Virus record (IMG/VR): IMGVR_UViG_3300037011_001068
Location: 41,757-105,756 of that record
Strand: one strand, 5' to 3'
Source of the DNA: a virus
DNA: 64,000 nucleotides
Each line of letters begins with the position of its first letter. Positions within the stretch are counted from its first letter, which is position 1. Below are positions 1 through 64,000 of the stretch, piece after piece. Below the pieces are notes generated by a model that saw nothing but the letters and a program-made list of their open reading frames with translations, was not told where the DNA came from and did not search any database. The position numbers and the translations under genes are program-made.

Positions 1-981
1 ATGATGCTTGTATTTTCGGATTTGCATTTGCGGGAAGAGACCGCAGAAGTTGTCTTTAAATCTGTACTTCCGGGTATCTTGCAGGCTGCAATTAAGCGTA
101 AAATCATGGTTATCGCCTGCTTGGGGGATTTTTATCATCTGCGTTACCGTATTTCTGTATTTCTGCAAAACAAGGTGGCGGAGTGGCTTCGGGAGACGGG
201 GAAGCGGGGCATTCATGTGGTGCTTCTTCCGGGGAACCATGATCAAGTGGATAGCCATGGTCGCCATGCGCTCGAGGTGTTCCGAGAATTCCCGCATGTC
301 CATGTGATCGATGAGCCGAAAAGCCGGGATGATGGGCTCTGGATTCCTTACCGGCAGGACCCGGAGGAGCTCGAGTGCGCGTTTAAGATCAAGAAGCACC
401 CTTACCAGGACCCGGTAGTGTGGATGCATCATGGGGTTCGAGGGGCGCTTATGAATGCCAGAAAGAAAGATGAAGATGGGATTGATCCGACGTTTTTTGA
501 GAAGCGTAAAGTTCAAGTGTTTTGCGGGCATTATCACAAAAGGCAGAAGGTCGGGGTGGTGCAGTACGTTGGAAGCCCCTATCAGACGCGAGCGGATGAG
601 GCGGGGGATCCCAAGGGCTTCATGATCCTTTCCAAGCAGCATGGGGTTGAATTTGTGGATACTGCTTGGGGACCTCGGTTTCATGTTTTCCGCTTTGAAG
701 CGGGGAAGCCCTTTCTCCTCGAGGGAGTGGCTCCGGGAGATGAAGTGAGGGCTGTGGCTGGCCCGGGGGTTCTGCCGGAGCAAGTAGGCCAATTTCTTCA
801 GAGTCAAGGAATCCAGAAATTTGTTGTGTCGGCGGAAATGGAGGCTTCTGGATCTCGGCTGCAGGTACGGCCCGGGGCAACAATCCTGGATTATGCTGAG
901 GCTTACGTCAGGGAATTCCGCGGGCAGTTGGATGCTTCATTTTTGATGGAGGTGTTGGAGGGATTCGCTCGTGAAATTTGA
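1..981 (+). CDS. sbcD: SbcD/Mre11-like metallophosphoesterase nuclease (T4 gp47-like)
   Basis: SDLH, GDFYH, GNHD and GHYH metallophosphoesterase motifs; adjacent to SbcC. Confidence 0.9.
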   Translation: MMLVFSDLHLREETAEVVFKSVLPGILQAAIKRKIMVIACLGDFYHLRYRISVFLQNKVAEWLRETGKRGIHVVLLPGNHDQVDSHGRHALEVFREFPHVHVIDEPKSRDDGLWIPYRQDPEELECAFKIKKHPYQDPVVWMHHGVRGALMNARKKDEDGIDPTFFEKRKVQVFCGHYHKRQKVGVVQYVGSPYQTRADEAGDPKGFMILSKQHGVEFVDTAWGPRFHVFRFEAGKPFLLEGVAPGDEVRAVAGPGVLPEQVGQFLQSQGIQKFVVSAEMEASGSRLQVRPGATILDYAEAYVREFRGQLDASFLMEVLEGFAREI

Positions 982-3010
982 ATACCTGGAGCTCGAGAAT
1001 TATGGCTCTTTTTTTGGCAAGCATCGGTTGGACCTCGCGGACCGGGGGCTTCTTCTTGTGTCTGGGGATAACCGGGATGACCCCCGCACCAGTTCCAATG
1101 GGGCGGGGAAGAGCACGATCTTCGATGCGCTCGATTGGGCCCTCTTTGGCGCGGTGCCGCGGGGGGATCGGGTGGAGTCGGTGGTCAATGCCGAGGCTTC
1201 TGAGTGTCGGGTGCGGGTCGGGATCAGGACTGATAGTGGTGAGGCTCTCGTGGTGGAGAGGACACGGGTGGAGGGGGCTACCGGGCTTGCGCTCTGGCAA
1301 GGTGGCCAGGAGGTTCGTTGTCTTGATGTCACAGAAACCCAGAACGTCCTTGAGCAGAAGCTCGGTCTTGACCGGGAGGTTTTCCACGCCGCTGTTCTCT
1401 TTTCCCAGGGCGATCTGACTCATTACGCGGATGAGACGGATGCCGGGAAGATGGACATCCTCACGCGGATTCTCCAGTTGGGTGTGATTGACCAGTTGCA
1501 GGGGGTGGCAAAGAAGCGTCTTGCCGCCTTGGAGGAAGAGCTCCTGGAAGTTGATCGGGTACTTGTGGATATCCGCGGGCAGATTTCTGGATTGGAGAGT
1601 GCTGGAGTGGCAAGCCAGGCGCAGGCCTGGGAAGAGCAGCGGCAGAAGGAGCTCGCTTTTGTCCGGGCGGAGATAGTTCGCCGGCAGCAAGCCATTCAGC
1701 AATTGCCGGTGTCCACCGGTTTGTCCGCGGGGGCCATCCGGGCGGAAATGGAGGCGCTTCAGAAATCGGGGGCAGCCTACGGTTCGCCGGAAGAGCGTTC
1801 GGCGCTTTTGGCGGCCGAGCAGGCGGTGGCGGAGTGGAAGGCGGAGCTCCGGCAGCGGGACCAGGAGATCGGGATTATCCGGGGCGAGATGGAACGGTTT
1901 CGCACTTTCAAGGGGGAGGTTTGCTCTTTATGCGGGCAGCCGGTGACGCAGGAGCATTTGGGGCGTGAGTATGCCTTGAGAGGGCAGAAGCTCCAGGGCC
2001 TCCTGCAAGCTAAGGGGGAGGCCGAGAGTACCCTGGGAGCCTGGGAAGCCCGCTTGGGGGAGCTCAAGGCTTCAGAGCAGGCAAAGAATCGAGCTTTGCA
2101 GGAGAGGATAGCAGCCGAGCGATCGAAGCTCTATGTGCTCCAGGAATCCCTCCGGAAGGCCGAGGCGCTCGAGCGTGAGGGGATTGAAGCGCAGCGAGCG
2201 TTCCAGGCAGAGCGGGACAAGGCGGAGGAGGTTTTCAGGCGGGTGAATCCTTTCCAGGCGCAGCAGGCGGAGCTCGACAAGAAGCGGCAGGAACTTGAGT
2301 GGAGGCTCAAGACTACGGAACATCTTTTGGGGCAACAGATGCTCCTGAAGGAGCATATCTTCTTTTGGGTGAAAGCCCTCGGCGCTAAGGGGCTCAAGAG
2401 TTACATCCTGGACCAACGTCTCCAGGAGCTCTCTGACGCGGTGAACGGGTGGCTGGCGCCTTTGACCGGGGGAGCTATGTGGTGTCGGTTCGATAGCACG
2501 AAGCAAACGAAGACTCGGGGCGTTCAGAATTCCCCTACTCTCCGGATTTTTCGGTGGGAGGGCGATGGAGTGGTCGCAGAGCGTGGGTACAAGAGTTGGA
2601 GCGGTGGCGAGAAACAGAGGATTTCTTTTGCCGTGGATTTTGGGCTTTCGCGGCTCCTTGCACGGCGGGCCAGAAATCAGTATGACTTGCTCATTCTTGA
2701 TGAGGTATTTAAACATCTTGATTCATCGGGGAAAGAAGCGGTAGTAGAGATGTTGCATGCTATCGCGCAGGAGAAATCGAGCGTTTTTGTTGTTGAGCAT
2801 GATCACGAGCTACAGGGGAGCTTTGAGCGTGTGATGGTGGTCCAGAAAATTAAACGTCGCAGTCAGATCAAGGAGGGATCCGATGGGATCCAGATCAAAG
2901 CGAAAAAAGCAATCAAAAGAGCGCCCGTCCACCATGTATCTGGTGAAGCCCTACCAGCGGGAAAATCTTGCAGAGCCCCCCTCCGAAGAGCACCCATTAT
3001 CGGCGGGTGA
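971..3010 (+). CDS. sbcC: SbcC/Rad50-like SMC ATPase (T4 gp46-like)
   Basis: Walker A NGAGKST, coiled coil with CSLC zinc hook, signature WSGGE, Walker B LILDE, H-loop VEH. Confidence 0.92.
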   Translation: MKFEYLELENYGSFFGKHRLDLADRGLLLVSGDNRDDPRTSSNGAGKSTIFDALDWALFGAVPRGDRVESVVNAEASECRVRVGIRTDSGEALVVERTRVEGATGLALWQGGQEVRCLDVTETQNVLEQKLGLDREVFHAAVLFSQGDLTHYADETDAGKMDILTRILQLGVIDQLQGVAKKRLAALEEELLEVDRVLVDIRGQISGLESAGVASQAQAWEEQRQKELAFVRAEIVRRQQAIQQLPVSTGLSAGAIRAEMEALQKSGAAYGSPEERSALLAAEQAVAEWKAELRQRDQEIGIIRGEMERFRTFKGEVCSLCGQPVTQEHLGREYALRGQKLQGLLQAKGEAESTLGAWEARLGELKASEQAKNRALQERIAAERSKLYVLQESLRKAEALEREGIEAQRAFQAERDKAEEVFRRVNPFQAQQAELDKKRQELEWRLKTTEHLLGQQMLLKEHIFFWVKALGAKGLKSYILDQRLQELSDAVNGWLAPLTGGAMWCRFDSTKQTKTRGVQNSPTLRIFRWEGDGVVAERGYKSWSGGEKQRISFAVDFGLSRLLARRARNQYDLLILDEVFKHLDSSGKEAVVEMLHAIAQEKSSVFVVEHDHELQGSFERVMVVQKIKRRSQIKEGSDGIQIKAKKAIKRAPVHHVSGEALPAGKSCRAPLRRAPIIGG

Positions 3011-3452
3011 GCCATTTTTCGTTCGCGGTGAGATCGATGGGGCTATTATTGTGAGCGTACCAGAGACTATCAGTAGGTCTTCCGCGGAAAATCTTCATAA
3101 GGCGTTTGCAGACACTTTTCCGGGGAAGCCTGTTCTTGTCCTCACACACAACGTACAATTTCTTGAATTGCGAAGGCTCACCGAGCAGGAGGAACAAAAG
3201 GTCAGGGCTTTCGTCCAAAGGAGCAACTCTGATGCCAGAGGGCTTGAAAAGAACGCCGATTCCCCTGCAGAAAAAGGATTGGGCGCTCAATCCGTCTCAA
3301 GTGGTGCTGGGGATAGACCCGGGCTTCGGGTCGTTGGGGATGGCGGTTTTGGAGGCGGAGCCCGGGAAGAAGCCTCGAACATTAGCAGCGCGCGTGGTGA
3401 GCACGGCGAGGGCGAGCAAGAAGCAAATCAAGGATTTTCGGGTAACGAATGA
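2883..3452 (+). CDS. hypothetical protein overlapping both neighbours
   Basis: AGGAGG RBS before ATG; globular middle with low-complexity ends in the overlaps. Confidence 0.55.
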   Translation: MGSRSKRKKQSKERPSTMYLVKPYQRENLAEPPSEEHPLSAGEPFFVRGEIDGAIIVSVPETISRSSAENLHKAFADTFPGKPVLVLTHNVQFLELRRLTEQEEQKVRAFVQRSNSDARGLEKNADSPAEKGLGAQSVSSGAGDRPGLRVVGDGGFGGGAREEASNISSARGEHGEGEQEANQGFSGNE

Positions 3453-3891
3453 TGATCAGCGGCGTGTTTCTGAAATTTACTATGCGTTAGAGGGTGTCTA
3501 CAGCGAATTTCACCCCGGTTCTGTTGGCGTGGAAGCGTATAACCCTTTTCGGAAGATGGGAAAGGGCGCTGGACCTCGGCAAAGCACAATTTCTGGATGG
3601 AAGGCGGGTGGTATTTATTTTGGCGTGAATTTTTGGGCTTTATCCCGGCATCTTCTCATTACGGCATTTTTGCCGATGGATCTGAAAAAGAGATTTTGTG
3701 GGAAAATTTCCGCGTCAAAAGAAGAGGTGGAGAAGGCGCTTTACAGCCAGGTGGATGGGCTTTACCCTGTGATCCAGCAATTGCCGGTGACCAAGCGGGA
3801 GCACGCAGCAGATGCCGCGGGGCATGCTGTTCTCGTCCTGGAAGAGGTGTGGCGCATGCGGCAAATGCTTGGTTTAGGAGGTGCCGAGTGA
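3232..3891 (+). CDS. ruvC: RuvC-like Holliday junction resolvase
   Basis: VLGIDPG, GVEAY, ASKEEV and EHAADA motifs; start moved to ATG 3232 behind AAGGAG. Confidence 0.87.
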   Translation: MPEGLKRTPIPLQKKDWALNPSQVVLGIDPGFGSLGMAVLEAEPGKKPRTLAARVVSTARASKKQIKDFRVTNDDQRRVSEIYYALEGVYSEFHPGSVGVEAYNPFRKMGKGAGPRQSTISGWKAGGIYFGVNFWALSRHLLITAFLPMDLKKRFCGKISASKEEVEKALYSQVDGLYPVIQQLPVTKREHAADAAGHAVLVLEEVWRMRQMLGLGGAE

Positions 3892-4217
3892 TTTTTTTAT
3901 TGAACACTGAATTGGTCCTGTCTGAAATTTTGGAGCTTGCCTTGTTGAACGTTTCAAAGGCGCTTGATGTACCGAAATCGAAGGTGCGTATCTCCCTGAA
4001 TTTCTCGGATGGGAAGCTTGTTCCAGATTTCAGGGTGGACAAGGATTTTTCGGATGTGCTCGAGCAGCAGAAGGCGGAAGAGGCGATTCGGGCCATTTGG
4101 CTTGAAAATATGAAGCCGGAGCTCACGACGCGATTTCGTGGGCTTAAGGAGCGGCGTTATGTTGACCGAAGAGACAAAGCCTCGGAGGCGGCGTCCAATC
4201 CATCCGCCGAAGGCTAA
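3888..4217 (+). CDS. hypothetical protein
   Basis: GTG start overlapping ruvC stop, AGGAGG upstream. Confidence 0.6.
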   Translation: MIFLLNTELVLSEILELALLNVSKALDVPKSKVRISLNFSDGKLVPDFRVDKDFSDVLEQQKAEEAIRAIWLENMKPELTTRFRGLKERRYVDRRDKASEAASNPSAEG

Positions 4218-4950
4218 GGCAGCTCCCAGAGTCACTCTGGCGCCGGATGCGGTGCTCGAGGCACGCCGGATAACACGGGGCACTCAAGAGCAGCCGGAGT
4301 GGGTGCTGGATGGGACCTCGGAGAATCCAGAGGATTCGATTTCCACCGCCTGGCTGCGGCAGCTTGCGGGGATCCAATATTCTACTTCGCAGGCGGGAAT
4401 CACCGTGCCGGAAATGAGTCGTATGCCTCCGTTTGACCATGTGTCGATTCGGACGCTCGAGGGATGGTGCGCGTATGATCATTGGGAGGATAAGCGGAAA
4501 GAGTATTTTGCTCGGCTGCGAGATCAAATTGAGCAGCGGCTCGCAGCGTCAGTGGTGGAGACGCGTGTCCAGCATTTGCAGCGAATCGACAGCATTGCCG
4601 AAGCCATTATAGCTGACATTGAGAGCAAAGAGGTTGGTTACAAGAGCAGGGAAGGCATGATCACGGCTCTAGTAAAATTGCTGGAGGTTGGGGATCGCAT
4701 GCGTGAAAAGGTTGCTGCTCGGATAGCTCCTAAGCTCGATTGTGCGGGTGTCCTCACCCTCACAGCAGAGCTTTCCGAAGATGAAGCTCGTGCTGCAGCC
4801 AAGTTGATTATGAAGACTCGGCGAGAGAAGCTTCGGGCGGGGTTACCTAGTCCAGAAATTCGAGAGCAGGATTCTGGGGAACCAGGCCGTTCTAAAATGA
4901 TCCGTCGTCCGGTATGCGATGGTAAGAATAATGGCGAAACGGTGGAGTAA
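4159..4950 (+). CDS. HTH-containing helical protein, possible terminase small subunit
   Basis: VSIRTLEGW..DHWEDKRKEY HTH-like segment followed by helices, as in some TerS; function is inference. Confidence 0.45.
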   Translation: MLTEETKPRRRRPIHPPKAKAAPRVTLAPDAVLEARRITRGTQEQPEWVLDGTSENPEDSISTAWLRQLAGIQYSTSQAGITVPEMSRMPPFDHVSIRTLEGWCAYDHWEDKRKEYFARLRDQIEQRLAASVVETRVQHLQRIDSIAEAIIADIESKEVGYKSREGMITALVKLLEVGDRMREKVAARIAPKLDCAGVLTLTAELSEDEARAAAKLIMKTRREKLRAGLPSPEIREQDSGEPGRSKMIRRPVCDGKNNGETVE

Positions 4951-5638
4951 AAAGGAAGAGAATCAGTTGTTGCAAGGTGCAGGAGTTTATGGGCTTTCTT
5001 GGTTCCAGAGACACACTGAGAGCGCCTACTCCTGGCCGAATGCTCCGAAAGGAAGATCGTACAAAGCGCTGTACTCTAAGGCTCGCCGGCTTTTTGGTCT
5101 TGGCGGATTTTCCAAAGGGAGCTATTCGCTGTCCAAGGCTTGTCGAATGACGGGATACTCGAAAACGCAATTGCGACGGGCTCAAGCGGCGTTAGGCCAA
5201 AAATGGAAGCGGCTGTCTTCCACGGGGAGCTACCTGATTTTTGAGGAGCAGCTAGGGGAGCTGTCTGATTGGCTGGGGAAAGACTACTGGTATCGGAAGG
5301 GGCGTCTTTATTGCTGTTCATGGTGCCACACGGAAAAGAGGGCGCATAGAAGCCAGGGGCTTTGCTCTAAGTGCTATTCCAAGTATGCAGCGCGGTTACG
5401 TCGAATGGGGGTTCCTTTGCGCGCTGAGGATTTGCTGGACTACTTGAATGCTCATGAGAATGCTGGTAAGGTGCCACAGGCTGTGAAAACAGCGCTGGAG
5501 AAGAAAATAGCCATACCGGAGAAGGAGCTTTTGACGTTAATAAAATCGTGGAGAAATCATGCTCGTTCACTTGAAGATGGACGATTCGGATTTCGATCTA
5601 TTGATTCGGGCCTTGAGTGCAGGGAGGTTATCAAGTGA
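4931..5638 (+). CDS. putative DNA-binding protein (Myb-like N-terminus, HTH, Cys cluster)
   Basis: RWSKKEENQL, LSKACRMTGYSKTQLRR, CSWC..GLCSKC. Confidence 0.55.
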   Translation: MAKRWSKKEENQLLQGAGVYGLSWFQRHTESAYSWPNAPKGRSYKALYSKARRLFGLGGFSKGSYSLSKACRMTGYSKTQLRRAQAALGQKWKRLSSTGSYLIFEEQLGELSDWLGKDYWYRKGRLYCCSWCHTEKRAHRSQGLCSKCYSKYAARLRRMGVPLRAEDLLDYLNAHENAGKVPQAVKTALEKKIAIPEKELLTLIKSWRNHARSLEDGRFGFRSIDSGLECREVIK

Positions 5639-5928
5639 TTTTACCGAGAGAGAGGCAGCCACGCTCAAAAAACTCGCTGAACGTTTGTTCCAAGAAAAAG
5701 AGGCGCAAGAAAATAGATCATTTGGCGATAGCAAGTAAATTTTTGAATTTATCTTTGCGGGATTTTAGGGATGAAGGGCTGGAGTCTTACGATATAATGC
5801 TTATTTTGCATTATGTTTTGAAGTTAGCGCAGGGAAGTTGCCAGGATCATGCGATGGTAGCAGCGGCGATTATGGAGGTGGAGGCTACCTTTGCGCTTTT
5901 CCATAATACGGCGGGAGATCCGGCTTGA
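5635..5928 (+). CDS. hypothetical protein
   Basis: GTGA start/stop overlap, GGAGG RBS. Confidence 0.55.
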   Translation: MILPRERQPRSKNSLNVCSKKKRRKKIDHLAIASKFLNLSLRDFRDEGLESYDIMLILHYVLKLAQGSCQDHAMVAAAIMEVEATFALFHNTAGDPA

Positions 5929-6956
5929 GTCTTAGTATCAAAAAGGCTATACAGCGTGTGTATAAAGTTACTGGAAGCGTGAAAGAAAAAAGTTCCATGT
6001 TTCGATGTATGCGATTTCTTCCAGGTTCCGAGAAGAATCCTCCTTTTTTGTACGGGACAGATGGGTTGATTTTTTCGATTGTTGCCTTGGATAGGAATGT
6101 ACCCCTTTTGCTTTTGGATGGTCATCTATTAGCGAAAGTGTCAAAAGATCCTGGAGAGCTAGAGCTTATTGAGACAGGGTATGGTCTTGTTCAGATCAAG
6201 AGCTCCACGGCAACGTATGCGCTTGAGAGCATCGATGAAAAGCGCTATCCTTTTTTTCCTTACTGGCCAGAGAGCGGGTTTGTTTTTATGGAAGCTTGGG
6301 ATCTCGTTCGGAAAGTATTTTACGCTGCAGCAAAGGCAAAAGAGGCTTCCCACTTGGCGTTTGTGCATTTTGCTTCCCATTACGTGGAGGCGACAGATCA
6401 GGCACGTATCGCGCGGGTGGGTGTCGAATGGCCTTATTCAGGGGTGGTTCCCTCGGCGGTTTTTCGGTCTTTTCCCGAGGGCTTTGTTCAGGTGGCTTTC
6501 ACGGAGGAACACGCTTTTTTTTCGGTGGGCGATGAAATGCGAATCGCTCCATTATTTCGTGGATCTTTCGTGGTAACGGACAAGCTCTTACCAGCGAATC
6601 ATGCGGGGGCAAGAGTGCTTCTTTCGACCTCGCAATTTCAGCATGTGGTGAGCCAGGGGCAGTTGATTGCTGAGCGTGGTTTTATTCATCTTTACTTCAG
6701 TGCAGATTGTGTTAATGCAGAATGCTGGGGACGGGATATCGCACGGAAGGTGTTCATCGGATCGCTCCCTGTTTTGCATGCGAAAGACGTGGGGCAGCCA
6801 GTGAAGATTCTCGTCGATGGGCGTTACCTGAAAGAGGCTTTGAGGCCTGTAGAGACTCCCAACGTTCAGATCTGTTTTTCGGAGGATCCTGTGATCCCTT
6901 TACGGATCGAGAGTGGTGCTTACGTGGCATGCGTTTGGCAAATGCTGGACCAGTGA
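5925..6956 (+). CDS. DNA polymerase sliding clamp (DnaN/beta-like)
   Basis: EATDQARIA (cf. VATDGHRLA), DGRYLKEAL..VQICF..PLRI C-terminus, beta-clamp size. Confidence 0.7.
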   Translation: MSLSIKKAIQRVYKVTGSVKEKSSMFRCMRFLPGSEKNPPFLYGTDGLIFSIVALDRNVPLLLLDGHLLAKVSKDPGELELIETGYGLVQIKSSTATYALESIDEKRYPFFPYWPESGFVFMEAWDLVRKVFYAAAKAKEASHLAFVHFASHYVEATDQARIARVGVEWPYSGVVPSAVFRSFPEGFVQVAFTEEHAFFSVGDEMRIAPLFRGSFVVTDKLLPANHAGARVLLSTSQFQHVVSQGQLIAERGFIHLYFSADCVNAECWGRDIARKVFIGSLPVLHAKDVGQPVKILVDGRYLKEALRPVETPNVQICFSEDPVIPLRIESGAYVACVWQMLDQ

Positions 6957-6970
6957 TTGGAGGCCTAGAA

Positions 6971-8074
6971 ATGGATGCAAAAGAGTTTTTTGGGGAGCTC
7001 ACGGAATTTTCTAGACGAGTGTTTAAGAAGCTTCGCGTTGGAAATCAGAGTCCGTGGGGAGGTGTGCCTATGAAAAATGGCGCACCTAAAGGGGTCATTC
7101 TACATGGAACCTCGGCGCCGGAGCCTTTGGGATCGATCGGTTGGTTCATGAAGCAGGAGCTTCGATCGAATGTTTCTGCTCATGTCGTGATCGGTCAGGA
7201 TTGGCCGGCTGGCTATCAGGATCTTGCGAAAGATCTTCCTTTAATTCATGAGTTGCCGGCCATGATTGTTGAGTGCATGCCGTGGAATCTTGTCGCGCAG
7301 CATGCTACCTGGACCAATGCTACCTGCTATGGCGTTGAGCTTGTGAGTCTCGGAGAAATCCGGAATTTTAGTGGGCAATGGCGCGATTGGCGCGCCAACT
7401 GGACGAAACCTTACCCGAGAGAAGATCCCCCGGTTTTTTCTTGCGGCCGCTATTGGGATCCTTACCCTTTGGGGCAATTTGAAACGACGGTTGCTTTGCT
7501 CCGGAACTTGCGAGAGCTTGCACCCTTGGAGGAAGTTTGGGTTCTCGGTCATGAGCAGGTGCAGGGGGTTTCTACTAACGTGGCTCTTGGGCGGGATAAA
7601 CGCGATCCAGGGCCCCACTTTAATCTTGCGCTTTTGCGGGGGGCGGTATTTCACGGCGTTTCTGGAAATCTGGATGACTCGAGCGTGAGCACTCCTTATT
7701 TCAGTAGCATGGATAGATATAGGAATCATACGGTATGCTCTTGGGCGAGAACATATTGGCAGGCGCAGGTAGCAGCGGGAGAGGCATTCGATGGTTTTGT
7801 CGAAAGGTGCTGGTGGGAGCTGGAAAGGGAACTTTGGCAACCTGATTTTGTGAAAGGTAAACTGTCGTTCACCCCGCTTGGAAGGGTGGCTCTCTCTCTT
7901 CTTGGTTATCATGTATATTCGATTCCCGTGCTTGATATGCAGCCAGAGGATTTAGAATCGGTGCGGATTTTTCAGCGGATGGCTGGATGTACCGTCGATG
8001 GGGATCCGGGTTCAGAGACCCGGGAGGCGCTCTTGAGCAGGCTCCTTGATCGTGGCTGCATCGATCGCAGTTGA
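6971..8074 (+). CDS. N-acetylmuramoyl-L-alanine amidase (endolysin) with C-terminal peptidoglycan-binding domain
   Basis: VILHGT, SAH, GVEL, LGHE, KRDPGP Amidase_2 motifs; VRIFQ..G.TVDGDPG.ET PG-binding motif; start at ATG 6971. Confidence 0.88.
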   Translation: MDAKEFFGELTEFSRRVFKKLRVGNQSPWGGVPMKNGAPKGVILHGTSAPEPLGSIGWFMKQELRSNVSAHVVIGQDWPAGYQDLAKDLPLIHELPAMIVECMPWNLVAQHATWTNATCYGVELVSLGEIRNFSGQWRDWRANWTKPYPREDPPVFSCGRYWDPYPLGQFETTVALLRNLRELAPLEEVWVLGHEQVQGVSTNVALGRDKRDPGPHFNLALLRGAVFHGVSGNLDDSSVSTPYFSSMDRYRNHTVCSWARTYWQAQVAAGEAFDGFVERCWWELERELWQPDFVKGKLSFTPLGRVALSLLGYHVYSIPVLDMQPEDLESVRIFQRMAGCTVDGDPGSETREALLSRLLDRGCIDRS

Positions 8075-8141
8075 CGAAAAGCTTTCTTCTTTTCAGTACA
8101 TAAAGAAAAAAAGATTTCTTGATTTCAATGCTTCTTTTTTC

Positions 8142-8170
8142 TTGACATAGGAGGCAATTTGCCTCATACT
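8142..8170 (+). promoter_or_regulatory. sigma70-type promoter with palindromic operator (copy 1)
   Basis: TTGACA-17bp-CATACT; contains GAGGCAA-T-TTGCCTC; AT-rich upstream. Confidence 0.8.
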
Positions 8171-8213
8171 GAGATCAAGATCGGAAACAGGGTAAAAACC
8201 AAAGGAGAAGAAA

Positions 8214-8609
8214 ATGACGAAGTTCAGTTTGACGTTCAGTATTTCAGGAATTCCGGCAATCTTTCGGGTGTTGAATCACACATCGCAGAAGGACAAGATC
8301 GTGGTCAAGGTTGAGAAGGATCTGGCCATGTATACCCTCGTTAAGGGTGTCCTTGCGGAAGCGGGGGCCAACTCCATGGCGAGTTGGGAAGGAACCCACT
8401 TTTTCATCGTGGAGTACATCCGGGCGGAGTTCTTCCAGGCAATGGGTCAGATTCAGGAGCGTATGACCCAGCGGGAGGGGTCCCAGGAGCCTCAGGAGAC
8501 TGAGAAGAAGCCCCAGGAGGCTGGAGAGACCTCGGAAGAGGAGCCTCAGGAGGCTAGTGGGGTGTCGGCAGAGGAGCCTCTCCTTCTTTCCCCGCCGGGC
8601 GATTGCTGA
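8214..8609 (+). CDS. hypothetical protein with acidic tail
   Basis: AAGGAG RBS; first gene after promoter. Confidence 0.7.
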   Translation: MTKFSLTFSISGIPAIFRVLNHTSQKDKIVVKVEKDLAMYTLVKGVLAEAGANSMASWEGTHFFIVEYIRAEFFQAMGQIQERMTQREGSQEPQETEKKPQEAGETSEEEPQEASGVSAEEPLLLSPPGDC

Positions 8610-8631
8610 AGGGGATGGTAGGGGGGGGTTG

Positions 8632-8651
8632 GGCCCAAGGGGGCCTTTTTT
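8632..8651 (+). terminator. possible intrinsic terminator
   Basis: GGCCC-AAGG-GGGCC followed by T6. Confidence 0.45.
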
Positions 8652-8665
8652 GATCGGAGGATATC

Positions 8666-8890
8666 GTGACTTTACGAGAGGCTCTTGAAATGCCAGGAAT
8701 AGCGGTTCATACCTCGGGGAGGTATCTTTTGGACCGGCAGATTATCCCTCGGAGGTACATTTTCCTCGATTACATCGATCCCGAGGGGCCGGGGGGTTGG
8801 AGCAGCGCAGAGAATTTCGTCGGGGTTCGTTTCGCGTCAGCTCCCCCGGAGTTTCCGGAGGAGGACTGGATTCCGATTGATGAGTCATGA
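8666..8890 (+). CDS. hypothetical protein
   Basis: GGAGG RBS, GTG start. Confidence 0.6.
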   Translation: MTLREALEMPGIAVHTSGRYLLDRQIIPRRYIFLDYIDPEGPGGWSSAENFVGVRFASAPPEFPEEDWIPIDES

Positions 8891-8911
8891 CATAAGGGGG
8901 ATGGAGGCATT

Positions 8912-9871
8912 ATGCTGCGATTAGATCAAGACAAGGTTCGGGGGGTGGTGTTCGGGGTGGCAGTGGGGGATGCAATCGGATACCCTGTTGAGTTTCTTTC
9001 CAGAGATCAAATCCGAGAGGTTTGTGGGGGTTCGCTTCAGGGATACCTTCGTCTGGTGGATGGGGTGGCGGAGTATTCCGACGACACTCAGATGTTTTTG
9101 GCTGTTCTCCGAGGCCTTCTGAGGGCTATTGGGGGCAAGCTCTCGGTGGATTGGGATAGCATCCACCTGGCGGTGGCTGAGGAGCTTATTGCTTGGGGGA
9201 AATCTTCAGAGAATAACCGGGCTCCAGGAGCGGCGTGCATGTTCGGGGTCCATAACCTAGCCACGGGGGTTCATTGGAGGGAGGCTGGGAAGGTGCATGC
9301 TGGTGGGTGCGGGGCAGCCATGCGCTCCATGGCCTACGCTCTGGTATTTGATGTTCAGGCGGCCTGGGAGACCGCCAGGGCGCATGCAGCCATGACCCAT
9401 AGGTCTCCTTCAGGGGAAGCCTCTTCGGCAGCGGTAGCAGCTATCACAGGGCTTCTCCTGCGGGGCAAGAAACCTACGGACGCCTGTCTTCAGGGTCATA
9501 TTATTGCGCGGCGCATTGATCCTTTGACCGGGCAGCTCATCTGGGAGGCGATCGAGGCATCGCAGGAGATTCTTGAGGGGTCCTTATCGGGGGTGGGCCC
9601 TCGGATGGTGGAGCTCCTGGACAAATGGCGGGGCTGGACGGGCCATGAGGCGGTGGCCGCCTCGGTTCTGTGCTTCTTGGTTTCTCGGTCTTACCGCGAG
9701 GCTGTTCTGTGGGCGGTGAACAGCTCCGGGGATTCGGATTCTCTGGGGGCCATAACGGGGGCTTTCGCGGGGGCCCATTGGGGCTTTGCTTCTATCCCGC
9801 ATGCTTGGGTGGGTAGGATCGAGAATCGATTAGGGTTAGAGAAGATAGTGGAGTCCGCTTGTGAGGGGTGA
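8912..9871 (+). CDS. ADP-ribosylglycohydrolase (DraG/ARH family)
   Basis: GVAVGDAIG.PVEF, YSDDTQM, GCGAAMR, MTH, GDSDSLGAITGAFAGA. Confidence 0.93.
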   Translation: MLRLDQDKVRGVVFGVAVGDAIGYPVEFLSRDQIREVCGGSLQGYLRLVDGVAEYSDDTQMFLAVLRGLLRAIGGKLSVDWDSIHLAVAEELIAWGKSSENNRAPGAACMFGVHNLATGVHWREAGKVHAGGCGAAMRSMAYALVFDVQAAWETARAHAAMTHRSPSGEASSAAVAAITGLLLRGKKPTDACLQGHIIARRIDPLTGQLIWEAIEASQEILEGSLSGVGPRMVELLDKWRGWTGHEAVAASVLCFLVSRSYREAVLWAVNSSGDSDSLGAITGAFAGAHWGFASIPHAWVGRIENRLGLEKIVESACEG

Positions 9872-9924
9872 CCCTTCTCCTTTTAAATCTTTCCAGAAAG
9901 TCCAGAAATACGTTAAATAGGGGT

Positions 9925-10113
9925 ATGGATGTGCTGTGCAAGCATTGCGGTAGGCGCGGTATTTTCATTTACTCCACGAGGTTTGGAGGATCTTTTCACC
10001 AGGAATGCTGGGAGGAACTTTTGGAAAATTGGAGGCGTGGGGAGAAAGTCAAAGAGGAGTGGGGGAAAGTGGTTAGGCGTCCAGTCTTGCGGCGGACGCC
10101 TGTGGAGAGGTGA
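9925..10113 (+). CDS. small zinc-binding protein
   Basis: CKHC..HQEC; basic C-terminal tail. Confidence 0.55.
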   Translation: MDVLCKHCGRRGIFIYSTRFGGSFHQECWEELLENWRRGEKVKEEWGKVVRRPVLRRTPVER

Positions 10114-10475
10114 TTGTGGTTAAGGTGCATCCCGAAAAATTTCGAGTGTCTGTTTATACGGACGGGCATTTTTTTTATTTTTACGAGAGCTCTTTTACAT
10201 CTGGCTCTGAAGGTTTTCTCGCTCCTTCGGTTGTGCAGCTCGCGCAATCGATGCGGGTGGAGGGCCTGGATTTAAAGCAGGTGGTGGTGCTCAAGAACAA
10301 CAGGACGGCGGTTTCATTTTTTTCCTGGTTAGCTGGATTATTGGAAGAGGCGCTGGGGATTAGCGTTCTTCCGATGCTTGATTCGGGGAGTGCTGATGAA
10401 CGGTGTAATTGCCCCCAATGCCAAGCGCATTTTGCATCTATGATGCGTGGCGTGGGGAATGGCGTAGTGCAGTGA
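10110..10475 (+). CDS. hypothetical protein
   Basis: GTGA overlap; CNCPQC. Confidence 0.55.
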   Translation: MIVVKVHPEKFRVSVYTDGHFFYFYESSFTSGSEGFLAPSVVQLAQSMRVEGLDLKQVVVLKNNRTAVSFFSWLAGLLEEALGISVLPMLDSGSADERCNCPQCQAHFASMMRGVGNGVVQ

Positions 10476-10482
10476 GTGGAGA

Positions 10483-10737
10483 GTGGATATGCGGGTGGCT
10501 GCTCGGAGGGTGCTTATGGGAGAGCTTGAGATAATCGAGATGTCGGGTCTTCAGGGTGAGCTCATCATGCATGCGTGGGTGGATGATGTGATCTCGCTAG
10601 AAGCATGCATCAAGGCGGCCCTCAATAATACACGTCCGAATGGGCATTTTCGCGTGTTGCTGGATGGGCGAGAGATTACGCAAGATGAGTACGCTCAGTG
10701 GCTTTTCCGAGATAGCGCAATGCCTGTTTCCTTTTGA
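10483..10737 (+). CDS. hypothetical protein
   Basis: ORF in operon context. Confidence 0.55.
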   Translation: MDMRVAARRVLMGELEIIEMSGLQGELIMHAWVDDVISLEACIKAALNNTRPNGHFRVLLDGREITQDEYAQWLFRDSAMPVSF

Positions 10738-10828
10738 GGTTTTCCGACCCGAGGCGGAACCTTCGGGGTGCTCTTTAAAAATGCTCCATGTTGCACAATC
10801 AGCCGTGGCCCCGGGTGACGGGGCATTT

Positions 10829-10909
10829 GTGGGCATGGCTGGCGCGGCTGACAGGACGGGGAGTGCCCCCTTAATGCAGCCGGAGGGTTCGATTCCCCCC
10901 TTGCCCACT
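10829..10909 (+). ncRNA. tRNA-like element (acceptor stem and T arm, non-canonical D/anticodon region)
   Basis: GTGGGCA/TGCCCAC 7-bp stem, GGTTCGATTCC T loop, internal GGCTG/CAGCC stem; no assignable anticodon. Confidence 0.45.
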
Positions 10910-10939
10910 GTTGATCCAGAAATTTGAAGGAGGTAGCAA

Positions 10940-11062
10940 ATGACCAAGGATAGCAGGGATTCTGAGATACGTTGCTCCGGATGCTATAGCGTTCTTCAGA
11001 TTGTGCGGGTGGTTTCAGGCGTATCAATTATTCAGCCATGCCCTGTTTGCTGGGAGAGGTAA
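10940..11062 (+). CDS. 40-aa zinc-ribbon protein (below ORF-track cutoff)
   Basis: AAGGAGG RBS; MTKDSRDSEIRCSGC...QPCPVCWER. Confidence 0.6.
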   Translation: MTKDSRDSEIRCSGCYSVLQIVRVVSGVSIIQPCPVCWER

Positions 11063-11068
11063 TCATGC

Positions 11069-11479
11069 ATGGCAGCCGAGGCGCTTGAAAAAATAGATGC
11101 TTCTTTGCGAGTGCTTGAAGAGTGCGTGATTTATCGTTGGGCTGAGATAGAAGGGCTTATCATAGAGGATCTAAGGCGCCAGGGGCTCTCTCTGCTACCT
11201 GGCTCGTTTTTTATCATGCAGGGATACCAGCAGATTATGGCGATGGTGGCTCCTACGGATCAGCTTAAGGTTAAGGCTATAGATCGGATGCAGGGTATGA
11301 GTGTGATTGCAAGTCCAGAAATTGGGTTGGAGGCTTTGCATGCGGAGCAGGCAACTCCGTTGACGGCAGAAGAGCTGGCGGATGGTCGAAGTGAGGATGA
11401 AATGAAGCGTGTAGAAGAGCTGGCGAATTTATTCTGGGATCCAGAAATGAAGGGAGGAGGCTCCTTTGAAAAATCGTAG
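11069..11479 (+). CDS. hypothetical protein
   Basis: GAGG RBS, 136 aa. Confidence 0.65.
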   Translation: MAAEALEKIDASLRVLEECVIYRWAEIEGLIIEDLRRQGLSLLPGSFFIMQGYQQIMAMVAPTDQLKVKAIDRMQGMSVIASPEIGLEALHAEQATPLTAEELADGRSEDEMKRVEELANLFWDPEMKGGGSFEKS

Positions 11480-11921
11480 TCAGGAGGCTTGTGAAGTATG
11501 TGGAATCGATCTTTTGTCGAATGAAAAAAAGAAGTGCTGCATGTGCCGGCGTGGAGACTCCTACCCACCCGTCATAAAGCCGCTAGTGAATGTTACAGGG
11601 CATTTTTCCCTGCAATTTGAGCTACAGGTGCCTGATGGTGTGGACGATGAGACGATCCAGCAAATCATCGAAGCGCGTCTCTGCGAGGAGTGGGTGGAAT
11701 TGCCGAGGGGTGGCGCTTTTGGTTCAGCGAGGCTCCATGTTTTTCGGCAGGATCCATTTTTGCTGGTGTTGGGTGAGGATGGACGGATGGAGAAGCCGAA
11801 AATATGGGAGGATTGCCGATATAGCCGAGCGGTGAAGCGGGCGGTAGCGCTCTACATGTGGGGGCCTACGTCAGAGGGGATATCGGCGTCTGGAGATCAA
11901 TCCAGCAATTTGGAAAAATAG
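11466..11921 (+). CDS. hypothetical protein with N-terminal zinc ribbon
   Basis: CEVC..CCMC; GGAGG RBS. Confidence 0.55.
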   Translation: MKNRSQEACEVCGIDLLSNEKKKCCMCRRGDSYPPVIKPLVNVTGHFSLQFELQVPDGVDDETIQQIIEARLCEEWVELPRGGAFGSARLHVFRQDPFLLVLGEDGRMEKPKIWEDCRYSRAVKRAVALYMWGPTSEGISASGDQSSNLEK

Positions 11922-11963
11922 GATTGGTTGAGTGGAAAGTAATTTCTGGATCGAGGTTGTAGG

Positions 11964-12277
11964 ATGAGCATATCGGCAGTAACAGAAGAGCAGAATGTCG
12001 ATGAGCTCCTGGAGGTGCTCGAGGCTTCGGAGTCGGAAGGGGTGGAGACGCCAGAGGAGACGGTGTTTCGGTTTGAGGTGCAGGAGATTGTGCGGAGGGC
12101 TATTTTGGATTTGGATTTTCGATCTTGGTACGTGATCGTTAGGAGGTTTGGAATGTACGGGATGAGGGAGAAGCTCTTGATGTGCAGAAGGCGCGGGTAG
12201 CGCAGATCGAAGTCAAAGCATTCCGGTTTCTTAGGTGTCCACAACGATCGCGCCCTCTCAGGTGTGTTTTTGAGTAG
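11964..12277 (+). pseudogene. stand-alone sigma70 region-4 protein, frameshifted
   Basis: ETPEE..L..R...VI.RRFG..G in one frame; LDVQKARVAQIEVKAFRFLRCPQRSRPLR (cf. RpoD [25 protein letters not shown]) in another. Confidence 0.65.
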
Positions 12278-12303
12278 TCCAGCAATTCAGAAAGGGGCAG
12301 TAC

Positions 12304-12573
12304 ATGGAGTTTATTCGTTGTTTTAGGGTAGTTCCTTGAGGGCTCGAGCCGTTCGAGGCTGTGGAGGAGGATGCGGAATTCGGCTGTGAGGGGGTGATCG
12401 ATGATGGGGCTCCTGCGGATCTGATAATTCTTGAACGACCCGTTAATGGGAATATTTGGGAAGAGATATCGAGGAAGGAATTTCTGAATCCGAAAGAGGC
12501 CAGCTATTTTTTAATAGAGCTCGTTGCTGGCAAGCGCCTTTGGGAAGATCAATCCAGCAATTTGAAAAAATAG
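12304..12573 (+). pseudogene. hypothetical gene with in-frame TGA at 12337
   Basis: RBS and ATG 12304 in frame with ORF 12361-12573, separated by one TGA. Confidence 0.4.
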
Positions 12574-12582
12574 GAGGTAGCC

Positions 12583-12777
12583 ATGCCGGAAGTAGTGGAA
12601 GAGGTGGATTATCTGGATGCGTGCGAGAGCTATCTTGGATGGTGCAAGGTATGCAAGGCCTTTACACGCTACAATACCGAGCCGGACGCGGGGGATTACG
12701 ATTGCGAGAAGTGTGGGAACACGGATTCGGTGATCGGGGCTGAGCAGGCGCTTATCACGGAAGAAATCATTTTTTAG
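12583..12777 (+). CDS. small zinc-ribbon protein
   Basis: GWCKVC..EPDA..YDCEKCG; AGGAGG RBS. Confidence 0.75.
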   Translation: MPEVVEEVDYLDACESYLGWCKVCKAFTRYNTEPDAGDYDCEKCGNTDSVIGAEQALITEEIIF

Positions 12778-12805
12778 TCCAGCAATTTTTACCTAGGAGG
12801 CGATT

Positions 12806-13141
12806 ATGGAAGAGCGGAAAAAGGGTTCGTTGACTGAAGCTGGGGTTTTTCGGATTTTGCGGGATAAGGGTTTGTTGGTTGAAGCCAAAGATTCGCGGAT
12901 TCCATGGGACGGGGAACTATTGATTGAAGCCAAAGCTGCTTGGATTTTGCATGACAGGGATGTTTTAAATTGGCGGGGCAAGCTTGCGCGGAGGCTGCAG
13001 TATTTTTTAAAGGAAAATGCCGGGGTGAAAATCAGCTACCGCATGGCGGTGCAAGCGCTAGGATCTGTCTTTGGGCTGGACCAGTATTTAAGGAAGGCGA
13101 TTATTGATCGTCTTCACGAGGCTAAGAAATCCAGCAATTAG
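12806..13141 (+). CDS. hypothetical protein
   Basis: AGGAGG RBS. Confidence 0.7.
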   Translation: MEERKKGSLTEAGVFRILRDKGLLVEAKDSRIPWDGELLIEAKAAWILHDRDVLNWRGKLARRLQYFLKENAGVKISYRMAVQALGSVFGLDQYLRKAIIDRLHEAKKSSN

Positions 13142-13158
13142 TTTCGTGGGAGGTTTTT

Positions 13159-13383
13159 ATGAAAAGCAGTAGGGTTCAGGATGTGGAGCCAATAGCATGT
13201 GATTGGTGCCGTTGGGTAGAGTGATTATCGGGCGGGAAGAATTGTTGCGAGAAGGTGGAGGGGTGTTGGCTTGAGGATGCTCCCCCACCTTGTGGAGGCA
13301 GGTATTTTGATAGCTCCGGAATGTGGGATGATTTACGAAGTTCAGGGTACATGCGGGATCTTTTATCTCGGATTTTTCGCTAG
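13159..13383 (+). pseudogene. Cys-rich small gene with in-frame TGA at 13222; resembles 16452-16643
   Basis: GGAGG RBS; CDWC..*..NCC..PPPCGG versus CLTC..NRC..PPPCGG. Confidence 0.5.
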
Positions 13384-13451
13384 AGAAAAAGAATCCAGCA
13401 ATTGAATTTTCTAAATCAGGAGTGTGGTCGAATTTTCGATCGGAAGGTGCG

Positions 13452-13892
13452 ATGCATATCATTGAAAATCCACTAGATGGAAGCGCGGAAATCAAGTTTT
13501 TAAGAGCAGAAAATGGTGCCCCAATTACGGATGTTCGCTGTCCGGTCGGGTGTGGGGATTGCTGCAAGTATTGGGTTGCAATTAAGGAGCTCCAACATTT
13601 TGTGGTGGGGGTGTCCATCCGAAAAAATAAATGCCCCGCACTCCGAAAGTACGGGTGCAGGTTGAAGCGCTCGAAAATGCCACCGGTGTGCCGAGGATAC
13701 CTCTGTGAGCTCGGGATGCTCGCGTATATGGGGCTTGTGAATCAAGAGGAGATTTCTCAGACGGTGGCGGCGCATGCTCAGAACAGAGCTGCTCAAGAGC
13801 TTAAGAAGGTATTTCCTGTGGAAATGCGGGATATCGCGCGGGGGGCAATTAGTTTAGATGAGTTACGATCAAAAATACGAGAATATCGGTGA
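13452..13892 (+). CDS. YkgJ-family (CxxCxxCC) Zn/Fe-chelating protein
   Basis: CPVGCGDCC, CPAL..GC, PPVCRGYLC. Confidence 0.7.
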   Translation: MHIIENPLDGSAEIKFLRAENGAPITDVRCPVGCGDCCKYWVAIKELQHFVVGVSIRKNKCPALRKYGCRLKRSKMPPVCRGYLCELGMLAYMGLVNQEEISQTVAAHAQNRAAQELKKVFPVEMRDIARGAISLDELRSKIREYR

Positions 13893-14125
13893 GGGAGGAG
13901 TGTGCTGTGGAAGAAAGAAATCCAGAAATTGAGGTAGCGACCGAAGGGAAGAAGCTGCGGACATGCTTTTTGTGCAAGGTGGAAAAGCCTCTCGCTGAAT
14001 ATTATTCCCGCGCGGGGGCGCGGTACGCTTACAGCGTGTGGTGTAAGAGCTGCAGGCGCGTGAAGGCAGTAGAGTGCGTGAGGCATTTGCGGTTGACCAA
14101 AGAGGAGGTGCTCGAATGGACGTGA
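13889..14125 (+). CDS. zinc-finger protein (like HNH/EndoVII N-terminal fingers)
   Basis: RTCFLCKVEKPLAEY..WCKSC. Confidence 0.65.
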   Translation: MREECAVEERNPEIEVATEGKKLRTCFLCKVEKPLAEYYSRAGARYAYSVWCKSCRRVKAVECVRHLRLTKEEVLEWT

Positions 14126-14607
14126 CTTCAGAGATGCGATGGCGGCCGATGAGTAAAGCCCCCCGGTCATGCATCTTGCTCGGGTGGGATGGGCTCGTGA
14201 CGGAAGGGATCCGGGGTGAGGACGGGCGGTGGTGCGTTCGAGGCGCGTATTTTCCGGAGCAAGAATTTCGGGCTTGGCTGCCTTTCCCAGAGGTCTTTCC
14301 TTTTTTTCCATGGGAGCCGGCGCTTGGCATTCAGAAGAGCTCCGAGCAGCCTGTTTTTATCTCTCTCATCATCGAGGCGTTCTCCCGAGAGCTCCAGGTG
14401 CGCTTCAGCGGGAGGGTCCTTGGGATGGTCGTGGAGGAGAGCCTCTGGGAGAAGCTCCGAGCGGAAATACCAGTGGCTTGCTTGGGGGTGGAGACCCGGG
14501 TGAGTATTCGTTCGCCGGTCTCTCTTCTAGAGCTTTCTGGGGTCCTGATCAATACTGAGGTGGGCCCGGTGCGGGTCGTTCGGGAAAGCGAGGGGAGGTG
14601 GCCATGA
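14116..14607 (+). CDS. hypothetical protein (DUF551-like N-terminus)
   Basis: WRPMSKAP...AWLPFPE; GGAGG RBS. Confidence 0.5.
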   Translation: MDVTSEMRWRPMSKAPRSCILLGWDGLVTEGIRGEDGRWCVRGAYFPEQEFRAWLPFPEVFPFFPWEPALGIQKSSEQPVFISLIIEAFSRELQVRFSGRVLGMVVEESLWEKLRAEIPVACLGVETRVSIRSPVSLLELSGVLINTEVGPVRVVRESEGRWP

Positions 14608-14855
14608 GGTTCACGATTGATGTGGTGGCGAAGTGCTCAGCGTGCGGGGGGCTCATGGAGGTTCGGGACATGCAGCCGGATATTCAGGGGTGCGCGGTGT
14701 TCACGGTGGACAATTGCCAGGTGTGCCGAATCGCGCTGGAAAAAGAGACACGCGAAGGTGTTATCCAGAAATTTTTTGGTCGTAGGTCTAAGGCTTTGAC
14801 TAAGGTCTCAACGAAATGCGGTAAGAAGCGGGGAACCAAGCGAGCGAAAGGATAA
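14604..14855 (+). CDS. small zinc-ribbon protein
   Basis: CSACGG..CQVC; GGAGG RBS. Confidence 0.6.
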   Translation: MRFTIDVVAKCSACGGLMEVRDMQPDIQGCAVFTVDNCQVCRIALEKETREGVIQKFFGRRSKALTKVSTKCGKKRGTKRAKG

Positions 14856-14859
14856 TTTC

Positions 14860-15111
14860 ATGGGTGAAAAATTGGGTCCTGGTCCGACAGGTGATTTTTC
14901 GGACGGTAAATTACAGGAGGGTGACGAGGGTGGGATTAACCTGACGATTGCTGCTTGCAAAGGCAGGGTGCTTCTCGAGTTTGGATGCTCGGTGCAGTGG
15001 CTTGGATTTGAGGTACATCAAGCAAGAGAGGTTGCTGAAGCGCTCTTGAAGCAAGCGGCGAATGCAGAGGATCAGTTGCGGGTGGAGGTGCAACAATGCT
15101 TGAGAAATTAG
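14860..15111 (+). CDS. hypothetical protein (paralog pair, copy 1)
   Basis: GRVLLEFG.SVQWLGF...QA..VAEALL. Confidence 0.7.
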   Translation: MGEKLGPGPTGDFSDGKLQEGDEGGINLTIAACKGRVLLEFGCSVQWLGFEVHQAREVAEALLKQAANAEDQLRVEVQQCLRN

Positions 15112-15308
15112 ATGATCAATCCTCTTTCCTTATGGGGGTAAATTTGCAGGAGGGGAAAATTTGCCTCGATTTTGGGAAGCTTGTTCAGTGCATCGGATTT
15201 TATCCAGATCAGGCGGTAGCATTGGCGGATGCGCTGCTTGAAAAGGTGCAGAAAATAAGGGAATTTGAATGCCCTTCAGTGGAGCAGAAAGGCGGGTTGC
15301 TGTCATGA
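15096..15308 (+). CDS. hypothetical protein (paralog pair, copy 2)
   Basis: GKICLDFG.LVQCIGF...QA..LADALL. Confidence 0.7.
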   Translation: MLEKLDDQSSFLMGVNLQEGKICLDFGKLVQCIGFYPDQAVALADALLEKVQKIREFECPSVEQKGGLLS

Positions 15309-15964
15309 GTGACAACGGGGATAAATTGCTGGATTCAGAGATCAAGCTTGAGCCTGCGGTGCTGACAAAAGACGGGGGCGTGACGGTTGAGTACATTTAC
15401 GAGCGGACTTGGACGGCGCTTAATCGTCTGCGGTCATGGGCTCAGATGATCTCTTGTAAATTGCGCCCCCCTGATAAGGAGGGCAGCGATAAAATTTGTG
15501 ACGGCATGGAAGATTTTTCGTATATACAAGATTCCATTGATGCGCTTGCATTATGGGATATTTTTGCTGAGCTCCGTATACATGAGTGTCGTTCTGGGGT
15601 TGTGTGGAAGAAAAAAGTGGAAGGTGAGGAAGAGCGAATTTCCGCTGGGGCTATGGAAAGGCGCATTTCCGAGCTTGCGGCCAAAGGCCCTTGTTCCGAT
15701 TTTCTCAGATTCGATCTTGAGCAGGAATTTTGGCAGAAAATCCTTGGTGGGGAAGCGGCCGCGGAATCGGTGCTTCGGGTGTCACGAGCGGCAGTGGACT
15801 TTCGATTTGCCATTGAGGCGCTTTGTGCGTCTTCGCGGGAGCGCTCTCTTGCGATTACTAAGCTCGAGGAGGCGGTTTTGTGGGCGCGAGAATACGTGCT
15901 CAAGCGGGCATTGCAGGAGGCTTCATGCGGGGTGCTTCGTGGTCTATCTTCCCAGAAAAAGTGA
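15305..15964 (+). CDS. protein with C-terminal Acb2/Tad1-like helical hairpin
   Basis: C-terminal SRERSLAITKLEEAVLWA resembles Acb2/Tad1 sponge proteins. Confidence 0.55.
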   Translation: MSDNGDKLLDSEIKLEPAVLTKDGGVTVEYIYERTWTALNRLRSWAQMISCKLRPPDKEGSDKICDGMEDFSYIQDSIDALALWDIFAELRIHECRSGVVWKKKVEGEEERISAGAMERRISELAAKGPCSDFLRFDLEQEFWQKILGGEAAAESVLRVSRAAVDFRFAIEALCASSRERSLAITKLEEAVLWAREYVLKRALQEASCGVLRGLSSQKK

Positions 15965-16000
15965 GTGGTTCTCTTCGATTGCAATCCAGAAATTTCGGGG

Positions 16001-16029
16001 TTGATTCATGGGGCAATTTGCCTCATAAT
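16001..16029 (+). promoter_or_regulatory. sigma70-type promoter with palindromic operator (copy 2, variant)
   Basis: TTGATT-17bp-CATAAT containing GGGGCAA-T-TTGCCTC. Confidence 0.72.
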
Positions 16030-16046
16030 TGGGCAGGAGGTTGTGC

Positions 16047-16436
16047 ATGATACGCTACATTGATCGAGCCGTGATTTATTATCTGGATTGGGTAAGGGCT
16101 CAGGTGGAGGTTCCGGAGGCCTTCCAAGAGAGGGGTGTAGAGCCGCTAGATCCCGTGTTCTATTTTCCGGCGTATGAGGAATTTCCTGGACCGTGGGATA
16201 TTTTTCTTTATGCAAATAAGATTTTCTCTTTCCTCAGCGATCCCATCTACATCAATCCGAGAAAGATTCGATCCATGTCGGTTGGGGATCTGATTGCGCT
16301 CAAGTTTCGGAATGGCGAGACGGATGCCTTGCTTTGCGGCCTTACCGGGTGGAAATCCCTGGAAGGTAGCGGGTGGTTCGATCGGTTGGCAAATGGCGGT
16401 GGATTTAACTCCGCAGATTACGTTTGCACGCTTTGA
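16047..16436 (+). CDS. hypothetical protein (YodL-like RSMSVGD motif)
   Basis: AGGAGG RBS; RSMSVGDLI..GW. Confidence 0.6.
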   Translation: MIRYIDRAVIYYLDWVRAQVEVPEAFQERGVEPLDPVFYFPAYEEFPGPWDIFLYANKIFSFLSDPIYINPRKIRSMSVGDLIALKFRNGETDALLCGLTGWKSLEGSGWFDRLANGGGFNSADYVCTL

Positions 16437-16451
16437 AAGTGAGGTAAGAAG

Positions 16452-16643
16452 ATGTCATTTGAAAGTGAAATTGTGAAGTATTGCTTGACGTGCCAAAATA
16501 TAATTGCTGGACGCGATGGAAATCGTTGTGCTGTGCATCAAAATCTTTTGATTTTTCCTGATGACGCGTTAAAAGTGCCTCCACCTTGCGGTGGAAAAAG
16601 CTGGGTGATTCAGTCAGCCTTGGAGCTATTATGGCTAAAATAA
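16452..16643 (+). CDS. small Cys-rich protein
   Basis: GAGG RBS; CLTC, PPPCGG. Confidence 0.6.
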   Translation: MSFESEIVKYCLTCQNIIAGRDGNRCAVHQNLLIFPDDALKVPPPCGGKSWVIQSALELLWLK

Positions 16644-16945
16644 ATGTGCTGGTGTTCGAGGTTGGGAGGGTAGGCGTGATTCGGGAGATTGAAAATGAGC
16701 TAAGCAGCTATCAGGAGGTGGTTGGGGGAGATATCGAAGGCTGGGGTTTCCCGGCAGCTATGGGCTACGCGGTGATATGTCGCGATTATGGGCGGTATGA
16801 GTGCCCTCCGAATCGGGTGATTCACGGGCTTGACATGATCTATGGCCCTTTCATGATCGTGAAGGTGGACTCTTCAGGGGACGAGGTTTCTATGAGTAAA
16901 ACGGAAGCGGTTTTTATCCTGAAGTTTTTTTTACAGGAGGGGTAA
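16631..16945 (+). CDS. DUF3846-like protein
   Basis: IENELSSYQEVVGGDIE..PNR..IYGPFMIV. Confidence 0.7.
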   Translation: MAKINVLVFEVGRVGVIREIENELSSYQEVVGGDIEGWGFPAAMGYAVICRDYGRYECPPNRVIHGLDMIYGPFMIVKVDSSGDEVSMSKTEAVFILKFFLQEG

Positions 16946-16955
16946 GGAGAGGGTC

Positions 16956-17261
16956 ATGCTGAAGGACGCAAGGAAGCATTTAAAGACGTTGGGGGGCCTT
17001 CTGGGGGGTCCAAATCATGGTGCTGCGGTTGGCACCATGGCCATGGCAATGGAAGAGCTCTTGGAGGCTGTGGAGGCTCAGCAAGCGTTGTATGAGAAGA
17101 TTTGTAAGGTGGAATTTCTTTTTCAAGACCTCGACCGGCGGGTGCAGGTACTTGAGAGTGGGGAGCTTGAGGAGGGGATCTGCAAGATAGAGGATAAACT
17201 CGTTGCCAGGATCAAGGATCTAGAGCAGCGGTTGGCTGCTCTGGAAGGTTTGCATATCTAA
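16956..17261 (+). CDS. coiled-coil hypothetical protein
   Basis: AAGGAG RBS; heptad pattern. Confidence 0.65.
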   Translation: MLKDARKHLKTLGGLLGGPNHGAAVGTMAMAMEELLEAVEAQQALYEKICKVEFLFQDLDRRVQVLESGELEEGICKIEDKLVARIKDLEQRLAALEGLHI

Positions 17262-17272
17262 GGAGGTGAGGA

Positions 17273-17662
17273 ATGCTGACGGATAGGCCTAAATGCGTGT
17301 ACTGTGGGCGTGCTCTCTCCAGGTACACTCGAGGGTGGGTCCTTCGGGTTAACCGGCAAGAGGATGAGCCGATCGTGGGGCAGCAAGGGGTTCTTGAAAT
17401 TCTCAAGGTGCGAGAAAATGCCTATGGAAAATTCATACGTTACTGGAAGGGGGAACACGGTTTTCACGGGGATGGTTATTTTTGCTCTCAAAAATGCTTG
17501 CATGCATTTGCTTACGTTCTACTGGAATTTTTGGAAGTCAGCGCTGGAGATCATGAGTGGGATATTTCACGGGCGCTATTTATCGCGATTCGGGAAAAGC
17601 GAATGCCTGAGTTTATTCGGGAGGTTTGCGCTAAGGTGCGGAAGGAAAAAAATACTCCTTGA
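17273..17662 (+). CDS. zinc-finger hypothetical protein
   Basis: CVYCG..YFCSQKC; AGGAGG RBS. Confidence 0.65.
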   Translation: MLTDRPKCVYCGRALSRYTRGWVLRVNRQEDEPIVGQQGVLEILKVRENAYGKFIRYWKGEHGFHGDGYFCSQKCLHAFAYVLLEFLEVSAGDHEWDISRALFIAIREKRMPEFIREVCAKVRKEKNTP

Positions 17663-17688
17663 CATCGTAATACGATTCGTAGTATGAT
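17659..17688 (+). promoter_or_regulatory. sigma70-type promoter with overlapping palindromes
   Basis: TTGACA-18bp-TATGAT; ATCGTA-A-TACGAT and TACGA-T-TCGTA. Confidence 0.7.
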
Positions 17689-17727
17689 TAGATCATGGGT
17701 CAAGGAGACCCAAAAAGGAGCGGAAAA

Positions 17728-17934
17728 ATGAAATGCGAATTTTGCTTGAATAGCGGAAAAATAGACCCTGATGATGCACTAGAGGCCGTTGAGAAGGTGT
17801 GGATGCATCGTCCATTCAGCACTCCCGATTGCCGATGGGTGCATCTCTGCCAGGAGTGCATGGACCAAGGGGCCGAGGATGAGGTGGACGAGAAATGCCC
17901 GTGTGGGCATGACTATAAGGAGGAGGGTCCATGA
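17728..17934 (+). CDS. small Cys-rich protein
   Basis: AAGGAG RBS; CEFC, CQEC, CPCG. Confidence 0.6.
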   Translation: MKCEFCLNSGKIDPDDALEAVEKVWMHRPFSTPDCRWVHLCQECMDQGAEDEVDEKCPCGHDYKEEGP

Positions 17935-18245
17935 CCACAAAAGAAAAACAGGTCCTATGCAAGGCTGAGGTCGTCTGGACACAGGCCTGCGATGCCTGGG
18001 AGGATGCCAGAGTGATATGGCGGCAAGAACGTGCGGACTGGGATGAGGCCAGAGTGGTATGGCGGCGAGCACGTTCCGCCAGGAGAGATGCAGGGCCCTG
18101 TCTAGAGGCAGAGGCCGCTTGGCGTCTAGCCCGGGGGATTTGGGCCCAGGTTTGCGACGCTTGGGTTGGAGCTGATGCCGTCTGGATCGAGGCCGAGACT
18201 GCCCTGGCCGAGGCCGAGGCCATCTGGATCGGAGCCGTGTTGTGA
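17931..18245 (+). CDS. Trp/Ala heptad-repeat protein
   Basis: repeated W-x-x-A-x-x-x units; AGGAGG RBS. Confidence 0.65.
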   Translation: MTTKEKQVLCKAEVVWTQACDAWEDARVIWRQERADWDEARVVWRRARSARRDAGPCLEAEAAWRLARGIWAQVCDAWVGADAVWIEAETALAEAEAIWIGAVL

Positions 18246-18448
18246 CTGCCCGTGACGTGGTATGCGTTCGGCTCTCTTCCAAGGAGCGCTCGATCCTCGA
18301 GCGCCACGGGAGACAGCTCGCCGACCAGCTTCGGCGAGATCTCCATCTCATTTATGTGATCGAGGAGGCGGAGCGCAAAAAGAAGGAGAAGGGCGCTAGT
18401 AAATCGAGTTTGACTATCCAGGAGCTTCGGGATCTCCTGGATTTTTAG
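18242..18448 (+). CDS. putative ribbon-helix-helix regulator
   Basis: VVCVRLS beta strand followed by two helices. Confidence 0.45.
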   Translation: MTARDVVCVRLSSKERSILERHGRQLADQLRRDLHLIYVIEEAERKKKEKGASKSSLTIQELRDLLDF

Positions 18449-18463
18449 GAAAAGAGGTGAAGG

Positions 18464-18694
18464 ATGAACACAAAAGCGGAAGGTGACGCTATTGCAGAAG
18501 AAAGAGCAGAGTTTTTCAGGAGAGCGGAAGCGGAAGCTATTGCAGAAGAAAGAGCAGAGTTTTTCCTGAGAGCGGAAGCGGAGTATGACCGCACGCACCC
18601 TCCCATTCCCGGGCCGGGTCCGAGGGAGCGGCTCATTGTGGGGCGTCGTGCGCTCCCTACGGGGGATGGTGTGTCCGCGCAAACGAGGGATTGA
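18464..18694 (+). CDS. hypothetical protein with internal duplication
   Basis: AIAEERAEFFxRAEAE twice. Confidence 0.55.
   Translation: MNTKAEGDAIAEERAEFFRRAEAEAIAEERAEFFLRAEAEYDRTHPPIPGPGPRERLIVGRRALPTGDGVSAQTRD
18488..18583. repeat. 48-bp tandem duplication
   Basis: two 48-nt units (18488, 18536) differing at 3 positions. Confidence 0.9.
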
Positions 18695-19686
18695 TGGCTA
18701 TGTCACATACAAGACCAGTTGAGCTCATGCGAGCAATGGCAGAGAAATATCCCAATGCATGGAAGGAGTATGCGGACTTTCGGGCGCGTAAAGGCTCCCC
18801 AGATTTCGATGATTGGCCATCGTGGTGCTGGGTGCCCCTTCATGGCGCTTATGCGATCATTTCTGGAGGGGGTGATGAAAAAGTGCCAGATACAATGTTA
18901 AACGACGTATCAATCCTTGGGGCTGTTGCGGCCTGGAGGCAAACCCAAGGTGTTTATCATATTGATGTTGATCTAGCATTAGAGCTTCTTGAAGTTCCAT
19001 TCTCTGGTGAAATTCCTTCCGAGGTTCTTTTTTGCCTTCCGGAATGGTGTGTGTATGTTGAGCTAAGTGAAGAGGTTTCTTTTTTTGCTCATCTCGATTG
19101 GGATGTCAGTGAGCAACATGCAGAGTTACGGGTTGTTTTATTGAGGAGCGATCGTAAACCTATGCCTATTGTTGCTCATATTTATTCTAAATCAACAATT
19201 GAGGAAATGGTCATTGGCACGGAGAGAGAAATAGAGAAGTTGGGTCTCATGGTTGATGCGGTTAGAAATTTACGCGATCACATCATTTGTACTTTGCGTA
19301 CTATTATTCCTGTGCTTCTTTATCTCTGTTCAGATAAGCCTGATATAATCGATCGTGCTGGAAAGAGGAGAAAGCCGGGTCCTCCTCCACCTGTATCAAC
19401 CGCTACTGGACATAAGTTCTTTCCGCCTGCAAATCCAACGCAATGGGATGTTGGATATAAGGTAGGAGCGGTGTTAAGAAGTCACAAGGCAGCAGAGTCA
19501 ATTCGAGGAGAGGGAACGCATGCGTCACCGAAGCCCCATGTCAGGCGAGCGCATTGGCACTCTTACTGGACAGGCCCTCGGGACGATCTTGAGAAGCGAA
19601 GTATCGTGCTGAAATGGATACATCCTCTCCTGGTAGGAGGCGATAAGATCATTCCCACGGTTTATCAGGTAAAGAAGGATCCTTAG
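18694..19686 (+). CDS. AcrVA2-family (FinQ-related) anti-CRISPR homologue
   Basis: AWR.TQGVY, LPEWCVYV, LLYLC..PDI, PHVRRAHWHSYW.G motifs match AcrVA2. Confidence 0.8.
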   Translation: MAMSHTRPVELMRAMAEKYPNAWKEYADFRARKGSPDFDDWPSWCWVPLHGAYAIISGGGDEKVPDTMLNDVSILGAVAAWRQTQGVYHIDVDLALELLEVPFSGEIPSEVLFCLPEWCVYVELSEEVSFFAHLDWDVSEQHAELRVVLLRSDRKPMPIVAHIYSKSTIEEMVIGTEREIEKLGLMVDAVRNLRDHIICTLRTIIPVLLYLCSDKPDIIDRAGKRRKPGPPPPVSTATGHKFFPPANPTQWDVGYKVGAVLRSHKAAESIRGEGTHASPKPHVRRAHWHSYWTGPRDDLEKRSIVLKWIHPLLVGGDKIIPTVYQVKKDP

Positions 19687-19712
19687 GAGTTTCTGGATCG
19701 GGAGCCTAGGGA

Positions 19713-20009
19713 TTAGAGATTCTTTTCCACGATACATTCAATAATGGATACCATGGGGACTCCTTTCTCCGCGGCTGCTAAGCGCAGCCGTTTATGGAGC
19801 TCGGCAGAGATATCGAGCGTGACCCGGCGGACTTCGCGTTTGCTGGGTTTTTTTTGTGGAGAAGAATTTATGGACGAGAATTTGACCTCTTCGGGTTTTG
19901 CGAGTGCTGCGGGCTCTGCGGGCTCTGCGGTATCCAAGGGAACCTCGGTGCCTTGCACCCAGGAGTCGGCGGAGGCCTTCGGGGGGATGATGATTTTTTT
20001 CTGGGTCAT
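19713..20009 (-). CDS. ParG-like RHH partition protein
   Basis: flexible N-terminus plus [23 protein letters not shown]; coupled to parA. Confidence 0.8.
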
Positions 20010-20644
20010 GACATGTACCCTTTCACGATTTCTGAGAGTACGGCGAGGATTTCTTGGGCGGCCTTGTTGTCGTCGGTCAGCGGTTGCTCCAAGACCGTGC
20101 TTCCAGAGCTCGCGGTTTCAGCAAAGCTGACCCGCTGGCAAATAGAGGCTGCAAGGACAGGGAGCTGGTATTCCGCGAGAGCGCTTGCCACGTCTCGTCC
20201 AATTGCGGTTCCGACGATTTTTCTGTTCACCACGAAGGCGCATTTCATTTTGGGGTTGTAGATGGCTGCTTCTTTGGCGAGATTCACTACGTCCTGAGCG
20301 GCCCATACGTCGTAGGGGGAGGGCTGGACGGGGATCAAGATGAGGGCGGAGGCGAGCATGGCGCTCCGCACAAGTTCTGTGGTCCGTGGGGGTCCGTCCA
20401 CGATGACGTGATCATACCCTTTTGCGATGCCGTCGAGGTCTCGGTGGAGGACCGGTCGATCCATCGCGACGACCGAGAAGAGGGGCGCGATTTGGCGGGT
20501 GGCGAGCCAATCCCGGGCGCTCCCTTGGGGGTCCGCGTCCACGAGGAGGACTTTGTGGTGCCGGAGCGCGAGCCCGGTTGCGAGGTGGAGAGCGACGGTG
20601 GTTTTTCCGACGCCTCCCTTTTGGTTCAAAATAGCGATGTGCAT
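20006..20644 (-). CDS. parA: ParA/ParF type Ib partition ATPase
   Basis: [32 protein letters not shown]; start ATG 20644 after GAAAGGA. Confidence 0.93.
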
Positions 20645-20668
20645 GATTACTCCTTTCAGTGGTACAGT

Positions 20669-20700
20669 AAATCCAGAAATCCAGTATTCTGGATTTCCGG
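20669..20700. promoter_or_regulatory. inverted/direct repeat upstream of parA (operator or parS candidate)
   Basis: CCAGAAATCCAG-TATT-CTGGATTTCCGG, 12-bp arms with 1 mismatch. Confidence 0.65.
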
Positions 20701-20746
20701 GTGCTAGGTGTATCGGAGCGCGTTCTTGGAAGCAAGGAAATAATGC

Positions 20747-20775
20747 TTGACATAGGAGGCAATTTGCCTCATAGT
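20747..20775 (+). promoter_or_regulatory. sigma70-type promoter with palindromic operator (copy 3)
   Basis: 28 nt identical to copy 1; TTGACA-17bp-CATAGT. Confidence 0.8.
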
Positions 20776-20800
20776 GAAGGATGAGGTAAAGGAGGCGACC

Positions 20801-21178
20801 ATGAAGCGGTATCGGACGATTGAAGAGGTGACGGTCCAGCGGTGGTATTACGTGGCGGATGGCGCTGTGGACCATATCTGTCAGCAGTCGGAAGTGATGG
20901 GCCCCTACTCGTGCCGGCCGGACAAGTCGGAAGAGATGGCTATTCGGTGGGTGGATGCGGATGGGTATCTCTACATTGAGCAACCTCAGTATAAGTGGAG
21001 GATCGTGGCTCGTTACAAGCAGTGGATTGGGAAGAGCGATCCAAGTAATTTTGGACAGTTTTTTGTCTATTCTAATGATCCTTCGTGGTTGCACGAACAC
21101 GCGAACAAGTTAAAATCTCGCGGACACAAAGTATACCGAATAGAGAAGGTTCTTTACATAGGAAGAGGTGTTTCATGA
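20801..21178 (+). CDS. hypothetical protein
   Basis: AAGGAGG RBS. Confidence 0.7.
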
Positions 21179-21447
21179 AACGAGAACAGGCGAAAAAGAT
21201 GTCGGGTGTGCATTTAGAGGAGTATCTGGATGCGTTTCACCAGGAGACTTCACTGCGATTATCAAAGGCGGAGTTTCAGCGCGTGCTGGAAGAATTCTTT
21301 TTCCTAACATTTGATGCTTATGTTGGCGGAGAGGGGGATCGAGCGGAGGCTTGGGATAAGTTCGAGAAATGGTTATGGGGAAAAAATACGAATATATCGC
21401 CGATTGCGGTATTTCGGGCAGTGGATAATGTGGATTCCTACACGTAA
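21175..21447 (+). CDS. hypothetical protein
   Basis: ATGA overlap, GAGG RBS. Confidence 0.65.
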   Translation: MKREQAKKMSGVHLEEYLDAFHQETSLRLSKAEFQRVLEEFFFLTFDAYVGGEGDRAEAWDKFEKWLWGKNTNISPIAVFRAVDNVDSYT

Positions 21448-21466
21448 AACGTAAAGGAGGTTTCTA

Positions 21467-21715
21467 ATGACATTGAAAGAAATTTTGAAGCACGCACGCA
21501 TGCTGGCTTTTGCGGGTGCGGAAAGCCTGCAATCGTTGGATGAAGTTGAGATGCTCGGTGATTAGCATTTGGAAATTTTGGAGCTTGCGGTGGAGGACCT
21601 CGGACGCGCGAAGGAGGAAATCGAGGTTCTTCTGGGGAGGATTCGGAAAGAATGCGAGGGCGCTTTTACCGACGCGGCAACGCGGACTGGAATGTACGAT
21701 CGCGACGAGGGTTGA
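21467..21715 (+). pseudogene. helical small gene with in-frame TAG at 21563
   Basis: AAGGAGG RBS; MTLKEILKH..LGD*HLEILELAVEDL.. continues to TGA just before the PHP gene. Confidence 0.5.
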
Positions 21716-21719
21716 GGCT

Positions 21720-22409
21720 ATGCGGATTGATCTTCACATCCACACCCAGGGAAGCGATGGCATCGGGAGGCCTTCGGAGATTGCCGAGGCGGCGGTCCGG
21801 GCTGGGCTCGAGGGGATTGCCATCACGGACCACCATCGCACACGGACTAAGGCGGGCGAGCAAGTGGCGGAGGCGTGCCGGGCGCGAGGCCTTCTCGTGG
21901 TCCGCGGGGCGGAGTATTCGGCAGCCGAGGGGCATGTTTTGGTTTTCGGGGTGGCAATGGAGGACCTCGCTTTTGGGTTCTATGCCCCCATGCAGACCGT
22001 GATTCAGCGGGCATGGGAAGCCGGTGGGGTGGCTATCCCGGCTCACCCCTACCACGGATACCGTTCTTGCCTTGGGAGTGGTCTAGCGGCCCTCTCTGGC
22101 CTTGTGGCGGTGGAGACCTTCAACGGCCAGGTGGAGACTCGTTCCCCGGAGGAAAATTGGATGGCTCGGGTGGCGGCGCAGGCGATGGGCCTTCCAGGGG
22201 TGGGCGGGAGCGACGCTCATTTTCCTCTGGCTGTGGGGCGATGCTTTACCCACTTCCAGGGGCAATTTCTGGACGCTCGGCAGGTAGTGGCGGCACTTCG
22301 GGGAGGGCAAGGATTCTTGGCTTGCGCCAGAGTGCTGGACAAGTCCGCAATTTTGAAGCAAAACAAAAGGTATGGACGTGCAATTCTCAGTAAAAAGAAA
22401 GCCAGTTGA
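21720..22409 (+). CDS. PHP-family phosphoesterase
   Basis: DLHIHT..SDG, AITDH, GAEYS..GH, PAHPY, GGSDAH. Confidence 0.9.
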   Translation: MRIDLHIHTQGSDGIGRPSEIAEAAVRAGLEGIAITDHHRTRTKAGEQVAEACRARGLLVVRGAEYSAAEGHVLVFGVAMEDLAFGFYAPMQTVIQRAWEAGGVAIPAHPYHGYRSCLGSGLAALSGLVAVETFNGQVETRSPEENWMARVAAQAMGLPGVGGSDAHFPLAVGRCFTHFQGQFLDARQVVAALRGGQGFLACARVLDKSAILKQNKRYGRAILSKKKAS

Positions 22410-24933
22410 GCGAAGGCCTATTAAGAGGCAGCCTATCCTCGCTCCAGAGAATTCAGAAAATTCAAAAATAGACCCGCTGGGTAGCCAAAAGCTTCTCCGC
22501 GCTTCGTGCGCTTTTTTCGCGCAGGATGTCTTGGGGGGTCCAGCAATTGCCCCCTACCATGGGCGGTTTCTTGTGAGTGAGCATCACGAGGAATGGGATG
22601 ACTTGATAGTCCGGTATCTTCGTCTGGTGATTCTCGCTCCTCGGGACCATGGAAAATGTGGGCGAGGGAATGAGCTTCTGCTCGCGGCGGATGGATCTCG
22701 TGTGCGGCTGGATCAGTGGCAGGGGGGTTATCTCTGGGTGTATAGGGAGCAGGATCAATCTTTCGTTCCGGTGTACGCTCCGAAATCTCGGAGAAATGGA
22801 GTGCATCCTGTATACGCCGTGAGAACACGCACGGGGCGAGAGCTCGTTGTTACGGGCAATCATCGTTTTCTTTTAGAAGACGGTTGGAAGGAGACAGCAG
22901 AGCTCCTGGTCGGGGATCGGATTGCATTGGCGCAGAGGATCCCTTCCCCCAAAGGGCTTCCTTGTTCTAATGCTTGGATTCTTGGGTTGCTGTTAGGAGA
23001 CAAGGGGATTTTTGGGAAAGAGGTTGCAAGTAAACGTGTTCCAGCAATTATTTTTCAGGCGCGAAAAACGGATATAGCAGATTTTTTGGGTGGGTATTTT
23101 GATTCGAGTGGGGTGCTGAATTTTTATGGCGGAGGGTCGCTTGAATTCTGTTCGAGATCAGAAGGATTGCTTCAAGATGTGCAGCATTTGCTTGGTCGTT
23201 TTGGCATCATCGCGTCTTTAAGCTCCAAGGTTGAAACGCATATCGGAGAGTCATACTACTCTTTTCGATTGGTCGTTTGTGGTACTGATGTTTTCCGTTT
23301 TGCAGAGGCAATTTCTTTGCAGAGCAGCAAGCGGATGGTACTCAAAAAGCTTGTGGCGGAGCAAAAGAAACGAGGCATTTCTACTGAGTCTTCCGCTTCT
23401 CAATGGAAAGGGGATCAACCTATTTTTTGGGATGAGGTCATGGCGGTTGAGGCGCAAGCGCCCTGCATGACTTGGGCTCTTCAGGTTCCTGATACCCAGA
23501 CATACCTAGCGAATGACATCGTAAATCATAATACTTATTTTTTTGATTTCGCTTACGTTATTTGGAAAGCGTGGAGCAATCCAGGAGGAACAGGGTTCAT
23601 TTTCTCGGCCACAAAACCGCAAGCAGAGAGAATTTTAGAGGACATAAAGAATGAAATTGAGAATAACCCCAAGCTTGCACATCTAGTTCCGAATGAGCAG
23701 AAAGGGCGGAAGTGGAGCTCTGGGTACATTCGGCTCTCGAATGGGCATCGTATTTATGCTAGAGGCTATGGGTCGCGTGTTAGAGGGGCGCACCCTGATT
23801 ATATAATCGTGGATGATGGGATCAATGATGAATCACTTTACTCAGAAATGGTCAGAAAAAAGCAATCGGACTATTTCTTTACCGCTATCTCTAACATGAT
23901 TATCCCCGGTGGACAAATTTTAGTGGTGGGAACGCCTTTTCATTCAAGCGATCTGTATGGGGAGCTCCAGAGTAACCCGGAGTATGAGTTTCGGAAGTAC
24001 CCTGCCATCAAATCTGATGGTACACCGCTTTGGCCTGATCGATATTCTATTGGGCGACTAGAGGCCAAGAAGAGAGAAATTGGTACAATTCGGTTTACGC
24101 GAGAATTCATGGTGGACCCGGTGTCGGACGATATGAGTCTTTTTCCTATCGGGCTCTTCCGCGGGCAGCAGGTGGAGCTCTTCCATGTACGGCTAGGGAT
24201 GCCTCTGGATTTCTGGAAGCGGGCTGGTGTGATCCCTTACATGGCGGCGGATTTCGCGATTTCCTCGAACGTCAAAGCAGACTACTTTGTGATTTTCGTG
24301 TTGGGGCTCGACAAGTTTGGCAATCGCTGGATCATCGATATTGCGCGGCATCATGGGATGTCCTATCAAGATCAGCTCTCCGAGATCAATCGGCTGGGGC
24401 GAAAATACGAGCCAGCTCTTATTTTCCTCGAGTCTAATCAAATGCAGCGAATCTTTGGGGATGAGCTCATTCGGACTACTGATCTTCCGATTCGGAAATT
24501 CGAGACCACCGCGGCGAAGAACGCTCTCGATAAGGGGGTGCCTTCTCTTAGGGTACTCTTGGAGAATGGCAAGGTGCGTATCCCTCGGGGGGACAAGCAA
24601 TCGGTGGAGCTGACCGATCAGTGGATTGGGGAGATGCACGCCATCACTTTTTCTGAGGGCAAGGTGCATAGTACGGCTCCACACGATGATACCGTGATGG
24701 CTTTTTGGATTTGTGATCAAGCCATTAGGCACGGAGGGTTTCAGTTTACGTTTGGCGAGGAGTACGGGGAGCCTACGCAGGAGGGATTTCAGGAGCTCAT
24801 GCAGGAGCTCACGGGGGAGGACTCTTCCCAGAAAAAGGATGTAGGAACCCCGGCAGCCGTTTCGACGGTCTCTTTGGTTGACGAGGCGGTGGATATCGAG
24901 GCTAGAGGCTATCCAGAATTGGGGTATGTGTAG
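22372..24933 (+). CDS. terL: terminase large subunit, intein-containing
   Basis: APRDHGK|T Walker A, RGAHPDYIIVDD, VVGTP, nuclease DFA and HDDTVMA. Confidence 0.93.
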   Translation: MDVQFSVKRKPVERRPIKRQPILAPENSENSKIDPLGSQKLLRASCAFFAQDVLGGPAIAPYHGRFLVSEHHEEWDDLIVRYLRLVILAPRDHGKCGRGNELLLAADGSRVRLDQWQGGYLWVYREQDQSFVPVYAPKSRRNGVHPVYAVRTRTGRELVVTGNHRFLLEDGWKETAELLVGDRIALAQRIPSPKGLPCSNAWILGLLLGDKGIFGKEVASKRVPAIIFQARKTDIADFLGGYFDSSGVLNFYGGGSLEFCSRSEGLLQDVQHLLGRFGIIASLSSKVETHIGESYYSFRLVVCGTDVFRFAEAISLQSSKRMVLKKLVAEQKKRGISTESSASQWKGDQPIFWDEVMAVEAQAPCMTWALQVPDTQTYLANDIVNHNTYFFDFAYVIWKAWSNPGGTGFIFSATKPQAERILEDIKNEIENNPKLAHLVPNEQKGRKWSSGYIRLSNGHRIYARGYGSRVRGAHPDYIIVDDGINDESLYSEMVRKKQSDYFFTAISNMIIPGGQILVVGTPFHSSDLYGELQSNPEYEFRKYPAIKSDGTPLWPDRYSIGRLEAKKREIGTIRFTREFMVDPVSDDMSLFPIGLFRGQQVELFHVRLGMPLDFWKRAGVIPYMAADFAISSNVKADYFVIFVLGLDKFGNRWIIDIARHHGMSYQDQLSEINRLGRKYEPALIFLESNQMQRIFGDELIRTTDLPIRKFETTAAKNALDKGVPSLRVLLENGKVRIPRGDKQSVELTDQWIGEMHAITFSEGKVHSTAPHDDTVMAFWICDQAIRHGGFQFTFGEEYGEPTQEGFQELMQELTGEDSSQKKDVGTPAAVSTVSLVDEAVDIEARGYPELGYV
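22657..23532 (+). mobile_element. intein (292 aa) in TerL Walker A with degenerate LAGLIDADG domain
   Basis: Cys start, TGNH block B, terminal HN followed by Thr; LGLLLGDKG and FLGGYFDSSG. Confidence 0.9.
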
Positions 24934-24997
24934 CCTAGCCCTTTTCTAAATTCTGGATTTTCGGTAAGCTGATCTCATCATTGGAGAGGACAAGGCC

Positions 24998-26029
24998 ATG
25001 CCAGTTAACGTCGTCAAGACACCGCGCGATGAACGGCTGTGGGACAAAGCAAAAAAGCAAGCGGAAAAGCAGGGGCACACGAAGGATTGGGCTTATGTGA
25101 TGGGGATTTACCAGCACATGAAGGGGATCTCCAAAAGCGAAGATCTCGGTAAGAGTATGGTTCTTCCACGGGCGGCAGAGTACCGCATTCCAGGTCAGGT
25201 GCCCACTCAGGCAGCGATTGCTTCCTTGGCCGGGCTCACAGCGAGGCCCGCGCCTATGAGTGAAGCGCGCTTCCTCGCGCAGAGTGGCCATCATTTTTCG
25301 GTCGATTCGGTGGTGCAGGGGCTCGGGTTGAATCTGCAGGGGCAAGCGTATTGGAAAAAAGCGCTTGAGGACATCATTTATGGAAGTAAAAATGAGCTTG
25401 TCCTCAAGCAGCGTTTGATCGAGAGGCTTATCCAAGAAAAGGCTGATCTCGGACTCCGGAAAGCGCTTTATGAGCGCGCGGTGATTCACTGGAAGGACAC
25501 GATCCAGAAATCGCTTGTTCAGGTGGTGCCTGTGGAGGAGCTTCAGGGGGAGGTACTCGAGAAGGCGGAGCCGCGGGGCGGGCAATATCATAAGCGCATT
25601 CCTCGAGGAGACGGTGGGTACACATACATCTATGATCCAGCAAAATACCAGGCGCGGAAGGATGCCCATGTGGACGGAAAAGAAGCGCGGAAGGGCCATA
25701 TTATAAGGCATATTGAGAAGCGGGTGCGGCGTGCAGGAAAGAATGGACTCCATATTTCGGAGCTCGCGGACTTGAGCACTAAGCATGGTGCGGATGCGGT
25801 CGCCGAGGTGCTGAAGGATCATTGTGACCGAGGTGTATTCGCGTTTGAGAAGGGGAGCGGGACTTTCACGCGAGCGCGCAATCGCTTTGTTGAGCGGCGG
25901 GGTCCGGTCGTGATCAATCTGGACAAAAAGAATCCCCGAAAGGGGAAAGGCGAGAAGCTACCGAAACCGACAACCAATTTGCCGGGGAGCAAGCCTGAAA
26001 ATGCGAGCCAGTATAAACCGAAAATTTGA
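24998..26029 (+). CDS. head-associated hypothetical protein
   Basis: several hydrophobic-x-K-S/A sites; LEKA followed by RGGQYHKRIP..YTYIY tag. Confidence 0.7.
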   Translation: MPVNVVKTPRDERLWDKAKKQAEKQGHTKDWAYVMGIYQHMKGISKSEDLGKSMVLPRAAEYRIPGQVPTQAAIASLAGLTARPAPMSEARFLAQSGHHFSVDSVVQGLGLNLQGQAYWKKALEDIIYGSKNELVLKQRLIERLIQEKADLGLRKALYERAVIHWKDTIQKSLVQVVPVEELQGEVLEKAEPRGGQYHKRIPRGDGGYTYIYDPAKYQARKDAHVDGKEARKGHIIRHIEKRVRRAGKNGLHISELADLSTKHGADAVAEVLKDHCDRGVFAFEKGSGTFTRARNRFVERRGPVVINLDKKNPRKGKGEKLPKPTTNLPGSKPENASQYKPKI

Positions 26030-29000
26030 GAAGTTTGTCCTTGCCAAGTGGAAGCAGCAGATCCCCGGTGGTCGCTCGAGTGGCAAGACGCCAGAGGATT
26101 TCGACCGGGAGCAGCTCGACGCTGGCCGGAAGGTGGAGATGGAGCACACGCGGGACCCGAAGCTTGCTACCGAGATTGCGATGGATCACTTGGCCGAGGA
26201 TAAGGACTACTACCGGAAGTTGAAGGTCATGGAAGCGAAAAAATCGGAGGATTCTAGCTTGCAGGGTGCGCTTGAGCGCTCTCTCGCGCAGCCGGTGGAA
26301 TTTCTGGATGGCTGGAGGGAGCTCGTGCCGGAGCTCGGGGCGGTGGTGTGGGGGGAATTCCAGAAGGCCTTCGGGCCGACAGCGGGAGCCGGGCCCGCGG
26401 CCGGGGGTGGAGCGCGGTCGCACAAGTATCTGAAGCGGGTTCCGTACAATTCCCCTGATGGGAAGCGTCATTATCGCTATTTTTACAAGGAGAGCGGTAT
26501 GACGCGGGAGACGGAAGCCGGGAGCGATGTGAAGCTCGGGCAGGGCATGGTGCATGTTCAGGCGGTGACTCCGGAAGGTCACGTTACGGTACAGGAGGAG
26601 GGGCAAGAAGCGCGGCAAATCAAGAGCCACGAGTGGCATGAGACGCTTGCGAAGCACTACGGGGAAGGCTATTTGAAGTCGGCCGAGAAGCGGGCCCGGC
26701 AGGTAATGAATGCGGTGCTCCGGCAGGTGCCGCGGAAGCTCCTCCAGGATCTTTTGGGCGAGACCGATGAAGCGCGGCTCGAGGATTTGAAGAAACGAGT
26801 GCCGGAGGTGTATCAGCGGCTCGATGAGTCTTTCAAGCGTGCAGGGATCTCTATTTTCCGGGCGAAGGAAATTCTGGGTGATGTTCTGCAGCGGCGGGGT
26901 TGGGAGCCGGATGCGCGGGCGGTAGTGATCGGGGCGGTGCTCACTGAGCAGGGCGTTAAGGCGGCAAGTGGGTATCGGAGCACCATGCGGGCGGCCGAGA
27001 ATTTGGCCGGCGACGGGCCGGTCCATGCTCAGCATGTCCAGGCGGCGCTTGAGCTCTGGGAATCCCCGGAGCCGAAGATTGAGGAACAGGCGACTCAAGA
27101 AGTAGGGCAGCTCCAGGCGCTCATGAAGGAGGCTTTCCAGGGAGGTGACCGGGCCAAAATAGCGGCGGTGCTCGCGCAGGCTTTGGCTTTTTCCTCGGAA
27201 GCTCTCCAGCAATTGTCCGCGGCAGGAATTGCTTACCCTGGCCTTTTGCAGGACCCGGTTATCAAAAAGGTGAGGGAAGCGCTCCTCCAGGTGCCGGCGG
27301 TAGCTCCGAAGGAAGCTCCCAGCTCGGATGGATCGGCGACGACGGTGTTCCTGGCTGGCGAGGGCGGGCAGGCGAAGGGCATGAAAGCCCACTACAAGCT
27401 CATGGAGGCCGAGGAAGCGATTGCCAGCCATGATCCCTCCAACGGGTTCAAGGTGAATTCCAAGTACCCTGAGGGTGTCCAGGAACGCGCGTATCACCGG
27501 GATTTTGGAGAACAGGATAAGGTGCGGCGAAATGCCAAGCGGCTTGAGCCGGCTTTTCTGGTTAACACGAATCCAGATGCGGTAAATGGGCCCCCGCTGA
27601 TCACTCATGATGGGATAGTCCTCGGCGGGAACAGCAGGACCATGAGCATGCAGCTCGCTTACCAGGAGCAGCCGGACCGGGCCGAGGCTCTTAAAAAGTA
27701 CCTCGGGGAGCACGCTCATGAGGTGGGTCTCCAAGCGGAGGATGTCCAGAAATTCAAGAATCCAATTTTGGTCCGTCAGCTTGAGCCTGCGAATTGGAGC
27801 AAGGAAGAGCTGCAATCGTTGGTCCGGAAGGCAAATGAATCTTTCACCCAGGCTATGGATCCGAGGGCGATGCAGGTAGCGCTCGCGAGAAAATTGGATG
27901 ACAAGGCGGTGGAGGCGCTATCGAGCGCGATGAACGAGGAGGAGACGCTTTCGGCGTTCCTTTCGAGCAAACGCGCAGAGCCTTTTCTAAAAAACCTCCG
28001 GCGAGTCGGTGTGATCGATGAGAGAAATGCTAATCAGTTTTTCTCTAGTAAAGGGGACAAACTGAACGAAGATGGAAAAACGCTCATCACGTGGATTCTG
28101 GTTGGGCGGATGGTGCCGGACGGGGACCTCCTGAATGAGACTCGCCCGAAGCTCATGGAGTCGGTCGCGCAGGCGGTTCCGAGCATGATCCACGCGATTG
28201 GGTTCGGCAAGGGTTATGACCTATCTGCATCTCTCCAGACGGCTATTCATGCGTACAATCGGATTCAGGATAAGATCGACAATGGAATTTTGAAGCCGTT
28301 AGATCCGGGCATGAGTGACAAAGACGTGAAGGTGATTCTGGACAACTATTTTTCGGATATGTTTGGCGAGAAGCACCCTATCCTTTCGGACGATCGCGCG
28401 CAGGAGCTCTTCAAGGTGTTCATTCGGAAGGCGGGCCCCAAGCAAATGGCCGGGGTGTTTCGAGAGTACGCGGACCTTGCTTCCAAAAATCCTGAAGGGC
28501 AGAAGCAGCTTTTGGGGGAGAATCTGTCTCCGGCTGAGGTGTTCAAGCGATCGATCGCTCTGGCATCGAAGAAGGAAAGCAAAGTGCAAAAGGCTTTATC
28601 TGGTGTACGCTTCATTTTAAAGAAGGCAGCGGGGCCTTTTATTGGCCCGCGCGGGGGCAAATGGGAAGATGCAGAGCACAAGATTTCCTGGAAGGATCGA
28701 GCGGATTATCACGATAGGGAAGTCCAGAAAATTAAACGGCGGTTGAGAGAGCGGCATGGTGGCGTTTTTTCCGAGTACGATGGATTGGGCGCGACAACCC
28801 CGAATAAATTGTTGATCGAGCGCGTTAAGCATAATGTCGCGGCAATGGCAGCGAGGAATTATCAGCGGGAGCCAACAAAAGAAGAGGTGGATTCCGCTGT
28901 AAAAGAAGCCACTAAGAAATGGGCCCCGCATAATCGAAGACTCCACGGGGTTGAAAAGAGCTTGACGAAGGCTGGTGGTCCTTATATTGGGCCCAAGGGT

Positions 29001-32000
29001 GGGAAGTGGGCGGACGTGAAGCATACCCAGCATTGGGATCCGGACGCTCCCAAGAGTGAGAAGAAAATCTATGTAATCGACGCTACAAAGAAAAAGGAGG
29101 AGGCGAAGCCGGCGGAACCAGAGAAAAAGCCAGAGAAGAAAGAGGAGCTGAAGGGTGAGGAGAAGGGAAAGACTCGCCAGCAAATGCTTCTTTTTTCAAA
29201 GCCTACGGCGGCTAAGCCTAAGGAAGAGCCAAAGGTGCAGACTATCCAGGAGAAGGCCGCGGAGCTCGGCGTGAAAGCTAAGGCGGCAGGCCTTCCGGGG
29301 AGCCCGGGAAAAGATGGGGAGCTTATGAAGCTTGTGGAGAAGCTATCCAGCAAAGAAACCCAGGATGCTCTTGTCGCTTGGATGGGCGCGCATGAGAAGA
29401 CCCCAGCGAAGTCTATAGAGAAGCCAAAGGAGGAACCTGAGAAGCCCAAAGAAGCCCCCGCGCCGGAACCGAAGGCGGAGGAGCCTGAGAAGCCGAAGTT
29501 CACGCTGGTCGCTCCCTCGGAGAAGGCGGAGGTGAAGGACAACATGACGGCAGCGGACGAGAAGATCGCGCAAGAGGTTGGAGAGCACGTCTGGGGTGCG
29601 CGGAAAGATCTCTGGGTAGCGCGAACCTCTGCAGACCTTCAGAAGCTCACCCCAGAAGAGCAGAGCAAAATCTCGACTAAAAAGAATCTCCTTCCGAAAT
29701 GGGAGACGGATACTTTGCTGGATGATGGGTGGGAGCCTGAAGCGATCGTGATGCGGCACGCGATCGAGAGCCTTGTTCAGAATGCACCTGGGAATACTTT
29801 GGAAGCGCGACAAGCGTACATGGACGGCATTGATTTTTTGGCGAAGAGCTTGGAAGAGTGCAGGACGCTCGAGGATATCAAGGGCTTTCTGGCTGATTGG
29901 GAGCATCTCCTTTTGAGGCAACGACGTGAAGCTACCCTGTCTATCGATGAGGCAGGGAAAGCGGTGGATGATTATTTTGAACATAAGCTAGGTAAGAAGC
30001 CTCCCAAAAATTACAAAGAGCGGAAGGAGCTTGATGATCGTTTTCGAGAGGCAAGAAGCAATAAATATCATGCGGCGTCTGTTGGGGACGCTGATTGGAA
30101 TAAATGGCTTATTAAAGAGCAGGAAATTGATAAAGAGAGGCGGGAAGCTCTCGATAATCAAAAATTTCAGATTGATGACGTGGTGGCTTGGAAGCTTAAT
30201 TTGCCCAAGCATGATCTCACTCTTCGGTTTGAGGAGAACGGGATCACAACCGTTTATCGGGCAGATCCAGAAATTGCGAAAGGGAAGGATAATCCCTACG
30301 CGCTAATGGCGGCGGCGCTCGGGGAACGGGTTGTGAAAGGGCTAGTGCGTAAATATCAAATAACGCGGCCGAAAGCGCTCATGGATGCAGAGCGTAGGGT
30401 TCGGAAGATGCAGGAGCTCGGGAGCGAGGAAAAGGAAAAGGAGCTTTTCGAGCACCTTCAGCAAAAGCAGCGGAAGGGCGGCCAGAGAATGAAGCCCTTC
30501 AAGTGGGAGCGGAATGTCCCTGGGGAGGTGGATCGTAAAGGTGGAAAGCCTGTCACTGCGGCAGATCCAAAAGCGCTTGCTTCGGATTTCAAATTCAAAA
30601 ACGTGCAATTCGGGAATTGGGTGAACGAACAAGATGCGGAAAGCCACCTAAAAGGGGCGCATGGAGCGCTCTTTGACTTGTCCGATGTGCTCGGGATTTC
30701 CCCAGAGGTGATTTCTTTGGGTGGTCGATTATCGATTGCCTTCGGTGCTCGAGGAAGTGGGAATGCTCTCGCGCACTACGAGACCATGGGAAAAATCATT
30801 AACCTCACGAAGATAAAGGGCTGCGGATCCCTCGCGCATGAGTGGGGTCATGCGCTCGATAATCTCTTGACCGTGATGGGTAACCCGCAAGGAACAGCGG
30901 CTCATCAATTTATCTCTGGCGGTGTGACAGCGGGTGTTCCTCAGGCGGTATCGGATGCCATGGAAGGGGTGATGGGGGCGATCCACTACAAGGATCCCTC
31001 GGTTCTTCAAAAGCGAAATAGAGCGCAGGATATGACGCAGCGGTGGGATTCTCTGAGCTACAAGGAGCGCCAGGAGCTCCGGCAGTTGCATAAAGAAATT
31101 GGGGCAGCCGAGCAGAGCCGTTATTTTCAAGACGCTTCCGTGTTTTCCAAGGCTCCGAATAGTTATTGGACGCGCCCGCACGAGCTTTTTGCGCGTGCTT
31201 TTGAGTCTTACGTGGAAGATACGCTTGTGGAAGCGAATCGAAAATCAAGTTACTTGGTCTCCGGGACTCGGGATCCTTATGAGACTGGGCGGCACAGCGC
31301 GGCATCGGGGGAGGAACACGCGCAAACCTTTCCTCAAGGGGAGGAGCGCAAGGGCATCAACAAAGCAATCCAGAAATTGATCGGTGTGCTCAAGCAAGAG
31401 AAAGCGCTCGAGAAGGCCTTACAGGCGCTTGAGGCGCAAGAAAGGAACTGTGCTATGAGTAGGATACTTTCCATTGATGAGTACCTTGCGAAGGCCGAGC
31501 AGGGGCTTCCCAAGGGGGAGCCAGGGTTGACGGACAGCGAGAAGGACGGAGGTGAGCTCGCGGGAGTCGGCCAGGCGTCTGGAGCGACGAGCGGGAGCGC
31601 GGGGAGTGAAATCGGTGCGCCTGTCCCGAAGACCAAAAAGCTCTCCGAGGATGACGAGGAAGACGAGGAACAAATGAAGCCGGGCAAGAAGCCTCTGGAG
31701 GCCTCGGTGGGGAAGTCCATGGCGGTTCCCCAGCATCAGCGGGATCTGGTAGCGCATGAGAACGCGCAGGTGGTCTCCCAGCTCCGGAAGGGCGAGGAGG
31801 ATATCGTGGTCGGTATGGGGCAGGTGCTTCCGGAGGAGCTGGCGCCGGAGGGCGAGAAGACGAAATTCTGGACCCAGGGAGAAAAGGCCATGATCGTATA
31901 CTCGAACGCGCTCGACATCCGGACCGAGAAGCTTCTGAAGGGGGATGCCTTCTATGCGAATGGCGAGCCCTCGGTGGGCATGGGTAATGCACTCATGGCT

Positions 32001-32207
32001 TCTCATCGACGGTGCTCTCAGTGCGAGCGGATGCTTTTGAAGAGCCTTTCTGCGTGCCCACACTGTGGGTTTGGCGCGCAGCTCCTCGCGGTGCAGCCAA
32101 TGGCATTTGAGGGCCGATCGCGAATCGAGAAGGGAATACATCCGTTGCAGCCGGCGCGGCATGAAGCGGATCTTGTGCTCCCTCAGGGGACCAAAGTGGC
32201 GAGGTGA
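26001..32207 (+). CDS. giant polyvalent protein: DUF5661-like, ddrB-like ParB, LPD1 (HExxH)
   Basis: VEMEHT..EIAMDHL.E..DYY; IASHD..QER..NGPP..GGNSR; QFGNW..LSIAFGARG..AHY..SLAHEWGHALD..ELFARAFE. Confidence 0.8.
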   Translation: MRASINRKFEKFVLAKWKQQIPGGRSSGKTPEDFDREQLDAGRKVEMEHTRDPKLATEIAMDHLAEDKDYYRKLKVMEAKKSEDSSLQGALERSLAQPVEFLDGWRELVPELGAVVWGEFQKAFGPTAGAGPAAGGGARSHKYLKRVPYNSPDGKRHYRYFYKESGMTRETEAGSDVKLGQGMVHVQAVTPEGHVTVQEEGQEARQIKSHEWHETLAKHYGEGYLKSAEKRARQVMNAVLRQVPRKLLQDLLGETDEARLEDLKKRVPEVYQRLDESFKRAGISIFRAKEILGDVLQRRGWEPDARAVVIGAVLTEQGVKAASGYRSTMRAAENLAGDGPVHAQHVQAALELWESPEPKIEEQATQEVGQLQALMKEAFQGGDRAKIAAVLAQALAFSSEALQQLSAAGIAYPGLLQDPVIKKVREALLQVPAVAPKEAPSSDGSATTVFLAGEGGQAKGMKAHYKLMEAEEAIASHDPSNGFKVNSKYPEGVQERAYHRDFGEQDKVRRNAKRLEPAFLVNTNPDAVNGPPLITHDGIVLGGNSRTMSMQLAYQEQPDRAEALKKYLGEHAHEVGLQAEDVQKFKNPILVRQLEPANWSKEELQSLVRKANESFTQAMDPRAMQVALARKLDDKAVEALSSAMNEEETLSAFLSSKRAEPFLKNLRRVGVIDERNANQFFSSKGDKLNEDGKTLITWILVGRMVPDGDLLNETRPKLMESVAQAVPSMIHAIGFGKGYDLSASLQTAIHAYNRIQDKIDNGILKPLDPGMSDKDVKVILDNYFSDMFGEKHPILSDDRAQELFKVFIRKAGPKQMAGVFREYADLASKNPEGQKQLLGENLSPAEVFKRSIALASKKESKVQKALSGVRFILKKAAGPFIGPRGGKWEDAEHKISWKDRADYHDREVQKIKRRLRERHGGVFSEYDGLGATTPNKLLIERVKHNVAAMAARNYQREPTKEEVDSAVKEATKKWAPHNRRLHGVEKSLTKAGGPYIGPKGGKWADVKHTQHWDPDAPKSEKKIYVIDATKKKEEAKPAEPEKKPEKKEELKGEEKGKTRQQMLLFSKPTAAKPKEEPKVQTIQEKAAELGVKAKAAGLPGSPGKDGELMKLVEKLSSKETQDALVAWMGAHEKTPAKSIEKPKEEPEKPKEAPAPEPKAEEPEKPKFTLVAPSEKAEVKDNMTAADEKIAQEVGEHVWGARKDLWVARTSADLQKLTPEEQSKISTKKNLLPKWETDTLLDDGWEPEAIVMRHAIESLVQNAPGNTLEARQAYMDGIDFLAKSLEECRTLEDIKGFLADWEHLLLRQRREATLSIDEAGKAVDDYFEHKLGKKPPKNYKERKELDDRFREARSNKYHAASVGDADWNKWLIKEQEIDKERREALDNQKFQIDDVVAWKLNLPKHDLTLRFEENGITTVYRADPEIAKGKDNPYALMAAALGERVVKGLVRKYQITRPKALMDAERRVRKMQELGSEEKEKELFEHLQQKQRKGGQRMKPFKWERNVPGEVDRKGGKPVTAADPKALASDFKFKNVQFGNWVNEQDAESHLKGAHGALFDLSDVLGISPEVISLGGRLSIAFGARGSGNALAHYETMGKIINLTKIKGCGSLAHEWGHALDNLLTVMGNPQGTAAHQFISGGVTAGVPQAVSDAMEGVMGAIHYKDPSVLQKRNRAQDMTQRWDSLSYKERQELRQLHKEIGAAEQSRYFQDASVFSKAPNSYWTRPHELFARAFESYVEDTLVEANRKSSYLVSGTRDPYETGRHSAASGEEHAQTFPQGEERKGINKAIQKLIGVLKQEKALEKALQALEAQERNCAMSRILSIDEYLAKAEQGLPKGEPGLTDSEKDGGELAGVGQASGATSGSAGSEIGAPVPKTKKLSEDDEEDEEQMKPGKKPLEASVGKSMAVPQHQRDLVAHENAQVVSQLRKGEEDIVVGMGQVLPEELAPEGEKTKFWTQGEKAMIVYSNALDIRTEKLLKGDAFYANGEPSVGMGNALMASHRRCSQCERMLLKSLSACPHCGFGAQLLAVQPMAFEGRSRIEKGIHPLQPARHEADLVLPQGTKVAR

Positions 32208-33988
32208 TAAGCATGAGCTTTTTCGAGGACTTCACGGGGTTCGGGCTGACCACGCTCGGGGCCCTGGGTGGCATGGTGCAGGAGTGGGCGCAAGGCGCGT
32301 TATTAAAAGGTCCGGAAGGATCGGATGAAGAAGAAAAGCGCAGCTCGCAAGGCTCGGATACTGCCCCCGGCGGTAAGCGAGCGGACAGCGCGGAGTCAAA
32401 TCCTGTTCCAGAGGAGAAGGCCTCAAGCGACCCAAAGGCGCTTTTTTGGGATCCCTTCGCGATTATTGAGCAGTTGGGCTACAAGGACAGGCCTTCGCAA
32501 ATCAGCTATGGAACGCTGAAAGCGATGGCCTGGAAAACCCCTATCGCGCACGCGGTCATCCAGACACGGGTGAATCAAATTTCTGGATTTAGTCATGTGC
32601 AACATGATCGGTATCAGATGGGTTTTCGGATTAAAACCCGTGAGACTGAGAAAGAGCCCACGAAGGCGGAGCGAAAATGGATCCAGCAAATGGAATCTGT
32701 GATATTGCGGACAGGTGTCACGGATCATCCGAGGGGGCGAGACGGCTTCAAAGAGTTTCTCAAAAAAGTTACCTGGGATTCCCTTGTGTACGATCAAATG
32801 TGCTTTGAAATCGTGCAGAATCGCAAAGGGCAGCCGGCGGAGTGGTATGCGGTGGACGGTGCCACCATTCGGCGGGCCGACACGGCGAGTACCTTCACGG
32901 ACGAGGATCATACGAAGGCTATCCGGTATGTGCAGATCTACGACGGACTTGTAATCGCGGAGTACACTCAGGATGAACTATGTTTCGCAATTCGGAATCC
33001 CAGGACGGATATTCGGCTTTTTGGGTATGGCATTTCTGAGCTTGAAATGCTTGTGCCGGCGGTAACCTGTATCCTCTATGCCTGGGAGTACAATCAGCGT
33101 TTTTTCAGCCAGGGGTCAGCGGCGAAGGGAATCATTAACTTCAAGGGTGCGGTTCCAGAAAAGCAACTGCAGTCTTTTCGCCGCCACTGGTATCAAATGA
33201 TTTCAGGCGTTGAAAATGCATGGAGAACGCCTGTCACAAATGCCGAGGATCTCCAGTACATTAATCTCCAGCAATCCAGCCGGGACATGGAGTACAATTC
33301 TTGGATGGATTTTTTGATCAAGGTGGTTTGCGCGATGTATGCCATGGATCCGGCAGAGCTCAATTTCAAGTACGGGAACGTTGGGCAGCGTGGAGGGCTT
33401 CAGGAGAGCTCCAATCGGGAGAAAATTACGGAGAGCAAAGAGCGGGGTCTCAGGCCGCTTCTCCGGTTCATCGCGGATGCCATCAATTTGCACCTTATCT
33501 GGCCCATCAACGAAAATTTTGAATTTGATTTTGTGGGCCTGGACGCGCAAACCAAGGATGAAATGGCCGAGCTTTCTGCAAAGCAGGTGCGCGTATATAA
33601 AACTGTGGATGAGATTCGCGCGCAGGACGATCTTCCTCCACTTCCGGATGGCCTCGGAGAAGTGCTGCTCGACCCCACGTGGTATCAGTACGCTCAGCAA
33701 AAGCAGGCGCAGGCGCAGCAAGCAGAGAACCCCCAGGGACAAATGGGGGAAGGTGAGCCAGAGGGCGGAGCTCCTGGCGGGGAGCAGGGCGGTGAAGAGC
33801 AGGGAGGGGGAATGGACTTCAAAAAGCTCCTCCAGCAGTACGGGCAAGGCGGGGGAGAGAAGCCGGAGGGCGGGAGCAAGAATGCGGTAGAGCCTGCGAA
33901 GCCTGCGGTTCCGGCTAAGGCAGCAGCTCCTCAAGTAGCGAAGAGCTTCGGGCAAGGCAAGAAAATTTTTATCGATCTAACCCTGTGA
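32204..33988 (+). CDS. portal protein
   Basis: DSLVYDQMCFE, NPRTD..GYGISELE, DMEYNSW, MDPAEL, GLRPLL as in SPO1/K-type portals. Confidence 0.9.
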   Translation: MISMSFFEDFTGFGLTTLGALGGMVQEWAQGALLKGPEGSDEEEKRSSQGSDTAPGGKRADSAESNPVPEEKASSDPKALFWDPFAIIEQLGYKDRPSQISYGTLKAMAWKTPIAHAVIQTRVNQISGFSHVQHDRYQMGFRIKTRETEKEPTKAERKWIQQMESVILRTGVTDHPRGRDGFKEFLKKVTWDSLVYDQMCFEIVQNRKGQPAEWYAVDGATIRRADTASTFTDEDHTKAIRYVQIYDGLVIAEYTQDELCFAIRNPRTDIRLFGYGISELEMLVPAVTCILYAWEYNQRFFSQGSAAKGIINFKGAVPEKQLQSFRRHWYQMISGVENAWRTPVTNAEDLQYINLQQSSRDMEYNSWMDFLIKVVCAMYAMDPAELNFKYGNVGQRGGLQESSNREKITESKERGLRPLLRFIADAINLHLIWPINENFEFDFVGLDAQTKDEMAELSAKQVRVYKTVDEIRAQDDLPPLPDGLGEVLLDPTWYQYAQQKQAQAQQAENPQGQMGEGEPEGGAPGGEQGGEEQGGGMDFKKLLQQYGQGGGEKPEGGSKNAVEPAKPAVPAKAAAPQVAKSFGQGKKIFIDLTL

Positions 33989-33995
33989 GGATCCC

Positions 33996-34382
33996 ATGCG
34001 AATCAAGGATAAAGTGAACATCCGCATTGCGAAAGAAGCTGAATTTAAGAACATTTTATTCGGCCCGGACGATGCGCTTGCTGAGCGGGTGGTGGACTCG
34101 TGGGCAAGATACGCTTCAGGAAATCTTTCCATCGACGCCGGGGAGACTGAATCTCTCTCCTTTGGGGATGTGACCACGGTCAAGGGGATGTACCTGGAGG
34201 TGACCGGGGAATGCCAGCTCGTGATCAATGGAGCGGATCCCATCCAACTGCGAAAGAGCGGGACGGATGCGGCTCTGATTGCGAAAGTCTTTATCGAGGC
34301 GGATATCTCTTCGGTTACGCTCACGGCTCCCCTTACGGTAGCGGTGACGGGGATCTATTGCTTTTGGGGCGATAGTGTTTGA
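33996..34382 (+). CDS. hypothetical beta-rich virion protein
   Basis: position in head module. Confidence 0.65.
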   Translation: MRIKDKVNIRIAKEAEFKNILFGPDDALAERVVDSWARYASGNLSIDAGETESLSFGDVTTVKGMYLEVTGECQLVINGADPIQLRKSGTDAALIAKVFIEADISSVTLTAPLTVAVTGIYCFWGDSV

Positions 34383-34395
34383 TGGAGGATAAGTT

Positions 34396-37300
34396 ATGCG
34401 GCTGCAGCTCGAGGCTACCGCGGAAGAGCTTTCCACAAAGAGCGAGGATCTCTTAGAGGCAATCCAGCAATTGGTTAGGCCTTATTCGGAAGATCTTGCC
34501 GACAAGCTTGAGAAGGCGCTTCCGGAGAAAGAAGAGAGTCTCAAATTTCCTGTGCTGCAGGAGCTAGAAAATCGAGTTGAAAACCTGTATAAAGAGCATG
34601 TGGGGGCGATGATCGAGGAGATTTTTGCTGTGCTGCAGGACAATGCTAAAAAAAGCGAAGGGGGGCTTGAGAAGGCGGGAGGTCCATTTATTGGACCCAA
34701 GGGGGGCATGTGGGCTGATCCAGAGCACACAGAGCACTGGGATCCGGATGCGAAGCATGAAAGTGGGGGCGAAAAAAAGCCTGAGCACAAAAAGGCAGAA
34801 GAGAAGGTGCCGGAATTTTATTCGGATGATGTCGCAACAAAGAAGCTAGAAGAAATCGGCGATTCTCTTTATGACATGCAGACGGATATGCATGATGTTC
34901 TCGACAAGACGGGTCTCTCTTTGCATGATTACACTGCATGGGCTTCTGTTAAAGGTAACTTGAACAAGATGAAGTTTCTCTTGTCCAAGTACAAGAAGCA
35001 AATCAGCTATGGTTGGGGAGAAGAGGAATACCACAAACTTGGCCTCGGGCAAGCCCCCCTGGGTTCCGAGGTAAAGCCATTTTATCAGCAGAATTACGGG
35101 TCTCTTTCTCTTCCGGTGAACGGATTTATTCAGAAGCCTGCATTCAAAGATTATCTTGCTTACCACCAGGCGCTCAAGTCCAAAGGGTTTGTAAGCTACG
35201 ATGGAACCGCCTGGTTCATTTATAAGAAGCGTCTTGCTGATTTTCCTTGGAAAGAATACGTCCAGAAAATGGCGGAATTTGGCATCAAGGTGCCGGAGAA
35301 GATGCCAGAGCCGCCACCACAAAAAGAATTCCCGAAGGATCCAGCAATTGGGCTCTCGGTCAGTGGAAGCACGGTTGATCAAGTTATCGCGGGAATATTG
35401 CACAAGCAGGTGCATGACAAGCTCGCGGTCAAACGAAGCAAGGATGGAAAATTCTCTTTCTACTACCCTTACACCCCAGCGCTGAATGATTTATTTTCCA
35501 ATAAAGCTGGGAATCTCACGGGAATCACGAAGTACAATCCAGAAAATCATGCACGAGAGACTTTCCAGCTCGAGCTTGTAGAAGAGGCGATTGAGAAGAT
35601 CAAGAAGCTTGCTCCTGAGCTAGAAATTGTGACTGAAGGCGTCTCTGAAGCGCGAATCGAGAAGGATGCGGAAATTGCTGAGCTCCAGAAGCCTATCCCG
35701 GAGGTAGCGAAGCTCATCAATCCAAAATATAAGCTGTATCCCTACCAGAATGAATGCGTGCGATTTCTGGACAAGGCAAAGGGGAATGCGCTTATCGGAG
35801 ATGAGATGGGGCTCGGGAAGACGCTCGAGACGCTCGCGTGGTGTGCAAAAAACGGAAAAAAGGTTGTGGTAGTTACTCCCCGAGTCGTTCGGCGGACGTG
35901 GCTCCAAGAATCCGTGAAATTCTTTCCTGGGTATTTCAAGGGCGTTGAGCTTGTCTCTTCCGACATCAAGAAGGGGAAGGTTCCGGACCTTTCCGATGCG
36001 AATATAGTGACTGTTAATTATGAGAGCCTCAGCAAGTTTCTTCCGCAGATTCAAGCTGCGGGGTTTGATACTATTATAGTTGATGAATCTCATCGCATGA
36101 AGAACCCAAAAGCAAAGGCGACGCAATCTATTCAGGCGGTCGCCAAGCTTCCGACCATGAAGCATCGCATTTTGCTCTCTGGTACAGCCATCAAGAACAA
36201 AAAGGAGGAGCTTTATACTCAGTTGGGTCTGGTCGCTCCCGGGAAGTTTTCTAAGGAGGCGCTCAAGTACGGGACGATCGGCGGTCTCTGGATGGACATG
36301 CGCTCTGTCTACTTGGCCCGGCAGAAGAGCCTTGTCCTGAAGGATCTCCCGGAAAAAACCACTCAGATCATTGAGCACCCCTCGAAAAAAGGAGTACCGG
36401 ATCTAGATGAGCTGGCAGATCTTTCTCCTCAGGAAAAGATCGGTCGATTTTCTCAAATGAAAGCGGAGATTGCGGTTCATAAGGCGCCAGAGACGCTTGA
36501 ATTCGTGAAGGAGATTCTGGAGAGCTCGGATTCAAAGGTCGTTCTCTTCTCCGATTCGGTGGAAGCGGCACACTACCTGGCTGATCAACTGGGGGACGTG
36601 GCGCTCCTCCACACGGGGGAGATGAGCCTCGACAAGCAGGAGGCGCTCAAAAAGGAATTTGAGCGGCAGGATGAGGAGGGGAATTTCATCTCTCCGAAGC
36701 GCGTTTTTGTCGCGACGCGGCAGTCTCTCGCGGTAGGGGCGACGTTGGTTGCGGCCGATAAGGTGGTGTTCAACGATTTGCCCTGGACCACCGCGGATAT
36801 CCGGCAGGCGGAGGATCGGTGTCATCGGATCGGCCAGAAAAATGCGGTGACGGTTTATTGGTCAAAGCTCGGGGGCAACGCATTTGACGAGAACATCATT
36901 AGTATCCTGAAGAGGAAGTTTGAGCTCTCCAAGAAGGTGAACCAAGGCCAACAACTGACCAAGGAAGAAGTCGCCTGGCAAAATAAGTCCATCACACTGA
37001 ACGAGGTGCTCGCGCAGTACCAGGGCGACAAGGCCGGGCCCGGGAAGACTTCTTCGCTGGGTCCTTCCCTCCCAGAATTGGGAGAACAGGGGGAGATTCT
37101 TCCCCCAGTCAAGGAGAAGGCCTTGGAGGCGCTTCCCGTGCCCGTGGAGGAGCCTAAGCTTTCAAAGCCGGGGGTGAATACCCCCCAGAAGATGGAAGCT
37201 CCCAAAGAGGCTCCTAAGGCTCCTCCGGCGATTTCTGTGGGGACGCTTGATCCTCTGGTGCTGGGAGCTGGTGGGAAGATCGAAGAGAGCAAGATCAATC

Positions 37301-37806
37301 CAGCAAATTATGACATTAAAATACCCAAGGGAAAGCCCGAGGTGATGGCAGAAATTCAGGATTCTTTCGAGCTGCATGCAAAGGTGCGGGAAGACGGGGA
37401 GCACTTGATCGTCACGGTTCCTAAAAGTGCCATCATCAAGTTTTTGACAGGATCGGATATTCTGAAGGCGCTTTTAGAGGAGGGCTCAGATGTCGTCTAC
37501 TCTAGCGGAGGAACATGGGCTGACAGCGGAGGAGTCGAATCAGGGGAAGCTCCTCAATCTGAAGGGGCAACCGATCACGCGGGAGATGATCAAGAAAGCG
37601 ATTCAGCAAGCGCTGGAAGCGGACAAGGTTTTTCTGATGTCACAAAGCAGGTTTTCGATCAAGAAAACCTAGCTTATAAGCGGACCAAGAAAGTGCTCAT
37701 AAAACTTGGCTGGAAAGAGACCGATTTTTTGGACGGTGGTCCTCTTTATGGGTGGAGCACGAACCAGTTGATTGACCTTGTGCGGGAGAGTAGGAATGCA
37801 AATTGA
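34396..37806 (+). CDS. SWI2/SNF2 helicase with N-terminal tagged leader
   Basis: LYPYQ, DEMGLGKT, DESH, LSGT, QAEDRCHRIGQ. Confidence 0.9.
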   Translation: MRLQLEATAEELSTKSEDLLEAIQQLVRPYSEDLADKLEKALPEKEESLKFPVLQELENRVENLYKEHVGAMIEEIFAVLQDNAKKSEGGLEKAGGPFIGPKGGMWADPEHTEHWDPDAKHESGGEKKPEHKKAEEKVPEFYSDDVATKKLEEIGDSLYDMQTDMHDVLDKTGLSLHDYTAWASVKGNLNKMKFLLSKYKKQISYGWGEEEYHKLGLGQAPLGSEVKPFYQQNYGSLSLPVNGFIQKPAFKDYLAYHQALKSKGFVSYDGTAWFIYKKRLADFPWKEYVQKMAEFGIKVPEKMPEPPPQKEFPKDPAIGLSVSGSTVDQVIAGILHKQVHDKLAVKRSKDGKFSFYYPYTPALNDLFSNKAGNLTGITKYNPENHARETFQLELVEEAIEKIKKLAPELEIVTEGVSEARIEKDAEIAELQKPIPEVAKLINPKYKLYPYQNECVRFLDKAKGNALIGDEMGLGKTLETLAWCAKNGKKVVVVTPRVVRRTWLQESVKFFPGYFKGVELVSSDIKKGKVPDLSDANIVTVNYESLSKFLPQIQAAGFDTIIVDESHRMKNPKAKATQSIQAVAKLPTMKHRILLSGTAIKNKKEELYTQLGLVAPGKFSKEALKYGTIGGLWMDMRSVYLARQKSLVLKDLPEKTTQIIEHPSKKGVPDLDELADLSPQEKIGRFSQMKAEIAVHKAPETLEFVKEILESSDSKVVLFSDSVEAAHYLADQLGDVALLHTGEMSLDKQEALKKEFERQDEEGNFISPKRVFVATRQSLAVGATLVAADKVVFNDLPWTTADIRQAEDRCHRIGQKNAVTVYWSKLGGNAFDENIISILKRKFELSKKVNQGQQLTKEEVAWQNKSITLNEVLAQYQGDKAGPGKTSSLGPSLPELGEQGEILPPVKEKALEALPVPVEEPKLSKPGVNTPQKMEAPKEAPKAPPAISVGTLDPLVLGAGGKIEESKINPANYDIKIPKGKPEVMAEIQDSFELHAKVREDGEHLIVTVPKSAIIKFLTGSDILKALLEEGSDVVYSSGGTWADSGGVESGEAPQSEGATDHAGDDQESDSASAGSGQGFSDVTKQVFDQENLAYKRTKKVLIKLGWKETDFLDGGPLYGWSTNQLIDLVRESRNAN

Positions 37807-38014
37807 GCAATTAAAGCGGTATCAGCGTATAAACAGCGCGAAACGCTTTTTGATAGTTTGTAAAACCTGCATGTATCAAGAGGCATGCCAGGATCGAATG
37901 GGTTGGAATTTTCGAGATGACATGCCTTGCGTCTATCATCCAAGCCGGTGGAAAAAGCGTTTGGAAAGGGATGCTCGTGCACTCGAGACAGCCCCGTCGG
38001 AGTTTGTTGGGTGA
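37796..38014 (+). CDS. small Cys-rich protein
   Basis: CKTC..C..PC; overlaps previous stop. Confidence 0.55.
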   Translation: MQIEQLKRYQRINSAKRFLIVCKTCMYQEACQDRMGWNFRDDMPCVYHPSRWKKRLERDARALETAPSEFVG

Positions 38015-38186
38015 GCTTCACGCTGAATGCCCCCTTTGTGGTGGGGCGCCTGTTTTTTGGAGCCCGTGTCGATGTTTCGTTCTCGTTTGCGAGCAAGGCC
38101 ATTATTGGTACGGGTCAGATTATGGTCGGAAATTTGAGTTTCATGGACCCTTAGGGCGAGAGGAGCCTGAGCATGTACATGGATGA
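37971..38186 (+). CDS. small zinc-ribbon protein (paralog 1)
   Basis: CPLCGG..C.C..CEQGHYWY...GRK; start uncertain. Confidence 0.55.
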   Translation: MLVHSRQPRRSLLGELHAECPLCGGAPVFWSPCRCFVLVCEQGHYWYGSDYGRKFEFHGPLGREEPEHVHG

Positions 38187-38379
38187 GCCAGGATTCCAGA
38201 GTACATGCCCCCAATGCGGGGGAGTGGCTGTCACGCGATGCCAATGCCCTTGCGCGATTTCTATCTGCTCAGAGGGACACACATGGTACGCGAGCGCGTG
38301 GGGAAGAAAATATCGAGTGCATGGTAGCGCTGAAAAAGCGGAAAAGTCTATCGAGGTGCCGGATGCTCCTAAGTCCTAG
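38173..38379 (+). CDS. small zinc-ribbon protein (paralog 2)
   Basis: CPQCGG..C.C..CSEGHTWY...GRK; GAGGAG RBS. Confidence 0.6.
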   Translation: MYMDEPGFQSTCPQCGGVAVTRCQCPCAISICSEGHTWYASAWGRKYRVHGSAEKAEKSIEVPDAPKS

Positions 38380-41300
38380 ACAGCTTCAAGAGATCCAGAA
38401 AATAATTCAGACCTACCATGAGGCGTTCATCGTGAACGCGATATCAGTTGAAGCGGTGGCTCCAGAAATTTTGGAGAAGCTCAAGAAAAAGGGTCTCGTG
38501 CATGCCACGGTGAAATCGATCGAGGAGGCGTATCTTTATGGGCAGCTCCTCGCGCTACTCGAGAACCCCAAGGTCGCCAAAATGTCTTACGAGGATTTTA
38601 AAAAGTATCTCCGGAAGCACCCTATTCCGCTGACGCCGGTGGAGCGGCAGGGGATTCAAATGGCTATCCAGAGTGCGGGGCAATATTGTCGCGGCTTGGG
38701 GAACAAGGTCAACCTTGCGACCGGGGCGGTGCTCATCGAGGCAGATCAAAAGCTCCGGGCGAAGATGGTGGGAGTCATCCAGAACAAGGTCGCTGAGAAC
38801 ATCATGAAGCGGCAAACCATCCAAGATCTTCGGAGTGACCTCGGGTGGGCGACGGGGGATTGGGCCCGAGACTTTCATCGAATCGCGGTGACCGAGAAGC
38901 AAGCGGCCATGCTCGAGGGGCAGGCGAATCACATCCAGAAAAGGCATGGCCCCGAGGCTTGGATTGCAAAGAGACCCATGCCGGGCGCTTGCGAGCGGTG
39001 CAAGGCCTTGTACCTCGGGCCCGATAGCCATCCGAGGATTTTCAAGCTCACCACCCTGGCGGCGCACGGGACAAACGCGGGCCGGAAGGCTTCGGAGTGG
39101 CTTCCGACCGTGGGCCCGATTCATCCAAACTGCCAATGCGTTATGACGCGTGTCCCGCAGGGGTGGGGGTTCAATGAGGAGGGGCAACTGATCCCGGGCG
39201 GGGCCGGCGGGAAGCATTATGAGGATGAGGGGAAGCTCCAGCTTGCTATGCTCCGCGAAGCTGATCTCCGAAAATCCTATCAATTCGATCGAGATTTCGA
39301 TTTTCAGGGAATCCCCATCGTAATCGAGAACCATGTTGGGAGCATGAGAACCTGGCGTGCTGCGAACGGGGAGACCGGGACTACTGAGATGCTCCATGCC
39401 TACGGCTACATCCCGGGGACCACCGGGGCAGACCAGGATGAGATTGACGTATTTCTGGGGCCGGACCCGGAGGCGGAATATGCTTTTCTCGTCCACCAGC
39501 AGAACCCGGAGAATGGTCTTTACGATGAAGAGAAGGTGATGCTCGGCTTCTCGAACCAGGAGCTCGCTGAGGAGGCTTATCGCCAGCACTACACCCACCC
39601 GGATACCTACCTCCTGACCGTGAGCCCGATGGACATTGAAGCCTTCAAGCGTTGGATTCTCATGACCCGCCCGGTGGAGGGGTTCCAGAAATCAGGGCTT
39701 CGGCTTGTTCTCCCGCTCGAGAAGGCCAGAGGGCCTTTCATCGGTCCTCGGGGCGGTCTATGGGCGGATCCAGAGCACAAGGAGCATTGGGATCCAGAAG
39801 CACAGAAAAATGTAAGCACAGAAGAAAAGGAATCTGGAAATCCAGAAAAAAAGGAAGAAATGGACGAAAAGGAAACGTGGAAGATAACGGCAGTTGAAGA
39901 CCTTCGCCCTATCGATTGGGTGTCGGGGAAGAGAGCGCCTTTGCACGCTGGAGAAGGGAACACTTGCGACCGATGCGGGAAAGAGCACGCGATAATTTAC
40001 CACATGCAATCGAGCTCTGGGAAAGTGCTGGCAGTGGGGAGCGGGTGTGGCCCGAGGCTTGTCGGCGGCGCGGGGTTAATCGACAAGGAGAGCAAGAAGA
40101 AAGCGGAGAAAGATCTCAAAGCGCGGGAAGTGCGGATCGCAGAGAACATGGTTTCCGGATGGTTCCTTCGGGGCCTGCAGGAGCTCGATAAGGTGGCCCC
40201 ATTCTCAAAGCTCACCTTGAAAGAAATCCCAGTGGATGCGGATGCTATCAGCTTCCACCTGAACAAGATCAAAACCCGATGGATAGCATTAGATGAAGCG
40301 GGGAAAGAGTGGGCTAGGCAGCGGGGGATAGTGCAGACGTCTGAAGATATCGAAGGGCTTGCAAGTGAAGAGAGAATTCGTTTTGAAGTGACGAGGGTGC
40401 TTGATACGTTGAAAGTGCCTGTTACTAAGGAGTGGAAATGGGATATCGAATTCCCATTTGAGTCTCCTGGGTATTGGGTAAGAGACCGTCTGCACGAGCG
40501 GCTTACAAGCTACCTTGCGCGCCGTCTTCTTTCTCCGCTTCATCCAGGCCTTCGCCTTCTTGCGAAGCACGATTTATTTACAGCGGAGAAGCTCCAGGAG
40601 ATGAAGGAACGCGCCATGGAATTTGAGGCTTTCCCTCAAGGGAGACCCCTTGAGAAGGGTGGAACAGATTCTATGATCAGCGTGGGGGACAGCCAGTGGG
40701 AAAATCGGAACGTAGTTTCTGGACACGCGGTTAATTTTATCATGCGGTCTCCAAAGAACCACAAGAAAACCGATCCTATCACCATGCAGGACTACTTTCC
40801 GACGCTTGATGAGTTTGCCCATGAGCACATGGAAAACGAGATGTGGAGGCGAGATCCAAAGGTGTACGAGGTTGAGGAGCCCGTGCCTCGGCAAGTGCGG
40901 CCGGTGAAAGTGACCTCGGGGCAGAAGCCCGAGACAGAGGAAGAGGTGACTCGTCGAAAAAAGAAGCTCATTCAGCGGTTCGTCATGAATATGGGGCGGC
41001 CGAAAAATACTCCCCTTGAAAAAGCTCTTCCCCCGACCATCAAGAAAATCGGTGTTCATGGCGGAAAAATCATTGGCTGGGGCCGTGGAATGAAACCCAT
41101 TTATTTGGGGCAAGGAGGGCAGGATAAGCGAAGCGCTGTTCATACTTGGGCTGAATCTCATGGGGGAAAAGTTTCTCCTGTTCGGGGGCAGGAAGAGCAT
41201 CCAGATCCAGAAGCGCTGGTCATCAAGGTTCCCCCTCATAAAGTTCAGCACCTCGAGCAATTCAAAGAGGAGCATGGAATTCCTGGGTCCACTTTTGGGG

Positions 41301-42715
41301 GTGAGACTTATCGGATGCTGGTGGTTCCCAAGGAGCATTGGATAGCAGCCAGCGAGAAGCTCGAGGGAGGAATCCCTGTGGCTTCAGAATTTACTCCGAG
41401 CGCACCTTTACCGGCAGCGCAAGAAATTGCAGAAGACGGGACGGTAGTATTCGCAGATCTTTCCACGGTAAAGCAGCTTTCGATCTTGCAAGGCGCTTCC
41501 AAGGCATCTTTGAAGGTGCCTTCAAAGGCGAAAGATGTGATCCAGCAGGGCCAGGTGGTGGAAGCTATTTTTCATGATGGGAGTTCCGGGGAAGGCAAAG
41601 TAGTGGGAACGGATCCTCGAGGAGATTTTTTGGTTCAGCGTAATGGCGTGAAGCTTGCCCGTAAAAGTAATGTGAAGCGAAAGGGCAAAGAGGAGTACAA
41701 ATCGGTTTATGAGGGCGTGAGCGAGAAAAACATTTTTAAGCCTTCTCCACGGCAACAAACGCTCCTTCGGCAGTTGTTGACCGAAGAAAAAGTCGTCGGT
41801 GAGCATGTGGCTCAAGAGTACCTTGATTGGCTGTGGAACCACGGGCACGAAGCGTTTGTCGTCGGCGGCGTTGTGCGGGATATGTTGCACGGGACAATTT
41901 CTGGATCAGACTTGAGCGATAAGCAGGTGTTCGAGAGCATGAAGGACGTGGATCTCGTAACGTCGGCGAGCCCACCGGAGATAAAAAGGATGTTCGAGGA
42001 GATCAATAAAGAATTTGGAGATCTTTCTGTGACCGTGGATGCTCATCCTTGGGGCGTTTATTGCCATCAAGGTGCGGGCCTTGGGTTGGATGTGAGCTCC
42101 ATGGTACATTCCGGGACCAATGATTTTCATCGTGCGAATATAAAAGAACACGCGCTTTATCCCAACGAAAAAATCAAAATCGAACCCCCCTCGATTTTCG
42201 ATCACAAGCTGCTCAAGGATATGATGCGTCGGGATGCGGCATGCAATTCCCTTTATTACGATGCTCAGAATGAGGTGATCGTGGATCCTTCGGGGCATGG
42301 AGTGATGGACGCTGAAAATGGGGTAGCAAGGATTGAGGGGTCTAGGGAAGATCATCAGGACAATCGACCAATTCTTTTTCGTTTCTTGAAGCTCATCGAA
42401 AAGGGAGCTATCCCGGATAAAAAGTCTTGGGATATGGCTCGTGAGGTTTTCAAAGATCAAATGATTCATATGACCCCTTTGCAGAGAGCTCATATTATTT
42501 ATCAGGTATGGGGTAAAAAAGAAGGCGTGACTGCCAAAGATGCGCTTGAGAAATGCATCAAGGCTTGTAAGGCAGGTGGATGCTATGTGCTCTTCCGAGA
42601 ATTTTTTAAAAATGATGCTTTCACGCTTCTCATTCTTGCGGAGAAAATTAAATCATATCAAGATGCCAAAGAAGAGGTGCGTGCTAGAGTGAAGAAAGCG
42701 GTGATGCATGTTTAA
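38363..42715 (+). CDS. MuF-like head protein fused to inorganic-pyrophosphatase-like and tRNA nucleotidyltransferase/poly(A) polymerase-like domains
   Basis: RIAVTE, ACERC, HPNCQC; IEN..GS.R..YGYI..T.GAD.DEIDVF..DEEKVMLGF; VVGGVVRD, DVD, RRD..NSLYYD. Confidence 0.85.
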   Translation: MLLSPRQLQEIQKIIQTYHEAFIVNAISVEAVAPEILEKLKKKGLVHATVKSIEEAYLYGQLLALLENPKVAKMSYEDFKKYLRKHPIPLTPVERQGIQMAIQSAGQYCRGLGNKVNLATGAVLIEADQKLRAKMVGVIQNKVAENIMKRQTIQDLRSDLGWATGDWARDFHRIAVTEKQAAMLEGQANHIQKRHGPEAWIAKRPMPGACERCKALYLGPDSHPRIFKLTTLAAHGTNAGRKASEWLPTVGPIHPNCQCVMTRVPQGWGFNEEGQLIPGGAGGKHYEDEGKLQLAMLREADLRKSYQFDRDFDFQGIPIVIENHVGSMRTWRAANGETGTTEMLHAYGYIPGTTGADQDEIDVFLGPDPEAEYAFLVHQQNPENGLYDEEKVMLGFSNQELAEEAYRQHYTHPDTYLLTVSPMDIEAFKRWILMTRPVEGFQKSGLRLVLPLEKARGPFIGPRGGLWADPEHKEHWDPEAQKNVSTEEKESGNPEKKEEMDEKETWKITAVEDLRPIDWVSGKRAPLHAGEGNTCDRCGKEHAIIYHMQSSSGKVLAVGSGCGPRLVGGAGLIDKESKKKAEKDLKAREVRIAENMVSGWFLRGLQELDKVAPFSKLTLKEIPVDADAISFHLNKIKTRWIALDEAGKEWARQRGIVQTSEDIEGLASEERIRFEVTRVLDTLKVPVTKEWKWDIEFPFESPGYWVRDRLHERLTSYLARRLLSPLHPGLRLLAKHDLFTAEKLQEMKERAMEFEAFPQGRPLEKGGTDSMISVGDSQWENRNVVSGHAVNFIMRSPKNHKKTDPITMQDYFPTLDEFAHEHMENEMWRRDPKVYEVEEPVPRQVRPVKVTSGQKPETEEEVTRRKKKLIQRFVMNMGRPKNTPLEKALPPTIKKIGVHGGKIIGWGRGMKPIYLGQGGQDKRSAVHTWAESHGGKVSPVRGQEEHPDPEALVIKVPPHKVQHLEQFKEEHGIPGSTFGGETYRMLVVPKEHWIAASEKLEGGIPVASEFTPSAPLPAAQEIAEDGTVVFADLSTVKQLSILQGASKASLKVPSKAKDVIQQGQVVEAIFHDGSSGEGKVVGTDPRGDFLVQRNGVKLARKSNVKRKGKEEYKSVYEGVSEKNIFKPSPRQQTLLRQLLTEEKVVGEHVAQEYLDWLWNHGHEAFVVGGVVRDMLHGTISGSDLSDKQVFESMKDVDLVTSASPPEIKRMFEEINKEFGDLSVTVDAHPWGVYCHQGAGLGLDVSSMVHSGTNDFHRANIKEHALYPNEKIKIEPPSIFDHKLLKDMMRRDAACNSLYYDAQNEVIVDPSGHGVMDAENGVARIEGSREDHQDNRPILFRFLKLIEKGAIPDKKSWDMAREVFKDQMIHMTPLQRAHIIYQVWGKKEGVTAKDALEKCIKACKAGGCYVLFREFFKNDAFTLLILAEKIKSYQDAKEEVRARVKKAVMHV

Positions 42716-42965
42716 TCAGCCAATGTTCATGCTCAATCCTGCCGAGGATGGTATCTTTGACGTGCTGTACTATCCGCCTTCGTTGGGGGTGGAGTATTCG
42801 GATTTTGAAAATGAGCTGCGGTTGGATCGATGCGTGGAAATGCAAGCCAAGGTCCGGTACAAGGATCAGGTTTTTGTTACCGTGATCGTAAAGCAAATTC
42901 TTTTTCCTGGAGCTGATGAATATTGGCTTCGTCAAAGGGATCTCGAAAATGCTATACCTGCTTAA
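42708..42965 (+). CDS. hypothetical protein
   Basis: overlaps previous stop. Confidence 0.6.
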   Translation: MFNQPMFMLNPAEDGIFDVLYYPPSLGVEYSDFENELRLDRCVEMQAKVRYKDQVFVTVIVKQILFPGADEYWLRQRDLENAIPA

Positions 42966-43164
42966 GTTGAAAAAAGCGCGGCCGGTTGAAAAGGAAGAGG
43001 GGGTGCTCACCCGGACAGGGCGGCGCATAGCGGTAGCTTACGCTCGGAAGTGGGTAGCACAGGTTCGAGCCCTCGATCTTGAGCGGGCCTACCCTTCCCT
43101 GCAAAGCCTATTTTTGGACATCCGGCGGGATTCAGCTCTCGCTCGTGAATACGAAAAGGACTAG
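42949..43164 (+). CDS. hypothetical protein
   Basis: LKKA motif; operon context. Confidence 0.55.
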   Translation: MLYLLKLKKARPVEKEEGVLTRTGRRIAVAYARKWVAQVRALDLERAYPSLQSLFLDIRRDSALAREYEKD

Positions 43165-43166
43165 CA

Positions 43167-46100
43167 ATGCTCGCTACACAGCTCACGGCTCCTAAATGGG
43201 TCCATACGTCTTTTCAGAAGGCTGGCGTGAAAACCAAGCCCATGAAACTCGGGTTGGGAAGCTGGAAAGGCTTGAGCATCATTGCCATTGGGCCCAAAGG
43301 GGGCCGTATCATTGGGTATGGGCGTTTCCACAAGGCCATTTATGCTGGTAGTGCTATCGCCGAGCATTTGGTCGCTTTGCGAGAAGAGGCGGCTGCTTCC
43401 AAAAAGTGGACCCCCAGCACAGAAATCCAGAAATTAGTGGAGTGGCTTACTGAGCTCGGGATTGACGGGAAGGCCTTTAAGGATCGGGTGGAGGTGGAGG
43501 AGGACGCTGGAAAGCTTCTCGGTCAGTCTTTCAGTGTTTACGGAAATACTGAACCTGGAAAGAAGCTCAGCTTCAAGGTAGCAGAGCTCCTCCCGCATAT
43601 CGGTGAGCCCTTGAAGCCCGCTGAGAATGAAGCGCTCTCCTACGCGGCCGAGGTGGCGAGTGGGCAGTTCCAGGAGGAGAAGCTCTTCCCGGATCTGAAG
43701 ACGCTTGAGCCCGTGCCTCTTGAGGGGGTGTATGCGAAATATGCTGGGAGCCACGGGAACAAGCTCTTTCGGGATCCAGAGGAAAGGCTCTGGATTTTCA
43801 AGGCCGCGAACCCCATTATCGCTCGAGCAGAGGAGGCAGCTAATCGGGTTGGGCGACACATCCTCGGGGACAAGTTTCCGCCCGCCAAGTACGTCCAGCT
43901 CGGAGGCAAGGATGGTGTCTTGATCGGGGAAATGCTCGGCGAGGTATGGCAGGAATCGAGCGCCATGCATTCTCACCCCCCTCTGAATCTTCTCAAAGAA
44001 CATCGGCTTGAAGTGCTCCAGCATGAAATTCTGGATTGGTTGCTCGCGAACCACGATAGTCACGCCGGCCAGTTCCTTTCGCATGAAGGGGAGCTCATTG
44101 CAATCGACAAAGGGCAGGCCTGGAAATGGATCGGTGAGGACACTTTTCATCCTGGGTTCAAGGGGCAGAATCCAAGCGATCCGATTTACAAGAAATTTTG
44201 GGAGCAGGTGAAGTCTGGGAAGATTTCGAGCGAAGGTTTCGTGGAGGCGGCGCTCGAGGTTATTGAGCGATGGCGGCAGATCCCTGTAGAGCAGTTTCGC
44301 TCGATCGTCGCTCCTTACGTGGTTACCTTGGCAGGGGGGACGCACAAGGAGCCCGAAGAAATCGCTAAGAAGCTTGAGGCTCGCTTCCTGTCCTTGGCGA
44401 AGGACGTGGAGGGGTTTTTGAGCGGGCAGCTCGGGCAAGTAGTCTCCTTCGGGGGCGTGCAGCCTATCGAGCCTACGACCGAGACTCTGCCTTCCCCTCT
44501 GAAGCTTGCACCCTCTCCCAAAGAGCCGGAATTGCCCATTCAAGCGATTCCAAAGCCCCCCCTGGCTGGACCCCTCTCCGTGGCAATAGAGCCCTCCTCT
44601 GCCCTTTCCGTGGCTTCTCAGTGGCCCATCACGAAAGGCAACGAAAAGGGGAAGGTGACTGTGACTTCTCCGGGCGTGAAGCCTCCTGCGAGCTGGCCGG
44701 CGGGAATCCCGGGGGCAGGGTTTATGCAGGACATCGTTTACAAAAAGGAGGCCTACAAGCTTTCCATTTTCGAGAAAGGCGGGAAGGTATCCTTCTTGAT
44801 TCAGTACCCTGACGGCACGTCGAATACGTGGCCTTCCATCAATCAGGCAGGGGATTCTTTGTACCTGTACGCGAATAAGCTTCCCATTTCCATGGGGGCC
44901 AAGGATAAAAAAGAGAAGGGGATTTCTCTGGGTTCCAAGGTCTTTCGGTTCGAGCAATTCAAGGCGGAGCTCGAGGCTGCTTATGGAATGCCTTCCGTGG
45001 CGGTGGAGAGCCCCCCTTCCAAGGCGAAAAGCATAAAGCCGCTTGCGGAGTCGATTACGGTCCAGACCCCCAAAGAGCTTGAGCAGGCGAATATCATTGA
45101 ACCGGGGCAAAAGAATCTCCCCTTTTATGAAGTGGCAGAGAAACTTCCCGCGTGGGAAGAAGTCGATCCTTCGGTGATGCCTCCAGAGGTACAGGAATTG
45201 ATCGATCAAATGGATGCGAGTATAACCTCTTATCCTGATGTCTGGGATGCAGCGATCTTTCCTGGAAAAGTGGTTAAGATTTTATTGAATACTACGGGAA
45301 AGCCAGGGTTCTTAATTGGGGATGTAAAGCAAGGAAAGCCTGTTTATCATATTTATAAGCAAGATCCCCAGGGGAACTATACGATAGGCTCTCCGATGAA
45401 CGCGGAAATTTACGATACTGGCTTTGATTTGTATTCAAAGCTTGGATCGAAAGGGCTAGAAGAGGAACCTTATGATCCGTTGAAGGTGCTTATGGAAGGA
45501 CCAAAGGCAGGGAAGGAAAAACCTTCGGAAGATAATTTTGAGACTATGCCGGAAAAAGAAGCGCAGCCGATCCAATTTTCTGGAAAGACGGCAAATGAAC
45601 ACATGAAGGTCGCGGTAGCGTTACCGGCCGGGACGATTATAACGCTCACTCCAGCAAAATGGCCGGATGTACCTACAGTGAATTTCGTCAAGAATGAAAA
45701 GGGATCGTGGCACCCTTTTGATACGGCAACGCAGGCTCCACTGGAAAAAGAAATTTTTTCATCCAATATGATTGGAGTAATTGTCAATAGCATGCTCAAG
45801 AATGGCGGCTTGGTTGTGCATTCTATGGGTGCTATCAAGAAGCCCGCACCCAGCAACTTTGAGACTATGCCTGAATCTGTGTATCAGCCAAAAGCTGGAG
45901 TGCCGAAGCTTGCAGATATAGAGTCGGCGGAAGAGGGGGCGGAGATCAAGTTACAAACAGAAGGGCAGGATGCTCCCACGGTTTTTACTAAGACCCAGGG
46001 AGAGTGGTGGGTATTGAATCCTGGAGCCAATAAGCATGAGAAGGTGACTTTTTCGGAGGTGTTCCTAGCGGATGTTTTGGACACGGCGAGTCAGAATTCC

Positions 46101-49100
46101 AATATTACAGTCAAAGGAATGAGTTTAGGGCAGGAAAAGAAGCCTGCTCCGGATAACTTTGAGACCATGCCGGAAGGGTTGCCTACTGAATTTAAACCAA
46201 ATAAATGGAAAAATTCTCAAAAAATAGTAAATGCTCTTTTGCTCGCTCCTCTTGATACTAAGCTTGAAACGAGTAAGTATATCGCTACGCTTGTTCCTAC
46301 ACTGGGTGGAGGAAATGTTTGGTATATAAAATATAAAGATGCTGCTTACGGAGAGGATGTTACAAGTTCCCATTCTTCGATGGCATGGGATATTTCTATT
46401 CTTAAAGAACCTATGAAAGTTATTCTTCCGGAAAAAGTAGAAGAGCTTCCTGAATTGAAGACCATGGAAGAAAAACAAAATTTTTGGAAAGATCAACCAT
46501 GGGGTGGAACGTTGGAAGTTTGGTCTGTAAATCCTTCTGGAGATCTTTTTTCTTATGCACCGCTCGGGACCGCTATTGCCGCTCCAAAGCCGGGGGATGC
46601 TTCAGGCATGGCTTTAACAATTTGGCATAAAGGTAAAGGTGACCACTGGTATACTATAGGTTATGCAATAAGCTCACAGGCACTTTCTACACTACTCCAA
46701 CCTATTGTAAAAGCAAAAAAGAAGGCTCTCATCCTAAAAGGAGCTCCTGCTATTGCTGGCCTTATTAAAGATTGGCCCAATATTCAGAACATCACGCAAG
46801 ACATTCCAATCAAGAATCCCTCGAAAATATTTCCAGGATTTTTGAGTGTAGCTCCTTTGGGAGCTCGCCTTACTTCTTATAAGCTCTCTACTGGCGGGAA
46901 AGTGGAGAGTCAGATGTTTGTAAAAGAAGATGGGGAAAATTGGAAAAATATCTTTACGCAAGATATTATAAATAACTATTTTGTAACTCAGCTCATGAAT
47001 ACGCAGGATGAAGTTTTTATTTATCTAGGAGGTATTCCTGGGAGCACTCCAAAGCCAACAATAAAAAAACTTGTACCTAAGCTCGTGCATGCCAAGGATG
47101 CAATAAAAATGCATGAGGCAATCAAAGCTTCAGGTGGTACGCTCAAGATCAAACCTAACTCCACTGATTCAACGGTGGCCTATGTTTGTTTGGACAACGT
47201 GATAGAGGGAGATGCGGCAAAAATACTGAATTCTGCGCTTTTGGAATTAAACCTTTCCCAGCATGTCTTGAATTTTCAGCAGTATCCTAAAACGAATAAA
47301 TTCGGTGCTTTTGTGGCGATTCCTTTTTCCCATCTAGAAAATCCCGTGGAGATACAGGTGGAGGAGGGTGAACAAGTTCCTTCTGAACCGCCTGATCAAG
47401 TGGAGGAAAAGCCCCAGAAAAAAAAGCCTAAGAAGCTCTCCAAAAAAGAAATCCAGAAAATGGCTGCAGCAAAGCAAAAAATCGAAGAGCAGAAGGTATG
47501 GGCAATAGCGCACCCGACGGTGAAGGATCCAGAAACCTTCCTTCTCCTCGCGCACTTCCAGAAGCACATGGATAAGTGGTTTTCTGAAAGTCCCTGGTAT
47601 GCGCGGGTGGAAAACGAAGGGGAGACCATCTTCCTGCAGCCGAAGAGCTTCCCTGAAGATTTTCCGGCGGTCATGAAAAAGCAGTTCCCTCTTGCGGAAC
47701 AGGTGGAGACCATCCATGGGCCCATGATGCGGGTCTCTCTCCAGTCGCTCCGGGATCGCTATCCCGAGGCGCTCCCCGTAAAAGGCCCGGATGGTAAGCT
47801 CTATCCTGTGGGGACCACTTTCCAGACTGAAAAGACTTCGGTGACCGTGGGGGACCTTTTAAAAACCGAGCCTGGATTCCATAGCATGGTCCCGCATACC
47901 TCTATGCCGGATTACATGGTGCTCAAAGTGGCTGGAACGGGAGCGAGCCAAAAAGAGCAGCTACATGCTATCGTCCAGAAATTTGGGTTACACCCACTTT
48001 TCACAGAGCCGAAACAAACATCGAGCTCCTGGATGCATTATTTTCTCAAGAAAGAGATCGATAATTCATGGAAAGAGGAGGAGAAGCTCGTGGTGCTCCC
48101 TGGGGAATCCCCCTCTCCCCTTCGCCTGGCTCCTTTGCCCTCGGGGACGACCACCACGGAGCATTGGGGGGAAGTGGGGGATAATCGTGCGGAGCTCGGG
48201 TTGTTGGAAGCTGTGAAAATTCCTTTGTACGGACACGTAATTCGGATTGGCAAACCGGGGATACTGACAGATTTTCAGGTGAACATCCGAAAAGTGAAGA
48301 CCCTTTCAGGGGATCTTGTTTACGAGGTGACAGGAGATCTTCTCGAGTTCAAGGCTCAGTCCAGCAAATTGAATCCTACCTCTAGTATTCCTCTGACTTC
48401 GGCAGCTTCGCAATTGTTCGCGCCTTTGGGAAAATTAAAGACCATTGAATACGATGCAGAGACCGGGGTGCATGACGAAAGCAAGAGCCCTGGGGAGATC
48501 ATGAGCCTCTCTGGTTTTCAAGGAACCGTGCGTGATGGAAAAACCGTGGTCCAGGTGATTCAAGATCCTTCTCAGCAAACCATGAATGGCACTTTCAAGG
48601 TGCGAATCCCGGTGGGGGATAATGTGGAGGAAGCACTCGGCGAAGCTTTTGAAGCGATGGGTTACAACGCCGCGGAGGCACTCTCCCCTATCGATGAAAA
48701 AAGCGATCGGATTTTTAAAAAGTGGTCTATCCTTCGCTCGACATTAGGACCATTGGCTTTTGGGCAGTCCGATGCTGCTATACCACGGAAGCAGCGGCAT
48801 GATGAGAAGTACCTGGATACACAACTTGATAAACTCGGCGTCCAGAAATTGGTTCCTACCGCGAAGGTACAGCGGATTTTTCAAAGCAAAGTCACGGTAA
48901 CGGTAGCGGGTGAAGAGCATTTCAAGGAGCATTGGTCTTGCCCTTATGTGGGAACAAAATTTCCTTCCGTCATAATTCAGCTCGCGCAGGGTGCTGGGTG
49001 GGCAAGTCGAAAAGAGCGTTATCTGAAGGGTGTAGATACGGATGGAAAAAGTAAAGGTGAGGATTTTCAGACTGGCGGGGCTGCGGGTGTTTTTTGCCGT

Positions 49101-49517
49101 ATCGCTGGGTCACAGGCAAAGATCAATCCAGCGTATGCTTATAATGTAGTATTCCATCCTCGCTTGTTTAGACGAACAGACTGGTATCACTATAATGATG
49201 ATCATTTTGGCGTGATTGCTCCTAATACCTTCAACACCATGGGTCCGCAGAAGGGAAGGTTGAGTGCAGGACCTATCACTAGCGTAGGAAATGAGATCAT
49301 CTTTCAAGGGGGTATGGACATTCGAGATATCGTAGGAATCATGTGTACGAGCCCTGAATCGGCAACTTCTTTGAAAGAGAAGCTTATCAGCATGGGAATA
49401 ACAGAGATCAATGGGGCTTCATTAGATGCTGCAATTAAGTACATTCCGCCGTATGAAACAACAGGCAGCAAATTTTTAAAGGTATTTCACATCAAAGAAG
49501 ATCCAGAGGAGGCATGA
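43167..49517 (+). CDS. giant polyvalent protein: HipA/PI3K-like kinase, repeat modules, putative ART-fold C-terminus
   Basis: WIFK, DWLLANHDSHAGQ, IAIDKG; three NFETMPE repeats; GGAAGVFCR..NEIIF..I.DI.GI. Confidence 0.7.
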   Translation: MLATQLTAPKWVHTSFQKAGVKTKPMKLGLGSWKGLSIIAIGPKGGRIIGYGRFHKAIYAGSAIAEHLVALREEAAASKKWTPSTEIQKLVEWLTELGIDGKAFKDRVEVEEDAGKLLGQSFSVYGNTEPGKKLSFKVAELLPHIGEPLKPAENEALSYAAEVASGQFQEEKLFPDLKTLEPVPLEGVYAKYAGSHGNKLFRDPEERLWIFKAANPIIARAEEAANRVGRHILGDKFPPAKYVQLGGKDGVLIGEMLGEVWQESSAMHSHPPLNLLKEHRLEVLQHEILDWLLANHDSHAGQFLSHEGELIAIDKGQAWKWIGEDTFHPGFKGQNPSDPIYKKFWEQVKSGKISSEGFVEAALEVIERWRQIPVEQFRSIVAPYVVTLAGGTHKEPEEIAKKLEARFLSLAKDVEGFLSGQLGQVVSFGGVQPIEPTTETLPSPLKLAPSPKEPELPIQAIPKPPLAGPLSVAIEPSSALSVASQWPITKGNEKGKVTVTSPGVKPPASWPAGIPGAGFMQDIVYKKEAYKLSIFEKGGKVSFLIQYPDGTSNTWPSINQAGDSLYLYANKLPISMGAKDKKEKGISLGSKVFRFEQFKAELEAAYGMPSVAVESPPSKAKSIKPLAESITVQTPKELEQANIIEPGQKNLPFYEVAEKLPAWEEVDPSVMPPEVQELIDQMDASITSYPDVWDAAIFPGKVVKILLNTTGKPGFLIGDVKQGKPVYHIYKQDPQGNYTIGSPMNAEIYDTGFDLYSKLGSKGLEEEPYDPLKVLMEGPKAGKEKPSEDNFETMPEKEAQPIQFSGKTANEHMKVAVALPAGTIITLTPAKWPDVPTVNFVKNEKGSWHPFDTATQAPLEKEIFSSNMIGVIVNSMLKNGGLVVHSMGAIKKPAPSNFETMPESVYQPKAGVPKLADIESAEEGAEIKLQTEGQDAPTVFTKTQGEWWVLNPGANKHEKVTFSEVFLADVLDTASQNSNITVKGMSLGQEKKPAPDNFETMPEGLPTEFKPNKWKNSQKIVNALLLAPLDTKLETSKYIATLVPTLGGGNVWYIKYKDAAYGEDVTSSHSSMAWDISILKEPMKVILPEKVEELPELKTMEEKQNFWKDQPWGGTLEVWSVNPSGDLFSYAPLGTAIAAPKPGDASGMALTIWHKGKGDHWYTIGYAISSQALSTLLQPIVKAKKKALILKGAPAIAGLIKDWPNIQNITQDIPIKNPSKIFPGFLSVAPLGARLTSYKLSTGGKVESQMFVKEDGENWKNIFTQDIINNYFVTQLMNTQDEVFIYLGGIPGSTPKPTIKKLVPKLVHAKDAIKMHEAIKASGGTLKIKPNSTDSTVAYVCLDNVIEGDAAKILNSALLELNLSQHVLNFQQYPKTNKFGAFVAIPFSHLENPVEIQVEEGEQVPSEPPDQVEEKPQKKKPKKLSKKEIQKMAAAKQKIEEQKVWAIAHPTVKDPETFLLLAHFQKHMDKWFSESPWYARVENEGETIFLQPKSFPEDFPAVMKKQFPLAEQVETIHGPMMRVSLQSLRDRYPEALPVKGPDGKLYPVGTTFQTEKTSVTVGDLLKTEPGFHSMVPHTSMPDYMVLKVAGTGASQKEQLHAIVQKFGLHPLFTEPKQTSSSWMHYFLKKEIDNSWKEEEKLVVLPGESPSPLRLAPLPSGTTTTEHWGEVGDNRAELGLLEAVKIPLYGHVIRIGKPGILTDFQVNIRKVKTLSGDLVYEVTGDLLEFKAQSSKLNPTSSIPLTSAASQLFAPLGKLKTIEYDAETGVHDESKSPGEIMSLSGFQGTVRDGKTVVQVIQDPSQQTMNGTFKVRIPVGDNVEEALGEAFEAMGYNAAEALSPIDEKSDRIFKKWSILRSTLGPLAFGQSDAAIPRKQRHDEKYLDTQLDKLGVQKLVPTAKVQRIFQSKVTVTVAGEEHFKEHWSCPYVGTKFPSVIIQLAQGAGWASRKERYLKGVDTDGKSKGEDFQTGGAAGVFCRIAGSQAKINPAYAYNVVFHPRLFRRTDWYHYNDDHFGVIAPNTFNTMGPQKGRLSAGPITSVGNEIIFQGGMDIRDIVGIMCTSPESATSLKEKLISMGITEINGASLDAAIKYIPPYETTGSKFLKVFHIKEDPEEA

Positions 49518-49852
49518 TGGACTTGTCCAAGGTCTATGAAATTCAGGTGCCTCGTGGGAAACCCTTCGGTCCACTAATTGCCGAGGTGAGTCAGAAGCCC
49601 GGGGGCCTTGAGCTTCTTACCGAGAATGGAATTCGATTTCTGGATTTCGAGGACATCGATGAGCAGCTTATCGACGATGAAGCGCAAGGGGTAATCGAGA
49701 TTCACTACCCAGATCGCCGGGTGGTACTTCAGAAAATCACCCTTGCCACTTGGGCGGACGTGGATCCTTTTTTGGGAAGAAAATTTCCGCTTGTGACCTC
49801 GGATGAAGCGCTCACCCAGGAGCTCCGAGAGTGGCTGGAGGATTCTCCATGA
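49514..49852 (+). CDS. small acidic protein, possible partner/immunity of upstream enzyme
   Basis: ATGA coupling, GAGGAGG RBS; role is inference. Confidence 0.6.
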   Translation: MMDLSKVYEIQVPRGKPFGPLIAEVSQKPGGLELLTENGIRFLDFEDIDEQLIDDEAQGVIEIHYPDRRVVLQKITLATWADVDPFLGRKFPLVTSDEALTQELREWLEDSP

Positions 49853-50055
49853 GATGCCCTCATTGTAAAAATCATGTGCTTCAGAAGAGCGGAGAGCGCA
49901 CAAAACTGCGGATCCAGGGCCCCGTATTTTTCGATCGGCAGGGGAAGTGCAAAGCTACCTGTTTCTGGTGCAAAAGTGAAGTGGAGCTTCCCCTTCGGCT
50001 GCTCGGGGGAGTGCCTATCGAGAGCGAGACCTTTTTGCTTCCGACAAGAGGTTGA
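49849..50055 (+). CDS. zinc-ribbon protein
   Basis: CPHC..CFWC, LQKS; GGAGG RBS. Confidence 0.7.
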   Translation: MRCPHCKNHVLQKSGERTKLRIQGPVFFDRQGKCKATCFWCKSEVELPLRLLGGVPIESETFLLPTRG

Positions 50056-50080
50056 CAGATTTCTGGACCTTTTTTATTCT
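50052..50080 (+). promoter_or_regulatory. sigma70-type promoter upstream of protease-scaffold-capsid genes
   Basis: TTGACA-17bp-TATTCT; spacer carries reverse motif variant GATTTCTGGA. Confidence 0.55.
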
Positions 50081-50189
50081 AAGGGCAGATTAAGGAATAG
50101 CTGTACGGTTGGCCCGGGTAGGATCCGTGAGGGATCGGTAGGGGCAAGCGATAGTATCGTTTGCCCCTTTGCCGTTTCGAGGTGGAAAA

Positions 50190-51047
50190 ATGGAAGGTGA
50201 GCTCCCGTTCGATGTCGAATTTCCCTTCTCCGTTTTTGAAAAAGCGGATGAAGAGCCAGGGAAGAGAAAACGAATCGGCGGTATTGCCTCGATCGAGACC
50301 CGGGACCGGCAGGAGGAGACCGTTCTTCAGAGAGGTTTGGATTTTTCAGATTTCGCGAAAAATGGTTGGTTCAACGATAATCACTCCAAAGATACCGCGG
50401 GAGTCGTAGGATATCCCGATGGATCTACTGAATTTTTTCGCAAAGGTCAGCGATTACCTAGCGGAGAAATCGCGAAAGCTTCCGGGCATTGGGTGGAGGG
50501 TTATTTGCTGGATACTCCGCGGGCCAATGCGATCTGGGAGCTCGGAAAAGCACTCCAGAAAACGCAACGTCGGCTTGGTCTTTCGGTGGAGGGAAAAATT
50601 CTGCAAAGAACCGGGCCACAGTTAAAGACGATTGCGAAGGCCCTGGTCCGAAATGTGGCTATCACGAATTGCCCCGTAAATACTTCCGCGCGCATGGAAA
50701 TTCTGGCTAAGAGCCTTAAAGCCGCGGAGCAATGCGAAAGCGATCTGGCCAAGACCCTGGGTATGGGTGTTCCAGCAATTGGGGCTGGGGGCGGAGTGGT
50801 TCCACCGGCCAGCATGGGGCCTCAAACGGGTATGGGTGCAGGGCAGGTGATTGCCCGGGAATCGCTCGAGAGCAAGCAGCACCCGCCAAAGAAGATCGGA
50901 AAGAAAAAAAAGATTAAATTCCGGAAGTCTTTTTCGCATATCGAAGCGATCCATTGGCTTCGCGCTCAACTTCCGCATGCTTCGGCGGAACAAATCGAGC
51001 GCTTGCTAGAAACCACCCGGCGACTAAAAAGCGCTGGAAAACTGTAA
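50190..51047 (+). CDS. prohead protease
   Basis: IGGIAS..RDRQEE.V, FNDNH, LGLSVEG, NVAITNCPVN. Confidence 0.9.
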   Translation: MEGELPFDVEFPFSVFEKADEEPGKRKRIGGIASIETRDRQEETVLQRGLDFSDFAKNGWFNDNHSKDTAGVVGYPDGSTEFFRKGQRLPSGEIAKASGHWVEGYLLDTPRANAIWELGKALQKTQRRLGLSVEGKILQRTGPQLKTIAKALVRNVAITNCPVNTSARMEILAKSLKAAEQCESDLAKTLGMGVPAIGAGGGVVPPASMGPQTGMGAGQVIARESLESKQHPPKKIGKKKKIKFRKSFSHIEAIHWLRAQLPHASAEQIERLLETTRRLKSAGKL

Positions 51048-51057
51048 GGAGCGCCGA

Positions 51058-51969
51058 ATGAAAAATCAAAAACCGAATTCTGAAGAGAAAAACAGGCCTG
51101 GATTTCCGCCCCCCGGTGCGCCGAGCCCAATGACCAAGGCCAAAAAATCGAATGGAGAAGAGGGGGACGAAGGCAGGGGTGAAGAGGAAGACGAGGAGGA
51201 CGAGGACGAGGAGGGCGATGGTGGGGAGGAAGACGAGAACGAAGCTGAAAAAGGCTGCACGAAAAGCCTTTCTCGTGAGGACCTCGAGAAGAGCCTAAGC
51301 CGCTTGAACGAGCTCGCGACAGAAGATGATCCGGCGGCGAGGAAAGAGGTGCTGCTCAAAAAAGCCCTTATCGAGGAGCTTTCCAAGGGAGAGCAGGAGG
51401 AGCTTCATCAGATTCTCGGGGGTGTCACTGAGCCGACCTCGAGTCGCCTGTCTGATGATGTTCGGAAGGGTTTTGGCGAAAATGAGACCCTGCAGAAGGC
51501 TCTTGACGTGAGCGACTACCTCCAGGAGAACAATAACGAGCTTCTGAAGAGCTTGGATACCTTGTCCAAGGCGATCGAAGCTTCGGACAGCCGGCAGCAC
51601 GAATTCAACCTCGTGCTTGCCAAGGCAGTCTCAGACATCGGACGCGCTACCATGGCCATGAGCTCGAGGCTCGGTGTGATCGAGGCACAGCCGGCGAGGG
51701 CTCCGAAGTCTCGGGGCATTCACGCGCCTCTCGAGAAAGGATTCCAGGGTTCGGATCGCGCTCCCGACGGTTTGTCGAAATCTGAAATTCTGGATGCGCT
51801 GGAAGAGATGGCCGAAGATAGCATTAACAAAGGCCTCGGCGGCGTGATGGAAGATGGGGGAGATATTGCGCTTGCGATCAGCAAGTATGAACAATTCAAC
51901 ATGATCTCCCCAAGCCTCTTGAAGACGGTTCAGGGTCATATTCAGTCAAGGCGAGCCTCTGCCCACTAG
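51058..51969 (+). CDS. capsid scaffolding protein
   Basis: acidic/coiled-coil protein between protease and MCP; about a dozen hydrophobic-x-K-A/S/G sites. Confidence 0.75.
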   Translation: MKNQKPNSEEKNRPGFPPPGAPSPMTKAKKSNGEEGDEGRGEEEDEEDEDEEGDGGEEDENEAEKGCTKSLSREDLEKSLSRLNELATEDDPAARKEVLLKKALIEELSKGEQEELHQILGGVTEPTSSRLSDDVRKGFGENETLQKALDVSDYLQENNNELLKSLDTLSKAIEASDSRQHEFNLVLAKAVSDIGRATMAMSSRLGVIEAQPARAPKSRGIHAPLEKGFQGSDRAPDGLSKSEILDALEEMAEDSINKGLGGVMEDGGDIALAISKYEQFNMISPSLLKTVQGHIQSRRASAH

Positions 51970-52028
51970 AGGGCGTGGGCCTTTTGCGGTTAACGGAAAC
52001 CCCATACAGTGGGTAGGAGGATTCGGAA

Positions 52029-53462
52029 ATGTTTGGGAATGCAAACATGGTGTCCTGGAAGGACTACGAGGGAGTAGAAGGATTCCAGGTTGGATCTCAG
52101 CAAGAAGTCGATCAGCTCAACAAAGCTCTGGCGGCCGGCCAAAGCATCAATCCCCCGGGGAGTGCCACCGCGGGAGATGGTTTCAGTTTACGCGTGGAAA
52201 GTTTGGAACGTACACTTAAGGTGACTACGTTCAAAATGGAACACATCAAATTCTGGAAACAAATTCCCAAGCTCGCAGCTTGGAACACAGTGGAAGAACA
52301 CAATGCTCTGCATTCATACGGTCAAAATCCTGATGCCGGGTTTATCGCGGAAGGCGATCTTCCGGGTGAAGACGACTCGACCTATGAAAGGCAGTTCGCA
52401 ATCATCAAGTTTTTGGGGACCACACGCCGAGTGACTCACCCCATGAGCTTGATCAAGCCGGCTCACGGAAATGTCATTTCAATGGAAACCGTGAATGGCA
52501 CGATCCACTTGCTGCGGATCCTAGAACGGGCGCTTTTCTTTGGTGATAGCGCACTGTGCGCTTTGCAGTTCGATGGATATGCGAAACAGCTTCAGGCGAA
52601 GAGCAACGTGATCGATCTTCGAGGACAACCGCTGAGTGAAGACGTTCTCACCGATTCCTGCTTGACCGCGTTTGATGCCCCCAATTACGGCATGATCACT
52701 GATATCTATCTCAATCCGAAGGTCAAAGCAGACCTCGTGAAGACGTTCTTCCCGAAGGAACGCCATCCAACCAACGTTGGGGACATGAGCAAAGTCGGCT
52801 TGGACATTAAGGGGTTCACTTCCCCCGCCGGCGATGTGATGTTTCAGCCGGATGTGTTCATTACGGATGGTGGCGGCGTGACCACAGCAGTCGGCGACGC
52901 AACCAAACGGCCAGCAACCCCGACCATCTCCACTCCTTGCACAACCCCTGGTCCGGAGGCTCTCTCGAAATTTGGCGCCTTAGATGCTGGCGATTATCGT
53001 CTCCAGATCCAGGCCTGCAATCGCTATGGGCGAAGCGCCCCGGTAGCGGTGGATGCAGGCGCGGTGACCATCGGAGCAGCCGAAAAATTCACCTTCGGCG
53101 CGACCCCCGGTGGATCTACCACGGTTGAATGGTGGGAGCTTTTCCGAACAAAAAAAAACGGCGCGCTGGGGACCGAGCGTTTGGTTCTCCGGGTCGCTAA
53201 TGCGGCCGGCGCAGCGGAAAGTATCATCTCTGAATACAACGACCAGATCCCCGGGTGCTACTATGGCTTTGGGTTCCAGCTCAATCTGGAAAACTTGTCA
53301 TTCAAGCAACTTGCGCCTATGGTAAAAATACCACTGGCGACAATAGACAGCAGTATCAGGTGGATGCAGCTTCTCTATGGGGTGCCTGTTCTTTACACTC
53401 CTGGAAAGAACATCCTTTTCAAGAACATAGGGCGGGCTCTCGGCTACGTCGGCAACCCCTGA
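52029..53462 (+). CDS. major capsid protein (SPO1/K-like)
   Basis: LNKA propeptide site, LRVESLE.TLK, LFFGD..QFDG, VIDLRG..L, QLAPMVKIPLA. Confidence 0.92.
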   Translation: MFGNANMVSWKDYEGVEGFQVGSQQEVDQLNKALAAGQSINPPGSATAGDGFSLRVESLERTLKVTTFKMEHIKFWKQIPKLAAWNTVEEHNALHSYGQNPDAGFIAEGDLPGEDDSTYERQFAIIKFLGTTRRVTHPMSLIKPAHGNVISMETVNGTIHLLRILERALFFGDSALCALQFDGYAKQLQAKSNVIDLRGQPLSEDVLTDSCLTAFDAPNYGMITDIYLNPKVKADLVKTFFPKERHPTNVGDMSKVGLDIKGFTSPAGDVMFQPDVFITDGGGVTTAVGDATKRPATPTISTPCTTPGPEALSKFGALDAGDYRLQIQACNRYGRSAPVAVDAGAVTIGAAEKFTFGATPGGSTTVEWWELFRTKKNGALGTERLVLRVANAAGAAESIISEYNDQIPGCYYGFGFQLNLENLSFKQLAPMVKIPLATIDSSIRWMQLLYGVPVLYTPGKNILFKNIGRALGYVGNP

Positions 53463-53504
53463 CAGCGTTGAGCTCTTGAGGTAGGGGTAAAAGCGAATAA
53501 GTAT

Positions 53505-53558
53505 GGGGCGGTGACAAGAAGCTCTTAACACCCCCCGAGGATCTTCTGTCACCGTCCC
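53505..53558. promoter_or_regulatory. long stem-loop after MCP
   Basis: GGGGCGGTGACAAGAAG ... CTTCTGTCACCGTCCC, no U tract. Confidence 0.55.
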
Positions 53559-53585
53559 GTGTTCGTGGGGGCAAAGGAGAAAATC

Positions 53586-54194
53586 GTGGAGCACACTTTA
53601 TCTGATGCGGAAAAAGGAAGGCTTCCAACACCCTCGGAAGAAGAGACGCTAGATATTCTCACCGCAGGCTGCATTCCCGCCTACATGGGCGCTCCCATTG
53701 CGGTGGATGATGACCGGATAGTGGTGTCTGCGGATTGGGCGGATGGTGCGCTTACCGTCGCCGCGCAGCCGGACGTGCCTCGAAATCTGACCGCGGTATT
53801 GACCGACGCAAACGCCAGCATCACAGCGGGCCTCTTGACCCTCACCGGCCTGGACGCGCAGGGAAGGGTCGTCTCCGAAGTGATGGACATCACCGCAGGG
53901 CTTTCCTGGGTCGGGACCAAAATCTTCGCCAAGGTGACTAGCGCGGTCATTTCTGGAACAGCCGGGACCCCGGCAGCCGGAACGGACGTTGTGAAGGTCG
54001 GCGTGGGTAACGTTATTGGGACATGCGTGGACCTCGTGAAGGCTACTGAGGTAGTGCATTGCTATTTGGGAACGCTAGTCACTCCGACAGCGATCGCTGT
54101 CGGGGAATCCAAGAGCGGTATCAACGCCAGCGGTTCGACGTACAATGGAACCAAAGTGCTCTGGGCGCTTTTGCGGCCCGCAAAAAATGCGTGA
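53586..54194 (+). CDS. virion structural protein (possible decoration)
   Basis: GTG after AAGGAG; QPDVPRNL; small-residue rich. Confidence 0.65.
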   Translation: MEHTLSDAEKGRLPTPSEEETLDILTAGCIPAYMGAPIAVDDDRIVVSADWADGALTVAAQPDVPRNLTAVLTDANASITAGLLTLTGLDAQGRVVSEVMDITAGLSWVGTKIFAKVTSAVISGTAGTPAAGTDVVKVGVGNVIGTCVDLVKATEVVHCYLGTLVTPTAIAVGESKSGINASGSTYNGTKVLWALLRPAKNA

Positions 54195-54224
54195 AGTCGA
54201 TTGAGGGCAAGAAGGGGAACGAAA

Positions 54225-54725
54225 ATGGACCTACTGAACATCCTAAAAGATAAGGCGGGCACGTTGATCCTAGTCAACGGACGCCGCTACACCATCGGGA
54301 CCGACGGTATCGCTCGGGGTATTGACATCGAAGACGCGCAAAAACTTTTACAAAACCATCAAGCTTGGAAAAGGGTCGGAGTGCCGGAAAAAGTGGCCCT
54401 TCCAGGAGTGACAGAGAAGCCCCAGAGCGTGGTCGTCTCCTTGCCCCCACCTCTAGCCCCCAAACCCATTTCTCCCCTGCCTAAGGAGCCTCCAGTGGCT
54501 TCTCCAGCGGCTTCTTCGGTAGCTTCTCCAAGGGCTTCTCAAACAGAGGTAAAATTTGAGGAGCCTCCCGAAGAAAACGAGGAGTGGCCAGATCCAAAAG
54601 AGAGCATGGATCTTGAGTACCTCAGGCAGATGGCAGAGGCCTACGAAGTGAAATGGGCCCCTCGAACGGGAAAAAAGCGACTCATCCAAGACATCCTAGC
54701 GGCCATGTATCCTGACGGACGCTAG
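54225..54725 (+). CDS. protein with Pro-rich linker and Rho-N/HeH-like C-terminus
   Basis: MDLEYLRQMAEAYEV..KKRLIQDI. Confidence 0.6.
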   Translation: MDLLNILKDKAGTLILVNGRRYTIGTDGIARGIDIEDAQKLLQNHQAWKRVGVPEKVALPGVTEKPQSVVVSLPPPLAPKPISPLPKEPPVASPAASSVASPRASQTEVKFEEPPEENEEWPDPKESMDLEYLRQMAEAYEVKWAPRTGKKRLIQDILAAMYPDGR

Positions 54726-54743
54726 AAGAAAGGCAGGATTTTT

Positions 54744-55073
54744 ATGGGTAAGAAAAACGCGAAAGATTTTGTTCCTTTTTGTGCAGATCAGGGGATTCCC
54801 ACTTTAGCTGGTGCGGCAAAAGCCGGCGTGTCGGTCCAGCATTTCCCAGGGGTGGTCATGACCAGCGATGGCGTCTACACCTTCGCAGGCCTCGGTGGGT
54901 CGAATATGGCGGACACGAATTATTCCTTGTTCGTGATCAATCAAACCGATTCCACGGACCCAGGAAAAGCATCGGTCAAAGCGGTGACCGGGTTCACAAT
55001 TGCTGGACCGGACACTTCAGATGTTTTGGATATCCTCGTGATCGGGGCTCTCAAAGGGCAGGTTACCGAGTAG
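54744..55073 (+). CDS. virion structural protein
   Basis: beta-rich; structural module. Confidence 0.6.
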   Translation: MGKKNAKDFVPFCADQGIPTLAGAAKAGVSVQHFPGVVMTSDGVYTFAGLGGSNMADTNYSLFVINQTDSTDPGKASVKAVTGFTIAGPDTSDVLDILVIGALKGQVTE

Positions 55074-55082
55074 GAGGCTCCC

Positions 55083-55391
55083 ATGAGCATAATGGAATCC
55101 CGAGGTGGCATTCCAGTCGTTTTTCGCGGAGCCATCGATACTAGCGGGAGGTATCACCCTTTTCCCACGGCGTGTAAATACCTTGTCATTCGAGCAGCCA
55201 CAAATCCCTGCAAGATTTATTTCTCGAAAGAGGATTTCGATCGAAACGAAAATTACATTTTGGTTCCTGTTCCGGCGACGACAACCCCGCATGGGGAGTG
55301 GCAAGGGCCCGTGGAAGCCAATGGGATCTGGCTTCAAGGATTAGGCGGAAGCTCCTCCATTGAGCTCGTGACCTTTCAGCGCAGAGCGTAA
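55083..55391 (+). CDS. hypothetical structural protein
   Basis: AGGAGG RBS. Confidence 0.65.
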   Translation: MSIMESRGGIPVVFRGAIDTSGRYHPFPTACKYLVIRAATNPCKIYFSKEDFDRNENYILVPVPATTTPHGEWQGPVEANGIWLQGLGGSSSIELVTFQRRA

Positions 55392-55409
55392 ATCTAGATC
55401 GGAGGGATC

Positions 55410-56012
55410 GTGGCTCCGCGGCAACTTGTGAGGCTCCGGGAGTCGCGGAAAAGCGATTCCTTTGATGATCAGAAGAGCCCTGCTCAAATCCTCACAGCGG
55501 AAAATGCCGCTATCACCCACCAGGATTTTCTGGATTATCTGCTTTCACAGTTACGGCAAATCCTCGGTACCGCCAAGTGGAGTCATGCTGTACCGGAATC
55601 TTTGGAGAGCTTGTCCAGAAAATTGCATTTTCAGCACGTATTTCCAGCTAATTGCTTGCCTACCGACATGGTAGGGGATTGCGTCTATGTGCGAGAAAAC
55701 CCCATAGATGGCTTCTTTCAAGTTACGAAAGGGGATCCTCTAAGTTTGTCAAAAATGCCGATCGTGGGTATCATCAAGGAAAAGAGTACGACCACTATTT
55801 GTGATGTGCAGTTCAGCGGCGTTTTTGAAGGCATCTATGGAGGTATGATGGCCGGAAGATCCGTATTTGTTGGGTTAGATGGGGAATTGACACACATTCC
55901 CCCAGCGCCCCCTTTGGGGGGTTTCGTTTTTTGGCAGGTTGTTGGCTCAGCTCTCGGTGATGAAGAAATTATTCTTACGCCTGGTGTTAGCATGATCCAG
56001 AAAATAGGTTGA
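55410..56012 (+). CDS. decoration/cement-like protein
   Basis: VGDCVYV..IVGII..VFVG..G.LT..PP resembles C-terminus of 56517-58250. Confidence 0.6.
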   Translation: MAPRQLVRLRESRKSDSFDDQKSPAQILTAENAAITHQDFLDYLLSQLRQILGTAKWSHAVPESLESLSRKLHFQHVFPANCLPTDMVGDCVYVRENPIDGFFQVTKGDPLSLSKMPIVGIIKEKSTTTICDVQFSGVFEGIYGGMMAGRSVFVGLDGELTHIPPAPPLGGFVFWQVVGSALGDEEIILTPGVSMIQKIG

Positions 56013-56023
56013 AGGAGTGGCGC

Positions 56024-56482
56024 ATGAAACGAAAACCGAAAACAGCTCCGAAGCAAGAAGCTGAAAAAAATGTGGATGGGAATTTGGAGGTTCCAATTCC
56101 TGAATCTGGTGCGTTGGAGGGCTTGCCAGATCCAGCAATTCCCGCGGGGGCTCCTGAAGGAATGCCGCATGCGGAAGGGGGCATCCTCGATCCTTTGCTG
56201 GTGACTCGGTTGGCACTTCTCCAGGAACGTATTGTGCGTTTAAACGCACAAAATACAGGCTACAATTTACTTTTTGAAGCTAAGAGAAAGGAGCTCGAGG
56301 AGGCTCGAAATACCACGATGACTCAGATCAAACGGGATCTGGTGATCGCAGAGGGGGAGTATCGAGAAATTCAAAGGCAAATCGAAAAAAAGCATCAGAT
56401 CAATTTGAAGGATTTCACCTTTGATGCGGATACCGGGCGGTTAAATCGCGTTGTGGAAGTAAAACCCGAGGAGTCTTCTTAA
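56024..56482 (+). CDS. coiled-coil protein (possible fibre chaperone)
   Basis: AAGGAG RBS; long helix. Confidence 0.6.
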   Translation: MKRKPKTAPKQEAEKNVDGNLEVPIPESGALEGLPDPAIPAGAPEGMPHAEGGILDPLLVTRLALLQERIVRLNAQNTGYNLLFEAKRKELEEARNTTMTQIKRDLVIAEGEYREIQRQIEKKHQINLKDFTFDADTGRLNRVVEVKPEESS

Positions 56483-56516
56483 TTAACGGTCCTTCACGGA
56501 CCAGCAAGGAGCTGAC

Positions 56517-58250
56517 ATGGCCAACCTAAAAGTCCTGTTTCTCCACGATGAAGGGTTTCCGGCGGAAGTGAATCCGCTAGGTGCGGATAGGCTCACGCTT
56601 CCGGAGCTTCTCATCAATGGTCCGGTGGATCTGGATTCGCACGAAATTCTCAACGTATCCACGCCTTCGGAGTCCGGTTCGGCAGCCAACAAAGGCTATG
56701 TGGATGCGGTGGCGTCCGGTCTCAATCCGCATGAATCGGTTGTGGTGAAAACCGCACATAAGCTCGGTACGCAAGCGCTCCTGGTTGGCGTGGGCGGTTC
56801 TTGGACGGGCGCACTCACCACGAGCGATAAATTCGATGTCTCGGTGGATGGGGAGACAGCGGTCACTATCACGTTGGCTTCTGCTCCGTCTAATCGTGCA
56901 GCGACCATCACCGCGATCAACACCCTCTATACAGCAGGTGGCGGTACAGGGGGAACAATCGCTTACGCTGGATTAGCTGGGCAGATCGACCTCCGAAGCC
57001 CGACGTGGGGCAGTGGTGGATCGGTTGCGGTGACCAATCGTGATGCGGTGTGGGGATCGGAAGTGGGCATCACGCAGGCCAGCGCGGCAGGATTGGATTT
57101 CACGGCAGCGGGAGGCCCTGGACCTGGGAAGACCCTCACGGCACCCTCCACGGCAACCATTTTCAATACCCTTGATGGTGTAACCCTTGCAGTGGACGAT
57201 CGCGTGCTCGTGTCGATGGAAGGTGGAGACGACATCACCGCGGATGTGGATAACGGTGTCTACAAGGTGACCGCCATTGGAAATGGATCGAGCACGTCTT
57301 TCACTTTGGAACGTGCGGCGGATGCAGATCAGGGCGTTGCCGGGGAGCTCATCAAAGGCTTGTACGTCTTCGCGACAGGCGGGACGCTCAGCATCAATAC
57401 CGGCTGGACCATGATCACTGCCGGTGCGATTAGCCCGGATGTGACCCCAATCAAATTCTCACAGTTTTCTGGAGCGCCTGGCTACACCTACGATCGCGGT
57501 CTCGTTGTGGACGTGACCTCGGTCAACGTGGAGCTCGACAACGCGGCGGATGCTCAGAGCGTGGGCCTTCCATCAGGCCCGGGCGTCAGGAAGTCCGGCT
57601 TGGAATTCGATGCGGATAGCGCGGCTGGTAAGCTCCGCGTGGCGGTGGCTGCGGCAGGCGGTATCCAGCGCAATCAATCGGCCGGTGGAATCGAAGTCAA
57701 ACTGGATGCCCCGGGAGGCGTGAACACCCTCAGTGCAAGCGCAACGGGTTTGAAAGTTATCGGTGTTCCCGTCCAATTTTACGTGGGGACTGTTCAGACC
57801 AACAACACCGTCACAGGAACCAATCTCAACACCCTCACAGGTGGGGGGGATGCTTCGCTCCTGCACACCCACGGGGGCGCAACAGAAGCCGAGAAGCTGG
57901 AGCATGACTTCACGGCTGACGGGATCATTGCGAAAGCAGATCCGGTCTACATCACAACGGCTGGCAAAGTGCAGAAAGCGCAAGCGAACACGGATGCCAA
58001 GGCCTTTGCGGTTGGCATTTGTTTGCTGGGAATCGCGGACACCGCTTCTGGACCCATCGTGATGGATGGCATCGCGGCGGGAATTTTTGCGTCAGATCAA
58101 ACAATCGGTACCCGGTATTTCATCGGCGCAACAGGCGGGCTCGTGACCACTCCCCCGTCGGGATCAGGGAATCACGTCATGCAGATGGGATTTGCATGCG
58201 CGATTCGAGATTTCCTCGTTCAGAAGCAGTATATGGGCAAAAAAGCATAG
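56517..58250 (+). CDS. head fibre/decoration protein
   Basis: AANKGYVD, LDGVTL..DRVLV..NGVY..RAADAD; Gly/Ala/Thr rich. Confidence 0.75.
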   Translation: MANLKVLFLHDEGFPAEVNPLGADRLTLPELLINGPVDLDSHEILNVSTPSESGSAANKGYVDAVASGLNPHESVVVKTAHKLGTQALLVGVGGSWTGALTTSDKFDVSVDGETAVTITLASAPSNRAATITAINTLYTAGGGTGGTIAYAGLAGQIDLRSPTWGSGGSVAVTNRDAVWGSEVGITQASAAGLDFTAAGGPGPGKTLTAPSTATIFNTLDGVTLAVDDRVLVSMEGGDDITADVDNGVYKVTAIGNGSSTSFTLERAADADQGVAGELIKGLYVFATGGTLSINTGWTMITAGAISPDVTPIKFSQFSGAPGYTYDRGLVVDVTSVNVELDNAADAQSVGLPSGPGVRKSGLEFDADSAAGKLRVAVAAAGGIQRNQSAGGIEVKLDAPGGVNTLSASATGLKVIGVPVQFYVGTVQTNNTVTGTNLNTLTGGGDASLLHTHGGATEAEKLEHDFTADGIIAKADPVYITTAGKVQKAQANTDAKAFAVGICLLGIADTASGPIVMDGIAAGIFASDQTIGTRYFIGATGGLVTTPPSGSGNHVMQMGFACAIRDFLVQKQYMGKKA

Positions 58251-58381
58251 CTCGTAATAAATTCTCCTTGACTGAGAATGATTATTTGGGTAGCGTTCTC
58301 ATTCTTAGGAGAAAATAATAGCTGGTCAGGGTGCGGCGTTCATGATTGAGGTCCAATGGGCGCCGCACCTTTTAGGATACC

Positions 58382-58714
58382 ATGGCAAAAGATCGTGTCC
58401 ATCCGTTGAAGCTTGAGGACGCCGAAACAGGCGGTACAGAGACAGATTTTGCTCCCACGGAGCTCGACAAGAACGAAGATTTTGTTGATGCCCATGGGAT
58501 TACGATTCAAAATATCATTTCTGATGATTCTGATGTTTACTTGACCCGTGATGCTGAAGATAGCATGGTCTTTGCAGATAAGGTTGTTGGGAGACCCTAT
58601 ACGCTCCAAGAGCTTACTTCAGGTGGATTCGCTATAGGGATTATGTTAATTACGACAGAGGGAGGCTTTGTATATGATTCAACCGGTAAATTTGTGGTGA
58701 AAGCGAGCGCATAA
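58382..58714 (+). CDS. hypothetical structural protein
   Basis: AGGA RBS. Confidence 0.65.
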   Translation: MAKDRVHPLKLEDAETGGTETDFAPTELDKNEDFVDAHGITIQNIISDDSDVYLTRDAEDSMVFADKVVGRPYTLQELTSGGFAIGIMLITTEGGFVYDSTGKFVVKASA

Positions 58715-59599
58715 ATGGCTACCTCTTTACATAAAAATCTAGGAATCGCCGAGGTTCATTGCCCTATCAGCTTTGAGTACGCGGATCAAACTGCTCGTGA
58801 AAATGCCTCTGGATTGACTTCGGACGATTTAAGAAAATTTGCTAGACAGCTCGACAACAATTCAATTTGGATGCTTATAGCAATTACGCCAACCTGGGTG
58901 TCTATATTGGGTGCTGTCACGAATGATGCACAATTGAAGAGAGCTGCGGGGGACATTGCTTCTTTTACTGAAAAAACAACACCGGTCGCGAACGATCTTC
59001 TTCTGATAGAAGATAGCGCCGATAGTGGAAATAAAAAGAAGTTGAAGATAGTAAATCTTCCTAGTGGTGTCGATACGACAGCTATACATAAAGTCATCGC
59101 AGGAGAAATCGCAGCAATGACGGAGAAAGTCTCTCCAGTTACCTCAGATTTTTTGATTATTGAGGATAGCTCTGATGCAAATAGCAAGAAAAAAGTGCAA
59201 ATCGGAAATTTGCCGTTGACAGCTTTTGGGCAGAGTTATCAGTATGTGGCTGCAGAAGCACGGTCAACCACAACTTCTGATGTTTTTCAGACTAAAGTAA
59301 CGTTGACCACTCCCGCCTTGACAGGTACTTTTCGAGTTAGTTGGAGTGCTGTTGTGGATCATGCTAACGCTTCATCTAGCTTAGAGGCGCAGTTATATAA
59401 CTCAACAGACGGGGTTATTATTGGGGCAATCTTAAATTATCGTTTGCAGATTAACTCAGAAATTCGAGTTGTGGGCGGTTTTGCAGATATCGTGTTCACG
59501 GGTGCTTCTAAGACGTTCCTTTTGCAGCATCGATCGGTGAATGGAACAGCGACTACTGGAATTCAAGCAGCCAAGATTGACTTGTGGAGGGTAGGATAA
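58715..59599 (+). CDS. fibre/spike-like protein with duplicated repeat
   Basis: AG.IA..TEK..PV..D.L.IEDS.D...KKK..I.NLP twice. Confidence 0.65.
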   Translation: MATSLHKNLGIAEVHCPISFEYADQTARENASGLTSDDLRKFARQLDNNSIWMLIAITPTWVSILGAVTNDAQLKRAAGDIASFTEKTTPVANDLLLIEDSADSGNKKKLKIVNLPSGVDTTAIHKVIAGEIAAMTEKVSPVTSDFLIIEDSSDANSKKKVQIGNLPLTAFGQSYQYVAAEARSTTTSDVFQTKVTLTTPALTGTFRVSWSAVVDHANASSSLEAQLYNSTDGVIIGAILNYRLQINSEIRVVGGFADIVFTGASKTFLLQHRSVNGTATTGIQAAKIDLWRVG

Positions 59600-60645
59600 T
59601 GTCTTTGACAAAGTATACATTTTCGATCAATGACGATTTTCTAAATCACGCGGTAGCTCCCGATCGATTGCTTCAAGAAATTCGAGCAAGTTCCATTGTT
59701 ACGTCACTTGATTGCATCAATACTGAGGGAGATTCTTGTGATATATGGTTCAAAGCTGAACTTTCGCCAACTGACAGTGGTCTACTAAACGGTCTTGTCG
59801 CAGTGCACTCCGGAGAGCCTCTTGCTCCTGGACCGATAGAAATCAGTACGTCCGAAATGTTACCCGTACAAATCAAGGATCCCATTCCCCCTGGCCGACG
59901 AGAGAATCACTACTCCCATAACTTCTGCAAGAAAGAGACATGGTGGCAGGATTCTGAGCGCACAGTAAATGAAGTGCTCACAGACAATGGAGACCACAAA
60001 ACCTTTCATCCAGCAATTGCTCGGCATTGGATTGACGTGACGCATGGGAAGATTTTTTCAGAGCAGAGTATTCAGAGCACGTATCAACCTGTGGTCAAGG
60101 TGGATGGGGAGGTAGTGGCGGAGCATTCTCCTGGTACGACGGATGGAGATTACGCTATTGACTACACCACCGGATCGGTGACGTTCATTTCAGAGCAAAT
60201 GGGCGTAGTGACAGCGAGCTACAGTTTTGCGCGTTCTAGCTTATTTAAAGTGCAGCATTCGGAAGGAGCGTGCGTTCGAGTGGCCTACGTCGAAGTGACT
60301 TTTTCAAAAGACATAGGCTTAAAAGATAATGTCTGGTTTCAACTTTGGGGAAACATTGGCGCGGGCATGCAAGCGCTTTCTAATCCAGAAATTTACCGGA
60401 CGTGGGATGATTTTGTTCGAGATTCCATGGGAGGCGTGATGGAAGTTCCATGTCCTACCGGAACGGGGGAAGCTTGGCGCATGACAGCAATTCCTCGGTA
60501 CAAGCTTCGGTTCGACTATCGAGATCTTGCGGGGATTGATTTAGATCCGGATTTATCTCTAGAAATTCGGATGTGGCTAGAGCACGATACTCCCATAGAA
60601 GGAGAGCTCGCGCATGCTACCATTTTCGCTAGAAAGGAGATTTAA
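59599..60645 (+). CDS. hypothetical virion protein
   Basis: DYAIDYTTGSVTF motif. Confidence 0.65.
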   Translation: MSLTKYTFSINDDFLNHAVAPDRLLQEIRASSIVTSLDCINTEGDSCDIWFKAELSPTDSGLLNGLVAVHSGEPLAPGPIEISTSEMLPVQIKDPIPPGRRENHYSHNFCKKETWWQDSERTVNEVLTDNGDHKTFHPAIARHWIDVTHGKIFSEQSIQSTYQPVVKVDGEVVAEHSPGTTDGDYAIDYTTGSVTFISEQMGVVTASYSFARSSLFKVQHSEGACVRVAYVEVTFSKDIGLKDNVWFQLWGNIGAGMQALSNPEIYRTWDDFVRDSMGGVMEVPCPTGTGEAWRMTAIPRYKLRFDYRDLAGIDLDPDLSLEIRMWLEHDTPIEGELAHATIFARKEI

Positions 60646-60647
60646 AT

Positions 60648-61139
60648 ATGATCAATATCTGCTATGTGTACGAGAGTGATCCTAGCTGGGCTGGTCGAAT
60701 CATTCGATGGTTTACAAATGGAAAATTTTCGCATGTTGCGATTTGCTATGAGTCGTCAGACTGGAAAGACGTTTGGGTCGTGGAGGCAGTATTAAAAGGG
60801 GTATTAGCAAGACCCGTTCGCAATCGAAAATGGGCAGCGATCGTGAGAGCCAAGTATGATGCAGCTCCTTATGTTCGATCGGCAGAAAAATTCATTGGTG
60901 AAAAATATGACATTCCAAGCCTCCTTATTTTTGGGTGGCTTATTCTTGCATGGCGCTGGTTTCGGCTCAAAGTACGTAGGCCCCATCGTCCTGGGAATAG
61001 CCAATTCTGCTCCGAGCTCGCGGCACACACCATTCTCCCAGTTTTGGGGTATGTGATTCCAGATCCGCAGTGGGTGGATCCAGATCAGCTTTACGCTTTG
61101 CAAAAAGCGTATCCGGAATTTTTCGAGGTGGACATTTAG
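60648..61139 (+). CDS. permuted papain-like (YiiX/YebB, NlpC/P60) enzyme
   Basis: IRWFT..FSHVAI, GEKYD, FCSEL. Confidence 0.78.
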   Translation: MINICYVYESDPSWAGRIIRWFTNGKFSHVAICYESSDWKDVWVVEAVLKGVLARPVRNRKWAAIVRAKYDAAPYVRSAEKFIGEKYDIPSLLIFGWLILAWRWFRLKVRRPHRPGNSQFCSELAAHTILPVLGYVIPDPQWVDPDQLYALQKAYPEFFEVDI

Positions 61140-61149
61140 GAGGTATCGC

Positions 61150-61581
61150 ATGGAAGGTTGGATGAAATTGCCCGCAGAGGTGACTTTTTTCGTTGTATTG
61201 TTCCTCGGCTCTGCTCTTCTGTTTTTCTTGCGTATCTGGATTTCTGAACGGCGACGAGAGGAGCGATCTATCAGGGAAGAGGCAAGACAGTTAAATCAGC
61301 AAATTGCGAGTCGCATAGATCTTTTAGAGAAAAATTTGCATGCAATCGAGAGTCAAATGAGCCTTCATAGTGATTCTTTGCGTGAAGGACGCTTTTCTTT
61401 TCAGTCCATACGAGACGATATAAAAGAGCGGGTTCCAGAGAAATTTTGCGTGGAGCGACACGATAAAACGGATCTCATCATCCAGCAAATACAGGAGCGT
61501 TTGGAGGCGGTTCGTTCAGAAATGAGCACCATGTTTCGTGAGCTCGGCGCCAAGGTAGATCGGATGATCGAGCGAGGCTAG
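61150..61581 (+). CDS. membrane-anchored coiled-coil protein (holin-like?)
   Basis: N-terminal TM helix then coiled coil. Confidence 0.55.
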   Translation: MEGWMKLPAEVTFFVVLFLGSALLFFLRIWISERRREERSIREEARQLNQQIASRIDLLEKNLHAIESQMSLHSDSLREGRFSFQSIRDDIKERVPEKFCVERHDKTDLIIQQIQERLEAVRSEMSTMFRELGAKVDRMIERG

Positions 61582-61582
61582 G

Positions 61583-61828
61583 ATGCCCGTGCAGCTACTC
61601 CATAATCAGGTGATCGAGCTTCTGGACCCCCTCCCGGATGGTGTGGTCCAAGAATTCAGTACATCCAGAAATTTTAAGCCAGGAACGGTCTCTGTTTGGC
61701 TGAACGGCATGCGGCTCATCCAAGAGTACGAGGATGGTTTTCTCGAAATTGGAAACCGGTACATCCGCTTGAAGGAGATTCCTCGCCCCGGGGATTGCCT
61801 CCAAGCGCAGTACGAGGCAGAGACGTGA
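61583..61828 (+). CDS. small structural protein
   Basis: DG...F..VWLNG..P..GD.LQ..Y, similar to next gene. Confidence 0.65.
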   Translation: MPVQLLHNQVIELLDPLPDGVVQEFSTSRNFKPGTVSVWLNGMRLIQEYEDGFLEIGNRYIRLKEIPRPGDCLQAQYEAET

Positions 61829-62265
61829 TTCTTTTAAAGGAGACCGCGGGGGACACCCTTCAAGGGGCCATAGACGGCTCTAATCGCATTTTCGTGACCT
61901 CCTTCGATGCTTCCCCTTTTACCGTTCAGGTGTTCCTCAATGGACTCTTGAAACCCCCTACGTGGGAGGATGGTTTCGACGTGCATCCTCCGCGCACCAT
62001 CATCATGAAGGAGCCCCCGCTTTTCGGGGATTCTCTTCAGGTGGAGTACCAGTCTGATGTGAGGACCGGGGGAGGTGCGGAGGGGGGATGTCCGGGCGTT
62101 CCCCAGGTGGAGGTCTACAAGGGGGATGTTCAAGCTGCGGAGGCTATTCCAGAGGAGCACACGGGGGAAATTGTTTCTTCGATTTCGATTTCTGGACAGC
62201 CGGACCTCCTGATCTTGGCGACCAACCTCCAACCTGCTATTCTAGAGGCAACAAAGGAAGACTAA
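61825..62265 (+). CDS. small structural protein
   Basis: GAIDGSNRIF..VFLNGL..PP..GDSLQVEY. Confidence 0.65.
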   Translation: MILLKETAGDTLQGAIDGSNRIFVTSFDASPFTVQVFLNGLLKPPTWEDGFDVHPPRTIIMKEPPLFGDSLQVEYQSDVRTGGGAEGGCPGVPQVEVYKGDVQAAEAIPEEHTGEIVSSISISGQPDLLILATNLQPAILEATKED

Positions 62266-62266
62266 C

Positions 62267-63289
62267 ATGGCGGTTATCAAGATCAAAGTGGTTGTATCGA
62301 CCCTTTCGGAAGTTCAAAAGCTTTTCGATCGGATCAAGATTTATCGCTCCACTACCGGGCTAACCGGGACCTTCACGGAAATCACGGAGCCTGCCGATCG
62401 CATGGTTTTGGAGACCGGGAAAATCGTTTACGAGTTTTCGGATTTGACGGGGGCTACCGGATATTTCTACAAGTCCAGCTATTTTCATTCTGTCTCCTTG
62501 CTCGAGTCCTCCCTCTCTGAAGCGCAGCAAGGGGAAGGTGATTCGGCGCTGGACATTATCTCGGTGGACGAGCTCAAGAATTTTTACCTGCTTGGCATAG
62601 ATCTCACCATAGATAATGGTGAGGCTTTTCCCGAATCGATGTACGAATGGTACATCAAGGCCGCCGTCTCCTGGGTGGAGAGGCGGCTCGACATCCCGAT
62701 TAGACCGAAATCGATTGAAGCCGAGGAGAGCGATTTTTACCGTGAAGATTTCATCAAATTCATGTTCCTCACCCTGAAGGAATACCCCGTTATCGATGTG
62801 GAGCAAGTGCAGCTCGTGTTACCAGGGAATAATGTCATTCAGACTTTCGATCGGGAGTGGCTGTACCTCGACAAGGATGGGGGCCAGGTGTCGATTGTTC
62901 CCCCTTCGGCAAATGCCGGCGTGCTCGTTCTTGGACTCGCGGGCTTCTGGCCTCCAGCACTCATGTGGACCCAAAGATTTATCCCGAATGCGTTTCGGAC
63001 CAAGTATACCGCCGGGTTTGAAGCGGGAAAAGTACCGGAAGGCATCAAGCATATCGTCGGGATGGTAGCTGCCATGGGTCCGCTGAACATCGCTGGTGAC
63101 CTCCTGGTGGGTGCTGGCATTGCCGCGCAAAGCCTCTCGATAGATGGTCTGTCTCAGAGCATTTCCACCACGAGCTCGGCGACGAATGCAGGGTACGGAG
63201 CAAGAATTATCGAGTATCAAAAAGAGATAAAGGACATGATTCCCACTTTGACACGTTACTATAAGGCCAAAAGAATGGCGGTGGTCTAG
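62267..63289 (+). CDS. head-tail adaptor (neck) protein
   Basis: ELK.FYL.GIDL, YTAGF, SLSIDGLSQS..TTSSA...GYGARI. Confidence 0.78.
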   Translation: MAVIKIKVVVSTLSEVQKLFDRIKIYRSTTGLTGTFTEITEPADRMVLETGKIVYEFSDLTGATGYFYKSSYFHSVSLLESSLSEAQQGEGDSALDIISVDELKNFYLLGIDLTIDNGEAFPESMYEWYIKAAVSWVERRLDIPIRPKSIEAEESDFYREDFIKFMFLTLKEYPVIDVEQVQLVLPGNNVIQTFDREWLYLDKDGGQVSIVPPSANAGVLVLGLAGFWPPALMWTQRFIPNAFRTKYTAGFEAGKVPEGIKHIVGMVAAMGPLNIAGDLLVGAGIAAQSLSIDGLSQSISTTSSATNAGYGARIIEYQKEIKDMIPTLTRYYKAKRMAVV

Positions 63290-63292
63290 ACC

Positions 63293-64000
63293 ATGACTAT
63301 GCCGACTCATCCAGCTTATCCGGAGTTTGGCCATCCTCAGATGAAGAAGTCGGGGAGGATTGATTTTCGCGTTCAGGAATACGATAAAGTCATCGAAAAT
63401 AAGGGTTACTTGCTGGCTTGGGAACGTGCTTCCATTTGTCCCTGCCGGCCTGTCTCCACTCAGACCGAGCAGCCAGATCCAAGTTGCCCTCTGTGCAAAG
63501 GAGGGGGCTGGTACTATTTTGGGGGGGACACCCCGACTGATCCAGAAAAAATTGGTGTTCTGGATGAAGTCCAGAAATTGCTCATTTCCCACAACAACGC
63601 CATGGTGATTCGTGGAGTTATCTCTTCTATCCAGGCCACTTTGAATCCCTGGGATAAGCTTGGAAATTGGATGGCTGGAACGATGCAGGTTACCGTGCGA
63701 GCGCATAACTACCTTGCGTACTACGACAAGCTCATCTCCTTGGATTCTGAAATCGTATATTCAGAGCTTGTGATCTACAAAGGAGGGAATGAGCTCACGC
63801 TTCGCTATCTCGCAACGGGGATTAATCAGATCCGGAGTCAGACGAAAGCTTTCATGCCGGATGCGGACTATTATCTAGATCAAGGCAAGGTGAAATTCTA
63901 TCCAGGAAAAGCGCCGGGAGTTAGCACACGCCTTGGAATCCATTATCTCTGCCATCCGACATGGCTTGTCGTGGAATACCCGCATTTGTTACGCGGAAAA
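63293..64000 (+). CDS. head completion/neck protein, truncated by window end
   Basis: WERASICPC..PDPSCPLCKGGGWYY; no stop seen before 64000. Confidence 0.7.
   Translation, partial: MTMPTHPAYPEFGHPQMKKSGRIDFRVQEYDKVIENKGYLLAWERASICPCRPVSTQTEQPDPSCPLCKGGGWYYFGGDTPTDPEKIGVLDEVQKLLISHNNAMVIRGVISSIQATLNPWDKLGNWMAGTMQVTVRAHNYLAYYDKLISLDSEIVYSELVIYKGGNELTLRYLATGINQIRSQTKAFMPDADYYLDQGKVKFYPGKAPGVSTRLGIHYLCHPTWLVVEYPHLLRGK

What the first reader, a model, noticed from the sequence alone, without database searches (positions are those of the whole stretch)
812..63579. Strongly over-represented, strand-polarised 10-mer TCCAG(A/C)AATT
Seen: exact + strand copies start at 812, 3773, 4851, 10915, 11314, 11901, 12278, 12553, 12778, 13130, 13394, 13921, 14764, 15985, 22539, 23040, 27205, 27745, 30266, 31369, 34463, 35340, 38461, 43426, 47974, 48841, 50771, 56131, 60009, 60384, 61664 and 63570. 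Only 11941 and 26299 were noticed on -, and near-matches are common. Equal-base expectation is about 0.1 per strand. It is read in all three frames (IQKF/IQQL, PEI/PAI, SSN/SRN) and lies between genes, so it is a nucleic-acid signal rather than codon bias. Inference: binding site for a genome-organising protein, a KOPS/Chi-like directional signal for translocation, packaging or ejection, or an mRNA motif.
Basis: seen in the sequence. Interest (0 to 1): 0.88.

Follow-up and report, generated by a model that had tools for sequence, protein, structure and literature searches.

The report
Phage-private dispersed DNA signature word
This uncultivated 106-kb sediment phage writes one short DNA word (TCCAG-A/C-AATT) into nearly every place its genes allow, on both strands; its relatives each keep their own version, so an unidentified factor probably reads the word on the DNA.

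Summary
The window holds 42 exact copies (32 +, 10 -; shuffles give 0.7). The whole 105,756-bp phage genome holds 64 (44 +, 20 -). The conserved core TCCAGMAA occurs 139 times.

Enrichment survives codon-preserving nulls. The 10-mer sits at 36 of 49 (+) and 17 of 43 (-) places where the protein sequence permits it, so both strands are under selection. An mRNA motif, codon bias and a strict KOPS/Chi-like polarity do not fit.

Relatives carry dialects:
- TTCCAGAAA, about 110 copies, with no strand bias
- the palindrome TCCGGA, 319 sites
- TCCAGCAAT, weaker

One relative has no enriched word at all. Sites turn over quickly (6 of 74 are shared by position) while density is kept.

The parA promoter carries three phased copies of the core. 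However, a complete relative without ParA or the RHH protein keeps the word, so the par protein is not the primary reader.

Best reading, at moderate confidence: landing sites on duplex DNA for an unidentified phage-encoded protein, acting through the number of sites rather than their position. Primase, Chi-like, packaging and restriction-linked readings remain open.

This scan has noted comparable phage-private words in other phages.

The parts
812..821 (+). exact copy TCCAGAAATT, inside Mre11-like phosphoesterase gene
3773..3782 (+). exact copy TCCAGCAATT, inside RuvC-like gene
4851..4860 (+). exact copy TCCAGAAATT, inside gene
10915..10924 (+). exact copy, intergenic, just upstream of a Shine-Dalgarno plus ATG
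11314..11323 (+). exact copy, inside small gene
11901..11910 (+). exact copy TCCAGCAATT at the end of a small gene (small-gene array)
12278..12287 (+). exact copy, intergenic, small-gene array
12553..12562 (+). exact copy at a gene end, small-gene array
12778..12787 (+). exact copy directly after a stop codon, 19 nt before the next start
13130..13139 (+). exact copy at a gene end, small-gene array
13394..13403 (+). exact copy, intergenic
13921..13930 (+). exact copy, intergenic
14764..14773 (+). exact copy, inside small gene
15985..15994 (+). exact copy, intergenic, next to a promoter-like site
22539..22548 (+). exact copy, inside large terminase gene
23040..23049 (+). exact copy, inside large terminase gene
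27205..27214 (+). exact copy, inside 2068-aa gene
27745..27754 (+). exact copy, inside 2068-aa gene
30266..30275 (+). exact copy, inside 2068-aa gene
31369..31378 (+). exact copy, inside 2068-aa gene
34463..34472 (+). exact copy, inside 1136-aa gene
35340..35349 (+). exact copy, inside 1136-aa gene
38461..38470 (+). exact copy, inside 1450-aa gene; core kept at the same place in relative G002
43426..43435 (+). exact copy, inside 2116-aa gene
47974..47983 (+). exact copy, inside 2116-aa gene
48841..48850 (+). exact copy, inside 2116-aa gene
50771..50780 (+). exact copy, inside head protease gene
56131..56140 (+). exact copy, inside gene
60009..60018 (+). exact copy, inside gene
60384..60393 (+). 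exact copy, inside gene
61664..61673 (+). exact copy, inside gene
63570..63579 (+). exact copy, inside gene
3588..3597 (-). exact copy on the - strand, antisense inside a + gene
4676..4685 (-). exact copy on the - strand, antisense inside a + gene
11941..11950 (-). exact copy on the - strand, intergenic, convergent with the copy at 11901
15324..15333 (-). exact copy on the - strand, inside Acb2/Tad1-like gene
16502..16511 (-). exact copy on the - strand, intergenic
22264..22273 (-). exact copy on the - strand, inside PHP-domain gene
26299..26308 (-). exact copy on the - strand, inside 2068-aa gene
32578..32587 (-). exact copy on the - strand, inside portal gene
41896..41905 (-). exact copy on the - strand, inside 1450-aa gene
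54998..55007 (-). exact copy on the - strand, inside gene
20668..20700 (.). parA promoter/operator: AAATCCAG twice in tandem (8-bp phase), then TATT, then the inverted CTGGATTT; three copies of the word's core 22-55 nt upstream of the parA start
   Evidence: homologous par cassettes carry 8-bp unit arrays at the same place
20006..20647 (-). small ParA ATPase (213 aa), start of the only credible - strand operon
19713..20009 (-). ribbon-helix-helix (ParG/omega/Arc-like) protein downstream of parA
9892..9909 (+). intergenic tandem pair TCCAGAAAG TCCAGAAAT (9-bp spacing)

Best explanation
The word is a signature private to this phage clade. It is read on double-stranded DNA by a sequence-specific factor that the phages most probably encode themselves, probably a dimer. 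It works through the number of sites, not their position. The most likely use is a genome-wide function of a temperate phage. Candidates are silencing or immunity in the prophage state, in the manner of stoperators, or marking phage DNA as self for a DNA-handling machine. Shown: the word is selected at the DNA level on both strands; its density is conserved while positions turn over; relatives have dialects; one sister genome has none. In this phage the par operator re-uses the same core. Partition-gene control, and possibly the RHH protein, are therefore tied to the word secondarily.
For: 1. Selection is at the DNA level on both strands. Synonymous shuffling removes the coding copies. The 10-mer fills 36/49 (+) and 17/43 (-) synonymous opportunities, and the 8-mer 75/191 and 45/195. 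In the complete relative G214, TTCCAGAAA fills 43/48 and 48/68. In the related G215 the figures are 0/40 and 1/50, a natural negative control.
2. Function depends on density, not position. Spacing is random (CV about 1) and even along genes. Only 6/74 sites are shared by position with G214, at 54% nucleotide identity. 8/39 are shared with G002, four of them on the - strand. There is no preferred pair spacing.
3. Dialects exist within one syntenic clade (59 shared proteins with G214). G000 and G002 have TCCAGMAATT. G214, G216 and L015 have TTCCAGAAA (112 and 105 copies against 2.8 expected). G218 has TTCCGGAA, with TCCGGA at 319 sites. G217 has TCCAGCAAT. G215 has none.
4. Most dialects are quasi-palindromic or palindromic (TTCC|RGAA). 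In G214 the centre must be CA/TG (63+72 copies, other centres 0-4). This fits a dimer reading duplex DNA better than a reader of single strands.
5. No host-level signal was found. The only bacterial genome with a related head module has 13 copies in 4.3 Mb. Genomes of its phylum (201 searched) hold 0-106 copies each.
6. The lifestyle is temperate. This phage has ParA plus an RHH protein, and G216 is classed as a provirus.
Against: No reader has been identified. Pfam and PHROGs scans of about 90 proteins found no HTH repressor, no ParB and no methyltransferase. No gene is present only in word-bearing genomes apart from fast-evolving structural genes. Stoperators sit mostly between genes and in one orientation; here 88% of sites lie inside genes and both orientations occur. 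The recurrent sigma-70-like early promoters carry a different palindrome, so a classical repressor, if present, probably has another operator. The host is unknown, so a host-encoded reader is not excluded. This genome's own dialect is the least palindromic. Its 73% versus 40% occupancy shows an orientation effect that a symmetric duplex reader does not explain.
Confidence: 0.35

Rival explanations
1. Distributed centromere or omega-like regulon. The ParG/omega-like RHH protein of the parA-RHH cassette binds the dispersed copies, making the plasmid-prophage 'holocentric' or globally regulated.
For: Three phased copies of the core sit 22-55 nt upstream of parA. About 45 homologous ParA cassettes from metagenomes all have an RHH gene downstream and 8-bp unit arrays upstream. 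The closest of them have units ACAGAAAC or ACAGAAGA, which share CAGAA with TCCAGAAA. The tandem TCCAGAAATCCAGAA recurs three times in the genome.
Against: The complete relative G214 has no ParA P-loop in any of six frames. A profile built from 27 par-linked RHH proteins finds no such protein in G214 or G215, and G000's ParA and RHH find no match in G214, G216, G217 or G218. Yet G214 and G216 carry the word at higher density. RHH dimers normally need at least two adjacent units, whereas the dispersed sites are single. In related cassettes the units lie in arrays at promoters, not inside genes. The cassette shares nothing else with those elements, so it is a mobile module.
Confidence: 0.12
2. 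Priming sites. The phage's own zinc-finger/TOPRIM primase, encoded next to a DnaB-like helicase, starts lagging-strand primers at the word.
For: A primase gene lies at genome 31483-32496, with a CxxC...CxxC motif and an EGxxD motif. Sites on both strands at a spacing of about 1-2 kb per strand match Okazaki-fragment scale. The complement of the word contains 5'-CTG-3', the E. coli DnaG site (from established knowledge). Long primase sites have a precedent in the NrS-1 primase-polymerase, whose site is 8 nt (PMC8718748). More distant relatives carry a different word, GATTGTCG, which contains the T7-type primase site TTGTC (the T7 site is from established knowledge).
Against: DnaG/T7-type primases read 3-5 nt. 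G215 has the same primase (44% identity, zinc finger intact) but no enriched word. Word presence is patchy across the primase similarity order. Spacing is random, not regular. The palindromic dialects are unexpected for a single-strand reader, and CTG becomes CCG in G218.
Confidence: 0.12
3. A host-read, Chi-like signal that tames a RecBCD/AddAB-type nuclease entering at DNA ends.
For: The word is a sharp 8-mer core that is independent of position and beneficial in proportion to its number. Chi-rich phages are documented: LLS has 23 Chi sites, one per 1.86 kb, and the Pseudomonas phage MD8 has 32 (PMC12315714).
Against: Documented Chi-rich phages lack their own recombination module and have Chi almost entirely in one orientation (PMC12315714). 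This phage encodes RecA-like, Mre11/Rad50-like and RuvC-like proteins, and both orientations are selected. Occupancy of 70-90% of opportunities and palindromic dialects are unlike Chi. No candidate host genome shows strong enrichment: 1 to 3.7 times a reversed-word control.
Confidence: 0.1
4. A self-recognition word for packaging, with the logic of an uptake sequence. The terminase or small-terminase-like protein starts packaging at any copy, so phage DNA is chosen over host DNA.
For: The statistical signature matches that of DUS/USS: an exact 9-12-mer about once per kb, on both strands, in all frames, with lineage dialects. The large terminase is 851 aa with an unexplained N-terminal stretch of about 380 aa. 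No canonical small terminase sits beside it. A weak small-terminase-like protein lies at window 4159-4950.
Against: Phages offer no precedent. The small-terminase assignment is weak (E = 2e-6). Nothing links the word to the terminase.
Confidence: 0.1
5. The word is tied to a restriction-modification-type site. Either it is the acceptor site of an unrecognised sequence-specific DNA modification or nicking enzyme, or it results from a repair-driven molecular drive around TCCGGA.
For: TCCGGA, one transition from TCCAGA, is wholly absent from G215 and G217. My arithmetic from base composition expects about 27 and 37 sites. The same hexamer occurs at 319 sites in G218. The only word-free genome, G215, is the only one with an N6/N4 methyltransferase. 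Sharp, short, partly palindromic words are typical of such enzymes.
Against: No methyltransferase (PF01555, PF00145) is found in the word-bearing genomes. Mutation pressure from about 50 TCCGGA sites cannot produce 40-fold enrichment of a 9-mer with defined flanks. Restriction normally drives avoidance, not enrichment. TCCGGA is not avoided in this genome: 34 sites in the window against 22.7 expected.
Confidence: 0.1
6. A signal at the RNA level or for transcription: an mRNA motif, a phage promoter, or a processing site.
For: In the small-gene array at window 10.9-16 kb the word lies 14-54 nt upstream of start codons, before the Shine-Dalgarno sequence.
Against: 88% of the TCCAGMAA core copies lie inside genes. 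Copies on the - strand are strongly selected although almost nothing is transcribed from that strand. There is no flanking conservation. G214 is strand-symmetric.
Confidence: 0.03

Closest known systems
Stoperators of Cluster A mycobacteriophages (L5 gp71-type repressor sites; PMC6550527, PMC9283540)
   Same: An asymmetric short word, with one degenerate position, scattered over a temperate phage genome. Relatives have similar but not identical versions. Some of those phages use parABS for prophage inheritance.
   Different: Stoperators number about 25-35 per 50 kb, are 13 bp long, predominantly face one way relative to transcription, and double as the operator of the early promoter. Here there are 64-139 sites, 88% inside genes, both orientations are selected, no repressor is identified, and the early promoters carry another palindrome.
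DNA uptake sequences (Neisseria DUS, Pasteurellaceae USS)
   Same: An exact 9-12-mer about once per kb, on both strands, inside genes in all frames, with sharp borders and lineage 'dialects' around a constant core. Function depends on density rather than position.
   Different: Those are chromosomal signals of competent bacteria, read by the uptake machinery. Here the word is private to a phage clade and was not found at such density in any bacterial genome searched.
Chi-rich phages (E. coli phage LLS, Pseudomonas phage MD8; PMC12315714, PMC3784561)
   Same: Phage genomes that have accumulated an 8-mer far beyond chance, at about one per 1-2 kb.
   Different: Those words are the host's Chi and lie almost entirely in one orientation, in phages without their own recombination genes. 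This phage has RecA-like, Mre11/Rad50-like and RuvC-like genes, uses both orientations, and shows no known match to a host.
Type Ib partition operators and centromeres (TP228 ParG/parH, pSM19035 omega heptads)
   Same: The parA-RHH cassette of this phage has phased 8-bp units upstream of parA, as homologous cassettes do, and the unit equals the core of the dispersed word.
   Different: Known systems use arrays at a few promoters. The dispersed single copies here do not depend on the cassette, since relatives lack it.
Chromosome-wide site sets of Noc, SlmA, MatP and KorB
   Same: Tens of dispersed sites that let one protein act on a whole replicon.
   Different: Those sites are 12-16-bp palindromes, 12-70 per replicon, and are not written into every available codon context. 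No ParB-type domain is present here.
Primase recognition sites (T7 gp4 (G/T)(G/T)GTC; NrS-1 primase-polymerase TTTGGTTA, PMC8718748)
   Same: Sites needed all over both strands. The phage has its own zinc-finger primase.
   Different: Known DnaG/T7-type sites are 3-5 nt and are not enriched. A sister phage with the same primase has no word.

Membership tests
Stoperator network (Cluster A mycobacteriophage type) | A short asymmetric site repeated 20 or more times across a temperate phage genome | tested here: met
   64 exact 10-mers and 139 core 8-mers. Temperate markers: ParA plus RHH here, and G216 classed as a provirus.
Stoperator network (Cluster A mycobacteriophage type) | Sites predominantly in one orientation relative to transcription | tested here: not met
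   44:20 here, 78:70 in G214, and the - strand copies are selected.
Stoperator network (Cluster A mycobacteriophage type) | The same site serves as operator of the early lytic promoter, and a cognate immunity repressor is encoded | tested here: inconclusive
   Recurrent sigma-70-like promoters carry AGGCAATTTGCCT, not the word. No HTH repressor was found by Pfam or PHROGs in the proteins scanned.
DNA uptake sequence (DUS/USS) | An exact 9-12-mer about once per kb, on both strands, in genes in all frames, with dialects | tested here: met
DNA uptake sequence (DUS/USS) | The same word saturates the host chromosome and is read by its competence machinery | tested here: inconclusive
   The host is unknown. 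Genomes of the phylum of the only bacterial relative (201 searched) hold 0-106 copies each, far below DUS density.
Chi (RecBCD/AddAB regulatory sequence) in Chi-rich phages | Strong single-orientation bias relative to the free DNA end | tested here: not met
   2.2:1 here and 1:1 in G214 and G216. For comparison, 20:3 and 32:0 in LLS and MD8 (PMC12315714).
Chi (RecBCD/AddAB regulatory sequence) in Chi-rich phages | The phage lacks its own recombination module | tested here: not met
   RecA-like, Mre11/Rad50-like and RuvC-like genes are present.
Chi (RecBCD/AddAB regulatory sequence) in Chi-rich phages | The word is the host's Chi | not testable with these tools
   No host genome has been identified.
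Type Ib par centromere/operator (ParG, omega) | Small ParA followed by an RHH gene, with phased short repeats upstream of parA | tested here: met
Type Ib par centromere/operator (ParG, omega) | The dispersed word exists because of, and travels with, the cassette | tested here: not met
   G214 has no ParA P-loop and no par-type RHH, and G000's ParA and RHH find no match in G214 or G216, yet both keep about 105-112 copies of TTCCAGAAA.
KOPS / architecture-imparting skewed words | Orientation follows the replichore with a strong (over 80%) skew | tested here: not met
   The skew is 69% here and 52% in G214. Local bias largely follows coding opportunity.
Primase recognition site | The word co-occurs with the primase that would read it | tested here: inconclusive
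   All relatives have the zinc-finger/TOPRIM primase. G215, L137 and L141 have no word.
Restriction-modification recognition site | A cognate methyltransferase or nuclease is encoded, or the site is avoided | tested here: inconclusive
   No PF01555 or PF00145 methyltransferase in word-bearing genomes. The neighbouring palindrome TCCGGA is totally avoided in G215 and G217 and enriched in G218.

The most novel reading that the evidence does not exclude
These phages carry a genomic 'identity code'. A short word is driven to near-saturation, filling up to 90% of synonymous opportunities, and is read by an as yet unknown phage machine to tell its own DNA from other DNA, for packaging, replication, protection or silencing. 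The code evolves in dialects. One dialect equals the Type II restriction site TCCGGA, which sister phages purge completely, suggesting that host restriction forces dialect shifts. Together with the other phage-private words this scan has noted, that would be a general and undescribed layer of phage genome organisation.
Probability: 0.25. Interest if true: 0.9.

Novelty: new variant of a known kind. Interest (0 to 1): 0.78.

Why it matters
A 9-10-bp word filling 40-90% of all places where the proteins allow it implies strong, continuing selection, or a molecular drive, acting on about 100-300 sites per genome. No described phage system accounts for this. The clade offers an unusually clean comparative set: three dialects, one word-free sister genome, and a par cassette that re-uses the word. 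Identifying it would show whether phages use dispersed self-marks for silencing, priming, packaging or defence evasion, and whether host restriction shapes such codes. In practical terms, the word and its dialects are a sensitive marker for assigning metagenomic fragments to this clade.

Tried and rejected
- Codon or dipeptide bias: rejected by the synonymous and codon-permutation shuffles and by the opportunity analysis.
- Mobile miniature element or longer repeat: rejected. There is no conservation beyond 11 bp.
- Regular spacing or pair geometry: none. CV is about 1, and a 41-42-bp pair spacing seen four times in G000 is not reproduced in G214.
- Replichore test: not separable from transcription, because 96 of 103 genes are on +. 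Local strand bias, with - copies richer in the tail genes, largely follows coding opportunity.
- Host search: no tRNA genes. One bacterial hit, a 5-kb head-module remnant in a Latescibacterota MAG. No related portal in 208 genomes of that phylum. Relatives cannot be drawn for a virus record.
- Sequencing runs: three sediment metagenomes hold the stretch. No RNA holder is listed.
- Searches for relatives that found nothing in viral contigs: ParA, the RecA-like protein, and PolA used as a single sequence.
Its C-terminal domain is present in all relatives, including the word-free G215. Word-index homologue searches found only the protein itself or nothing. The Atlas gave no usable hit. Foldseek gave no match. 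VIA-align gave only Z of about 5, to the CcrM C-terminal and MPND domains.
- Primase structure from a single sequence: poor model, pLDDT 35. No PDB sequence match.
- ParB_N and C5 methyltransferase families: not found in five genomes.
- L014's repeated 10-mer is part of a longer coding repeat and is irrelevant.
- Look-alike stretches in earlier scan windows: none.

Full report
OBSERVATION. A pattern search finds 42 exact TCCAGMAATT in the window. Dinucleotide-preserving shuffles give a mean of 0.70 and a maximum of 6.

The window is bases 41757-105756 of a 105,756-bp virus record whose ends overlap, which indicates a complete genome. The whole genome holds 44 + and 20 - copies, and the word is its most frequent 10-mer.

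The motif is unusually sharp. Positions 1-8 (TCCAGMAA) hardly tolerate any change. Position 9 is T (64) or A (28). Position 10 is T (64) or C (14). The base before the word is a purine. Nothing further out is conserved. The core 8-mer occurs 87 times on + and 52 times on -.

NOT CODON BIAS, NOT RNA. A simple gene call gives 103 genes, 96 of them on +. Copies lie in all three frames (17, 16 and 4 on +), and 10 of 64 touch non-coding DNA.

Shuffling synonymous codons within genes leaves 8.4 + and 3.9 - copies. Of these, 7 and 3 are the untouched intergenic copies. Permuting codons gives about the same result.

I then counted every place where the encoded protein would allow the word by synonymous choice. 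The 10-mer is realised at 36 of 49 such places on + and 17 of 43 on -. The 8-mer is realised at 75 of 191 and 45 of 195. For example, Ile-Ser-Gly is written ATT-TCT-GGA in 12 of 18 cases.

The - strand copies lie antisense in + genes and are still strongly selected. An mRNA signal therefore cannot be the main explanation. The + orientation is favoured about two-fold, so there is some polarity, but it is not strict.

DISTRIBUTION. Spacing is random (coefficient of variation about 1). Copies are even along genes and only slightly enriched in non-coding DNA: 12% of sites against 8.6% of the sequence. The tail-gene region has more - than + copies. This mostly reflects how many opportunities its proteins offer to each orientation.

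In the array of small genes at window 10.9-16 kb the word sits at gene ends, 14-54 nt before the next start codon. The junctions share nothing beyond the word itself.

WHAT THE GENOME IS. It is a tailed phage from sediment metagenomes. Its genes include:
- tail genes
- an SF2 helicase
- a DnaB-like helicase
- a zinc-finger/TOPRIM primase
- a family A polymerase with an intein
- RecA-like, Mre11/Rad50-like and RuvC-like proteins
- a sliding clamp
- an amidase
- an ADP-ribosylglycohydrolase
- an Acb2/Tad1-like protein
- a PHP-domain protein
- an 851-aa large terminase
- portal, protease and major head protein

The only credible - strand unit is a small ParA followed by a ribbon-helix-helix (RHH) protein.

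THE PAR LEAD AND WHY IT IS NOT THE MAIN ANSWER. Earlier notes of this scan pointed to the parA upstream region. It reads AAATCCAG AAATCCAG TATT CTGGATTT: three copies of the core in 8-bp phase and inverted symmetry, 22-55 nt before the parA start.

Sixty-four ParA homologues from metagenomes were fetched. Those examined have an RHH gene downstream, with a conserved R-x-T-x-D strand, and 8-bp unit arrays upstream. In the closest ones the units are ACAGAAAC or ACAGAAGA, which share CAGAA with the word. So the parA-upstream units are very probably the RHH operator.

Three results argue against the RHH protein as the primary reader:
- Those elements share nothing else with the phage, and their units sit in arrays at promoters.
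- G214, a complete relative, has no ParA P-loop in six frames. A profile of 27 par-type RHH proteins finds only this phage's own protein among G000, G214 and G215.
- G000's ParA and RHH proteins find no match in any of the five related genomes.

The word therefore predates the cassette in this lineage, or at least exists independently of it. The cassette's operator either re-uses the resident word or resembles it because the RHH family's preference happens to be close.

RELATIVES AND DIALECTS. Searches with portal, DnaB and PolA found a syntenic clade.

| Genome | Size and status | Word and counts |
|---|---|---|
| G002 | 51-kb fragment | TCCAGMAA 47 times against 2 for a reversed control; the same 10-mer as G000 |
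| G214 | 109 kb, complete, 59 shared proteins | TTCCAGAAA 112 times against 2.8 expected; TCCAGAAA 78 + and 70 -; centre CA/TG obligatory (63+72, other centres 0-4); fills 43/48 and 48/68 opportunities |
| G216 | 97 kb, classed as provirus | TTCCAGAAA 105 times |
| L015 | 9.9-kb fragment | TTCCAGAA at 3/4 and 11/16 opportunities; its strong strand excess is explained by opportunity |
| G218 | 110 kb, terminal repeats | the palindrome TTCCGGAA 74 times against 6; the hexamer TCCGGA at 319 sites |
| G217 | 109 kb | a weaker TCCAGCAAT dialect, 15 against 0.95 |
| G215 | 85 kb, 80% complete, 40 shared proteins | no enriched word; realises 0/40 and 1/50 opportunities, a natural negative control |

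Only 6 of 74 sites of this phage are at the same place in G214, at 54% nucleotide identity. Eight of 39 are at the same place in G002. Positions therefore turn over while density is kept.

More distant PolA relatives carry a different dispersed word, ACGACAATC.

WHO READS IT. No gene is present only in word-bearing genomes apart from fast-evolving structural genes. The primase, with an intact zinc finger, and a DUF2924 protein are present in all relatives, including those without the word. No ParB domain and no C5 methyltransferase is found. The only N6/N4 methyltransferase is in the word-free G215.

The DUF2924 protein has an N-terminal Cys motif, an AT-hook-like RGRPRK and a C-terminal domain. 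It lies next to PolA and belongs to a large family with more than 1,000 relatives. Its C-terminal domain folds confidently (pLDDT 90.7). It has only weak structural neighbours, at Z of about 5: the DNA-binding C-terminal domain of CcrM and a SAND-like domain. The tool's own guidance treats scores below Z 8 as possibly only a common arrangement. It remains a candidate, but not a tested one.

HOST. The only bacterial genome with a related head module is a Latescibacterota MAG. It has the word at chance level: 13 copies in 4.3 Mb, and 150 copies of the 8-mer against 172 for the control. In 201 genomes of its phylum there are 0-106 copies per genome, at best about 3-4 times a reversed control for the 8-mer. 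Nothing like an uptake-sequence density was seen, but the true host is unknown.

WEIGHING THE MECHANISMS. Five features point to a duplex-reading, probably dimeric, phage-encoded factor whose effect grows with the number of sites:
- selection on both strands
- independence from position
- near-saturation of opportunities
- dialects that change within one clade
- quasi-palindromic or palindromic form in most dialects

I give this about 35%. Its purpose is inferred, not shown. Genome-wide silencing or immunity of a temperate phage is the closest documented analogue, namely stoperators. In those phages the sites predominantly face one way, and the phages can also carry parABS (PMC6550527, PMC9283540). 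Several defining stoperator features are not met here.

Chi-like protection is weakened. Documented Chi-rich phages lack their own recombination genes and have one-way Chi (PMC12315714).

The primase reading has attractions: the phage has its own primase, spacing is on the kb scale, and an 8-nt primase site has a precedent in NrS-1 (PMC8718748). It is weakened by the word-free relatives that have the same primase and by the palindromic dialects.

A packaging self-mark and a link to modification or restriction cannot be excluded.

A STRIKING SIDE RESULT. TCCGGA differs from TCCAGA by one transition. It is completely absent from G215 and G217, where my arithmetic from base composition expects roughly 27 and 37 sites. 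It is ten-fold enriched in G218 and slightly enriched here, with 34 sites in the window against 22.7 expected. Total absence of a 6-bp palindrome is the usual mark of Type II restriction pressure; this is established knowledge about restriction-site avoidance. This suggests that host restriction may force dialect shifts, but that is inference.

VERDICT. The feature is real, strong and selected at the DNA level. The polarity is moderate and is not conserved in relatives. Other follow-ups of this scan have described comparable phage-private words on other DNA. Those are unchecked AI notes and were used only as leads.

Noticed in passing
relatives G215 (L128-L132), G217 (L218-L223), G218 (L224-L229); window for comparison: The 6-bp palindrome TCCGGA (a BspEI/AccIII-type site) is totally absent from G215 and G217. 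It is present at 319 sites in G218 and at 34 sites in this window against 22.7 expected. This looks like restriction avoidance in two sister phages and the opposite in a third.
   Followed up: partly
window about 8150-8190, 16005-16035, 20738-20775: A recurrent sigma-70-like promoter, TTGACA...CATAnT, whose spacer holds the palindrome AGGCAATTTGCCT. It is probably the operator of a separate regulator. One copy drives the + gene that diverges from parA.
   Followed up: no
genome 38593-40386 (L003:8593-10386), outside the window: The second most over-represented word, GCTCCTCAAGCTCCT (about 24 copies, + strand only), is a tandem coding repeat inside one 597-aa gene. The repeat also contains CTTCTGGAT, a near-copy of the word's complement.
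   Followed up: partly
L142, L143, L146, L147: More distant phages, with PolA about 30% identical, carry a different dispersed word: ACGACAATC / GATTGTCG, 21-28 copies per 10-14 kb against 1-2 expected. Its complement contains the T7-type primase site TTGTC.
   Followed up: no
genome 33579-34736 (L002:15579-16736), next to PolA: A 385-aa protein with an N-terminal Cys motif (PECYG..C..C), a basic linker with an AT-hook-like RGRPRK, and a C-terminal DUF2924 domain. The family has more than 1,000 members. The domain model is confident (pLDDT 90.7), with only weak structural neighbours at Z about 5: the CcrM C-terminal DNA-binding domain and an MPND/SAND-like domain.
   Followed up: partly
G215:C1:78780-79553 (-): The only clade member without the word is the only one with an N6/N4 DNA methyltransferase (PF01555, E = 4e-34).
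   Followed up: no
window 22378-24933 and 21720-22409: The large terminase is 851 aa. Only residues about 386-791 match terminase families. A PHP-domain phosphoesterase gene overlaps its start, at the place where a small terminase is usually found.
   Followed up: no
L056-L058 and other ParA loci: In homologous ParA-RHH cassettes, arrays of 2-4 eight-bp units (ACAGAARN) abut the start codons of several neighbouring genes. This resembles an omega-like regulon.
   Followed up: partly
L002:17266-20000 (PolA): The family A DNA polymerase carries weak Hint/intein matches, below Pfam's cut-offs, in a stretch of about 150 aa that G215's polymerase lacks.
   Followed up: no
L005 (CP070677.1, 1759133-1780871): A Latescibacterota MAG chromosome holds a 5-kb remnant of this clade's head module, from protease to head proteins, with the major head protein 68% identical. 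It is the only hint of a host.
   Followed up: partly
G218 (L224-L229): G218 has a second enriched word, CCCTGAGCGAGTCC-like (13-18 copies against about 0.2-0.3 expected). G217 has AGGAGAGCGA (20 copies against 0.25), possibly a start-associated sequence.
   Followed up: no

Follow-up and report, generated by a model that had tools for sequence, protein, structure and literature searches.

Phages encode giant polyvalent proteins in which disparate domains are joined. To the question of how such proteins enter capsids and are divided into functional parts, a 2017 survey proposed embedded metallopeptidases as an answer (PMC5512222). A 64,000-nucleotide window that holds the head module of an uncultured 105.8-kb IMG/VR phage raises this question in a specific form, because three otherwise unrelated giant proteins encoded there share a short peptide tag, each copy just behind an L-x-K↓A sequence (the arrow marks a predicted cut). 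What is the tag for, and what is the sequence in front of it? The genes concerned are the following.

22372..24933, + strand: large terminase subunit (TerL) with an intein (Pfam Terminase_6C, Intein_splicing, LAGLIDADG_3)
24998..26029, + strand: g343, a small tagged protein of 343 aa
26001..32207, + strand: P0001, a polyvalent protein of 2068 aa (Pfam; PHROGs)
32204..33988, + strand: portal protein (Pfam Phage_portal, 2e-27; phrog_12)
34396..37806, + strand: P0002, 1136 aa (Pfam SNF2-rel_dom, 4e-24)
38183..42715, + strand: P0003, 1510 aa (Pfam InPase, 2e-35; PolyA_pol, 1e-12)
43167..49517, + strand: P0004, 2116 aa
50190..51047, + strand: prohead (head maturation) protease, the proposed cutter (phrog_1028, 1e-34)
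51058..51969, + strand: scaffolding protein with 12 phi-x-K-[AGS] sites
52029..53462, + strand: major capsid protein (MCP) of the A511/SPO1 type (phrog_752, 1e-80)

The terminase gene (22372..24933) forms the upstream edge of the head module, and the portal gene is nested among the giant-protein genes, between TerL and the protease–scaffold–MCP genes. P0001 combines DUF5661, a DdrB-type ParB domain (Pfam ddrB-ParB, 1e-17), two tag-bearing cassettes, an HExxH peptidase motif that reads HEWGH (nt 30837-30851) and adjoins LPD1, and a C-terminal Cys motif. P0002 runs from an N-terminal leader domain of ~90 aa, which is conserved in relatives and carries LEK↓ALP (nt 34507-34524), through a third cassette to an SNF2 helicase. 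P0003 consists of a MuF-like region, InPase, a fourth cassette, a Cys-rich module, a cassette with a different tag (tag B, below) and a PolyA_pol-type nucleotidyltransferase; the MuF-like region contains HPNCQC (nt 39122-39139) and matches phrog_595 at 4e-5, with a weak match to Pfam Phage_Mu_F (E 0.37). Searches of P0004 against Pfam and PHROGs found no family match; the protein opens with FQK↓A and tag B (nt 43212-43349), and NFETMPE occurs in it three times (nt 45534-45554, 45855-45875 and 46155-46175). The small protein g343, homologues of which occur in 10 related loci, contains six phi-x-K-[AGS] sites against 1.9 expected, and a header resembling that of a third tag, C (LEK↓A, then PRGG..Y.Y.Y; nt 25556-25639).

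A six-frame scan found exactly four copies of the first tag, tag A, with the L of L-x-K-A at nt 28617, 28962, 34666 and 39716, as a first-pass annotation of this DNA had proposed.

28584..28697, + strand: cassette 1 (P0001), double site VQK↓A and LKK↓A, then tag A
28950..29042, + strand: cassette 2 (P0001), double site VEK↓S and LTK↓A, then tag A
34666..34746, + strand: cassette 3 (P0002), LEK↓A, then tag A
39683..39796, + strand: cassette 4 (P0003), double site FQK↓S and LEK↓A, then tag A

Tag A has a consensus of ~24 residues, G-P-F/Y-I-G-P-R/K-G-G-x-W-A-D-x-x-H-x-x-x-W, of which the conserved hairpin part spans 22. In an all-against-all BLASTP comparison of the phage's proteins, the tag copies were the sole significant similarity among the giant proteins (E 1e-13 to 6e-6). 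What lies behind each copy is different, again as had been claimed: a module of ~85 aa, a K/E/P-rich linker leading to the HExxH peptidase and LPD1, the SNF2 helicase, and the Cys-rich module. Within the conserved tag residues, third codon positions are only 33-62% identical, so that the copies are not recent DNA repeats, and we reject a DNA-level repeat or recombination site on this ground. Judged from its sequence, the tag is under selection at the peptide level. An AF2 model of 38 residues, of moderate confidence, has a hairpin (pLDDT 80-88) preceded by a floppy site region (pLDDT about 53). No matching family was found for the tag in Pfam or PHROGs; a profile search of PDB sequences returned only a chance match to a lectin (E 0.48), and when one tag copy was compared by tblastn with 50,697 GenBank phage records, only chance matches appeared, with no cultured carrier among them. 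The motif strings did not turn up in a literature search, and we found no published description of the tag; nor did we find such a cassette in the literature on polyvalent proteins, cargo, prohead proteases and targeting.

The tag occurs in about 800 protein clusters, which allowed its association with the upstream site, predicted from this one phage, to be examined across homologues. Among 136 non-redundant tag copies from IMG/VR loci, 127 have a phi-x-K-[AGS] site within 12 aa upstream, against a background of 6.3%, and when copies matching the KA-containing search pattern were removed the site was still present ahead of 107 of 116. An independent set of 149 cluster representatives gave 319 of 343 copies. 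In both samples, then, [LIVMF]-x-K-[AGS] stands 3-8 residues ahead of the tag in 93% of copies. The K lies at offsets between -8 and -3 from the tag, second sites are over-represented between -20 and -11, and positions 0 to +90 are poor in sites; together these patterns indicate that the site is an element separate from the hairpin.

This separation bears on the possibility that the cassette is a single uncut structural or docking motif, in which the hairpin unit simply begins with L-x-K-A and the giant proteins enter the head whole. Packaging of a large virion protein without cutting has a precedent in the N4 virion RNA polymerase (PMC5512222); a conserved R-F/L-V-L-(P-L) strand ahead of the K, present in a subset of copies, could form the third strand of a small sheet; and cleavage at the junctions is itself a prediction. 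We nevertheless consider this explanation unlikely, given the varying spacing between K and hairpin, the frequent doubling of the sites, the disorder of the site region in the AF2 model, and two further observations described below, namely that unrelated tags follow one and the same site and that this site is found both at the MCP cut position and, at 8 times the expected frequency, in scaffolds.

Tag A is not the only peptide found in this position.

26358..26486, + strand: tag C in P0001, FQK↓A, then HKYLKR...YRYFY
41015..41110, + strand: tag B in P0003, LEK↓A, then IG.HGGKIIGWG....PIYLG

This phage carries four copies of tag A and two each of tags B and C. The site precedes seven of seven copies of tag B, and lies no more than 30 aa upstream in 27 of 29 non-redundant copies of tag C, the latter being from related proteins. 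The module behind tag B in P0003 has a homologue in a related phage, where tag A stands at its head. Tags A, B and C alike are basic and aromatic and have a Gly-Gly turn. What stays constant is therefore the predicted cut site; the hairpin tag behind it comes in at least three kinds. Of the proposal that a protease site is coupled to a shared tag, the site has stood, while the single tag has given way to hairpins of at least three types.

If the site is to be read by the prohead protease, it should resemble that enzyme's other substrates. Counts of phi-x-K-[AGS] agree with those reported earlier: 12 in the scaffold, 7 in the protease, 2 in the portal protein, near its two ends (LLK↓G, nt 32300-32311, residues 33-36; VAK↓S, nt 33935-33946, residues 578-581), and 1 in the MCP (LNK↓A, residues 30-33). 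From composition, 1.3 would be expected in the scaffold (P 2e-8) and 1.7 in the protease (P 0.002). In the scaffold of this phage and of 26 out of 26 related phages, [L/I/M]-x-K-[S/A/G] is over-represented 8-9 times; over 28 phages (26 tag-bearing relatives, SPO1L1 and A511) the scaffold sites sum to 285 against 35.5 expected. The SPO1-like scaffold has 11 against 1.1, and A511's own is not enriched (2 against 1.4). An unbiased scan of the scaffolds found Lys alone enriched at P1 (263 against 31.7), with L>I>M at P3 and S>A>G at P1′; the junction sites are alike, with Leu at P3, Lys at P1 and a small residue at P1′.

The MCP leads to the same motif. It is 37-40% identical to Herelleviridae MCPs and homologous to A511 Cps, whose K23 aligns with K32↓A33 here; according to the RefSeq mat_peptide annotation, A511 Cps is cut at K23↓S24 and the mature peptide begins at residue 24. 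We thus predict the maturation cut as follows.

nt 52116-52127: predicted MCP maturation cut, LNK↓A

L-x-K↓A-L is retained in 24 of 26 related MCPs. The other two have N or S in place of the K, yet the tags in those phages keep K sites; covariation at P1 between MCP and tag sites was uninformative, K being nearly invariant. The identification of the K↓A motif as a capsid-type site is supported by the A511 alignment and the enrichment in scaffolds. In the protease, the His (NDNH) and Ser (GLSVEG) motifs align with those of the A511 and SPO1-like enzymes, and the match to Pfam Peptidase_S78 (E 0.064) is below the cut-off. Its C-terminal stretch (nt 50745-50870) resembles the MCP segment behind the MCP cut site. 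We considered whether cargo might be addressed by mimicry of the MCP N-arm, and rejected this: across 13 scanned head modules, protease C-termini carried the mimic and none of the cargo ORFs did. A separate search matched one 186-aa ORF in the cargo region of one of these modules (phage G018) to the MCP N-arm.

A different enzyme might cut the junctions, either a host protease or the metallopeptidase embedded in P0001, where HEWGH stands beside LPD1. Such peptidases have been argued to split polyvalent proteins into units (PMC5512222). The P0001-type module is, however, detectable in just 5 of 14 complete tag-bearing genomes, which makes it unlikely as a universal processing enzyme, whereas protease and MCP homologues are present in 14 of 14 of these (and in 26 of 28 tag-bearing records overall). 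Moreover, the junction motif is that of the MCP and scaffold, both classical substrates of prohead proteases. We therefore regard processing by an enzyme other than the prohead protease as very improbable.

The prohead protease is the better candidate, although the motif by itself does not predict cutting. Enrichment, expected from the first-pass annotation, holds for the scaffold, the protease, P0001 (21 sites against 10.9 expected, P 0.004) and the positions just ahead of the tags, but not for overall density in P0002-P0004; in the rest of the genome density is about 1.06-fold of expectation. Many sites in P0002-P0004 fall inside folded domains, for example in the GxGKT nucleotide-binding motif of the SNF2 helicase. 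The view of these proteins as cleavable polyproteins consequently survives for the junctions, where the sites match the capsid and scaffold motif, and not as one of uniform cleavability.

Tagged genes have a constant setting. The tag lies in head modules in 73 of 76 viral loci, 7 of 7 MAG loci and 13 of 13 fetched head modules, and in all 13 of the latter the genes stand between the terminase and protease–scaffold–MCP with the portal nested among them. One tag-bearing locus, a candidate prophage, lies in the chromosome of a Myxococcales MAG. Behind the tag the cargo is as varied as had been anticipated: InPase, zeta kinase, SNF2, topoisomerase IB, DarA_C (in relatives only), ART and methylase. 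Each computational check put forward in the first-pass annotation has turned out in its favour, which lends partial support to its proposal of packaged, cleaved and tag-targeted effectors. The cargo families match those of phage-type polyvalent proteins and of the P1 Dar proteins (PMC5512222, PMC9024508). Set against the Dar proteins (DdrB-type ParB, the DarB helicase-methylase, DarA and Hdf), this window has ddrB-ParB and SNF2 domains; the phrog ‘DarB-like’ match comes via the InPase region, and no methylase or DarA/Hdf was found in the window.

Could the giant proteins instead be cytoplasmic late enzymes, with the tag a linker or oligomerisation peptide that has no tie to the capsid? SNF2, nucleotidyltransferase and pyrophosphatase activities could work in the infected cell, and packaging, like cleavage, is predicted. 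We give this explanation hardly any credence, since the genes always occupy the position just described, the junctions bear head-maturation sites, and the families (DdrB-ParB, DarA_C, InPase and a weak MuF-like match) are typical of virion-delivered proteins (PMC5512222, PMC9024508).

We favour, with a probability of roughly 0.55, the interpretation that these are capsid-loaded polyvalent proteins, cut at their junctions by the prohead protease, with each module keeping a hairpin handle. Polyvalent cargo proteins encoded between the terminase and the prohead protease would be built into the prohead; we infer this packaging from the gene position, the DdrB-ParB, SNF2 and InPase domains, the weak MuF-like match and the known P1 Dar proteins. 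Their modules would be joined by a two-part cassette. The first part, [L/I/M]-x-K↓[A/G/S], often doubled and in a disordered stretch, would be the sequence recognised by the phage's own prohead serine protease of the A511/HK97 type; at the same site the MCP N-terminus would be trimmed, and the site recurs in the scaffold. The second part, 3-8 residues further on, would be a small basic-aromatic β-hairpin (tag A, B or C). Cleavage inside the prohead would release modules of about 60-1000 residues, each opening with A, G or S and a hairpin; the predicted bonds follow K875 and K990 in P0001, K93 in P0002, K514 and K947 in P0003 and K18 in P0004. Since few sites occur in the roughly 90 residues behind the tag, the hairpin would not be lost from the released module. 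Most likely it is a docking handle by which the module is held to some internal component of the head while this assembles, and it may have a further part in co-ejection with the DNA.

Parts of this arrangement have precedents. Phage-type polyvalent proteins (Iyer, Burroughs, Anand, de Souza and Aravind, 2017) are predicted to be injected with the DNA and, like the proteins here, are giant, join disparate domains (DdrB-ParB, SNF2, InPase, LPD1, HExxH) and are encoded beside the portal and terminase genes; disparate domains are here found in P0001 (DUF5661, ddrB-ParB, LPD1, HExxH), P0002 (SNF2) and P0003 (InPase, PolyA_pol), whose genes stand among the virion genes of a portal-terminase phage. 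In the passages of that survey that were searched, processing is credited to embedded metallopeptidases, and we found neither a hairpin tag nor a cassette at junctions, nor sites there that resemble the capsid and scaffold motif of a prohead protease (PMC5512222). In SPN3US (protease gp245) and the PhiKZ family, the prohead protease acts on a single short motif in many internal and ejection proteins, propeptides holding several copies of it, and trims its own C-terminus; there, however, the enzyme reads A-X-E, long N-terminal propeptides are lost from the products, and neither a shared hairpin tag nor polyprotein junctions have been described (PMC10052503). The very large anti-restriction enzymes packaged in the P1 head offer another parallel, with DdrB-type ParB here and DarA_C behind the tag in relatives, and the first 30 residues of DarB suffice to load a reporter; the P1 capsid protein, by contrast, is cut after Glu (E120↓S121), and repeated internal tags are not known in Dar proteins (PMC9024508). 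A511/SPO1-type Herelleviridae share a homologous MCP and protease and the gene order protease, scaffold, MCP, whereas cultured members have neither the tag nor giant tagged head-module proteins.

T4 likewise couples a short portable peptide, its capsid targeting sequence, to a site for the prohead protease: gp21 removes the peptide from IPI-III and Alt, which are loaded into the head and injected (PMC9024508, PMC10052503). In T4 the signal is N-terminal to the cut and discarded, and a protease of a different family cuts after Glu (PMC9024508, PMC10052503), whereas here the predicted cut after Lys is upstream of the tag, with sites depleted for about 90 aa downstream, so that the T4 order is not found; the tag would be kept, and the cassette recurs inside the polyproteins. 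This T4-unlike retention means that a role in loading only would leave unexplained why a well-conserved copy is present on every internal module.

The junctions might accordingly be cut as we propose, with the hairpins acting not in loading but during or after ejection, for example as basic-aromatic handles that ride on the DNA, so that each module leaves with the genome, or as peptides that dock onto a host target. Loading alone would need just one tag per polyprotein, yet every module retains its own, internal tags being as conserved as first ones (39.6 and 39.3 bits); that the tag escapes removal, given the downstream depletion of sites, and that tags A, B and C are all basic-aromatic with a Gly-Gly turn, also fit such a role. 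No similarity to a known DNA-binding or host-docking motif was found, however, in Pfam or in the PDB profile search, and confinement of the tags to head-module genes fits an assembly role at least as well. Multiple tags could also have arisen when genes, each with a tag of its own, became fused, 46 of 149 proteins opening with a 5-23-aa leader followed by site and tag. We therefore regard a role confined to ejection or the steps after it as doubtful.

A bolder form of the loading interpretation is that hairpins A, B and C are interchangeable portable addresses for A511-type capsids, which together with L-x-K↓A would be enough for prohead loading of any protein, its release by the protease and its delivery into the host with the DNA. 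We advance this tentatively and think it rather more apt to be wrong than right; if true, it would amount to a modular grammar of cargo loading, and would explain the assembly of polyvalent proteins by module shuffling.

The cassette suggests how such phages may load, cut up and inject their enzymes. The presence of the head protease's own site and a conserved hairpin at the junctions would provide a concrete rule, with predicted neo-N-termini, a defined enzyme and defined peptides, that covers the approximately 800 protein clusters of an uncultured clade of 100-110-kb phages. Should the hairpin prove to be an address, capsids of the A511 type would have a natural tag for the loading of proteins, and the hairpin would offer a sequence marker by which injected anti-defence enzymes might be recognised in metagenomes.

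The source record, an IMG/VR virus of 105,756 bp that is 98% complete (CheckV), contributes bases 41757-105756 to the window, and its head-module genes lie in the following order.

22372-24933, +: large terminase subunit with an intein, the first gene of the region
24998-26029, +: g343, a 343-aa protein, next after the terminase
26001-32207, +: P0001, a giant protein of 2068 aa with DUF5661, DdrB-type ParB and LPD1
after P0001, +: portal
between portal and P0002, +: 128-aa protein
34396-37806, +: P0002, a giant SNF2 protein of 1136 aa
38183-42715, +: P0003, a giant protein of 1510 aa with InPase and a PolyA_pol-type nucleotidyltransferase
43167-49517, +: P0004, a giant protein of 2116 aa without a family match
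50190-51047, +: head maturation (prohead) protease (phrog_1028, E 1e-34)
51058-51969, +: scaffold-like protein
52029-53462, +: major capsid protein, MCP (phrog_752, E 1e-80)

The terminase intein contains a LAGLIDADG homing-endonuclease domain.

The first-pass annotation had placed a peptide of ∼25 residues, tag A, directly after L-x-K↓A sites (the arrow marks the proposed cut) at 28617 and 28962 in P0001, 34666 in P0002 and 39716 in P0003. A six-frame scan of the window bore this out, with exactly four copies; in BLASTP these account for all significant similarity among the giant proteins (E 1e-13 to 6e-6). Because third codon positions of the conserved residues have largely diverged, the peptide is under selection, and a DNA repeat is ruled out on the same grounds.

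An IMG/VR pattern scan confirmed 136 matching stretches, and a second search of these fetched loci, using a profile without the L-x-K-A part, gave 136 non-redundant copies, with the consensus [AGK]-G-P-[FY]-I-G-P-[RK]-G-G-K-W-A-D-[AP]-x-H-[TK]-I-x-W. The more general site, phi-x-K-[AGS], lies within 12 residues upstream of 127 of the 136 copies, compared with 6.3% of background windows (107 of 116 once copies fitting the KA-containing search pattern were dropped). Its K is 3-8 residues upstream of the aromatic anchor of the tag; a second site is often found 10-20 residues upstream, and the 90 residues downstream are nearly devoid of sites. When 1.84 billion cluster representatives were searched with a profile, 800 proteins reached E ≤ 1e-3 and 535 reached E ≤ 1e-10; most of the 800 run to hundreds or thousands of residues and hold 2-5 tag copies apiece. 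In the best 149 of these 800, the site is present at 319 of 343 copies. Later tags are as well conserved as first ones in these 149 proteins, the median tag-to-tag distance is 280 residues, and 46 open with a 5-23-residue leader followed by site and tag. P0002 has a longer, conserved helical N-terminal leader domain of ∼90 aa (residues 1-90, window 34396-34665) with an internal conserved LEK↓ALP. In each of 19 related loci, one giant protein starts with this type of domain, which always lies 5' of the first tag A and may be a propeptide.

Strong indirect evidence from sequence comparison points to L-x-K↓A as the predicted specificity of the prohead protease. Along its full length the MCP shares 37-40% identity with Herelleviridae capsid proteins, and K32 of its QLNK↓ALAAG aligns with K23 of A511, whose mature capsid protein starts at residue 24 (RefSeq record annotation). 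At this position 24 of 26 MCPs from tag-bearing phages retain L-x-K↓A-L, as does that of an SPO1-like phage. The earlier site counts (12 in the scaffold, 7 in the protease, both ends of the portal and LNK↓A in the MCP) were correct; those for scaffold and protease compare with 1.3 (P 2e-8) and 1.7 expected, P0001 has 21 vs 10.9 and g343 6 vs 1.9, and the remainder of the genome is at ∼1.06-fold of expectation. Every one of the 26 tag-bearing relatives, like the SPO1-like phage, has a site-enriched ORF directly 5' of MCP; the A511 ORF shows no enrichment (2 vs 1.4 expected), and together these ORFs hold 285 sites vs 35.5 expected. An unbiased scan across 25 scaffolds showed enrichment at P1 for Lys alone (263 vs 31.7), with preferences of L>I>M at P3 and S>A>G at P1'. 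The protease aligns with those of A511 and the SPO1-like phage across the His and Ser motifs. General processing could otherwise be assigned to the HExxH peptidase embedded in P0001, which is unlikely because it was detected in just 5 of 14 complete genomes.

The C-terminal part of the prohead protease (window 50745-50870) carries, after the catalytic domain, a copy of the MCP segment downstream of the maturation cut, with the pattern phi-x-K↓[ST/A]-L..G...G.G..R.ESLE. Among related phages, the copy is closely like the MCP N-arm in the G009 and G022 proteases (E about 1e-7), and G012 also has it. Its sequence suggests self-trimming, and capsid targeting through mimicry of the MCP N-arm. In another related phage, G018, a 186-aa ORF of the cargo region, between g128-like and MuF-like genes, matches the MCP N-arm (residues 50-95, E 1e-8) and is possibly an alternative address element.

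As had been anticipated, the tag is confined to head modules and precedes diverse domains. A head-module homologue lies within 6 kb of it in 73 of 76 viral loci (a portal in 52 loci), and 26 of the 28 tag-bearing records, with all 14 complete ones, also encode MCP and protease homologues. In all 13 fetched head modules every tagged gene is located between terminase and protease; each module has 1-8 tag-A copies, and the giant proteins have recombined their modules in differing ways. Downstream segments matched 16 Pfam families, including InPase, SNF2, topoisomerase IB, DarA_C, ART-PolyVal, DUF5661, C5 methylase, RelA_SpoT, SAM lyase and Zeta_toxin (with an overlapping AAA_33 match); most segments had no match. 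Also without family match are a HEWGH zincin motif upstream of LPD1 in P0001 (window 30837-30851), a C-terminal CxxC...CxxC motif in the same protein (32013-32066) and the Cys-rich CxxC...GCG element that opens the P0003 module behind tag A (39965-40051).

Among 185,579 reference genomes the tag occurs in seven real loci only, all in MAGs (Lentisphaeria, L137-L139; Myxococcales, L140, CP070713.1, about 557-573 kb of the chromosome; Acidimicrobiia, L142; Sedimentisphaerales, L143). The head context is the same in all seven, and a conjugative-element context was seen in none. These loci offer a hint of the host range and possibly of an inducible prophage.

In an AlphaFold2 model (120-sequence alignment), tag A is a small β-hairpin, F-I / K-W about a P-R-G-G turn (pLDDT 80-88), preceded by a poorly ordered site region (pLDDT about 53); it matched no solved structure, Pfam or PHROG family. 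Two further hairpin-like headers follow the same site. Tag B (I-G-P-R-G-G-K-I-V-G-Y...P-I-Y-A-G) is carried by P0003 and, at its start, by P0004, with a site before all 7 copies found, and tag C (H-K-Y-I-R-R...Y-x-Y-x-Y) in P0001 and, degenerate, in g343, with a site before 27 of 29. The P0003 module behind tag B is homologous to a tag-A-headed module of a related phage. Because the site precedes all three tags, and A and B head homologous modules, the site is the constant element, and the hairpins look interchangeable. A fourth, acidic motif, (S/P)-E/x-D/S-N-F-E-T-M-P-E, lacks a preceding K↓A site; it occurs three times in P0004 (window 45534-45554, 45855-45875 and 46155-46175) and is found again, likewise in giant proteins, at five or more related loci (L015, L024, L057, L058 and P0055).

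The cassette has its closest precedents in the targeting sequence of T4 with gp21, the N-terminal signal of P1 DarB and the substrates of SPN3US gp245, and in the polyvalent-protein framework (PMC5512222); in the passages searched, none of these includes such a cassette. In the best-supported reading, the giant proteins would be capsid-loaded polyvalent proteins that the prohead protease cuts at their junctions, every released module retaining a hairpin at its N-terminus. Since each internal module has a well-conserved hairpin copy, and the tag would stay on the product and not be removed, a serious competing view has the hairpin act during ejection or following entry; our first choice is that it may serve in docking within the prohead.
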